This document shows, in pieces, positions 1 to 40,833 of a DNA stretch of 40,833 nt. This DNA is from an uncultured Burkholderiaceae bacterium. Lineage in GTDB: Bacteria; Pseudomonadota; Gammaproteobacteria; Burkholderiales; Burkholderiaceae_C. The notes under the pieces were generated by a model that was not told the DNA's origin, ran no database searches, and saw only the letters and a list, made by a program, of their open reading frames with translations. Location: contig CAZUUN010000001.1 in NCBI GenBank assembly GCA_964622735.1, forward strand, positions 1 to 40,833, given 5' to 3'. Numbering within the stretch: the stretch's first letter is position 1; every line of letters begins with the position of its first letter. Both the position numbers and the translations under genes were made by a program.

Positions 1-67
1 AATGAAAGAATGCGTGATTCTAGTGCCTATGTTGCAGCGCAACAAGCTTAAAACCCCAGCCCAGTCG

Positions 68-1174
68 TTAAAACGCAGCGGGGCCGCTGGCCAATTGCCG
101 CAGAGCAGCGCGGCGCGCCTCTTTAGGCAGCGGCGCGATGCGACGCAGCTGCGCATAAAACTGGCCAAAGTCTTGGCCCGAGTGCTCGAACACCGCCTCA
201 AACTCGGGCACCAGTTCGTCATAAGTGGCAAGCCCCGCAAAATAAGCATTGTTTGCGCCTGCCACCCAAGCATCGTATTGCCGGCCCAACTGACCCGCCG
301 CTTGCAGCGCCGCATAGTGCGTGCGCCAGCGCTCCATGGCTTGCACCTTGGCGGCTTGCTTTTGCGCCACCGTCCAGTCAGCATGGGCATAAATAGCGGC
401 CAGCTCGCGCCGCACGCTCAGGTTCAAAGTGCGAAAACGCGCGCGCTGCACTTGGCTGCTGGCGTAGCGGCTGCGCACTGCGTCTGATGCCTGGGGCCGC
501 GCCAACCAGCGCGCCACGCCCAAGCGCTCGACCGCCGTGGCAAAGCCCTCGTTAAAAGTGCTGTCGTCGCTGACATAGAGCACTTGGTGCGCCAACTCAT
601 GAAAGATCAGCGCAGCCAAATCGCCCTCTTCACCCTGAATAAAAGTCGAGAGCAAAGGGTCGCCGCCCAACCAGTTGAGGTAGCCCAAGGTGGAGTAAGC
701 GGGCACACCATACAGATAGACCTCCCAGCCCGCTTGCGCCAGTTGTTGGGCGAGCGCTTGCGCGTCGGCCTGTGCATAAAAGCCTTGGTAGCTGACGCAG
801 CCCATGAATAAAAAGCAGTTGCTTTTGGGCTCGAGCCCATAGGCGGGCGCGGCCACCACATTCCACACCACGGCTGGGCGCGCAATGTCGGCATAGCGGG
901 TGTAACTGGCGTTGCGCGGCAGCGCCAAAACATCGCTGGCATAAAGCCGCAGCTGCTGCGCCAGCGCCAAACGCTCTTGCAAATGCCGCGTGGCTGGCGT
1001 GAGTGATGGCGCACTTGCTGGCGGCTGCAAGAGCTGCACCACGGGCTGCGCTGCCGCCAAAATGCGGGCGTGGCCCCAGACAGCTTGCACATAATAGCGC
1101 CCAGAGCCTGCACCCAGCCAGTAAAGCGCCACGCCAAGCGCCAAGGTCAAAAAGAGAAGAAATGCGCGGTACAT
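68..1174 (-). CDS. predicted zinc aminopeptidase (DUF2265-like 'putative aminopeptidase' family)
   Basis: ORF 68..1207 (-). HExxH motif in FHELAHQ. N-terminal hydrophobic anchor MYRAFLLFLTLALGVAL. ATG at 1174 preferred over the GTG at 1207, but the start is uncertain. Confidence 0.65.
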   Translation of the reverse strand: MYRAFLLFLTLALGVALYWLGAGSGRYYVQAVWGHARILAAAQPVVQLLQPPASAPSLTPATRHLQERLALAQQLRLYASDVLALPRNASYTRYADIARPAVVWNVVAAPAYGLEPKSNCFLFMGCVSYQGFYAQADAQALAQQLAQAGWEVYLYGVPAYSTLGYLNWLGGDPLLSTFIQGEEGDLAALIFHELAHQVLYVSDDSTFNEGFATAVERLGVARWLARPQASDAVRSRYASSQVQRARFRTLNLSVRRELAAIYAHADWTVAQKQAAKVQAMERWRTHYAALQAAGQLGRQYDAWVAGANNAYFAGLATYDELVPEFEAVFEHSGQDFGQFYAQLRRIAPLPKEARRAALRQLASGPAAF

Positions 1175-1296
1175 GGCGCAATTGTGAGACAAGCTTAAGC
1201 TTCGCACACGGCGCGCACGAAGCGCTGGGCAGACCCATTAGAATAGTTCATTCGCAGAGATTTCGTTTTCTGCTCTTTTTAGATACAGGTAGTCCC

Positions 1297-1524
1297 ATGT
1301 CTTTATTCACCGCCATTGGCCGCTTCTTCCAGCGCCCGCTCTATACCTCAGACATCATGACCATGGTGGCCGAAATGCGCACCCAAGACAGCAGCCTAGA
1401 GGCGCGCCAACGCGCCGGCCGCGCGCTGTTGTGGGAACGCCAAGCCAGCCGCGCCCTGCAAGCCGACATGGAAGCGGGTGAAGTGGCGCAAAAGCCCTAT
1501 CCTTACCAAAGCAGCGGCCGTTAA
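1297..1524 (+). CDS. DUF3460-family small protein (75 aa)
   Basis: ATG at 1297 inside ORF 1003..1524. MSLFTAIGRFF...GRALLWERQ...VAQKPYPYQ matches the remembered RALLW / AQKPYxYQ signature of the small Burkholderiales DUF3460 proteins that sit upstream of yajC. Confidence 0.6.
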   Translation: MSLFTAIGRFFQRPLYTSDIMTMVAEMRTQDSSLEARQRAGRALLWERQASRALQADMEAGEVAQKPYPYQSSGR

Positions 1525-1549
1525 TTTTTTCCTTTCACTCCTTATATTT

Positions 1550-1903
1550 ATGTCTAACTCATTCATCTCTTCTGCCTACGCCCAACAAGCCCCTGCGCCA
1601 AATGCGCCAGCCGGTGTCGGTTCTATGTTCTCAGGCATGTTGCTGCCTTTGGTTTTGTTCGGGGCGATGTTCTTTTTGATGATTTGGCCGCAAATGCGCC
1701 AACAAAAGAAAGCCGCCAAAGAGCGCGCTGACATGATGGCCGCCTTGGCCAAAGGCGATGAAGTGGTGACGAGCGGCGGCATGCTGGGCAAAGTCAGCAA
1801 ATTGGGCGACAACTACGCCTCGCTCGATGTGGGCGGCGGCACCGAAGTGCAAGTACAGCGCTCGGCCATCACACAGGTTTTGCCCAAAGGCAGCATCAAG
1901 TAA
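1550..1903 (+). CDS. yajC: preprotein translocase subunit YajC
   Basis: ATG at 1550 in ORF 1478..1903. Single TM plus FFLMIWPQMRQQKKAAKERADMMAALAKGDEVVTSGGMLGKV, the classic YajC core. Lies directly upstream of secDF. Confidence 0.9.
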   Translation: MSNSFISSAYAQQAPAPNAPAGVGSMFSGMLLPLVLFGAMFFLMIWPQMRQQKKAAKERADMMAALAKGDEVVTSGGMLGKVSKLGDNYASLDVGGGTEVQVQRSAITQVLPKGSIK

Positions 1904-1918
1904 AGTCCAGCCTCAGAC

Positions 1919-1964
1919 CACTATTTATTTAATAGCTGCTCAGGCAGGTTTGGCGGCTTAAAAG
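1919..1964 (-). repeat. dispersed intergenic repeat, copy A (short form)
   Basis: Core at 1933..1957; its reverse complement is GCCGCCAAACCTGCCTGAGCAGCTA. Lies between yajC and secD. Positions 1921..1952 are identical over 32 nt to copy H (34357..34388). Confidence 0.9.
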
Positions 1965-1985
1965 TCACTTTTTATACTTATTTTT

Positions 1986-3893
1986 ATGAACCGATATCCG
2001 CTCTGGAAGTACCTTCTTATCCTCGCTGTGCTTTCATGGGCGGTGTTGTATACCATCCCCAATTTTTATGGCGAAGCGCCGGCCGTGCAGGTCTCCAGCG
2101 CCAAAGCCACGGTCAAGGTCAGCCCAGCAACCCAGCAAACCATTGAGAGCGCGTTAGCTGCCGCCAATATCCAGCCTGACTTGGTCAAGCTCGAGGGCAA
2201 TTCAATCAAAGCACGCTTTGACACGAATGAAGAGCAAGCCAAAGCGAGCGAAGTGTTGAAACACACGCTCAACCCCGATCCGAGTGACGAGGGCTACACC
2301 GTTTCGCTCAACCTCACACCGCGCACCCCCAGCTGGATGATGCGTTTGCACGCGTTGCCCATGTATTTAGGTTTGGACTTGCGCGGCGGCATTCACTTGA
2401 TGATGCAAGTGGACACGCAAGCGGCCTTGTTGCAAAAGGCGGAGGCGCGCAGCGGCGAGATTCGCCGCTTTCTACGCGAGAAAGACCTGCGCGTGAGCGG
2501 CATTGAAGTGTCTGGCAAAAGCGTGACCGCCAAATTCAGCGATACGCAAAAAGCCAATGCAGCCAAAACCGCGCTGACGGCACAGTTTCCCGATCAAGAG
2601 TTTGTGTTGCAAGGTACGGGCGAGAGCAGCCAGTTGCTGGTCAACTTCAAACCTGAAGCGGTGCTGAAAATTCAAGAAAACGCACTGCAACAAAACATCT
2701 CCACCCTGCACAACCGGGTGAATGAGCTGGGCGTATCAGAGCCCGTGATTCAGCAGCAGGGCCTAGACCGCATCGTTGTGCAACTCGCTGGCGTGCAAGA
2801 CATGGCGCGGGTGCAGCAAATCATCGGCCGCATTGCCACACTGCAAACACGCTTGGTCGATGAGTCGCTCGAAGGCCGCGCCGCCAGCATGGGCGATGGC
2901 AATGTGCCGCTGGGCTCGGAGCGCTATTTGGACGGCGACAAAATTCCTGTCATCGTCAAAAAAGACATCGTCTTCAGTGGCGACAACCTGACCGACGCTT
3001 GGGTCGACCAAGACAATAACGGCCAGCCCGCCGTGGGCGTATCACTCGACAGCATAGGCGCGGCTGCTTTCAAACAAGCCACGGGCGAAAACATTGGCAA
3101 GCGCATGGCGATTTTGCTGTTTGAAAAGGGCAAGGGCGAAGTCATCACGGCGCCAACCATTCAGGCCCGCTTGGGCGAACGCTTCATCATCAGCGGCAGC
3201 ATGAGCTCGCAAGAGGCGGCAGACACCGCACTGCTGCTGCGCGCGGGCTCACTCGCCGCGCCGATGGAAATCATTGAAGAGCGCACCATAGGCCCGAGCT
3301 TGGGTGCAGAGAACATCAAGGCAGGCTTTGACAGCGTGCTCTACGGCTTCGTCGCCGTCGCCCTTTTCATGTCGGTGTACTACATGCTGTTTGGTTTGTT
3401 CTCGACCTTGGCACTGGGGTTCAACTTGCTCATGTTGGTGGCCGCGCTGTCTATGATGCAAGCGACGCTGACGCTGCCGGGTATGGCCGCCATGGCCTTG
3501 GTACTGGGCATGGCCATTGACGCCAACGTCTTGATCAATGAACGCATACGCGAGGAGTTGCGCCACGGCTTACCTCCGCAAAAAGCCATCGCTGCGGGCT
3601 ACGACCGCGCTTGGTCAACGATTTTGGACTCGAACATCACCACCCTGATTGCGGGTTTGGCTTTGCTGGCCTTCGGCACGGGCGCGGTGCGCGGCTTTGC
3701 CGTGGTGCATTGCTTAGGCATTGCCACCTCCATGTTCTCCTCGGTGTTCTTCTCACGCGGCTTGGTCAACTGGTGGTACGGCGGCAAGAAAAAACTGCAA
3801 ACGATCGCCATCGGCACCGTTTGGCGCCCCGAGGGTGGCAGCCAACTGCCCATCCCCGATGACAGTGACGACACCACAGCCGCAGCCCAATAA
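1986..3893 (+). CDS. secD: protein translocase subunit SecD
   Basis: 635 aa. N-terminus MNRYPLWKYLLILAVL is typical of SecD. Large periplasmic domain followed by a C-terminal 6-TM block; followed by secF. Confidence 0.97.
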   Translation: MNRYPLWKYLLILAVLSWAVLYTIPNFYGEAPAVQVSSAKATVKVSPATQQTIESALAAANIQPDLVKLEGNSIKARFDTNEEQAKASEVLKHTLNPDPSDEGYTVSLNLTPRTPSWMMRLHALPMYLGLDLRGGIHLMMQVDTQAALLQKAEARSGEIRRFLREKDLRVSGIEVSGKSVTAKFSDTQKANAAKTALTAQFPDQEFVLQGTGESSQLLVNFKPEAVLKIQENALQQNISTLHNRVNELGVSEPVIQQQGLDRIVVQLAGVQDMARVQQIIGRIATLQTRLVDESLEGRAASMGDGNVPLGSERYLDGDKIPVIVKKDIVFSGDNLTDAWVDQDNNGQPAVGVSLDSIGAAAFKQATGENIGKRMAILLFEKGKGEVITAPTIQARLGERFIISGSMSSQEAADTALLLRAGSLAAPMEIIEERTIGPSLGAENIKAGFDSVLYGFVAVALFMSVYYMLFGLFSTLALGFNLLMLVAALSMMQATLTLPGMAAMALVLGMAIDANVLINERIREELRHGLPPQKAIAAGYDRAWSTILDSNITTLIAGLALLAFGTGAVRGFAVVHCLGIATSMFSSVFFSRGLVNWWYGGKKKLQTIAIGTVWRPEGGSQLPIPDDSDDTTAAAQ

Positions 3894-3907
3894 GAAAGCG
3901 CAGAATC

Positions 3908-4927
3908 ATGGAATTTTTCCGCATCAAAAAAGACATCCCGTTCATGCGGCACGCTCTCGTGCTGAACGCGATCTCCTTCATCACCTTCGCCTTGGCCGTC
4001 TTCTTCTTGTTCTCTAAAGGCCTGCATTTGTCGGTCGAGTTCACGGGCGGCACTTTGATCGAAACGGCTTACCCGCAAACGGCTAATCTGCCGCAAATAC
4101 GCGACACCGTAGCCAAACTTGGCTACAGCGATGTGCAAGTGCAAAACTTTGGCAGCCCGCAGGATGTGCTCATCCGCTTACCCGCGAAGAAAAGCATCAA
4201 TGCCCAAAAACAAACCGAACAACTGTTTGCCGCTTTGTGCGCCAACGAGGCAGGTGAAGTGCAAACCCTGGCCGCCGAGGGCCGCACCACCATTGCCTGC
4301 TTGAAGGCGGGCCAGCATGTGCTCGACCTCAAGCGCAACGAATTCGTCGGCCCCTCGGTCGGCAATGAGTTGTATACCAACGGCATCAAAGCCTTGGCCT
4401 TTGTGATCATCGGCATCATGATTTATTTGGCCGTGCGTTTTGAATGGAAGTTTGCGGTCGCCGCCATCATTGCCAACTTGCACGATGTCATCATTATTCT
4501 GGGCTTCTTCGCCTTCTTCCAGTGGGAGTTTTCACTCTCGGTGCTCGCCGGGGTCTTGGCCGTACTCGGTTACTCGGTGAACGAGTCGGTGGTCATCTTT
4601 GACCGCATCCGCGAGAACTTCCGCCGCTACCGCAAGCTCAATACCCAAGAGGTGATCAACAACGCCATCACATCGACCATCAGCCGCACCATCATCACCC
4701 ACGGCAGCACGCAGTTGATGGTGCTGTCCATGTTCTTCTTCGGTGGTCCGTCCTTGCACTACTTTGCTTTGGCGCTGACGATTGGTATTTGCTTTGGTAT
4801 TTACTCGTCGGTTTTCGTCGCTGCGTCCATCGTGATGTGGTTAGGCGTCAAACGCGAGGACTTGGTCAAGGCGGTGCCTATTAAAGAAGGCCAAAGCCTT
4901 GAAGAATACGATGGTGCGGTGGTATAG
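3908..4927 (+). CDS. secF: protein translocase subunit SecF
   Basis: 339 aa. MEFFRIKKDIPFMRHALV N-terminus and a SecF-type TM block (GYSVNESVVIFDRIRE). Confidence 0.97.
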   Translation: MEFFRIKKDIPFMRHALVLNAISFITFALAVFFLFSKGLHLSVEFTGGTLIETAYPQTANLPQIRDTVAKLGYSDVQVQNFGSPQDVLIRLPAKKSINAQKQTEQLFAALCANEAGEVQTLAAEGRTTIACLKAGQHVLDLKRNEFVGPSVGNELYTNGIKALAFVIIGIMIYLAVRFEWKFAVAAIIANLHDVIIILGFFAFFQWEFSLSVLAGVLAVLGYSVNESVVIFDRIRENFRRYRKLNTQEVINNAITSTISRTIITHGSTQLMVLSMFFFGGPSLHYFALALTIGICFGIYSSVFVAASIVMWLGVKREDLVKAVPIKEGQSLEEYDGAVV

Positions 4928-4949
4928 TTTTTCGAGTGTCATTCACTAG

Positions 4950-7499
4950 GTGCATTCAACCCGAGGCGGGGCACCTGAAAAACACCACACTCAGCTGTCA
5001 CCTGTACCCCACCAGAGTCCTTCACGCGTGAATCAAGCCCAGAACCTCACTCAGCCGAATTTTTCCTTGGCCGCCGAAGCGCGTAAGCTCTTCGAGACGC
5101 GCGTGCAAGAAATGCTGACGCTGCTGGGCGAAGAGATCAATACGCACCTGAGCGATTTACTCAACGAGACGCGCAGCGCCCGCGAGATGCAAAGCCGCCG
5201 CGATGTCTGGGTGGCTTTCCCTAAATTGCGCGCCCAATGGCTGGCGCAAGTGCTCAGCACTTGGCGCAATATGGCCGACTCATCCAACACGCAGCCTGGC
5301 GAGCTGGGCTCGATAGGTTTGTCTCTGATTGAAGACGATTCGGTCGAGAACAAAATCTTGGCCTCGCGCTTGGCACTGCGCATACTCGACAAAGTCACCT
5401 GGGAGTTGAACGACCTGACGGTGCGCATGAAAGCGCTGGAGAATATTCCCGAGCTGAACAAAAAAGACATCCTGCGCCCCGAATCCTTGGCCACCGCTTT
5501 GGTCGATGAGTGGGTCAATCTGGGCTTGGCGCGCGAAGTCTGGCCTTTGGTACAAGACAAAGTGCAAGCCTTTCTGAGCGAGCATTTACCCGCCGCCTAC
5601 AAAGAGGTCAACGCCCTGCTGATCAGCCGCAATGTCATGAAAGAGATTGACTTGCGCAATATGGTCAAACGCACACCAGGCGGGGGTGGCGGTGGTGCTT
5701 CCGCAGCGAGTGCGAGCGGCTTTGCCAGCACCGGCGACAGTGGCTTGCAAGCGCCCCAGACAGGGCCGCAAACGGTGAACGGCGGGCAAGAGCCGAGTTA
5801 CGCCAGCTACGCACCCAATCAAGGCGGCCAAAGCGCCTATAGTGCGCCTGCTTCAGCGGGCGGGCAAGGCATGGGCTACGCGCAACCGGGCGCGCCCAGC
5901 TATGGCGCCGCCGCGCGCGCGAGCAACGCGGTCGATCCATCTGCGCCCCCCATGGTGCCAGGCGCACCTTCGCGTCGGCATTTCGGCTTTAGCGTGGCCA
6001 ATTTGCGCAGCCACGCCGAGAACATCATGGGCGGCATCAAGCGCATACTGCCCAATATGGGCGGGGGCTATGCGCACGCGCCGCAATTAGCCCAAGCCTT
6101 GGCCGCTGGCGAGGATGGCTCGGCGCCACTGGCCCAAGAGCCGCTGCTGCAAGCGGTTGATTACGAGCAAGCGCCGCCAGGCGGTTATGTAGCCGCGCAC
6201 ATTGAACGCGCCCAAAGCGCCCTGCGCGCGCACTCGAATGCGCTGAAGAAAATGACCGATGAAAAGGCCGAGAAAGCCATCATCGAATTGGTTGCATTGA
6301 TTTTTCAAAATATCATCAACGAAGAGCGCATCACACCGGGCATCCGCATTTGGATTGCGCGTTTGCAAATGCCGGTGCTGCGCTTGGCTTTGTCCGAGCC
6401 CGAGTTTTTTGAAAAGCTCGACCACCCTGCGCGTCAACTCATCGACCACATCGGCTCTTGCGTCTTGGGCTTTGGCTCGGGCGAGATGCCTGAAAAAGAG
6501 CTGGAAATCGAAATCAAGCGCATCGTGCAGGTCATTGAGCAGTACCCCGAGACCGGCAAACGCGTGTTCGAGTTGGTCTATGCCGAGTTCAAGCAATTCT
6601 TGAGCAAATACTTGGCCAACAAATCCGACTCCGCAACGCGCATGGTCTCGCTGGCGCAGCAAGTCGAAGAAAAAGAAACGCTGATCATCAAGTACACCAT
6701 CGACATGCGCGACCAGCTGGGCAAAATGCCGCTGCGCGATACCATCCGCGACTTTTTGTTCAAAACTTGGTCGCAAGTACTGGCCGTCAGCACCGTCAAG
6801 TTTGGCGCGCAAAGCGCGCAAAGCCTCGAATTCAAACAAGTCGCCCCCGATTTGGTCTGGGCCACCAGTGCCAAATCGAACCGCCAAGACCGCCAAAAAG
6901 CCATTCAAGAAGTGCCCCAGATTTTGGCGCGGCTGCGCGCCGGCATGGTGCTGCTCAACTACAGCGCCGAAGAGCAGAATCAACACATTCAAGACATCAA
7001 CGCCACGCTGACCGATGCTTTCATGTCCAAAACCGAGCCGATCGAGCAAGAGGTTTTGGCCGCACTCTCCAAACGCCTGCGCAATCTGGAGGAGTATGTC
7101 AGCGACACCGACATCAGCGGCGAGATGTCGCTCGATGCTGAGAGCATCGAAATGGTTTTAGGCATCGATACCTCAGGGCTGAACCTCATCACAGGCGAGA
7201 ACGCGCCCGAACCGCACGAATCGATCAAAGCCTGGATTAACTCCTTGACGCTGGGTTCGTGGCACCGCATCGACCACAACGGCATGGTAGACCGCGTGCA
7301 GTTTTGCTGGCGCAGCGACAAGGGGCAGCTGTTCCTGTTCTTGTCGGCTGACGGCAACGCCTATCTGTTCCAGCGCAAAGGCTTGGCGGCTTATCTCAAC
7401 ACCGCGCTCTTATTGCCGGCCGAAGAAGAAGCCCTCACCGTTTTGGCCACACGCGATGCGCTGAGTAAACTCGAAGCCAACCCCGACCGCGTGTTTTAA
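4950..7499 (+). CDS. DUF1631-family protein with an internal Gly/Ala/Pro/Gln/Ser-rich low-complexity segment
   Basis: 849-aa ORF with a GTG start at 4950; an in-frame GTG at 5028 is an alternative. Overall layout and the conserved central block (IWIARLQMPVLRLALSEPEFFEKLDHPARQLIDHIG) recall DUF1631. No catalytic motif recognised. Confidence 0.6.
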   Translation: MHSTRGGAPEKHHTQLSPVPHQSPSRVNQAQNLTQPNFSLAAEARKLFETRVQEMLTLLGEEINTHLSDLLNETRSAREMQSRRDVWVAFPKLRAQWLAQVLSTWRNMADSSNTQPGELGSIGLSLIEDDSVENKILASRLALRILDKVTWELNDLTVRMKALENIPELNKKDILRPESLATALVDEWVNLGLAREVWPLVQDKVQAFLSEHLPAAYKEVNALLISRNVMKEIDLRNMVKRTPGGGGGGASAASASGFASTGDSGLQAPQTGPQTVNGGQEPSYASYAPNQGGQSAYSAPASAGGQGMGYAQPGAPSYGAAARASNAVDPSAPPMVPGAPSRRHFGFSVANLRSHAENIMGGIKRILPNMGGGYAHAPQLAQALAAGEDGSAPLAQEPLLQAVDYEQAPPGGYVAAHIERAQSALRAHSNALKKMTDEKAEKAIIELVALIFQNIINEERITPGIRIWIARLQMPVLRLALSEPEFFEKLDHPARQLIDHIGSCVLGFGSGEMPEKELEIEIKRIVQVIEQYPETGKRVFELVYAEFKQFLSKYLANKSDSATRMVSLAQQVEEKETLIIKYTIDMRDQLGKMPLRDTIRDFLFKTWSQVLAVSTVKFGAQSAQSLEFKQVAPDLVWATSAKSNRQDRQKAIQEVPQILARLRAGMVLLNYSAEEQNQHIQDINATLTDAFMSKTEPIEQEVLAALSKRLRNLEEYVSDTDISGEMSLDAESIEMVLGIDTSGLNLITGENAPEPHESIKAWINSLTLGSWHRIDHNGMVDRVQFCWRSDKGQLFLFLSADGNAYLFQRKGLAAYLNTALLLPAEEEALTVLATRDALSKLEANPDRVF

Positions 7500-7530
7500 A
7501 GCGTTTTTGACCATTTTTATGGCTCATTTT

Positions 7531-7577
7531 GCCAAAATAAGCCGTCAAAACTGCCTGAGCAGCTATTTTAAGTATAG
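7531..7577 (+). repeat. dispersed intergenic repeat, copy B
   Basis: Core 7541..7565, GCCGTCAAAACTGCCTGAGCAGCTA. Lies between the convergent DUF1631 gene and cysS. AT-tract flanks extend across 7501..7590. Confidence 0.9.
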
Positions 7578-7587
7578 CAATTAAGCT

Positions 7588-8982
7588 TTAAGCTGCGGCC
7601 CAAGTCGTGCCTTGTGGCGAGTCTTTCAGCACGATGCCTTGCGCCAACAACTCTTGCCGAATGGCATCAGCCAATGCGAAGTCTTTGGCCGCTTTGGCGC
7701 TTTGGCGCGCGGCAATTTTTGCAGCTATCGCGACGTGGTCGTGACCTGTGGTGACGCCTTGCAAAAAGCCGAGGGGCTCGCCCTGCAACAGCCCCAAGAC
7801 GCCGCCGAGTTGGCGCAAAAGCTCAGCCAGCGCCGCGTCTTTGCTGCGGTTGATGTCGCCCGCCAGATCAAATAAAACCGCCATCGCCTCGGGCGTGGCA
7901 AAGTCATTGTCCATCGCTGCTTTGAAGCGCGCCGCATAGGCATTGCCCCAATCGATGCCGCCGCCAGGGGGCAGTGCGTGGGGCACCGCAGCCAGGGCGG
8001 TGTAGAGGCGTTTGAGGCCGCTGTGCGCGTCTTCCAAATGCGCATCGCTATAGTTCAAGGGGCTGCGGTAGTGCGTGCGCGCGACAAAGAAGCTGATGGT
8101 TTCGCCATCATAACGCTGCAGCACGTCGCGGATGGTGAAAAAATTACCAAGACTTTTGGACATTTTTTCGTTATCGATATTCACAAAACCGTTGTGCAGC
8201 CAATATTTGGCCAAGGGCTGGCCCGAGGCCCCTTCGCTTTGCGCGATTTCGTTTTCGTGGTGCGGAAACTGCAAATCAGCGCCACCGCCATGGATATCAA
8301 AGCTTTCGCCCAGCAAACTGCAACTCATGGCCGAGCATTCCAAATGCCAGCCTGGGCGGCCGCGGGCGTAGCCTGTTTCAGCGGGCTGCCACTGGGCATC
8401 TTCAGGCTCACCCGCTTTAGCCGCCTTCCACAAGACAAAATCCAGCGGGTCTTGCTTGCCCTCATCCACCGCCACGCGTTCGCCCGACTGCAGCTCATCG
8501 AGTGATTTGCCTGACAACTTGCCATAGCCTAGGAACTTGCGCACGGCAAAATTCACATCCCCACTAGGCGTGACATAGGCCAAGCCTTTGTCCTCTAGCT
8601 TTTGCACCAAACCCAGCATTTGCGGCACATAGTCAGTTGCACGCGGGTCATGGTCGGGGCGCTGTATGTGCAGGGCATCGGCATCGCGGTACATCTCGGC
8701 GACCATGCGCGTGGTCAAGGCACGAATGGGCTCTTGGTTTTGCAGCGCGCGCTGAATGATTTTGTCGTCAATGTCGGTGATGTTGCGCACATAAGTGAGC
8801 GCGTAGCCGCTGGTGCGCAGCCAGCGCTGCACGATGTCGAAAGTCACCATCGAACGCGCGTGGCCAATGTGGCACAAATCATAAACCGTCATACCGCAGA
8901 CATACATGCGCACCGCGGACGGATTCAGCGGCACGAAGGCTTCCAGCGAGCGTGACAAAGTGTTGTAAATGTGTAAAGACAT
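7588..8982 (-). CDS. cysS: cysteine--tRNA ligase
   Basis: 464 aa. HIGH motif (CHIGHARS), KMSKS motif (EKMSKSLGN), class I synthetase layout. Confidence 0.97.
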
Positions 8983-9166
8983 ACGAGGGGCAAGCGCAGG
9001 GCGTGAATAAAACTCAATGTACGGCTGAGGGTTTAGGGTCGTTTTGCGTACACTAGCGAGCTTGGAGGCAGTAGCTGCGGCCGCAAAGGGCTAAGCTACA
9101 ATCTACAGCAGTATAAATGATGGTCTAGGCTGCTGGCTTTGCTGCGCGGCGCTGGCGCCCAAAATA

Positions 9167-10237
9167 TTGAAATCCAGACTGGGGAATCGCATTTTGAAAA
9201 TCGCTACTTACACATTCCGCCGCCTTGCAAGTGCCGCCGCTTGCGCCGTGTTGCTGGGTCTCGCTCCAGCCGTTTATGCTGACGATTACAGTGATGTCAG
9301 TCTCATGTTGCGCAGCGGCCAATTGACCGAGGCCAACACCAAAGTGGATCAAATCCTCAGCGCCAAACCCAACGACCCGCAAATCCGCTTTTTCAAAGGC
9401 GTGATTTTGAGCGAGCAAGCCAAGCCCAATGAAGCCATAGCCGTTTTCACCAAGCTGACGCAAGACTACCCCGAGCTGCCTGAGCCCTACAACAACTTGG
9501 CCGTGCTCTACGCCAGCCAAAACCAATTCGACAAAGCGCGTGCCGCTCTCGAAATGGCGATACGCACCAACCCCAGCTACGCCACTGCGCACGAGAATTT
9601 AGGCGACATTTACGCCAAATTGGCCAGTCAAGCCTATACCAAAGCCCTGCAATTAGACACCTCGAATACGGGCCTGCAACCCAAGCTGTCTTTGATCAAA
9701 GAGCTGTTTGCACCAGGCAGCAAAGCCGTGCGCACTGCGGCCGCCAAAACACCCGTGGTCGCCCCAGTGGCGGCTGCAGCCGTCAAACCGCCCGTGGTCG
9801 CAGCCAGCCCAGCGCCTGCGGTCGCAGCGCTTGCGGTCACCAAAACGCCAGCACTTAAAGAGGATGTCAAAGCCGCCAAGGCCGATGCCAAATCTGAGGA
9901 TGCCGCCGCAGTGGAAGCTGCCGTGCGAGCTTGGGCGCGCGCTTGGTCAAACAAAGACATGAAAGCGTATTACGCTGCTTACGGCAGCGACTTCCGCCCA
10001 GCAGATGGTGCTAGCCGCAGTAATTGGGAAGCCGACCGCAAAGCGCGCATCGTTGGCAAACGCTCGATTGATGTGACGATCAGCAATGTGCGCGTCACCG
10101 TCGAAGGCAATAAAGCCACCGCTCGCTTCCGCCAAGATTACCGTGGCGACGCCCTCAAAATCAGCAGCAACAAATCCCTCGGTTTGGCCAAAGCCGGCAA
10201 TAAGTGGGTGATCGTGCGCGAGCTCGCGGGCAACTGA
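9167..10237 (+). CDS. secreted TPR-repeat protein with Ala/Pro/Val linker and C-terminal NTF2/SnoaL-like domain (L,D-transpeptidase-associated type)
   Basis: No ATG available: TTG at 9167, or in-frame TTG at 9194 preceded by GGGGA. Signal peptide ...LLGLAPAVYA/DD. TPR region (NPSYATAHENLGDIYAKL). C-terminal AVRAWARAWSNKDMKAYYAAY...WVIVRE. Confidence 0.7.
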   Translation: MKSRLGNRILKIATYTFRRLASAAACAVLLGLAPAVYADDYSDVSLMLRSGQLTEANTKVDQILSAKPNDPQIRFFKGVILSEQAKPNEAIAVFTKLTQDYPELPEPYNNLAVLYASQNQFDKARAALEMAIRTNPSYATAHENLGDIYAKLASQAYTKALQLDTSNTGLQPKLSLIKELFAPGSKAVRTAAAKTPVVAPVAAAAVKPPVVAASPAPAVAALAVTKTPALKEDVKAAKADAKSEDAAAVEAAVRAWARAWSNKDMKAYYAAYGSDFRPADGASRSNWEADRKARIVGKRSIDVTISNVRVTVEGNKATARFRQDYRGDALKISSNKSLGLAKAGNKWVIVRELAGN

Positions 10238-10311
10238 TCGCCCGCACTTGGCCTTAGTCCGCCCTGTTTGCCAGGCGCTTGCAGCAGCGCCCTTACAATA
10301 GGCTTTTGCAC

Positions 10312-10349
10312 AGCAGTGCCCCGCACCGTTTCGTGCGGCACTGCTTTTT
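10312..10349 (+). terminator. rho-independent terminator after the TPR gene
   Basis: AGCAGTGCC(cc)GCAC - cgtttc - GTGCGGCACTGCT, followed by TTTTTAGTTTTT. Confidence 0.6.
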
Positions 10350-10366
10350 AGTTTTTATAGCCCCTT

Positions 10367-11611
10367 ATGCCGGTATTTCGTTCTAGCAAGTTTTTGCTGG
10401 CCTTCGCTTTGATTTTCACTCTGCTGACCGCGCAAGCTAAGGATCCGCAGGCGGCTGGGGCGACGAGCAAAGATCAGCGTTACACCAAAGGGCTGAGCGG
10501 TCATCAAATCGAAGCGCGGCTGCTGGAAATCTACCAGCACATCGATCGCACCCAAAACCGCCAAGCGCTGGCCTTGGCCGAAAAGCTGGTGCAGCAGCAA
10601 CCCAACTTCCAACTCGGGCAACTGCTTTACGCCGACTTGCTGCTGGCGCAAACACGGCCTGTAGCCATACCCGGCAGCGCGCCCGAGGCGCTCTCGCGCG
10701 CCGCGCCTGGCGTCGTGACCGATTTGCGGGCTGAGGCCAAAGCCCGTATCAAAGCCCTGCAAGAGCGCCCACCAGCCGGCAGCTTGCCCGAAAATTTTCT
10801 CGCTCTGTCTCCACGCAACCAACAAGCGATTGCGGTAGATGTGGGCAAATCACGCCTTTATTTCTTTCAGCGCGACGCCAGCGGTCAGTTACAGCTCACG
10901 GGTGACTATTACATCTCGATCGCGCGCTTAGGCGCCATCAAACGCAATGAAGGCGACCTGCGTACACCGCTAGGCCCTTACTTCATCACATCGCGCTTAT
11001 TCCCTAGCCAGCTCGATTCTTTTTACGGCGCTGGTGCCCTGCCCCTCAACTACCCCAACCCTTATGACTTGCGCCGCGGCAAAACAGGCAGCGGGATTTG
11101 GCTACATGGCACACCGCCCGCGCAATACTCGCGTGCACCACGCGCCTCTGAGGGCTGCGTCGTACTGACGAATCCCGATTTTCATGCTTTGGCAGAAGTC
11201 GCCAAGCAACGCACCACGCCCGTAGTGATTACGCACCAAATTAATTGGGTGGCTCGCGCTCAAGGCAAATGGCAGGCCGATTTTGACCAAACTTGGCTCG
11301 CTTGGCGTGCGCACAAACTGCAAGCCGACATGCCGGCTTTGGCAGACCACTACTACGCCAACTTCGTCGGCTCGGACAAAAAAAATTGGTCGGCTTTTTA
11401 CCGCCAAATCAAAGACGAAATCAAAAAAGGCGTACGCATCAGCGACAAAATACCTGAAGTCAGCCGCATTTACTGGCGCGAATCGGCACAGGAAGAACTC
11501 GTGGTCACCACTTTTTCGCACTTCGTTGCAGGCAAGGGCAAAGAGCGGCGACAATACTGGCTGCGCAAGGCTGGCCTGCCTTGGCGTATCATTTTCGAGG
11601 CTGATTTATAA
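10367..11611 (+). CDS. L,D-transpeptidase family protein (YkuD domain)
   Basis: 414 aa with signal peptide. YkuD catalytic signature GIWLHGTP....SEGCVVL. Confidence 0.85.
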   Translation: MPVFRSSKFLLAFALIFTLLTAQAKDPQAAGATSKDQRYTKGLSGHQIEARLLEIYQHIDRTQNRQALALAEKLVQQQPNFQLGQLLYADLLLAQTRPVAIPGSAPEALSRAAPGVVTDLRAEAKARIKALQERPPAGSLPENFLALSPRNQQAIAVDVGKSRLYFFQRDASGQLQLTGDYYISIARLGAIKRNEGDLRTPLGPYFITSRLFPSQLDSFYGAGALPLNYPNPYDLRRGKTGSGIWLHGTPPAQYSRAPRASEGCVVLTNPDFHALAEVAKQRTTPVVITHQINWVARAQGKWQADFDQTWLAWRAHKLQADMPALADHYYANFVGSDKKNWSAFYRQIKDEIKKGVRISDKIPEVSRIYWRESAQEELVVTTFSHFVAGKGKERRQYWLRKAGLPWRIIFEADL

Positions 11612-11671
11612 ATTGGCCACCTGCTAGTCGCAGCATTTTGTATTTATTCATCCATTAGAGGAGTCCTCATC

Positions 11672-12316
11672 ATGAAAAAAAGCGTACTCAAACTCGGCGT
11701 CAGTTTGTTCATGCTCGCAGCCGCAGGTGCTGCTTGGGCGCAAGACCGTGTCAAACTCGTGACCAGCATGGGTGACATCGTGGTCGAACTCGATGCGGCG
11801 AAAGCCCCGAAAACAGTGGCTAATTTCAAGCAATATGTGAGCGATAAGCATTACGACGGCACCATTTTTCACCGCGTGATTGACGGCTTCATGGTGCAAG
11901 GCGGCGGTATGGACGCCCAAATGCAAGAGCGCAAAACGCGCGCGCCGGTGGAGCTTGAAGCGGGCAATGGCTTGCTCAATGACCGTGGCACCATCGCCAT
12001 GGCGCGCACCAACGAGCCGAACTCGGCCACCTCACAGTTCTTTATCAACTTGGTGGACAATGGTTTCTTAAACGCCAGCCCGTCTAACCCCGGCTACACC
12101 GTCTTTGGCAAAGTGGTGCAAGGCATGGATGTGGTCGACAAGATTCGCAAGGTAGCCACGGGCAATAGCGGTATGCACCAGAATGTGCCAACGCAAGCGG
12201 TCACTCTGCAATCAGCCACGCTTTTGAGCGACAAAGCCCCGGCCAAAGCCAACAGCAAAAAAACGGCGTCTAAAGCTGCCTCTAAAGCCGCCAGCAAAGC
12301 GGCTACTGCTAAATAA
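11672..12316 (+). CDS. ppiA: periplasmic peptidyl-prolyl cis-trans isomerase (cyclophilin type) with Lys/Ala-rich C-terminal tail
   Basis: Signal peptide [25 protein letters not shown]. Cyclophilin core ([24 protein letters not shown]). GAGGAG RBS upstream. Confidence 0.92.
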
Positions 12317-12332
12317 TACATTTTCAAGCCCT

Positions 12333-13358
12333 ATGAGCACTCCTATTTCGTACAAAGACGCGGGCGTTGATATTGACGCTGGCGATGCCTTAATCGAACG
12401 CATCAAACCGCTAGCGAAAAAAACCATGCGCGAAGGGGTGCTCGCGGGCATCGGCGGTTTTGGTGCTTTGTTTGAAGTGCCCAAACGCTACCAAGAGCCT
12501 GTTTTGGTCAGTGGTACCGACGGTGTCGGCACCAAACTCAAGCTTGCTTTCGAATGGAATATGCACGACACCGTCGGCATCGATTTGGTCGGCATGAGCG
12601 TGAACGATGTGCTGGTGCAAGGCGCCGAGCCTTTGTTCTTTCTGGACTATTTCGCCTGCGGCAAGCTCGATGTGGATACCGCTGCGGCCGTGGTCGGTGG
12701 CATCGCCAAGGGCTGCGAACTCTCAGGCTGCGCCCTGATTGGCGGCGAAACGGCTGAAATGCCTGGCATGTACCCGGCGGGCGAGTACGACTTGGCTGGC
12801 TTTTGCGTTGGCGCGGTCGAAAAAAGCAAAATCTTGACGGGCAAAAACATCGCCAGCGGTGATGTCGTTTTGGGCTTGGCTTCGCACGGCGTACACAGCA
12901 ATGGCTTTAGCTTGGTGCGCAAATGCATCGAGCGCGCAGGCGATAATTTACCCGCCACTTTGGACGGCAAGCCTTTCAAAGAAGCCCTGATGATGCCCAC
13001 GCGTCTCTATGTCAAAAATGTGTTGGCCGCTTTGGCGCAGCATGGCATCAAAGCCTTGGCGCACATCACGGGCGGCGGCTTGCTTGAAAATATTCCACGC
13101 GTGCTACCTGAAGGCCTGAGCGCCCACATCCAACAAGACGCTTGGCCACAAACGGAATTGTTTGCCTGGCTGCAAAAAACCGCCGGTATTGATGCGCGCG
13201 AGATGAACCGCACCTTCAACAATGGCATCGGCATGGTGGTGGTGATTGCCGCGGATGAGGCCCAGGCTTGTGCCCAAACCTTGCGCGACTTGGGCGAAAC
13301 GGTTTACACCATCGGCAAGATTGCCCCGCGCACGGCTGACGCGGTTGTGTTGGTCTAA
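12333..13358 (+). CDS. purM: phosphoribosylformylglycinamidine cyclo-ligase (AIR synthetase)
   Basis: 341 aa. [22 protein letters not shown]-terminus and [10 protein letters not shown] motif. Confidence 0.97.
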
Positions 13359-13367
13359 AGACAGTAA

Positions 13368-13413
13368 GCAAAGCGCTGCGGCACTTGTCACAGCGGCTTT
13401 GCATCATTTTTTT
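13368..13413 (+). terminator. probable terminator after purM
   Basis: GCAAAGC-G-CTG...CAGC-G-GCTTTGC forms a 7+4 bp stem with a bulge and a 12-nt loop. ATCA and a T7 run follow. Confidence 0.45.
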
Positions 13414-13430
13414 GATCAAAATAGTCGATT

Positions 13431-13470
13431 TTCCGCACTAAGCCTGCCTGAGCAGCTACGAAATAAATAG
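13431..13470 (+). repeat. dispersed intergenic repeat, copy C (degenerate 5' half)
   Basis: 13443..13458 reads CCTGCCTGAGCAGCTA and is followed by CGAAATAAATAG, as in copies A and H. The left half is diverged (CCGCACTAAG). Lies between purM and the membrane protein gene. Confidence 0.8.
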
Positions 13471-13487
13471 TAAACAGCCAAGGCTCT

Positions 13488-15257
13488 ATGCTGAATCAGC
13501 ACCCCGCGCATTTGCTCAAACGCCCCTCGCCCGCCATCGTGGCGCAAGACGCGGTTTGGCGCTTGCCCCGCTGGCTGCTGTGGGCCTTGTGCGCGCTCTA
13601 CATCTCCACGGGTTTCATCTGGCGCGATCCGTGGAAAAGTGCCGACATCATTACCGTCGGCTTTATGCAGGCTTTGGCCGAAGGCCGTAGCAGCTGGCTG
13701 CACCCGATGCTGCTTGACCACGCAGCGCCCGCATTCACTTGGCTACCTTATTATTTAGGCGCGATCAGCATCAAGCTCAGCCCTGGCTTTATTCCGCTGG
13801 ACATGGCGGCGCGCATTCCCTTCGCCCTGCTGCTGCTCGGCACCCTGATGGCGGTTTGGTACGCCACCTATTTGCTCGCACGCGCGCCTGATGCCCAGCC
13901 ACTGCCCTTTGCGCTTGGGGGCGAAGCGCGACCCGTAGACTACGGTCGCACCGTGGCTGACGGCAGCTTACTTGCAATCATGGCGACTTTGGGTTTGGCG
14001 CAACTCGGGCACGAAGCCTCGCCCACGCTCGCGCGCTTGTTTTTTGTGGCGCTATGGCTTTATGGCGCGGCGGCGCAAGAGCTGCGCCCGCGCAAAGCAT
14101 TTTGGGCTGCCAGCTGCGCCAGCCTAGGGCTAGCCTTTAGCGGCGCGCCGCTACTGGCTTTGCTCTTGGCGGCGCTGCTGCTGTTCACCAAACGCTTGCA
14201 AGCCCCCGCCGCCGATAAGGCGCATGCACAGCGCCAAGCGCAGCAACACCAAAAGATTTTCCTCATCGCGCTTGCTGCTTGCTGTGCCAGCATCCTGCTG
14301 CAAGCGCTGCAAGTGGGTAGCCTAGGCGCTGTCGCCGTTACTTGGTGGCAAAGTGTGCAAATGCGCCCTGCCGCCTCTCTGGGGCGTTTGCTGGCTTGGT
14401 TTTTATGGCCCACGGGTTTGATGGCCGTCGTGGCATTAGTCGTGTGGCGGCGCTGGTGGCGCAGTCCGCACATTTTGCTGCCGGCTTCGATCGCACTCCT
14501 CACCTCGGTTCAAATTTTCTTTAACTGGCAAAGCGACCGCGCCCTCTTGCTCGCCACACCCGCGCTTGCGGTACTCGCAGCCATGTATTTGCCTGCCATG
14601 CGCCGCACCATTTCGGCTTGGATCGACTGGTTTGCGTTGCTGTTTTTCAGCAGCTGCGCGCTGCTGATGTGGGGCGTATGGCTCTCGCTACAGACTGGCT
14701 GGCCGGCGCAACCGGCGCGCAATGTCGAGCGCTTGCTGCCTGGTTTTAACTACGACAGCAATTGGTGGGGCTTTGCCGCTGCCCTGCTGGCAAGCCTGCT
14801 GTGGGTGCGCCTGATTCATTGGCGTGTCGGCCGTGACCGCTCGGCACTGTGGAAGAGTTTGGCCCTGCCAGCGGGCGGCGCCGCGCTGTGCTGGCTCTTG
14901 CTCATGAGCTTGTGGTTCCCCATGCTCAACTACGCACGCGGCTATGCATCGATGATGCAATTGATGCAAAACCATGTGGCACAAGCGCCCGCTGCTGTGC
15001 AAGACCAAGCCGACTGCGCGTATGTCTACCGCGTCACGCCTGAGCAAACTGCCGCTTTGTATTTTTACAAGCCGCTTCCCATCTACGCTTACCAAGCGCC
15101 GTATGAGCAAGACTGTCGCTGGTTTTTGATTTCCCCTGAGAGCATCGGCCACATGCCTGACTTGGTTGGTGAACAACTGTGGGAGCTGCAAGCGACCATC
15201 TTGCGCCCCTCAGACAAAGACGAGTATTTGATGCTCTACAAGCGCGCTGCGCCCTAG
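13488..15257 (+). CDS. polytopic membrane protein, possibly GT-C fold (ArnT/PMT-like) glycosyltransferase
   Basis: 589 aa with about 12 hydrophobic segments. First-loop motif WRDPWKSADIITVGFMQAL resembles the DE/DxD loop of family 39/83 glycosyltransferases. C-terminal soluble domain. Function is inferred only. Confidence 0.45.
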   Translation: MLNQHPAHLLKRPSPAIVAQDAVWRLPRWLLWALCALYISTGFIWRDPWKSADIITVGFMQALAEGRSSWLHPMLLDHAAPAFTWLPYYLGAISIKLSPGFIPLDMAARIPFALLLLGTLMAVWYATYLLARAPDAQPLPFALGGEARPVDYGRTVADGSLLAIMATLGLAQLGHEASPTLARLFFVALWLYGAAAQELRPRKAFWAASCASLGLAFSGAPLLALLLAALLLFTKRLQAPAADKAHAQRQAQQHQKIFLIALAACCASILLQALQVGSLGAVAVTWWQSVQMRPAASLGRLLAWFLWPTGLMAVVALVVWRRWWRSPHILLPASIALLTSVQIFFNWQSDRALLLATPALAVLAAMYLPAMRRTISAWIDWFALLFFSSCALLMWGVWLSLQTGWPAQPARNVERLLPGFNYDSNWWGFAAALLASLLWVRLIHWRVGRDRSALWKSLALPAGGAALCWLLLMSLWFPMLNYARGYASMMQLMQNHVAQAPAAVQDQADCAYVYRVTPEQTAALYFYKPLPIYAYQAPYEQDCRWFLISPESIGHMPDLVGEQLWELQATILRPSDKDEYLMLYKRAAP

Positions 15258-15281
15258 CAACTCCGCCTTGGCTCTGGGGTT

Positions 15282-16433
<1,152 letters not shown>

Positions 16434-16465
16434 TTATCTATTTGTCAGCTCGTGCTGACCAAAAG

Positions 16466-16491
16466 CAAAGCCCCGTTGTTGCGGGGCTTTG
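16466..16491 (-). terminator. hairpin/partial terminator between rpmA and obg
   Basis: The minus strand reads CAAAGCCCCG-caacaa-CGGGGCTTTG followed by CTTTTGG. A second 6-bp hairpin (GTCAGC-acga-GCTGAC on the minus strand) lies at 16444..16459. Confidence 0.55.
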
Positions 16492-16510
16492 GCCAAAGGT
16501 TAGCAGCGAA

Positions 16511-16774
16511 TTAAGCTGCAACCGGGGTGATTACCACCATTTTTTTGTTCAAAGCGCCTTGTTGGCGGAATGAAACCGTGCCATCAACCAGTGCGAACAG
16601 GCTGTGGTCTTTGCCGCAACCAACGTTCAAACCAGGGTGGAATTTAGTACCGCGCTGGCGCACGATGATAGAGCCAGCTGACACAGTCTGACCACCGAAG
16701 GCTTTAACGCCCAACATCTTCGGGTTCGAGTCACGACCATTTCGCGTAGAGCCGCCGCCTTTTTTTTGTGCCAT
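16511..16774 (-). CDS. rpmA: 50S ribosomal protein L27
   Basis: 87 aa. [24 protein letters not shown]. Confidence 0.97.
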
Positions 16775-16788
16775 GGTGACTGAACTCC

Positions 16789-17133
16789 TTACTTAGCTTC
16801 TGCTTTAGAAACGCCACCTTTACCGTCGGCGATCTCGAGGATCTGCACTTCGGTGTAGTTTTGGCGGTGGCCTTGGCGTTTTTGGTAATGTTTACGGCGG
16901 CGCATTTTGAAAATGCGAACTTTCTCACCACGACCATGCGCAACAACCGTTGCTTTAATAGATGCACCAGACACAAGCGGCGCGCCAATGATGAGTTCGC
17001 TGCCCGTACCAACGGCCAAGATCTCACCAAAAGTCACATCACCACCTACGTCCGCAGCGATCTGTTCTATTTTCAATTTATCGCCGGCGACAACGCGATA
17101 CTGCTTGCCACCAGTTTTTATGACTGCGTACAT
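16789..17133 (-). CDS. rplU: 50S ribosomal protein L21
   Basis: ATG at 17133 gives [14 protein letters not shown] (114 aa). The longer ORF reaching 17205 is an upstream extension. Confidence 0.95.
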
Positions 17134-17160
17134 AGAAATTCCTAATATTTTAGAATTTCT
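17134..17160 (-). promoter_or_regulatory. leader hairpin abutting the rplU start codon and covering part of its Shine-Dalgarno
   Basis: The mRNA reads AGAAAUUC-uaaaauauuag-GAAUUUCU-AUG. This is an 8-bp stem (17134..17141 pairing with 17153..17160). The AGGA SD straddles the loop and the 3' arm. Confidence 0.4.
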
Positions 17161-17188
17161 GCACAAACCATTTTGCACAGAGCTAGAG

Positions 17189-17218
17189 ATTGTATACCAA
17201 ATCAAGCACTTAGCGCAA
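17189..17218 (-). promoter_or_regulatory. candidate sigma-70 promoter for rplU-rpmA(-obg)
   Basis: On the minus strand, TTGCGC (17218..17213), an 18-nt spacer, then TACAAT (17194..17189). Sequence match only. Confidence 0.35.
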
Positions 17219-17228
17219 ATCTGACAGT

Positions 17229-18284
17229 CTAAAAAACCCTATAAGAGCGCAGCTCACGCGTCAGCCAGGCGTAGTAAACAGGCGCTGCCACCAAACCGGC
17301 GATGCCAAAGCCTGATTCCATGATGAGCATGATGGCCAATAGCTCGTAGGTTCGAACCCGCAGTTTGTCGCCCATGATTTTGGCGTTGATGAAGTACTCG
17401 AGCTTGTGCACGCCCACCAAAAAAGCCAAAGAAGTGATGGCCAGCCAAGGCGAAATGGTCAAGCTGACCAAGGTGATGGCGGTGTTAGAAACCAAATTGC
17501 CCACGATAGGCAGCAGGCCCGCCAAAAAAGTCAAGACGATGAGGGCCATCGCCAGCGGAATTTTGTAGCCAAACAGCGGCAGCAGCACGAGCAGATAGAT
17601 GCCGGTCAGCACGGTGTTGACGATAGAGATGCGCAATTGTGCTGAGACGACATCTTTAAACGCCTCATACAACTGCTGCATGCGACCGCGCCACGCTTGC
17701 GAAAAAGCCGTGCCAGAGCCGACGCCCGCCAAGGGTGTAGACCCCGCCAAAAAACCGATGACGACGCCGATGATGATGTGGGCCAGCGCCCGCGCGGTGG
17801 TGGTGCCCCAAATTTTCAATTTATCGGGGTTGTCGTCTGACCACGCCAGCAACAAAGCTTGGGCTTGCTGCGCGTCTTGCGGCATTTTTTCTAAGATCCA
17901 GTTGGGCAGATAAGCATCGAAGCCATGCACGGTGAGCAAAATACTCTCGAGCAAATGCGTCAACTTGCCGCTGCCCCAAGCCTCGTGCAACTCAAACAGG
18001 CCGATGTAGACAAACCAAACAAAAACAGCCGTCGTAAACAGCACCACCAGTAAAGCAATCACTTCAGCCACACGCGGGGCAAAGTAGCGCTGCAAGGCAG
18101 TGACTAAAACTTGATGGATGGAATAAGTCGCCAAGGCACACAACAAGCCCAGCAAAAGATGCAAATGCAAAACCGCCACTAGTAACACTGCCGCTAAGGC
18201 GAAAGCGCCCCACTGCATCCGCGTCACGGGTGCGTGCGCCAAGGGGCTGTCGAGCGGTGGCAAACTTTGCTTGGGTGTTATCAT
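17229..18284 (-). CDS. AI-2E (PerM/UPF0118) family transporter
   Basis: 351 aa, about 8 TM. C-terminal pattern [10 protein letters not shown]...[18 protein letters not shown]...[13 protein letters not shown] fits the AI-2E family. Confidence 0.65.
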
Positions 18285-18326
18285 GCCCGCATTATGCCTT
18301 TGGTCTTAATACTCAGCCGCAGCAAA

Positions 18327-18372
18327 CACTATATTTTTAATAGCTTCTCAGGCAGGTTTGGCGGCTTAAAAT
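18327..18372 (-). repeat. dispersed intergenic repeat, copy D (short form)
   Basis: Core at 18341..18365; its reverse complement is GCCGCCAAACCTGCCTGAGAAGCTA (one core mismatch). Lies between the AI-2E gene and the hypothetical gene. Confidence 0.88.
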
Positions 18373-18439
18373 AAAGAAATGGCTTCAAATATTGCCCTAC
18401 TGAGCCTAGGAGCAACCACGCATTCGGTGGATGGCGCTT

Positions 18440-19234
18440 TCAGCGTTTGAACGCATCCGCATGTTGCAGCGCCAGCTGCGCGGCAGTCTGGAAAGTTTGC
18501 AGGGCATGCTCGAGCAAAAAAGTGTCGTCAATAAAACGCATGCGCAAATACAGCTTGCCGCGCACCAACATCAGCACCACCGCGCGATTGGCGTCGTAGC
18601 GCGGCCAAGTCAGCAGCAACTGCATCAGCTCGGGCTGGCAGATGAGCTGGGCATGTTGCTCCTCTTCCGCCAGCACAGCGTAATCGGCAGCGAAACGCGC
18701 TGGTGCATGGGGAATGCGTACTTCGCTGAACAGATTCATCCACAACACTTCTTCTGGCTGCTGTATGTCCACGCTGGCCATGGTGCTGTCGGCAAAGCCT
18801 GATTGGGCTTGGTGGTGCACATCCATTTTGAGGGTGCGGTTGACCAGCAAAAAAGCGACGTCGGGGGGCAGATCCAACTCAGCGCGCGCACGCAATTCGA
18901 TACCGCGGATGTAATTGCGCGATGGATAGCCGCGCTCGAACTTGGACAACTTGCCGTTGATATGGCCGTCGAGGGTGTAGCCTTTATTGCCTTCGCGCTC
19001 TGTGAATTTATACGCATAGGCTTGCGCAATCCACTGCACTTGGCCTAAGTGCTCAGCCGTCAGTATCTTGGGCTTGCGCGGCTCGGTGCGCGCTAGCGGG
19101 GCGGAGTTGGACGATTCGGCCTCGGCCTCATCAGGGGCGTCAGCCGCAGCAGTGGCGGGGCTGGGCGCCAGCGCACCAGGCAGCAGCGCTGCAAAGCCCG
19201 AGCGCACAAAGCCATCTTTGATCTTATTGAACAC
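18440..19234 (-). CDS. hypothetical protein (no family recognised)
   Basis: ORF 18440..19252. GTG at 19234 lies 8 nt after a GGAG and is preferred over the TTG at 19252. Acidic/Ala-Pro-rich N-terminal linker, then a roughly 200-aa soluble domain. No TM segment and no signal peptide. Confidence 0.55.
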   Translation of the reverse strand: MFNKIKDGFVRSGFAALLPGALAPSPATAAADAPDEAEAESSNSAPLARTEPRKPKILTAEHLGQVQWIAQAYAYKFTEREGNKGYTLDGHINGKLSKFERGYPSRNYIRGIELRARAELDLPPDVAFLLVNRTLKMDVHHQAQSGFADSTMASVDIQQPEEVLWMNLFSEVRIPHAPARFAADYAVLAEEEQHAQLICQPELMQLLLTWPRYDANRAVVLMLVRGKLYLRMRFIDDTFLLEHALQTFQTAAQLALQHADAFKR

Positions 19235-19374
19235 GGCGAATACTCCAAACAAGAGTGGGTCGCAAAACTGCCGCGACTGGAACGAAGAATGTGCTGACTA
19301 TTCTAGCCAAAGGCGCATGCGGATGGAGCGGGCAACAGCCCGCACAAACCCTAGCGCCGCCCTTGGCAAGCGCC

Positions 19375-19402
19375 AAGAAAAAACCCTGCCGCAGCAGGGT
19401 TT
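19375..19402 (-). terminator. rho-independent terminator after gltA
   Basis: The minus strand reads AAACCCTGC-tgcg-GCAGGGTTT followed by TTTCTT. It is preceded by a second hairpin, GGTCAG-tatt-CTGACC. Confidence 0.8.
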
Positions 19403-19443
19403 CGTTCTGGTCAGAATACTGACCTGTGAAGAGCACAGTCGCT

Positions 19444-20760
19444 TTATTTGCGGCTGGCCAATGGCGGCACATCGCGGCGCTGTGAGCCCACAAACAATTG
19501 GCGCGGACGGCCGATTTTGTATTCAGGGTCGCTGATCATCTCGTTCAATTGTGCAATCCAACCCACGGTGCGCGCGAGTGTGAAGATGCCGGTGAACAGA
19601 TTGACGGGAATGCCGATGGCGCGCTGCACGATGCCTGAGTAGAAGTCGACATTGGGGTAGAGCTTGCGGCTGACAAAGTAATCGTCTTCCAGCGCAATTT
19701 TCTCCAAAGCCATAGCCAGTTTGAACAAAGGATCATCTTCCAGACCTAGCTCTTTCAAGACCTCTTTGCAAGTCTCTTGCATCAACTTGGCACGCGGGTC
19801 GTAGTTTTTGTAAACGCGGTGACCAAAACCCATGAGCTTGACGCCCGAGTTTTTGTCTTTGACTTTCTCCATGAACTCGCCCACTTTGGCCAAGCCGCCG
19901 TTGCGTTGGATGTCTTCGAGCATGTTCAGGCACGCTTCGTTGGCGCCGCCATGTGAAGGGCCCCACAAGCAAGCCACGCCCGCCGCAATCGCGGCGAAGG
20001 GGTTGGTTCCTGACGAGCCGCACAGGCGCACGGTGGAGGTCGACGCGTTTTGTTCGTGGTCAGCGTGCAAGATGAAAATGCGGTCCAGCGCTTTTTCAAT
20101 CACCGGATTGACGGTATAAGGCTCGCACGGCGTGGCAAACATCATGCGCAAAAAGTTGCCCGAATAGCTCAGGTCATTTTGCGGATAGATAAAGGGCTGG
20201 CCCACGCCGTACTTGTAAGTCATGGCGACCAAGGTCGGCATTTTGGCAATCAAGCGAATCGCCGAAATATGGCGGTGCTCGGGGTTTTGGATGTCGGTGC
20301 TGTCGTGGTAGAAGGCCGACAAAGCGCCGACCAAACCCGTCAGGATCGCCATTGGATGCGCATCACGGCGGAAGCCACGCAAGAAAAACTGCATTTGCTC
20401 GTTCACCATGGTGTGGTTCGCCACCAATTTGTGGAAGCCATTGCGCTGCGTTTCATTCGGCAATTCGCCGTGAATCAACAGATAACAGGTGTCGAGGTAA
20501 TCGCAACCACCCGCGGCCAACTGCTCAATCGGGTAGCCGCGGTAGAGCAACTCGCCCTTGTCGCCGTCGATGTAAGTGATCGCTGACTGGCAAGAAGCCG
20601 TAGACATAAAGCCGGGATCATAAGTAAACATGCCCGTTTGCGCATACAACTTGCGGATGTCCAGCACCTCAGGGCCGATATTGCCTTGGTAGATTGGAAT
20701 TTCAACGCTGGGTTTGCCATCGCTGAAATTGAGGGTGGCTTTTTGGTCTGAAAGTTTCAT
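19444..20760 (-). CDS. gltA: citrate synthase (type II)
   Basis: 438 aa. [14 protein letters not shown] motif and catalytic His/Asp context. Confidence 0.97.
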
Positions 20761-20806
20761 GACTGGTTTTTCCGTAAGTAAAAGTTCAGTGAATGCGTAA
20801 CTGGCT

Positions 20807-21118
20807 TCATTGTAAGTTTGAAGCAGCGCGTTTTAACAAGGACAGGACTTTTTGCGTTGCCGGATCGTCCAATTCTGGCGCAATTTGCGCCAATTGCTGA
20901 CGCCCCAAATGCAAATCCAACAGGTCTCTGTCGCCCAAATCCATCAGAGCCAACAGCGCGATGGCGTCGCCTTGGGTCAGCTGTGTTGCGTAGCGGGCAA
21001 AAAAACGGGCGATGAAAATATCGTTTTCCAGCAAACCGCGACGGCAACGCCAACGGATGCGATTGATATCGGCTTCAGTCAGCAGCACATCGTGCGCAGG
21101 ATGGGGGGCAGCTTGCAT
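20807..21118 (-). CDS. sdhE: FAD assembly factor SdhE (DUF339)
   Basis: 103 aa. [16 protein letters not shown] contains the SdhE RGxxE motif. Lies between the sdh genes and gltA. Confidence 0.8.
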
Positions 21119-21220
21119 GCCTTTGATTTTAAGACAATTCGTAAAAGCTGCCGGGCACGCCGGGCGCTAAAGCCCCGCAGCGCTGTTTGAATCGGGGCGC
21201 GATTGTTTTACATCAAGCTT

Positions 21221-22675
21221 TTAAGGCTCAAAGCGCAAATGGCCGTCAGCTATGGGTGCGCGTAGCAGGCCTTGCGCGTCGACAAAGTACTTTTGCGTCA
21301 AGCGCCACGGCCAGCGCCCGCCTTGCTGCGGAAACTCGTGCAAATGGCGCAGCACATAATTTGATTGCAAATCTAAAAAGGCACATTCAGGCTCAGCCGC
21401 ATCGCGCACCGCCACGGCACTGCGCGCACCGGTTTGCTGCATATATTGCAGCAGGCGACAGGCGTATTGCGCCACCAAATCGGATTTGAGCGTCCACGCC
21501 GCATGGCTATAACCAATCGTGAAAAACAAATTGGGCAGCCCCGTGAGCATGGCGCCCTTGTAAGTCATGGTTTGATTCAAAGCCACGGCCTTGCCATCGA
21601 CTGCTAATTGCACGCCGCCCAAAGGCAGTAGTTGCAAACCCGTCGCCATCACCACCACATCGGCTTGCAGCTCTTGGCCTGATTCGAGTTTGATGCCGCT
21701 TGGCGTGAAGTTAGCAATCGCCTCTGTGACCACGCTCGCCTTGCCAGCGCGTATGGCCTGAAACAAATCGCCATCGGGCGCAACACAAAGCCGTTGCTGC
21801 CACGGCTGGTATTGGGGATTAAAGTGCCGCTGGGTATACGGCCCCTCGCCCAAGACGCGGCGCACCTCGCGCCCCAGCAAGCGCCGCGTGAGCTGCGGCC
21901 AGCGCATGGCCAAGCTGTACAAGGCTTGGTTGAAATAGATGTTTTTACGCCGCACGATGGCGTAAGCGCGCGCGGGCGAGAACAGGGCACGCATGCGCTG
22001 GGCAAAGGCATCCACACGCGGCAAAGACCCCACAAAAGTCGGACTGCGCTGCACCATGGTGACATGGGCTGCCGTTTGCGCCAAATGCGGCACCAGCGTC
22101 ACAGCTGTTGCGCCGCTGCCTATCACCACCACGCGCTTGCCAGCATAGTCCAACCCCTCGGGCCAATGCTGCGCATGCACCAGCGTGCCACGGTAATCAG
22201 CCAGCCCTTTGAAGGCTGGCTGATGCCCTTGATCGTAGCGAAAGTAGCCCGCGCACAGATGCAAAAAATTGCAGCTCATGCGCTGCAGCGTTTGCTCGGG
22301 GCCGACAGCCAGCTCGACATGCCAACGCGCTTGGCCACTGTCCCAATTTGCACGCAGCAGCTTGTGTCCAAAGCGGATGTGCGGCAGCAAGCCGTAGTCG
22401 CGCGCGGTCTCTTGTATGTAATCGCGGATGCGCCCGCCCTCGGCAATCGATTGCTCATCTAACCAAGGTTTGAAGGCATAGCCCAAGGTGTACATGTCCG
22501 AGTCTGAGCGTATGCCGGGGTAGCGAAACAAATCCCAAGTGCCACCGATGGCGCCGCGTGCTTCTAAGATGGCAAAGCGGCGCTCGGGGCAGTTCTGCTG
22601 CAAATGCACCGCAGCGCCTATGCCCGACAAGCCAGCGCCGATGATGAGCATGTCCCAGTGTTCCAGCGCGTCCAT
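21221..22675 (-). CDS. flavin-dependent monooxygenase, type I Baeyer-Villiger (EthA-like) class
   Basis: 484 aa. FAD Rossmann motif IIGAGLSGIGAA. BVMO fingerprint YRGTLVHAQHWP (FxGxxxHxxxWP with Y for F). Second dinucleotide motif VIGSGATAV. Confidence 0.85.
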   Translation of the reverse strand: MDALEHWDMLIIGAGLSGIGAAVHLQQNCPERRFAILEARGAIGGTWDLFRYPGIRSDSDMYTLGYAFKPWLDEQSIAEGGRIRDYIQETARDYGLLPHIRFGHKLLRANWDSGQARWHVELAVGPEQTLQRMSCNFLHLCAGYFRYDQGHQPAFKGLADYRGTLVHAQHWPEGLDYAGKRVVVIGSGATAVTLVPHLAQTAAHVTMVQRSPTFVGSLPRVDAFAQRMRALFSPARAYAIVRRKNIYFNQALYSLAMRWPQLTRRLLGREVRRVLGEGPYTQRHFNPQYQPWQQRLCVAPDGDLFQAIRAGKASVVTEAIANFTPSGIKLESGQELQADVVVMATGLQLLPLGGVQLAVDGKAVALNQTMTYKGAMLTGLPNLFFTIGYSHAAWTLKSDLVAQYACRLLQYMQQTGARSAVAVRDAAEPECAFLDLQSNYVLRHLHEFPQQGGRWPWRLTQKYFVDAQGLLRAPIADGHLRFEP

Positions 22676-22750
22676 TTACCCTGCCTCACTCCATCTTTGC
22701 ACCTTGCACTTAGCTTTTGGCTTCATACAAGAATTTTTCATGCCAATATT

Positions 22751-22796
22751 GGCAAAAACAGCCGTCAAACCTGCCTGAGCAGCTACTAATTTAGTA
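22751..22796 (+). repeat. dispersed intergenic repeat, copy E
   Basis: Core 22761..22785, GCCGTCAAACCTGCCTGAGCAGCTA, identical to the copy I core. Lies between the sdhB terminator and the BVMO gene start. Confidence 0.9.
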
Positions 22797-22816
22797 ATAA
22801 AAATGACAGTCTATCT

Positions 22817-22848
22817 ACAAAAGCAAAAACCCCGACACGCGGGGTTTT
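22817..22848 (-). terminator. rho-independent terminator after sdhB
   Basis: The minus strand reads AAAACCCCG-cgtgt-CGGGGTTTT followed by TGCTTTTGT. Confidence 0.7.
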
Positions 22849-22872
22849 GCAAAAGTAGAAAGTGCCGCAGTT

Positions 22873-23577
22873 TTAGACCGCGCGGCGCACCAGCATTTCT
22901 TTGATTTTGCCGATGGCCTTGGTGGGGTTCAGACCTTTGGGGCAGACATCGACGCAGTTCATGATGCTGTGGCAGCGGAACAGGCGGTAGGGGTCTTCCA
23001 AATTGTCTAAACGCTCGCCCGTGGCTTGGTCGCGGCTGTCGGCCAAGAAGCGGTAGGCTTGCAAAAGACCAGCGGGGCCGACGAATTTGTCTGGGTTCCA
23101 CCAGAAAGACGGGCAAGCAGTCGAGCAGCTGGCGCACAAGATGCACTCGTACAAGCCGTTCAACTCTTCGCGCTCCTCAGGCGATTGCAGGCGCTCTTTT
23201 TCAGGCAAAGGCGTGTTGTTGATGAGGTAAGGCTTGATGCTGTTGTACTGCGCAAAGAATTGCGTCATGTCAACGAACAAGTCGCGCACTACTGGCAAGC
23301 CAGGCAGCGGCTTCAAGACGATAGGGTCTTTCAAGTCGCGCATATTGGTCAGGCAAGCCAAACCGTTTTTGCCGTTGATGTTCATGGCGTCAGAGCCACA
23401 AACGCCCTCGCGGCACGAGCGGCGGAAAGACAGCGTTGGGTCTTGCGCTTTGATTTTCAAGAGCGCGTCTAGCAACATGCGCTCGTGCCCGTCCAGCTCA
23501 ACCTCTATGGTTTGCATATAGGGCTTAGCATCTTTATCAGGATCGTAGCGGTAGATTTGGAAAGTTCTTTTAGCCAT
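22873..23577 (-). CDS. sdhB: succinate dehydrogenase iron-sulfur subunit
   Basis: 234 aa. CREGVCGSDAMNING and CILCASCSTAC / CHSIMNCVDVCP cluster motifs. Confidence 0.97.
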   Translation of the reverse strand: MAKRTFQIYRYDPDKDAKPYMQTIEVELDGHERMLLDALLKIKAQDPTLSFRRSCREGVCGSDAMNINGKNGLACLTNMRDLKDPIVLKPLPGLPVVRDLFVDMTQFFAQYNSIKPYLINNTPLPEKERLQSPEEREELNGLYECILCASCSTACPSFWWNPDKFVGPAGLLQAYRFLADSRDQATGERLDNLEDPYRLFRCHSIMNCVDVCPKGLNPTKAIGKIKEMLVRRAV

Positions 23578-23602
23578 GATGGGTTCTCGCTAAGGGTGGA
23601 AA

Positions 23603-25396
23603 TTAAAACGTGCGGACTTGTGGCTCGACAGCCGCAATCGCTTTAGTCTTCATATTGACGGGTTTGTAGCTCAAGCTATTGCTCGCGCTCTCCCACAGCG
23701 TGTGCTTGAGCCAGTTCACATCGTCGCGGCCCAAAGGCGCGGTCGGGTGCGTGGCAGGGTGCTCGTAATCGTCCACCATGTGCGCGCCGCGGCACTCGGT
23801 GCGCGCAGCAGCTGAGACCATGGTCGATTGCGCCGCTTCGATCAAGTTCTCCACTTCCAGCGCTTCGACGCGGGCGGTGTTGAATACCAGCGACTTGTCT
23901 TTGAGGTGGATGTTTTTCACACGCTCGCGCAATGCGGCAACAGCTTTCACGCCCTCGTCCATCATCGCTTGGGTGCGGAACACGCCTGCGTGCTGCTGCA
24001 TCGCCGTGCGCAAATCGTTCGCCACATCTTGCGAGTATTCGCCGCTGCTGCTTTGCTCTAAACGGTTCACACGCGCGAGCGTGTAGTCGGCCGCGTTCGC
24101 TGGCAGCGGTTTGTGCGCCGTCGTGCTTTGGCTGAAGCTGACGATGTGATCGCCCGCTGATTTACCAAAGACCAACAAGTCGAGCAGCGAGTTCGTGCCC
24201 AAGCGGTTCGCGCCGTGGACCGAGACGCAAGCGCATTCGCCCACTGCGTACAAGCCATTGACGACTTGGCTGTTTTTGTCCAGCACCTGACCACGGATGG
24301 TGGTGGGAATGCCGCCCATTTGGTAGTGGATCGTCGGCACGACCGGGATCGGCTCTTTGGTGATGTCCACATTGGCAAAATTCATGCCAATTTCGTAAAC
24401 GGAAGGCAGGCGTTGATGAATTTTGTCAGCGCCCAGATAGGCAAAGTTGAGCAAGATGTAATCTTTGTTCGGGCCACAGCCGCGGCCTTCTTTGATCTCT
24501 TGGTCCATGCAGCGCGAAACAAAGTCGCGTGGCGCCAAGTCTTTGTACTCGGGTGCATAGCGCTCCATAAAGCGTTCGCCTTCGCTGTTGACGAGGTAAG
24601 CGCCTTCACCGCGGCAACCCTCAGTCAGCAACACGCCCGCACCAGCTACGCCTGTGGGGTGGAATTGCCAGAACTCCATGTCTTGCAGAGGAATGCCCGC
24701 GCGTGCGGCCATGCCCAAACCGTCGCCAGTGTTGATAAAGGCGTTAGTAGAAGCGGCAAAAATGCGGCCTGCGCCACCGGTTGCCAGCAAGACGGTTTTG
24801 GCGTGCAGGGTGTAAACCTCGCCCGTTTCCATCTCGAGCGCTGTCACGCCGACGCAATCGCCGTCGGCGTCGCGGATCAAATCCAGCGCCATCCACTCGA
24901 CAAAGAACTGGGTTTTAGCCGCTACGTTTTGTTGGTAGAGCGTGTGCAACATGGCGTGGCCCGTGCGGTCGGCTGCCGCGCAAGCGCGCTCAACCAGTTT
25001 GCGTTTGCCACCGCCCGCGTCTACGGTGTGGCCGCCAAATGGGCGTTGGTAAATGGTGCCGTCAGGATTGCGGTCAAAAGGCATGCCGAAGTGTTCCAGC
25101 TCATAAACCACGCGCGGCGCTTGCTCGCACATGAATTCAATCGCGTCTTGGTCGCCCAGCCAGTCTGAGCCTTTGACGGTGTCATAAAAATGGTCAGCCC
25201 AGCTGTCGGGGTTCATATTGCCCAAAGAAGCAGAAACACCACCCTGCGCGGCCACGGTGTGCGAGCGCGTGGGGAATACTTTAGACAGCACCGCTACATT
25301 GAGGCCCGCACGCGCGAGCTGCAAAGACGCGCGCATACCTGAGCCGCCCGCGCCGACGATGACAACGTCAAATTTTCTGTTTATCACTTTAGTCAT
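23603..25396 (-). CDS. sdhA: succinate dehydrogenase flavoprotein subunit
   Basis: 597 aa. [23 protein letters not shown] (FAD-binding His), HGANRLG. Confidence 0.97.
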
Positions 25397-25399
25397 TTT

Positions 25400-25819
25400 T
25401 TAAATACTCCAGAGCACTTGCAAGATCCAGCCCGCGCAGCCCGCGAGGTAAACCAAAGTCGCAATTTGCAGACTCAGACGCAAACCGTCGGCTTTGACGT
25501 AATCCATCAACACATTGCGCACGCCCACCCAAACGTGGTAGATCAAGGCTACAGCCACGGCAAAAGTCAAAAACTTGACCCAACCCGGTGCGAACACGCC
25601 CGCCCATTTGTCGTAACCGCTAACCACCAGTGCTTGGCCTTCAGCATTGAGGACGCGCTCGCCCATTTCATCCAAAACATAACGCGGCCAAGCCCAGCGG
25701 CCCAGCACGATAAAAGTGTAGACCGTCATCAAGATGGCGGTCACGCGTTGTGCCAACCAGTCCCGTGTGCCGTAATGCGCGCCAACAACGAGGCGCTTGC
25801 TTCCGTAATTCACTGCCAT
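25400..25819 (-). CDS. sdhD: succinate dehydrogenase hydrophobic membrane anchor subunit
   Basis: 139 aa, 3 TM. Sits between sdhC and sdhA. GTRDWLAQRVTAILM is typical of SdhD. Confidence 0.85.
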   Translation of the reverse strand: MAVNYGSKRLVVGAHYGTRDWLAQRVTAILMTVYTFIVLGRWAWPRYVLDEMGERVLNAEGQALVVSGYDKWAGVFAPGWVKFLTFAVAVALIYHVWVGVRNVLMDYVKADGLRLSLQIATLVYLAGCAGWILQVLWSI

Positions 25820-25842
25820 TTTTTATTCTCCTTATGCGCGGT

Positions 25843-26334
25843 TTAAATCAGGCCAAACAGCGACACAGCAAAGCAGAGCGTCGCGAGCAAACTGATGGCA
25901 AAAGTCGCGTAAGCAGACAGGCGTCCAAAAGTTTTGTCCAGGCGGTGCGAAATGTCGGTATAGACATGGCGCAGACCCGCGAACAAGTGGTGCATATAAG
26001 CCCAAAACAGCACGACGAGGATGACTTTCAAGGGCGTGAAGTGGGCGAGCGTCCACATCAGCCAAGGGGCCAAAGGTTTTTCGGCCGTAGCGTAGGGGTA
26101 CCACTCCAGAATCGCTTGGAAGTTGCCAAAAGCGATTTCAGACACCAGCGATTGCTCAAACAGCCACACCAGCAAAGGCAGGGCCAAGAACAGCAGCATG
26201 CCGCTGACGCGGTGAAAAATCGAGACCAGCGCAGCCGGGGGCATGCGGTAAGTGCGCACATCTTTGAAAACATTGATGTTGCGAAACTCGGGCTTGGCGG
26301 CGCGGCGCGCCTTGAGATCGGAGCTTTCAGTCAT
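25843..26334 (-). CDS. sdhC: succinate dehydrogenase cytochrome b556 subunit
   Basis: 163 aa, 3 TM. SIFHRVSGMLLF contains the heme-ligand His context. First gene of the sdh cluster. Confidence 0.85.
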   Translation of the reverse strand: MTESSDLKARRAAKPEFRNINVFKDVRTYRMPPAALVSIFHRVSGMLLFLALPLLVWLFEQSLVSEIAFGNFQAILEWYPYATAEKPLAPWLMWTLAHFTPLKVILVVLFWAYMHHLFAGLRHVYTDISHRLDKTFGRLSAYATFAISLLATLCFAVSLFGLI

Positions 26335-26526
26335 GGAGTCTTCCGTTTGGGGTTGATAGGTTTCTTATTTTTATTGCGCTTAGGCCAAGGCCAGCCTAGG
26401 CAACAAGAGCTTCATTTTATGCCATGCCAAGGCAAGGGCTTATCAGCCGAATAGACGCGGGTGCTAGGCGCCAACTTGCGCGCTTAATCACAGCGTTGCG
26501 CCTGAAGCCATCCACCTTAGCCCAAA

Positions 26527-26593
26527 CACTACTTATTCGATAGCTGCTTAGGCAGGTTTGATAGGCGTTATAGGCATATTTCATGCTTAAAAT
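26527..26593 (-). repeat. dispersed intergenic repeat, copy F (long form)
   Basis: Core at 26541..26566; its reverse complement is GCCTATCAAACCTGCCTAAGCAGCTA. It has an extra GCCTATAAC unit, as in copy H. Lies upstream of sdhC and downstream of the rhodanese gene. Confidence 0.88.
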
Positions 26594-26611
26594 GGCATTG
26601 ATAGCCTGTTT

Positions 26612-27028
26612 TTAGCTCTTCTCGACCGGGTAATTGGCGGCTTTCCACGCCGCCGTGCCGCCTTCTAAGCTGTAAGCCTTGTCGTAGCCTAGCTTTTTGG
26701 CGATGTTTTGCGCTTTGGCCGAACGCGCACCGCGCGAGCAAACCAAAATCACGGGCAGGCTTTTGTTTTTCACCACGGTGGGCAAGCGGCTTTCGAGCTC
26801 AGCCAGGGGAATATGCTTGGCGCTGCCGATGTGTTCAGCCGCGTACTCGCTGGCGTCACAAACATCGATGATTTGCGCTTTCTCGCGGTTGATCAGATTC
26901 ACCGCACCCGCCGGGCTGATGGGTGCTTCGCCAGCGGCGGCGCGCTTTTGCAAAGCCGGCACAAACAAGAGCGCGCCAGCGCCCAGTGCCATTAAGAAGA
27001 GATACCAGTTGTCGAGCAAAAATTTCAT
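26612..27028 (-). CDS. membrane-anchored rhodanese-domain sulfurtransferase
   Basis: ATG at 27028 (MKFLLDNWYLFLMALGAGALLF). Active-site loop CSRGARS. Divergent from gpmA. Confidence 0.8.
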   Translation of the reverse strand: MKFLLDNWYLFLMALGAGALLFVPALQKRAAAGEAPISPAGAVNLINREKAQIIDVCDASEYAAEHIGSAKHIPLAELESRLPTVVKNKSLPVILVCSRGARSAKAQNIAKKLGYDKAYSLEGGTAAWKAANYPVEKS

Positions 27029-27032
27029 GGGC

Positions 27033-27061
27033 TTAAAGGGCAGCAGACTGCTTTGTACAAT
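27033..27061 (+). promoter_or_regulatory. candidate sigma-70 promoter for gpmA
   Basis: TTAAAG (27033..27038), a 17-nt spacer, then TACAAT (27056..27061). Sequence match only. Confidence 0.3.
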
Positions 27062-27148
27062 GAGAGCCTCGAATTGTAAGTGCAAGCCTTCTTTCGCGCC
27101 CTCACAGCGCCCTCACCACCTCTTTACCCACTCTTCGGAAATTGCAGC

Positions 27149-27853
27149 ATGTATAAACTGGTACTCATACGCCACGGCGAATCACAATGGAATTTGGACA
27201 ACCGCTTTACCGGTTGGCACGATGTCGATTTGACCGAGACGGGCGTCAATCAGGCCAAAAAGGCCGGTCAAATTTTGAAATCACATGGTTTTGATTTTGA
27301 TTTGGCCTATACCAGCGTGCTCAAACGCGCCACGCGCACGCTGTGGCACACACTGGACGAAATGGACCGCACTTGGTTGCCTGTGGTGCACACTTGGCGC
27401 TTGAACGAGCGCCACTACGGTGGCTTGCAAGGCTTGAACAAAGCCGACACAGCGGCCAAATACGGCGACGAGCAAGTCTTGGTTTGGCGCCGCAGCTACA
27501 CCACACCGCCGCCAGCGCTAGAGCATGGCGACGAACGCTGGGAAGGTGGCGATGTGCGCTACGCCAAATTGCAGCCGAGCGAAATTCCGCGCACCGAATG
27601 CTTGAAAGACACGGTCGCACGCGTGTTGCCCGTGTGGAATGACTCGATCGCACCCGCCATCAAAGCGGGCAAACGCATCGTCATTGCCGCCCACGGCAAC
27701 TCGATACGCGCGCTGGTCAAACACCTCGACAACATCTCTGACGACGACATCGTTGGCGTCAACATTCCGAACGGCGTGCCGCTGGTTTACGAGTTGGATG
27801 CGAATCTCAAACCCATCAAGCACTACTATTTGGACAGCGCAGCGGCAGCTTAA
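27149..27853 (+). CDS. gpmA: 2,3-bisphosphoglycerate-dependent phosphoglycerate mutase
   Basis: ATG at 27149 gives [15 protein letters not shown] (RHGE catalytic motif). RLNERHYG present. Confidence 0.95.
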
Positions 27854-27872
27854 ACCCCCAAGCCTCAGCGCC

Positions 27873-29465
27873 TTACTTCAAGCCTAGGCGCTGGGCCAAT
27901 TTGTGCAGATTGCTCGCGTCTAAATCCAAGGCGCGCGCGGCAGCGGCCCAGTTGTGGCCACTTTGCTCCAGCGCTGCGGCTATGGACAAGCGCTGCGCAT
28001 TTTCTACCGCCGCTCGCATATTCAAGCCCGCTTCGGCGATGAGCGGCGCAGGCAAACCCGCGGCGCTGCGCATCGGCGCAATCGGCGGCAAGAGTGGCGT
28101 GGCTGCGCGCAATACCGGCGCATCGCTGCTCTGCTCCAAGTCCAGCAGCTCCACCGGCAGTGTGACGATGTCGGTAGTTTGCGCGCCCCGACTCAAAGCC
28201 TTGAGCGCAGCGCGACTGATCACATGCTCTAACTCGCGCACATTGCCCGGCCAGGCATATTGCAACAGTGCCGCTTGCGCTTCGGGCGCAAGGCGCAAAC
28301 TGCGCAGCCCCAAACGGCTGCGGTTCAATTCTAAAAAACGCCCCGCCAACAGCAACACATCGGCACCGCGCTCGCGCAGCGCCGGAATGTGCACGGGGTA
28401 AACCGACAAGCGATGGTACAAATCAGCCCGAAAAGCGCCGTCGCGCACGCGCTCGTGCAGCGGCCGGTTGGTGGCCGCAATCAAACGCACATTGACCTTG
28501 CGACTGCTGTCGCTGCCCAAGCGCTGAATTTCGCCATTCTGCAATACGCGCAAGAGCTTGGCCTGTATCGCCAGCGGCAACTCGCCCACTTCGTCTAAAA
28601 ATAAGGTACCGCCGTGGGCGCTCTCAAAACGCCCAGCGCGATCGGCCACCGCGCCCGAAAAAGCGCCGCGCACATGGCCAAAAAATTCACTCTCCGCCAA
28701 AGACTCGGGCAGCGCGGCGCAGTTGATTTGCACAAACACCTTGTCAGCGCGGCGCGAATGCTGCTGCAAATAGCGCGCAAACAGCTCTTTGCCCACCCCG
28801 GTTTCACCCAAAAACAAAACCGGCAAATCAGACTGCGCCACCACCAACAACTCTTTCAGCAGGTTTTGCATCACCGGACTTTGGCCGACGATTTCGGTGT
28901 CAAGCACTGGCGGCTCCTTGCCCAGCACGCGACGGGCTAAATGACCGCGCTGCAAACTCAGGCGCAAGCGTTGGTTCTCTTGCTCTAAATGGCCCATGCG
29001 TATCGCCGCTTCCAGCACCGGCCGTAAAGGCTCTAGCGCTTGGCGCGCCTGGCTGATAAAGGCGTCCGCTGCTAGCGTATCCAGCGTGAGCACACCCCAG
29101 ACGCGGCTCTCGATGTGCAAGCGCAAACCCATGCACTCGTGCACCGGCAGCGGCTCGCCTGCCTGCTCTTCTATCAAACCATCGTAAGGGTCGGGCAAAT
29201 GGCTGTCAGCATCAAACACCGTCAATTCGCGTCGCGCCAAAATGGCACTCAAGCGCGGATGCTGGCTGACGGTAAAGCGCCGCCCAAAGACCTCTTGCAC
29301 CAAACCATCGGCCGCCACCGGGTGCAGGGTGTCACCCTCTAGCCGCAACAAAGCCACCGCACCCGCATTGAAGTGCTGGCGCAAGCTGACCACCAAACGC
29401 TGCAAACGCACGGCCTGCGGCAAGTCGGCAATCAAGTCATTGAGTAAAAAGAGTTCCAGCTGCAT
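27873..29465 (-). CDS. norR: sigma-54-dependent NO-responsive transcriptional activator NorR (GAF-AAA+-HTH)
   Basis: N-terminal GAF domain. Walker A GETGVGKE. Sigma-54 contact loop GAFSGA. C-terminal HTH (NWAAAARALDLDASNLHKLAQRLGL). ATG at 29465 preferred over the TTG at 29474. Divergent from norA-norB. Confidence 0.9.
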   Translation of the reverse strand: MQLELFLLNDLIADLPQAVRLQRLVVSLRQHFNAGAVALLRLEGDTLHPVAADGLVQEVFGRRFTVSQHPRLSAILARRELTVFDADSHLPDPYDGLIEEQAGEPLPVHECMGLRLHIESRVWGVLTLDTLAADAFISQARQALEPLRPVLEAAIRMGHLEQENQRLRLSLQRGHLARRVLGKEPPVLDTEIVGQSPVMQNLLKELLVVAQSDLPVLFLGETGVGKELFARYLQQHSRRADKVFVQINCAALPESLAESEFFGHVRGAFSGAVADRAGRFESAHGGTLFLDEVGELPLAIQAKLLRVLQNGEIQRLGSDSSRKVNVRLIAATNRPLHERVRDGAFRADLYHRLSVYPVHIPALRERGADVLLLAGRFLELNRSRLGLRSLRLAPEAQAALLQYAWPGNVRELEHVISRAALKALSRGAQTTDIVTLPVELLDLEQSSDAPVLRAATPLLPPIAPMRSAAGLPAPLIAEAGLNMRAAVENAQRLSIAAALEQSGHNWAAAARALDLDASNLHKLAQRLGLK

Positions 29466-29490
29466 AAATAGCAAATATCAGTATGAAAAA

Positions 29491-29537
29491 GCCGTTTTAA
29501 GCCGTCAAAACTGCCTGAGCAGCTCATTAAAAAATAG
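29491..29537 (+). repeat. dispersed intergenic repeat, copy G
   Basis: Core 29501..29525, GCCGTCAAAACTGCCTGAGCAGCTC. Lies inside the divergent norR/norA control region, 36 bp from the norR ATG and 25 bp from NorR box 1. Confidence 0.9.
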
Positions 29538-29549
29538 CAAAGTGTCAAT

Positions 29550-29606
29550 GGTTCATTTAACCAATGATGGTTAATTTAACCAATGAATATATTGGTCAAA
29601 TATACC
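29550..29606. promoter_or_regulatory. three NorR enhancer boxes (GGT-N7-ACC)
   Basis: GGTtcatttaACC at 29550..29562, GGTtaatttaACC at 29569..29581 and GGTcaaatatACC at 29594..29606. These match the GT-N7-AC / GGT-N7-ACC NorR box described for E. coli and R. eutropha. They lie upstream of the -24/-12 promoter. Confidence 0.75.
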
Positions 29607-29627
29607 ATTGCTGATGACGGCCTTGGG

Positions 29628-29640
29628 TAAACAATTGATA
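29628..29640 (-). promoter_or_regulatory. IHF-like site between the NorR boxes and the sigma-54 promoter
   Basis: The minus strand reads TATCAAttgtTTA, which fits WATCAANNNNTTR. Its position between enhancer and promoter is typical of sigma-54 systems. Confidence 0.45.
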
Positions 29641-29658
29641 TACAAGCCGCAAATTAAA

Positions 29659-29674
29659 TGGCATAGTAATTGCT
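29659..29674 (+). promoter_or_regulatory. sigma-54 (-24/-12) promoter of norA(ytfE)-norB
   Basis: TGGCATagtaaTTGCT: GG at 29660..29661 and GC at 29672..29673 with the canonical 10-nt gap, about 37 nt upstream of the ytfE ATG. Confidence 0.8.
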
Positions 29675-29709
29675 AAGTAGTAGGTGAATTTATTTTTCTG
29701 GAGTTCCCT

Positions 29710-30381
29710 ATGTTAGACGAGACCTTGGGCCAACTGGCTTGCCGCATACCCGGCGCCACGCAAGTCTTTCACCAATACCGCATGGATTTTTGCTGCGGCG
29801 GCAAGCAAACCCTGCGCGATGCGGCACGCAAAGGCCAAGTCGAGCCGGAAGAAGTCGAGCGCCAACTCCAAGCCATGCTGGCTTTAGGCAAAACGCAACA
29901 CGACTGGACCAAAGCCACAAACGCCGAGCTGATCGCACACATTCTTGAGCGCTACCACGCACGCCACCGTGAACAGTTGCCCGAACTCATCCGCTTGGCG
30001 CTCAAAGTCGAGCGCGTGCACGCCGACAAAGCCGACTGCCCCAAAGGCTTGGCCGCGCACCTCGAAACCATGCTGCAAGAGCTAGACAGCCACATGCAAA
30101 AAGAAGAACAAGTGCTCTTCCCCATGCTGGAACGCGCACCAGCCAGCGGCCCCGCACAAGGCCCCATCAGCGTGCTGCGCATGGAGCACGACCAACACGG
30201 TTTAGAAGTCGAAAAACTCGACGCACTGACCAACCACATCACGCCGCCAGCTGGCGCTTGCAACACTTGGCGCGCGCTCTACGCTGGTCTGACGCAATTC
30301 AAAGAAGACTTGATGCAGCACATCCACCTCGAGAACAATATTTTGTTCGTCGATCCGACCCACAAACCAGTCGTCCATTAA
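29710..30381 (+). CDS. ytfE: iron-sulfur cluster repair di-iron protein (RIC; YtfE/DnrN/NorA)
   Basis: 223 aa. ScdA_N motif YRMDFCCGG and hemerythrin-like His/Glu repeats (HHxxEE, HLENNILF). GGAG RBS at about 29699..29702. Confidence 0.9.
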   Translation: MLDETLGQLACRIPGATQVFHQYRMDFCCGGKQTLRDAARKGQVEPEEVERQLQAMLALGKTQHDWTKATNAELIAHILERYHARHREQLPELIRLALKVERVHADKADCPKGLAAHLETMLQELDSHMQKEEQVLFPMLERAPASGPAQGPISVLRMEHDQHGLEVEKLDALTNHITPPAGACNTWRALYAGLTQFKEDLMQHIHLENNILFVDPTHKPVVH

Positions 30382-30391
30382 GGGAGTATTT

Positions 30392-32629
30392 ATGGCGCAA
30401 TATAAAAAACTTTGGCTCATACTGCTCGGTGTCCTCATCGTCACCTTCGGCATTTTGGGCTATTACGGTAAAGAGGTTTACCGCCAGGCCCCACCTATAC
30501 CTGAGGTGGTGGCGACGCAAGACGGAACCGTGCTGTTTACCAAAGACAGCATCCTTGACGGCCAAACGGCTTGGCAATCAGTCGGCGGGATGCAGTTGGG
30601 CTCGATCTGGGGGCATGGCGCCTACCAAGCGCCCGATTGGACCGCGGACTGGCTGCACCGCGAGTTGGTGACTTGGCTGGACCTAGCCGCGCAACAACGC
30701 TATGGTCAGGGCTACGACACGCTGGATGCCGAACGCCAAGGCAATCTGCAAAGCGCACTCAAAGCCGAGTACCGTGGCAACCGCCCCGACGCAAACGGCA
30801 CGGTGACGGTATCGGCGCTGCGGGCACAAGCCATTGAAAAAACAGCGGCGCACTACACCGCCCTGTTTAGCGATGCGCCCGAGCTGCACAAAACGCGCGT
30901 GGCTTATGCCATGAAAGAAAACGCCATGCCCAGCGCCGAGCGCCGCGCGCAAATGGCTGGCTTTTTCTTCTGGACGGCTTGGGCGACTGCGACTGAACGC
31001 CCCGACCAAAAAGTCACTTACACCAACAACTGGCCCCACGAGCCGCTGATCGGCAATCAGCCTTCGGCTGAGAACATCGTTTGGTCCGTCATCAGCATCG
31101 CTTTGATGATGATGGGCGTCGGCTTCTTGGTTTGGGCTTGGTCTTTCTTGCAAAGCGAAGAGCCAAATCCCGTTGTACCTAAAACAGACCCGCTGCTCGG
31201 CATTGCGCTCACGGCTTCGCAAAAAGCCTTGGGCAAGTATGTGTTCTTGGTGATGGCGCTGCTGATCTTCCAAGTCTTCTTGGGTGCATTCACCGCGCAT
31301 TACACGGTCGAGGGCCAAGAGTTCTACGGCATTGATGTCTCGCAATACTTCCCCTACACGCTCACACGCACTTGGCACATACAGAGCGCTTTGTTCTGGA
31401 TTGCGACGGGCTTTTTGGCTGCGGGCTTGTTTTTGGCGCCCTATATCAATGGCGGCAAAGACCCCAAATACCAAGCGCAGGGCGTGAATATTTTGTTCGG
31501 CGCGCTGCTTGTAGTGGTAGTTGGCTCTTTTGCTGGCAACTACTTGGCGATTGCACAAAAAATGCCGCCAGACTTGAACTTCTGGCTGGGTCACCAAGGC
31601 TATGAATATGTCGATCTGGGCCGCTTGTGGCAAATCGGCAAATTTGTCGGCGTGGCATTCTGGTTGGTGCTGATGCTGCGCGGCATCCTGCCAGCGCTGC
31701 GCGCGCCTGGCGGTGCCGATCGCAATTTGCTCACGCTGTTTGCCTTCTCCGTCATCGCCATCGGCTTGTTCTACGCCAGTGGCTTCTTCTACGGCGAACG
31801 CACGCACTTGACCGTGATGGAATACTGGCGCTGGTGGGTGGTGCATTTGTGGGTGGAGGGCTTCTTTGAAGTGTTCGCCACGACCGCACTGGCCTTTATC
31901 TTCGCCACTTTGGGCTTGGTGTCTTTGCGTGCCGCCACGGCAGCAGCGCTGGCTTCGGCCTCGCTGTTCTTGCTCGGCGGCGTACCCGGCACTTTCCACC
32001 ACCTTTACTTCTCAGGCACTACCACACCAGTGATGGCTGTGGGCGCTTGCTTTAGCGCACTCGAAGTCGTGCCTTTGATCTTGATCGGCCACGAGGCTTG
32101 GCACAACTGGAGCCAAAGCCAGCGTGCGCCGTGGATGAATCGCCTGAAGTGGCCAGTGATGTGCTTTATTGCAGTGGCTTTCTGGAATATGTTGGGTGCG
32201 GGCGTCTTCGGCTTCCTCATCAACCCGCCTATTTCGCTCTACTACCTGCAAGGCCTGAATATGACACCTTTGCACGCACACGCGGCACTGTTTGGCGTCT
32301 ACGGCTTCTTGGCCATCGGCTTCACGCTCTTGATTCTGCGCTACCTGCGTCCGAACTTGGTGTTTGGCGAGCGTTTGATGAAAACCGCCTTCTGGGGTCT
32401 GAACATCGGCTTGGCGCTGATGCTCTTCACCAGCTTGCTGCCTATCGGTCTCTACCAATTCCACGCCAGCATCAGCGAAGGCTTGTGGTATGCGCGTAGC
32501 GAAGCCTTTATGCAACAAGACCATATGCAAACCCTGCGTTGGGTGCGCACTTTTGGTGATGTCGTCTTTATGGTCGGCGCACTGGCTTACGCTTGGCAAG
32601 TTGTTAAAGGCTTATTCCTCAAGTCTTAA
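30392..32629 (+). CDS. norB: quinol-dependent nitric oxide reductase, single-subunit qNor
   Basis: 745 aa. N-terminal TM plus periplasmic extension fused to a 12-TM heme-copper oxidase-like core. No norC gene. Same norR/norA-norB arrangement as described for Ralstonia eutropha. Confidence 0.92.
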   Translation: MAQYKKLWLILLGVLIVTFGILGYYGKEVYRQAPPIPEVVATQDGTVLFTKDSILDGQTAWQSVGGMQLGSIWGHGAYQAPDWTADWLHRELVTWLDLAAQQRYGQGYDTLDAERQGNLQSALKAEYRGNRPDANGTVTVSALRAQAIEKTAAHYTALFSDAPELHKTRVAYAMKENAMPSAERRAQMAGFFFWTAWATATERPDQKVTYTNNWPHEPLIGNQPSAENIVWSVISIALMMMGVGFLVWAWSFLQSEEPNPVVPKTDPLLGIALTASQKALGKYVFLVMALLIFQVFLGAFTAHYTVEGQEFYGIDVSQYFPYTLTRTWHIQSALFWIATGFLAAGLFLAPYINGGKDPKYQAQGVNILFGALLVVVVGSFAGNYLAIAQKMPPDLNFWLGHQGYEYVDLGRLWQIGKFVGVAFWLVLMLRGILPALRAPGGADRNLLTLFAFSVIAIGLFYASGFFYGERTHLTVMEYWRWWVVHLWVEGFFEVFATTALAFIFATLGLVSLRAATAAALASASLFLLGGVPGTFHHLYFSGTTTPVMAVGACFSALEVVPLILIGHEAWHNWSQSQRAPWMNRLKWPVMCFIAVAFWNMLGAGVFGFLINPPISLYYLQGLNMTPLHAHAALFGVYGFLAIGFTLLILRYLRPNLVFGERLMKTAFWGLNIGLALMLFTSLLPIGLYQFHASISEGLWYARSEAFMQQDHMQTLRWVRTFGDVVFMVGALAYAWQVVKGLFLKS

Positions 32630-32692
32630 AGCACTGAAAGCCAAGAGCAGCACCTAGGCCGCAAGGCCCAAGCGCTGCCTCTCACACCTAGC

Positions 32693-32724
32693 AAAAACCG
32701 CAATCTTTGCGGTTTTTTGCTTTC
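32693..32724 (+). terminator. rho-independent terminator after norB
   Basis: AAAACCGCAA-tct-TTGCGGTTTT followed by TTGCTTTC. Confidence 0.8.
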
Positions 32725-32796
32725 TGCGTCGTCGCAGCTTCATAGCTACGGTGTATATTGCCTACTTCCCCCACCCCTAGCAGCTTCAGAGAGTTT

Positions 32797-34290
32797 ATGA
32801 AACAACGAGTTAAGGCATACACTTGGATCGCAGTCGGCACCCTTGCCGGCGCTTTGGCGACCATGTCGGTTCAGTCCGTCGCGCGCAATGCCCGTGGCGA
32901 TTTGCCACTCGAAGAAATGCAGCGTTTTGCCCGCGTTTTCGAAACCATCAAAGGCAACTATGTCGAAACGGTAGATGAGAAAAAGCTCATCAACGACGCC
33001 ATCAAGGGCATGGTCACCAGCCTGGATCCGCACTCGACCTACTTTGATGCCAAGGGCTTGAAAGAATTCAACGAAGGCGTGTCTGGCAGCTTTGTCGGCC
33101 TCGGCATAGAAATCACGCAAGAAGACGGCTATGTCAAAGTCGTCTCGCCCATCGAAGGCTCGCCCGCTTTCCGCGCGGGCCTCAAGTCAGGCGACTTGGT
33201 CACCAAAATTGACGATGTGAATGTGCGTACCCTGTCGCTGAACGAAGCGGTTAAACGCATGCGCGGCGAGCCCAACACGCAAGTGCGCCTGAACATCGAG
33301 CGCAAAGCTGAGAACCGCAACTTCAGCGTCACGATCACACGCGAGTTGATCAAAACTTTCTCGGTCAAAAGCAAGATGATTGAGCCAGGCTATGGCTGGG
33401 TACGCATCACGCACTTCCAAGAGCGCACGGTGCAAGACTTTGCGACCCAAGTCACCAGCTTGTACCAAGCAGACCCGAAGATGAAGGGTTTGGTCTTGGA
33501 TTTGCGCAACGACCCGGGCGGCTATTTGCACTCGGCGGCGGCGATTTTGTCGGCCTTTTTTGACAAGCCCGTCACTGTCGTGTCAACCAAAGGACAAATG
33601 AGCGGCACGAACGAAACCATGACGACCGCGCCCGGTTCCTTCCCGCGCGAAGACTACGAAGCGATTGCCGCCATGAGCAAAGCCACGCGCAATATGCTGC
33701 ACAGCATACCGGTGGTGGTGTTGGTCAATGAAGGCTCAGCCTCGGCCAGCGAGATCGTGGCCGGCGCTTTGCAAGACCACAAACGCGCCACCTTGATTGG
33801 CAACCAAACTTTTGGCAAAGGCTCGGTGCAAACCGCGGTGTGCTTAGACGAGGGCAACCAGTCTATGCAAAGCTGCAAAAACGCCGGCTTGAAGCTGACC
33901 ATCTCGCGCTACTACACACCATCGGGCAAGTCGATACAGGCCAAGGGCATCGTGCCCGATTATTTTGTCGACGAGTCTGAAAGCGGCGATCCGTTTGCGA
34001 TTTTGCGTTACCCACGCGAGGCCGATTATTTGCGCCACATCAGCAACGGCCAAGGCAGCGAGATCGACACCAAAGCGCTGGACCAAGAGCGCGAAGCCGC
34101 GCGCAAACGCATGGAAGCCGAAAGCTGCAAGCCCGAAGACCAGCGTTATAAATCGCCCGATTTGGGCAGCGACAAAGACTTCCAACTCTTGCAAGCCATA
34201 GGCAAACTGCAAGGCAAGCCCGTCGTCGTCAGCAAAGCGCTGATGGAACGCAAAGAGAGTAAGAAAACCGAGTCGGAAGACGAAGAGTAA
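32797..34290 (+). CDS. ctpA: S41 family carboxy-terminal processing protease
   Basis: ATG at 32797 (MKQRVKAYTWIAVG). PDZ segment GLGIEI...GSPAFRAGLKSGDLV. Catalytic GSASASEIVAGALQD and FGKGSVQ. Confidence 0.9.
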   Translation: MKQRVKAYTWIAVGTLAGALATMSVQSVARNARGDLPLEEMQRFARVFETIKGNYVETVDEKKLINDAIKGMVTSLDPHSTYFDAKGLKEFNEGVSGSFVGLGIEITQEDGYVKVVSPIEGSPAFRAGLKSGDLVTKIDDVNVRTLSLNEAVKRMRGEPNTQVRLNIERKAENRNFSVTITRELIKTFSVKSKMIEPGYGWVRITHFQERTVQDFATQVTSLYQADPKMKGLVLDLRNDPGGYLHSAAAILSAFFDKPVTVVSTKGQMSGTNETMTTAPGSFPREDYEAIAAMSKATRNMLHSIPVVVLVNEGSASASEIVAGALQDHKRATLIGNQTFGKGSVQTAVCLDEGNQSMQSCKNAGLKLTISRYYTPSGKSIQAKGIVPDYFVDESESGDPFAILRYPREADYLRHISNGQGSEIDTKALDQEREAARKRMEAESCKPEDQRYKSPDLGSDKDFQLLQAIGKLQGKPVVVSKALMERKESKKTESEDEE

Positions 34291-34354
34291 ACCAGAGCGG
34301 CTAGCTGTGAGCAGTGCTTAGCCCTTGCGTTGATTCAGAGATTCAGCGCATTAA

Positions 34355-34419
34355 TGCTATTTATTTAATAGCTGCTCAGGCAGGTTTGATAGGCCTTACA
34401 GGCATTATTTGCTTAAAAT
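34355..34419 (-). repeat. dispersed intergenic repeat, copy H (long form)
   Basis: Core at 34369..34394; its reverse complement is GCCTATCAAACCTGCCTGAGCAGCTA. Lies between ctpA and queC. Confidence 0.9.
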
Positions 34420-34453
34420 TTAAGCTTTTTATTCATTTTCATTTGATTCAGGC

Positions 34454-35188
34454 ATGTTAGCTGCAGCGTCAGGCGCAAGCGCCTTGGTATTGTTCTCGGG
34501 CGGTCAAGACTCCACCGTTTGTTTGGCTTGGGCGCTGACGCGCTATGCGCGGGTCGAGACCATAGGCTTCAACTACGGCCAGCGCCACGCGGTTGAAATG
34601 GAATGCCGCCTGCGCATTCTGCAAAAAATCCGCAGCCAGTTTCCGCAGTGGGCGCACAAGCTGGGCGAAGACCATGTCTTGCCCATACCCGTTTTGGGCG
34701 CGATGAGCGAGACTTCGCTCACGCGCGAGGTCGAGATCCACATGAGCAGCTCGGGCCTGCCCGACACCTTTGTGCCGGGGCGCAATTTGCTCTTTCTCAC
34801 TTTGGCGGCGGCGCTGGCTTACCGGCGCGGCTTGACGGCCTTGATCACGGGCGTGTGCGAGACCGACTACTCAGGCTACCCCGATTGCCGCGATGCCACC
34901 ATGCGCGCGATGGAGCACACGCTCAACCTCGGGATGGAGGCCCATTTTGAAATCCACACACCGCTGATGTGGCTGACCAAGGCGCAAACATGGCGTTTGG
35001 CGCAACAGCTAGGCGGCGCGCCCTTGGTCGATTTGATTTTGGAAGACAGCCACAGCTGCTATATGGGCGAGCACAGCACGCGGCACGCTTGGGGCTATGG
35101 CTGCGGCACTTGCCCCGCGTGCGAGTTGCGCGCCCACGGCTGGCAGCTATGGCAAAGCGGCCAAGCCGCGCCGCTGCCGGGCACTTAA
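34454..35188 (+). CDS. queC: 7-cyano-7-deazaguanine synthase
   Basis: 244 aa. [11 protein letters not shown]-loop and C-terminal Zn-binding Cys cluster (CGTCPAC). Confidence 0.93.
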
Positions 35189-35266
35189 AGCGCCCACACA
35201 CCCAAGGGCACCCCTATTCGGCCCATAATGGGCGCATCTAGCGACAAACAGGACACAGCTTGCAGC

Positions 35267-35605
35267 ATGATTAAACATTTAGTAATTTGGCGTTTGAAAG
35301 ACGAAGCGGCGGGCAATGACCGCGCCACGAATTCGCGCTTGATCAAAGAAAAACTGAAAGCGCTGCGCGGTCAAATTCCCGGCTTGGTCAAGCTCGAAGT
35401 CGGCATAGAGGGCGATAGCAACAACCCCGAGCAAGGCCATGTCGTGCTCTATTCGGTGTTTGAGAGCCGCGTGGCACTGCAAGCCTATAGCAGCCACCCA
35501 GCGCACAAGGCGGTCGCTGCTTTTATCAAAGAAGTGGCGAGTGAGCGCCGCGTGATTGATTACGAAGTCTTCGCCGCTGAGAGCCCCAGCCGCGCGCCGC
35601 GTTAA
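35267..35605 (+). CDS. Dabb (stress-responsive A/B barrel) family protein
   Basis: ATG at 35267. MIKHLVIWRLKDEAAGN...HPAHKAV, about 112 aa, a typical Dabb fold pattern. Confidence 0.65.
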   Translation: MIKHLVIWRLKDEAAGNDRATNSRLIKEKLKALRGQIPGLVKLEVGIEGDSNNPEQGHVVLYSVFESRVALQAYSSHPAHKAVAAFIKEVASERRVIDYEVFAAESPSRAPR

Positions 35606-35624
35606 ACACTTGATTGCCCGCCGC

Positions 35625-37220
35625 TCAGCCCAAGCTGCTGTGCGGCAGCGCTGGCAGCGCCAAACGCTCTTGCGCCAGCCCAGCAGCAAAAGCTTGGCGC
35701 CACGGCGGTAATGCCGCTGCCAGGTCGGCGCCCAAACCACGCACCAAACACACCGCTTGCGCGCCCGTGCGCGCGACTTGCGTCGCCTGGGCATAATCCA
35801 GCACGCCGCCTATGCCCACCACCGGGCAGCCCGCCATATGTGCCCACCAAGTCAAATTGTCTAAGCCTTGCGGCAGCCATGGCATGTCTTTGGTCGTTGT
35901 CGGCCAGACGGGTCCACAGGCAATATAGGCAGGAGCGATGCTACGCGCACGCGCTAACTCCCACAGGCTGTGGCTGCTCAGACCAAGCTTGACTGGCTCC
36001 TTTAGCAGCGCATGGCGCGCTGCACTGCTAAGCAGCTGCCAATCTTCTTGGCCCAAATGCAGACCCGGCGCGGCGGCTTGCATGGCCTGCTCACTGTGGT
36101 CGTTGATAAACAAATCAGCGCCAGCCGCACGCGCCATGGCAACCGCCGCCCGGATGTCTTGCGCCAACTGGGTGTGCCAAGCGGCATCAGCCGCAGCCGG
36201 TGTTTTGATGCGCAGCTGCACCAGCTGGGCACCCGCCGCTAGGACTTGTTCCAAACGCGGCAAGCTATCAACCAAAACATAAACATCGCGCGCTAATGCA
36301 GACGCATGACCCAAACGCTCGCTGTATCGCGGCGTGCATACAGCGGGCAACTCCTCACCCCAACCCATATAGGGCATGTGCTGCGGCTGCGTCGCAAAGC
36401 CCGCTTGCGCTTGCGCATGCACAGGCCCAGCGCCGCTACCCGCCGCGTAGGCATGCTCTAGCGCGTGACTCGTCGCCATTTTGGCTAAGACCAAAGCATC
36501 AGCCGCCACAAAGCCTAAGGCTAAGGCAGCCGCGATGCTAGTCGCAAAAGTGCAGCCCGTGCCATGGTTGTGTGGCGTCGGCAAACGCGGCAACGCCATA
36601 TAGCCGCTGGCTTGCGGGCTGTGCACCCAATCGAGGGCCCAAGCGCCCACAGCGCTATCGCCACCGGTGATGCAGATCGATTGCCAACTTTTTAGCCCAG
36701 GCCAGTGGGGTGTACTGGCTGCATGCACCGCTGCGCCTGCGCGCAGATAGGGCCGCAGACGCGCCACTTCGTTCGCATTGGGTGTAAACACATGCGCGTG
36801 CGGCAGCAGCTCCTGCACATAAGCTTGCAACAGTGCCTCGTCTGCCAAGTCTTTGCCCGTGCTCGCAGCCAAAACTGGATCCACCACCAGTTGCAATTGC
36901 GGCTGGCGCTCACGCAAGCGCGTTACCCACTGCACGACCACACGCACATTCTCGGCACTGCCCAGTAAACCAGTCTTGATGACAGCAGGCGGCATGTCCT
37001 CGGCCAAAGCTGCCAATTGCGCGTGCAGCAGCTCAGGCGCCTCCGGTTGCACTTGCGTGATGGCTTGCGAGTTTTGTGCGGTGATGGCGGCCACGACTGG
37101 GCACAGGTGCACGCCAAAGGCAGCCGCTGCGCGCGCGTCAGCGCTGAGACCCGCGCCGCCGCCCGAGTCATTGCCGGCAATGCTCCAGATTATGGGTTTG
37201 GCTGTGGGCGCCTTGGTCAC
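35625..37220 (-). CDS. thiDE: bifunctional hydroxymethylpyrimidine/phosphomethylpyrimidine kinase (ThiD) fused to thiamine-phosphate synthase (ThiE)
   Basis: 531 aa, GTG start. The N-terminal half (IWSIAGNDSGGGAGLSAD...ITAQNS...HNHGTGCTFATSIAA) is ThiD-like. The C-terminal half (YVLVDS...LVQLRIK...GLHLGQED...GLSSHS...YIACGPVWPTTTK...VVGIGG) is ThiE-like. Confidence 0.85.
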   Translation of the reverse strand: MTKAPTAKPIIWSIAGNDSGGGAGLSADARAAAAFGVHLCPVVAAITAQNSQAITQVQPEAPELLHAQLAALAEDMPPAVIKTGLLGSAENVRVVVQWVTRLRERQPQLQLVVDPVLAASTGKDLADEALLQAYVQELLPHAHVFTPNANEVARLRPYLRAGAAVHAASTPHWPGLKSWQSICITGGDSAVGAWALDWVHSPQASGYMALPRLPTPHNHGTGCTFATSIAAALALGFVAADALVLAKMATSHALEHAYAAGSGAGPVHAQAQAGFATQPQHMPYMGWGEELPAVCTPRYSERLGHASALARDVYVLVDSLPRLEQVLAAGAQLVQLRIKTPAAADAAWHTQLAQDIRAAVAMARAAGADLFINDHSEQAMQAAAPGLHLGQEDWQLLSSAARHALLKEPVKLGLSSHSLWELARARSIAPAYIACGPVWPTTTKDMPWLPQGLDNLTWWAHMAGCPVVGIGGVLDYAQATQVARTGAQAVCLVRGLGADLAAALPPWRQAFAAGLAQERLALPALPHSSLG

Positions 37221-37229
37221 TGGGCCGCC

Positions 37230-38039
37230 TCAAGGCAAAAGAAAAGGATTACCTGTCACCGGCGTGCTGGCTACTGCATAGTCTTGCCGCGCCATCACAC
37301 CGGCACGGTAGGCGCTGCGGCCCGCCTCTATCGCTTGTTTAAAAGCCTGTGCCATCAAGACCGGCTGCGCCGCTTGGCTAACGGCTGAGTTCAGCAACAC
37401 GGCATCAAAACCCATTTCCATCGCTTGCGCCGCATGGCTGGGCGCCCCTATGCCAGCATCAATGATCAAAATCGCCTCTGGCAAACGCGCCCGCAAAGTG
37501 CGCAAAGCATAGGGGTTGATCAAACCTTGGCCTGAACCTATGGGCGCGCCCCAAGGCATGAGCAAGGGGCAGCCGACATCAAGCAAACGGCGGCAGGTGA
37601 CCAAATCATCGGTGCAATAAGGAAAGACCGTAAAGCCCTCGCGCACCAATTCAGCCGCCGCACTGATCAACTCAATCGGATCAGGCTGCAAGGTGTAGTC
37701 ATCGCCCACAACTTCGAGCTTGACCCAGTTTGTGCCATAGAGTTCACGCGCCATATGGGCCAGTTGCACGGCCTCGCGCGCGCTGCGGCAACCGGCAGTA
37801 TTGGGCAATAAGCGCGCACCGTGCAAGGCCAAGTTGTCGCGAATAATTTGGACAAAACCGTTGTCACCGGCAACCGCCAATTGGCGCTTGAGCCCCACGG
37901 TCACAATCTGCGCCGCGCTCACGCGCATGCTGTCGGCTAGCGCTTGGGGCGAGGGGTAGCCCGCCGTGCCGAGTAAAAAGCGGCTGGTGAGCGTGACACC
38001 ATCGATCTGCCAGTGGTCTGCTGAAGTTTGCTGCTGCAC
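37230..38039 (-). CDS. thiG: thiazole synthase
   Basis: 269 aa, GTG start. WQIDGVTLTSRFLLGTAGYPS, LLPNTAGC, LMPWGAPIGSGQG. Confidence 0.93.
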   Translation of the reverse strand: MQQQTSADHWQIDGVTLTSRFLLGTAGYPSPQALADSMRVSAAQIVTVGLKRQLAVAGDNGFVQIIRDNLALHGARLLPNTAGCRSAREAVQLAHMARELYGTNWVKLEVVGDDYTLQPDPIELISAAAELVREGFTVFPYCTDDLVTCRRLLDVGCPLLMPWGAPIGSGQGLINPYALRTLRARLPEAILIIDAGIGAPSHAAQAMEMGFDAVLLNSAVSQAAQPVLMAQAFKQAIEAGRSAYRAGVMARQDYAVASTPVTGNPFLLP

Positions 38040-38054
38040 GAGTCTGCCTGTCTT

Positions 38055-38936
38055 TCAATAAAAACCCGCTTGCCCTGCTGGGCGCGTTTTAAAACGCTTA
38101 TGTACCCAATAGTACTGCGCGATGCCGTAGCGTTCTATCAGCGCTTCTAATTCTTGGTTCATGCGCAGGGTATCGCGGTAGGCGTCAGCGCTGGGGTAGT
38201 TGTCCCAAACCGCCGACACTTCTATGTCATAGCCATGCGGGCGCAGCACCGTCACCATGGACACGACCTGCGCTTGCCCGAGCTGCGCAAAGCGCGGCAA
38301 AGCGGGTGCGGTGGCTGCTGGCACACCGAAGAAAGGCACAAAGGATTCGGCTTTGTCAGTCGCGCCGCCTAAATCCATATCGGGCAATAAATACAAGATC
38401 GATTTGTCTTTGCGCAGTGCCGAGACCACCGAGCGTATCGGCGCGGTGCGATCCACCACATGCAAATTGCCAAAGCGTTTGCGACCCGCCAGCACCCACG
38501 CATCCATTTGCGGATTGCTTTGCCGTGAATAAATGCTGGTGAAGTCGCGCCAGCGCGCCATCCCTAGCGCCACGCCACCAGCGTCTAAGCCCATAAAGTG
38601 CGGCGCGAATACCACCAGTGCTTCTTGCCCTTGCAAGGGACTCAAGTCGCCATGCCAATGCAAGCGTTTTGCCAATATCGCTTCGCTGCCATGCCACAAC
38701 CAACTGCGGTCTAACCAGCTTTGTGCAAAATGCACGAATACGGCGCGTGTTTGTTGTTGGCGCTCAGCCGCGCTCATGGCTGGAAAACACAAACGCAAAT
38801 TGGTGAGCACCACATGGCGGCGCTTGCGTGCCACGAGGTAGAGCACCTGACCAAACAGCGCGCCCAAAAAACGCAGCAAAGGCAAGGGCAAATGCGCCAA
38901 TGCGCGCATGCCAAGCAAACCGAGCTGAACCCACAT
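38055..38936 (-). CDS. lipid A biosynthesis late (lauroyl/myristoyl) acyltransferase, LpxL/HtrB family
   Basis: 293 aa. N-terminal anchor and acyltransferase H-x4-D motif in APHFMGLDAGG. Confidence 0.8.
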   Translation of the reverse strand: MWVQLGLLGMRALAHLPLPLLRFLGALFGQVLYLVARKRRHVVLTNLRLCFPAMSAAERQQQTRAVFVHFAQSWLDRSWLWHGSEAILAKRLHWHGDLSPLQGQEALVVFAPHFMGLDAGGVALGMARWRDFTSIYSRQSNPQMDAWVLAGRKRFGNLHVVDRTAPIRSVVSALRKDKSILYLLPDMDLGGATDKAESFVPFFGVPAATAPALPRFAQLGQAQVVSMVTVLRPHGYDIEVSAVWDNYPSADAYRDTLRMNQELEALIERYGIAQYYWVHKRFKTRPAGQAGFY

Positions 38937-38938
38937 GA

Positions 38939-39331
38939 CTAGGCTTTACCCACCCGCAAGCGCAGGCGGATGTAGCTGGCCAATGCCACGAACAAAGCCA
39001 CGCCCAGCGAGAGCTCTAGCCACGCCAGCTGCTGCCCCAGCCCCGTGTCTGACCACAAGCGCACGCCGCCCTCAGCCACATAGAGCCAGACCAACAAACT
39101 GAGCCAGCGGTAGGTATAGAGTTTGTGTTTGAGCAAGCCCGCCAAAGCCAAGCACAAGGGCAGCACTTTGATCACGAGGGTGGAGCCGCCCGCGCGCACC
39201 GGTGCCCACTGCCACTCCCAGCCCACGCCCAGCACAATCAATGCTAAAGTCAAGCTCAAACTCAAGATGCGCAGTTGCGCGATACGCCGCGTTTGCGCTG
39301 GTATGTGGGTCAATGTTGGTGTATCAGGCAT
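38939..39331 (-). CDS. DUF2069-like small integral membrane protein
   Basis: 130 aa from the ATG at 39331, 4 TM. WEWQWAP...YRWLSLLVWLYVAEGGVR pattern. Its stop codon is 2 nt from the lpxL start. Confidence 0.5.
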   Translation of the reverse strand: MPDTPTLTHIPAQTRRIAQLRILSLSLTLALIVLGVGWEWQWAPVRAGGSTLVIKVLPLCLALAGLLKHKLYTYRWLSLLVWLYVAEGGVRLWSDTGLGQQLAWLELSLGVALFVALASYIRLRLRVGKA

Positions 39332-39374
39332 CAATTAAAAATCCATCAGACAGACTAAAAATACTGCCACAGAC

Positions 39375-40607
39375 ATGTTCATTTATCGTCTTCCCAAAAA
39401 AATCTTGTTTCTACTCACGCGCTTGCAGCGCTTTCCTTGGAGCACAACGGCACAGGTGCTGTTGGCACGCTTTCGCGAAGACAGGCTGGGTTTGACTGCC
39501 GGTAGTTTAACCTTTACCACCATCACATCCTTGGTGCCGCTGGCCACCGTAGCGCTGGCGCTGTTCTCGGTTTTCCCTCTGTTTGCGCAAGTCGAATTAG
39601 ACCTGCAACGCTGGATGGTGCAAAGCCTATTCCCCGCCATCATTGCGCAAAACGTCAGCACCTATTTGGCGCAATTCACCAGCAAGGCGGCCCAGTTGGG
39701 TTGGGCCAGCTTGGTCTTTTTATTTTTCACCGCCGTGGCACTCATGCTCACGGTGGACAACACGCTCAATAAAATCTGGCGCGTCAAAAGCAAGCGCCCC
39801 TTGAGCCAGCGCATACTCGTTTACTGGGGCGGCATCACCCTAGGTCCCTTGGTGCTGGCCGCCAGCTTGAGTTTGAGTTCTTACGCGCTGGCGCAATCGC
39901 GCAGCCTAGAAGATCTCAGCCTGAGTTTTGCGCACTTCTTACAGTTTTGCATCATCACCGCCGCCAGCACGGGCATGTATCGCTTAGTGCCCAACACCGC
40001 CGTGCGTTGGGGGCACGCCTTTGCCGGCGGTCTTTTTGTTGCCTTGGGTGTGGATATTGCAAGGCGCATGTTGAGTATTTACTTTGCAGCGATCCCCGGT
40101 GTCTCTACCATCTATGGAGCTTTTGCCACCCTGCCCATTTTGCTACTGTGGATTTACATCCTTTGGCTGATTGTGCTCTTTGGCGCGGTCATTGCCGCCT
40201 ATCTGCCCAGCATACTCACGGGTGTGGCACGCGAGAGCACCCACCCGAGTTGGCCCTTGCAAAGCGCGCTAGAAATTTTGCAACTGCTGGCACAAGCCCA
40301 GGGCTCGCCAGCCAAAGGCTTGAGCCTGGCCGAGTTGGCGCAGCAACTGCGCGTGTCCAACCTACAGATCGAGCCCATCATTGAAATGCTGCAAAGCTTG
40401 GATTGGGTGGGGCAGCTGCGCGAAGACCAAGACGCGCCGCGCTGGGTGCTGCTGGTTGACCCGACCAGCACCGCCATCACACCCCTCTTGCGCCACACCA
40501 TCCTGCCACAAGCCTTCAGCTTGAACGCCCTCAACCACAGCATAGCTGGGCTCGACTTGCACCTGAGCGACCTGTTTGCAGAGCAGCCAGCTAGGAACAG
40601 CCTTTAA
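39375..40607 (+). CDS. yihY: YihY/BrkB family inner-membrane protein (formerly 'RNase BN') with a C-terminal soluble extension
   Basis: 410 aa. REDRLGLTAGSLTFTTITSLVPL N-terminal signature and 6 TM, followed by a roughly 120-aa helix-rich tail. Confidence 0.85.
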   Translation: MFIYRLPKKILFLLTRLQRFPWSTTAQVLLARFREDRLGLTAGSLTFTTITSLVPLATVALALFSVFPLFAQVELDLQRWMVQSLFPAIIAQNVSTYLAQFTSKAAQLGWASLVFLFFTAVALMLTVDNTLNKIWRVKSKRPLSQRILVYWGGITLGPLVLAASLSLSSYALAQSRSLEDLSLSFAHFLQFCIITAASTGMYRLVPNTAVRWGHAFAGGLFVALGVDIARRMLSIYFAAIPGVSTIYGAFATLPILLLWIYILWLIVLFGAVIAAYLPSILTGVARESTHPSWPLQSALEILQLLAQAQGSPAKGLSLAELAQQLRVSNLQIEPIIEMLQSLDWVGQLREDQDAPRWVLLVDPTSTAITPLLRHTILPQAFSLNALNHSIAGLDLHLSDLFAEQPARNSL

Positions 40608-40630
40608 AGACCGTTTTTAAGGGTATTTTT

Positions 40631-40679
40631 GACACTTTAGGCCGTCAAACCTGCCTGAGCAGCTATTATTAAAATAGTG
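40631..40679 (+). repeat. dispersed intergenic repeat, copy I
   Basis: Core 40641..40665, GCCGTCAAACCTGCCTGAGCAGCTA. Lies between yihY and the tRNA-His terminator. Confidence 0.9.
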
Positions 40680-40730
40680 TGCAAGCTTGAAGCACTGCAG
40701 GCATTAGCGCCTCTCTAGCCCATGCAGCGC

Positions 40731-40769
40731 ACAAAAACAAAAACCCCGCCACCAAAAGATAGCAGGGTT
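40731..40769 (-). terminator. terminator downstream of tRNA-His
   Basis: The minus-strand RNA reads AACCCUGC-(12-nt loop)-GCGGGGUU followed by UUUGUUUUUGU. The stem contains a G-U pair that forms only on the minus-strand transcript. Confidence 0.55.
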
Positions 40770-40781
40770 CTTAAAATGATT

Positions 40782-40833
40782 TGGGGTGGCTGATGGGGCT
40801 CGAACCCACGACAACAGGAATCACAATCCTGGA
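40782..40833 (-). tRNA. tRNA-His (GTG), 3' portion; the gene runs off the window edge
   Basis: The reverse complement reads TCCAGGATTGTGATTCCTGTTGTCGTGGGTTCGAGCCCCATCAGCCACCCCA. This gives an anticodon loop TTGTGAT (GTG), a T-arm GTGGG/TTCGAGC/CCCAT and an encoded CCA. It is near-identical to the E. coli tRNA-His 3' half as remembered. Confidence 0.92.

Follow-up and report, generated by a model that had tools for sequence, protein, structure and literature searches.

A dispersed intergenic repeat of a Brachymonas-like bacterium, probably a REP-like element with a near-invariant core

Nine copies of a small repeat lie between the genes of a 40,833-nt stretch of DNA (hereafter the window), an entire metagenome scaffold, from an uncultured Burkholderiaceae bacterium whose lineage is Comamonadaceae and Brachymonas-like. 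Judged from their sequences, these are probably non-autonomous, REP-like dispersed repeats of ~65-90 bp that are recognised via their core and represent the dialect of the Brachymonas lineage. The window repeat appears to be a local dialect of a superfamily running through Comamonadaceae, a relationship that escaped the earlier note on this DNA, whose account was incomplete in this respect. It appears to be an ordinary small selfish bacterial repeat, so far unnamed, that stands out chiefly for a near-invariant, non-palindromic core of 16-25 bases.

A search of the window with the 15-mer core CTGCCTGAGCAGCTA at ≤2 mismatches returned 9 matches, compared with 0.12 ± 0.36 in shuffled sequences, and 0 of 100 shuffled windows reached nine. 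This bears out the nine core copies, with their positions and strands, that the earlier note had described. A 25-mer core with ≤3 mismatches gave 7 matches where 0 are expected; copies C and F were missed because the left halves of their cores are degenerate, a degeneracy that had already been noticed. Genes were assigned with NCBIfam, Pfam and the contig's own gene calls. Intergenic DNA makes up 2,995 of 40,540 nt (7.4%) of the window and contains all nine copies, five on the plus and four on the minus strand. Copies occupy 8 of the 18 spacers of at least 60 nt, with copy I located beyond the last gene, and the repeat takes up about a quarter of the intergenic DNA at a density of ~1 per 4.5 kb. 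No gene in the window matches the 15-mer at the same threshold. The statement that copies never occur inside coding sequence thus holds for the window (9/9 intergenic) but fails for the family, which has in-frame genic copies in relatives (see below).

Unit extents were obtained from a profile built from the nine copies and aligned back to the window. Copy A (1912-1992, minus strand, E=1.7e-17, core at 1933-1957) is antisense to both of its neighbours, yajC (1550-1903) and secD (1986-3893), and its T-rich 5′ arm reaches the secD start codon. The reverse strand of this copy carries sigma-70-like hexamers (TTGGCG-17-TATACT), followed by 7 nt and then the secD ATG. Copy B (7501-7587, plus strand, E=2e-19) is the whole of an 88-nt spacer between a DUF1631 gene (to 7499) and the convergent cysS (7588-8982, minus strand). 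Copy C (13391-13482, plus strand), with a GTAG-type head and the degenerate left core half, is flanked by purM and a 589-aa gene, to both of which it is sense; its 5′ arm is continuous with the T-run of the purM terminator. Copy D (18323-18408, minus strand, E=1e-18), whose core reads GAGAAG in place of GAGCAG, separates an AI-2E transporter gene (17229-18284) from an unknown gene (18440-19234).

Copy E (22719-22805, plus strand), also with a GTAG-type head, is flanked by a flavin monooxygenase gene and sdhB, both on the minus strand, is antisense to both, and is adjoined by the sdhB terminator at 22826-22848. Terminator-like hairpins were found beside copies C and E, as had been proposed. Copy F (26518-26608, minus strand), a GCCTATCAAAC variant with CTAAGC in its core, has sdhC (25843-26334) on one side and a rhodanese gene (26612-27085) on the other. 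Copy G (29464-29547, plus strand), whose core ends in GCTC, occupies the divergent regulatory spacer of norR and scdA-norB, and its reverse strand has a promoter-like TTGACG-17-CATACT facing norR. A second GCCTATCAAAC variant, copy H (34345-34428, minus strand), is flanked by an S41 peptidase gene and queC and is antisense to both. Copy I (40597-40687, plus strand), the best match to the family profile (E=3e-21), is 3′ of a BrkB/YihY gene (39375-40607). E and I have identical cores and A and H share 32 nt, both as previously reported.

In the profile alignment each unit spans ~65-90 nt, considerably more than the ~45 nt suggested earlier. The 5′ arm has three helically phased T-tracts with centres ~10.8 nt apart, and is followed by the core, GCCGYCAAAM-CTGCCTGAGCAGCTAT, which is non-palindromic and almost invariant over 16-25 nt. 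On the opposite strand the core reads as an [A/G]TAG head and then a 4-bp dyad, CTGC-TCAG-GCAG; on the forward strand CGTC is located 4 nt 5′ of this dyad (GCCGTCAAAC). The CTGC-N4-GCAG dyad, once thought to be the only one, is present, but a second dyad directly adjoins it on the 3′ side, namely an AT-rich mini-hairpin (CTATT-N5-AATAG) with an AT-only 5-bp stem. Nor is the claimed division of the copies into two length classes supported: F and H carry GCCTATCAAAC where the others have GCCGYCAAAM, and the 5′ arm is equally long in all nine. Six of the nine copies have ATAG as the reverse-strand head; C and E have GTAG, and G has GAG. Among 170 family copies ~134 have ATAG and ~19 have GTAG.

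Predicted DNA folds of window-dialect copies are weak (−2.9 to −11.5 kcal/mol, z −2.2 to +1.5). With these folds and a 4-bp dyad, the window form is not a classical REP hairpin or terminator, in agreement with the earlier description. No covarying column pairs were found in the 170-copy alignment, and no inverted similarity between the two arms in either the 9-copy or the 170-copy alignment. The core thus appears to be conserved as sequence rather than as structure.

Among GTDB species representatives, an exact 20-mer core is confined to two genomes, one a Brachymonas MAG and the other a Burkholderiaceae MAG, with 22 loci besides 2 chance matches. It also turned up in >120 metagenome contigs, of which many carry the label activated sludge. 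Profile searches bring in further copies (second and third) at distances of 1-5 kb, and several copies in the fetched loci are located at contig ends. Throughout the window and 30 multi-copy loci all copies are singletons, 0.7-11 kb apart and never tandem. Related dialects were found in Ottowia, Ramlibacter, Diaphorobacter (in aceF) and Acidovorax sp. HDW3. These have a GC hairpin of 6-9 bp between shared flanks (…GGCC … GCAGCTAT…ATAGC), whereas the window dialect keeps the 4-bp dyad only. The flank pattern common to the dialects is ...GGCC ... GCAGCT[A/C]T-loop-ATAGC around the GC stem, and in the sister dialects the [A/G]TAG head stands beside a genuine palindrome, head and stem being 6 nt apart. 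Ottowia has 5-6 copies in 20.8 kb with the stem GCGCTTGC-nnn-GCGGGCGC, whose pairing partner changes among copies (TT/GG, TT/AA, TC/GG). The family is patchy among close relatives. Neither Rfam nor the literature, searched both for sequence strings and by topic, yielded a family name, and the repeat appears to belong to no named family, as first thought.

Orthologous spacers were compared, a check that the earlier note had put forward. The spacer between thiG and thiDE is 9 nt long in the window and 69 nt, entirely element, in locus L017. Between purM and the 589-aa gene, a sense copy in the window corresponds to an antisense copy in locus L155 and to an empty spacer in L154, with orthology checked. 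Likewise, the 3′ flank of cysS has an antisense copy in the window and in L153, a sense copy in L155 and none in L154. Because orthologous spacers are empty, filled or oppositely filled in relatives, copies must have been gained independently. The L154 locus, from a close relative whose CysS is 81% identical, has no copies at the syntenic spacers in its 19.8 kb. Where copies are shared they are well kept: the L153 orthologue of copy B has the same orientation, a core identical at 24 of 25 positions and a 16-mer identical at 16 of 16, with cysS at 82% nucleotide identity. No presence/absence differences were found between contig pairs that are 94-100% identical, and mobility is therefore slow. 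These comparisons show that whole units are gained in intergenic spacers in either orientation and then inherited stably.

Three natures had been suggested for the repeat. The MITE/REP-like mobile repeat is best supported, by spacer turnover and by the palindromic dialects, and the nucleoid-protein or recombinase site and the uptake signal fit less well. The spread would be driven by a protein acting in trans on recognition of the invariant 16-mer and the small hairpins beside it; the nearest precedent for such a protein would be the REP-associated HUH/Y1 transposase. Continued recognition or conversion between copies could hold the core near-invariant while the arms drift. Host effects would be secondary, with intrinsic bending, outward promoter-like hexamers and AT-rich translation start regions as candidates. 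A search for a Y1/RAYT transposase, which the earlier note had recommended, found none: tblastn with E. coli RayT gave nothing better than E=0.56 in the window and ~0.6 Mb of loci, and a plasmid collection held no Comamonadaceae match; over these sequences the absence counts only weakly against the REP-like reading. No insertion sequence with the repeat's ends was seen in the fetched loci. Neither terminal inverted repeats nor a target-site duplication could be defined, the available filled and empty sites being too diverged for the latter.

Approximately 12-15 of 188 family copies in the fetched loci are truly genic (~6-10%). In-frame copies occur in relatives in TlyA, RsmJ (an insert of 23 aa), KsgA, UvrA, AceF, PepN, RNase R and RibD, and Pfam domains span the repeat insert in KsgA, RNase R, RibD and UvrA. 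These occasional in-frame gains are shown to sit in tolerant protein loops. Several genera have the TlyA copy at one shared position in the protein, each time in the dialect of the genome concerned. In PepN the copy replaces ~17 codons at unchanged length, with the Leu codons CTA and TTA, which we take to be rare for a genome of such GC content. Among orthologous copies the 16-mer is ~95% identical, compared with ~67% for the copies' own 5′ arms and 75-88% for the flanking genes, a pattern that simple insertion and decay does not predict. Hyper-conservation of the core, dialect tracking and the length-neutral PepN patch remain unexplained by the REP-like reading.

It is unlikely, in our estimate, that a sequence-specific homogenising drive (core-directed short-patch conversion, or biased uptake plus recombination) operates across Comamonadaceae in place of a plain cut-or-copy transposon. 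If it does, it would hold a non-palindromic 16-mer near-invariant across the roughly one thousand copies of a genome despite drift of the arms, orthologous copies such as that in TlyA would follow the dialect of each lineage, and coding sequence would be overwritten without change of length, as in PepN.

An uptake-signal-like or, more generally, conversion-driven process would spread and homogenise the core by biased uptake and recombination or by biased short-patch gene conversion, and not by transposition; we regard this as quite unlikely. The repeat resembles the Haemophilus USS in architecture: there, too, AT tracts of free sequence, phased with the helix, flank a core that does not vary. 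Both orientations are equally frequent, dialects are genus-level and extend to the TlyA-embedded copy, the PepN copy arose without an indel and with Leu codons taken as atypical, and the core is far better kept than arms or neighbouring genes. However, known uptake sequences are 9-12 nt long, much shorter than the 16-25 nt conserved here. USS and DUS are also common in genes, whereas coding DNA is nearly free of copies (0 of 9 here, ~6-10% in relatives) and relaxing the 15-mer search to ≤2 mismatches adds no genic matches in the window. Moreover, drive by point mutation does not yield whole 65-90-nt units that appear, vanish or flip at orthologous spacers, and the density is only ~1 per 4.5 kb. 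No uptake specificity is known to us from Comamonadaceae, and the window has no competence genes.

Similarly improbable is a host-functional site under selection, bound by a nucleoid or topology protein (gyrase, IHF or a Fis-like protein) or by a recombinase, that organises or insulates the chromosome every 4-5 kb. AT tracts phased at ~10.8 bp on one side of the core suggest bent or wrapped DNA, conservation is at the level of sequence and not structure, and single copies are fairly regularly spaced, one per spacer. Orthologous copies are also kept between genomes whose cysS is 82% identical, and E. coli REP/BIME elements, which bind gyrase and IHF, provide a precedent. Yet the site is dispensable, since L154 has none at the syntenic spacers in its 19.8 kb, and selection would hardly hold 16 nt invariant at each of some thousand separate sites. 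Copies are furthermore gained in either orientation and within genes, and by eye the core misfits the IHF consensus WATCAANNNNTTR.

The orientation of the copies has no bias with respect to genes, 57 family copies pointing towards gene starts and 46 towards gene ends, or with respect to the GC skew of the window, which has a single sign (5 plus, 4 minus). This agrees with the view that orientation is unrelated to transcription, and action of the element at the DNA rather than the RNA level is best supported. Rfam gave 0 matches at gathering thresholds, and at E≤10 the only match overlapping a repeat was asX2 (27 bits, against a gathering score of 70), over copy E and the sdhB terminator. An RNA-level element (a small RNA, a terminator or mRNA stabiliser, a 5′ leader or a promoter module) is very unlikely: many sense copies in relatives do stop 10-45 nt upstream of a start codon, copies A and G have their reverse-strand sigma-70-like hexamers, and in the Ottowia dialect one strand of the hairpin has G·T pairs, which RNA would tolerate, but no overlapping Rfam family reaches threshold, covariation is absent and folds are weak, orientation to flanking genes is near-random, copies A, B, E and H lie between convergent genes or antisense within operons, and the family consensus does not form a promoter.

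If the preferred REP-like reading holds, Comamonadaceae, which abound in wastewater treatment, soil and plant disease, carry a family-wide, dialect-diversified repeat system that is apparently undescribed. With the core as a marker of lineage, Brachymonas-like genomes can readily be picked out in metagenomes, and copies at contig ends in several loci suggest a role in short-read assembly breaks. Crude ORF lists read through the repeat, which may create spurious small ORFs in annotation, and the repeat adds inserts of 20-30 residues to the conserved enzymes TlyA, RsmJ, KsgA, UvrA and AceF. The window dialect lacks the hairpin that defines REPs, yet it is abundant and its core hyper-conserved, and it is therefore a natural test of structure versus sequence recognition. 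It also tests conversion versus transposition as the upkeep of such families.

Among known systems, Pasteurellaceae USS and Neisseriaceae DUS likewise combine a core with helically phased AT tracts, both orientations, family-wide dialects and genic copies at the expense of codon choice (here in PepN). Unlike them, the repeat has a core two to three times longer, is nearly absent from genes, has whole-unit indels and is less dense; with a core of 16-25 nt and no genic match in the window, it is not a short sequence of 9-12 nt spread genome-wide through coding DNA. MITEs such as the Neisseria Correia elements and ERIC/IRU are also short non-coding sequences dispersed between genes, vary in presence at orthologous sites, and can supply promoter-like hexamers and break short-read assemblies. 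In contrast to these, no terminal inverted repeats, target-site duplication or parent insertion sequence were found, and conservation is centred on an internal core and not on the ends. Rickettsia palindromic elements, similarly, enter conserved genes as whole units in frame, adding 20-30 residues in tolerant loops, with TlyA, RsmJ, KsgA, UvrA and AceF as the matching cases in relatives. Those elements are palindromic and found in Rickettsia, whereas here ~6-10% of copies are genic, none of them in the window, and the PepN copy involves no insertion.

Published REPs are imperfect palindromes of 20-40 bp with a GTAG or CGTC tag left unpaired beside the stem. GTAG families have stems of 6-13 bp (5 bp in Thauera), CGTC families have stems of 8-9 bp, and the tags tolerate GYAG or GTRG, ATAG not being listed (PMC3733652). 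The window dialect differs in its asymmetric conserved part of 16-25 nt, in a unit of 65-90 nt with a phased T-tract arm, and in a head that is mostly ATAG and not GTAG. Its 4-bp stem, set against 5-13 bp published, excludes a classical REP palindrome for the window dialect, although the sister dialects do form one. Singletons throughout the window and the 30 multi-copy loci rule out a REPIN/BIME arrangement, and no linked RAYT was found in the loci searched. In other respects the repeat resembles REPs, which RAYTs mobilise: copy number is high, copies are mostly extragenic and often abut stop or start codons, an [A/G]TAG head that may correspond to the REP tag is directly beside the dyad (reverse strand ATAG/GTAG-CTGC-TCAG-GCAG), and the sister dialects have a GC stem of 6-9 bp, with G·T pairs in Ottowia copies. 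The literature documents intragenic REPs, with uvrA and genes for RNA-binding proteins as notable cases (PMC3733652), and the family shares with REPs such occasional in-frame copies in these genes, together with vertical persistence and lineage-specific sequence types.

The repeat is present in the window at nonrandom abundance, and its copies there are confined to intergenic DNA. An earlier note had described nine copies (A to I), and all were recovered at the positions and on the strands it reported: a search with the 15-mer CTGCCTGAGCAGCTA allowing at most two mismatches gives 9 matches, compared with 0.12 in dinucleotide-preserving shuffles, and the 25-mer core at three or fewer mismatches recovers 7 copies where none is expected. 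The identities quoted in the note hold as well: E and I have the same core, and A and H have in common the 32 nt given for them.

Gene assignments drawn from NCBIfam, Pfam and the gene calls of the contig cover what is an entire metagenome scaffold (ENA ERZ28614296, MUNK22-1 scaffold_129), whose content is ordinary housekeeping (yajC-secDF, cysS, purM, obg, rplU-rpmA, gltA, sdhCDAB, norR, scdA-norB, queC, thiDE-thiG and others). All nine copies fall within the 2,995 of 40,540 nt (7.4%) that are intergenic, so the claim of strictly intergenic placement holds for this DNA; it does not extend to relatives, where a minority of copies lie in frame inside genes. A copy occupies 8 of the 18 window spacers of at least 60 nt, the ninth follows the last gene, and the remaining spacers hold no relic copies at E<0.1. 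The scaffold end (40785-40833, minus strand) shows a sub-threshold Rfam match to a 5′-truncated tRNA (23.8 bits, E=1.1), and ARAGORN predicts no tRNA anywhere in the window. The DUF1631 gene is a single ORF here (about 5028-7499); in an 86%-identical relative (L153, 2926-5397) the gene calls split it into two neighboring ORFs (282 and 540 aa), which may reflect a frameshift or an assembly error.

The window CysS shares 86-87% identity with its closest relatives from metagenomes and 75% with that of Acidovorax spp., which places the organism in the Comamonadaceae. The repeat is restricted in lineage. Among genomes sampled at one per GTDB species, exact CAAAMCTGCCTGAGCAGCTA is confined to two MAGs, one of a Brachymonas sp. 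and one of an 'uncultured Burkholderiaceae', apart from two single matches that are put down to chance. At least 120 contigs in JGI/ENA metagenomes carry the core, many of them labeled activated sludge. With a profile made from copies A to I, 188 copies are recovered in loci of the two MAGs and in metagenome contigs among the matches listed. Neighboring copies are typically 1-5 kb apart and in both orientations, several stand at contig ends, and there is no tandem arrangement. A plasmid collection gave no match to the window dialect (its lineage-specific form of the repeat) and one match to the Ottowia dialect, inside a Diaphorobacter aceF gene.

The unit is longer than had been described, extending over ~65-90 nt in profile searches and alignments. 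Its core, GCCGYCAAAM-CTGCCTGAGCAGCTAT, ends in 16 nt that are essentially invariant, while the ~40-nt 5′ arm (on the strand reading CTGCCTGAGCAGCTAT) is just ~50-70% conserved in sequence. Three T-tracts (alignment columns 19-23, 31-34 and 41-43) nevertheless stand in every 5′ arm; they run on into the core A-tract (columns 52-54) and, around column 75, into the AT-rich 3′ arm, so that AT-rich patches succeed one another every ~10.8 nt. In the window genome the 3′ arm reads CTATT-N5-AATAG, often followed by TG. The proposed short and long classes dissolve on alignment, since F and H merely carry GCCTATCAAAC where the others have GCCGYCAAAM.

Single-strand folds are weak (-2.9 to -11.5 kcal/mol, z -2.2 to +1.5). 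Two stems alone recur in them, the 4-bp CTGC/GCAG dyad and an AT mini-hairpin beside it. In several copies, inspection by eye suggested a hairpin of 7-9 bp, TTTTGGC(R)/(C)GYCAAAA, covarying by G-C/G·T/A-T. It was rejected: across 170 copies its pairs are only ~50% complementary, and no column pair covaries beyond the expectation from composition (top mutual information 0.19 bits). Copies point towards gene starts and gene ends in a ratio of 57:46, and relative to GC skew, which is negative throughout the window, they divide 5+/4-. The lack of RNA-type covariation and of orientation bias relative to genes or skew agrees with the view that orientation is unrelated to flanking transcription and that the element acts at the DNA level.

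Comparison of orthologous spacers reveals whole-unit gains in either orientation. The junction between thiG and the thiD-thiE fusion gene directly downstream of it (window 35625-37220, minus strand; Phos_pyr_kin and TMP-TENI domains) is 9 nt in the window, an empty counterpart of the 69-nt junction of a Burkholderiaceae MAG (L017, 875-943), where the element runs from stop codon to start codon. The spacer between purM and a 589-aa gene holds sense copy C in the window, an opposite-orientation copy in L155 (purM 88.6% aa identity) and only a GC-rich terminator, with no copy, in L154 (83.6%). Likewise, the cysS 3′ flank has an antisense copy in the window and L153, a sense copy in L155 and none in L154, whose 19.8 kb of largely syntenic DNA (CysS 81%) lacks copies throughout. 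We searched for strain-level presence/absence differences that might expose a target-site duplication and found none, because contig pairs of 94-100% identity always share their copies. Together with the spacer comparisons, this sharing indicates that turnover is slow: copies persist within species, and their gain and loss take place between genera. L154 (GCA_964544605.1), a close relative without the family, has two classical GTAG palindromes, GTAGGGGCGTTGCATGCAA(C/G)GCCCCTAC, at 2975-3002 and 3389-3416 in an 800-nt spacer downstream of obg, each inside a 125-nt duplicated block.

The genic copies of relatives are in-frame inserts spanned by Pfam domains. One of them lies in TlyA and reads ..ISIAAQAGFSPENAKNILKN... 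Brachymonas-like genomes share the site of this TlyA insert with Ottowia, Ramlibacter and others, while two 251-aa homologues lack an insert there. The 23-aa insert in Ottowia RsmJ equals one whole unit, and further inserts occur in KsgA/RsmA, RNase R (RNB domain), RibD, a nucleotidyl transferase, a 2OG-Fe dioxygenase, LapB, UvrA and a linker of AceF. Published surveys describe intragenic REPs too, with uvrA and genes for RNA-binding proteins as notable hosts (Di Nocera et al. 2013, PMC3733652). The Diaphorobacter sp. MNS-0 aceF copy is of Ottowia type and encodes ..KPAPAPAAQAPAAIE.. in the first linker; the 28-kb record (L152, NZ_CP080763.1, 'plasmid unnamed2') is typed as a plasmid, yet carries aceE-aceF-lpdA, and may be a chromosomal fragment. 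In PepN of three loci (L008, L043 and P0121), element sequence replaces ~17 codons with length unchanged, giving ..FSAPIIHISPPNLPEQLLILQHD.. versus ..FSAPVVLDYDYSDAQLLTLLAHD.. in other Comamonadaceae. For Leu, this patch uses CTA and TTA, codons that we take to be rare at the GC content of the host.

The best-supported explanation, and one that we consider probable, is a dispersed, non-autonomous repeat of REP-like kind, whose core would be recognized by a trans-acting protein and which would be gained slowly, a whole unit at a time. The mobilizing enzyme is a step that we infer, the closest precedent being a RAYT-like Y1 transposase (REP-associated). A tblastn search with E. coli RayT found no RAYT in ~0.6 Mb of fetched loci, a result that says nothing of whole genomes, and no Comamonadaceae match in the plasmid collection.

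Two other explanations are kept on account of the hyper-conservation of the core, the tracking of dialect by TlyA, the indel-free PepN patch, and the absence of the palindrome and REPIN pairing of REPs. In the first, uptake-signal-like or conversion-based drive would account for the repeat, which we judge unlikely; that some homogenizing drive acts on the family is a slightly less doubtful proposition. Orthologous copies are ~95% identical in the 16-mer, against ~67% in their own 5′ arms and 75-88% in flanking genes, although ascertainment bias accounts for part of this excess, the core having served to find many of the copies. In one unbiased pair, window copy B and its L153 counterpart, the 16-mer is identical at 16/16 positions and cysS at 82%. 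The TlyA copy follows the dialect of each genome. A possible resemblance of GCCGTC.. and ..CTGCCTGA.. to DUS dialects of Neisseriaceae, a family to which the window organism does not belong, is discounted. The second explanation, a selected protein-binding or bending site, seems about equally improbable. Compared by eye, none of the sigma-54, IHF and LexA consensus sequences fits the core.

Least likely, and very improbable as a general function, is an RNA, promoter or terminator role: individual copies create promoter-like hexamers adjoining secD and norR, while the family consensus lacks a sigma-70 promoter, orientation does not favor gene starts, and Rfam returns no family at gathering thresholds and nothing relevant at E≤10. 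Copies A and G each match sigma-70 hexamers at 9/12 positions. On its reverse strand, copy A presents TTGGCG-17-TATACT exactly 7 nt ahead of the secD ATG, a geometry that would suit a leaderless-mRNA promoter. The genuine secD start (MNRYPLWKY..) is at 1986 and lacks a Shine-Dalgarno sequence (1958-1988). Copy G similarly directs TTGACG-17-CATACT at norR (29508-29480). Just 3′ of it in the norR/scdA-norB divergent spacer, a direct repeat ..GGTTCATTTAACCAATGATGGTTAATTTAACCAATGA.. (29548-29600), outside the repeat family, may provide candidate regulator sites for NO-response genes.

Small dispersed REP- or MITE-like repeats, intragenic ones included, are well known. The present family is real and abundant and apparently lacks earlier description; as the earlier note supposed, no named family emerged, neither the sequence nor a Comamonadaceae repeat of this kind appearing in Rfam or the literature searched (incomplete coverage, in which absence is no proof), nor the family in published REP surveys. 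It is unusual in its non-palindromic, hyper-conserved core, its phased T-tract arm and its genus-level dialects.

The window repeat is homologous to palindromic dialects in related genera. The Ottowia TlyA insert reads ATAGCTGCCAGCGCTTGCCAGGCGGGCGCTAGAGGCCGATTT, and 20.8 kb of fetched locus holds five or six occurrences of its ~69-nt unit; the same design is recognizable in one copy in Ramlibacter, one inside Diaphorobacter aceF, and copies in Acidovorax sp. HDW3 reading ...GCTAACGCTTATCCATCAAGCGCTAGCAGCTCTTGTTTTTATAGCAAC. The latter genome (L156, CP049885) also has a CRISPR-like array near cysS (18047-21134; 61-nt period, repeat TCCCCGCTCGCGCGGGGCAACC). Common to the dialects are an A/T-rich arm, GGCC/GAGCC, a GC-rich hairpin (6-9 bp stem), GCAGCT[A/C]T, an AT loop and ATAGC, and the Ottowia copies differ in the stem by the partner changes TT/GG, TT/AA and TC/GG. 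The window family is the dialect whose hairpin has shrunk to GTCAAAC-CTGCCTGA, with a 4-bp dyad left. Unlike REPs, the window dialect is not palindromic and its copies do not pair as REPINs, whereas the dialect design read on the other strand, an [A/G]TAG head and then a palindrome, resembles the hallmark of GTAG-type REPs.
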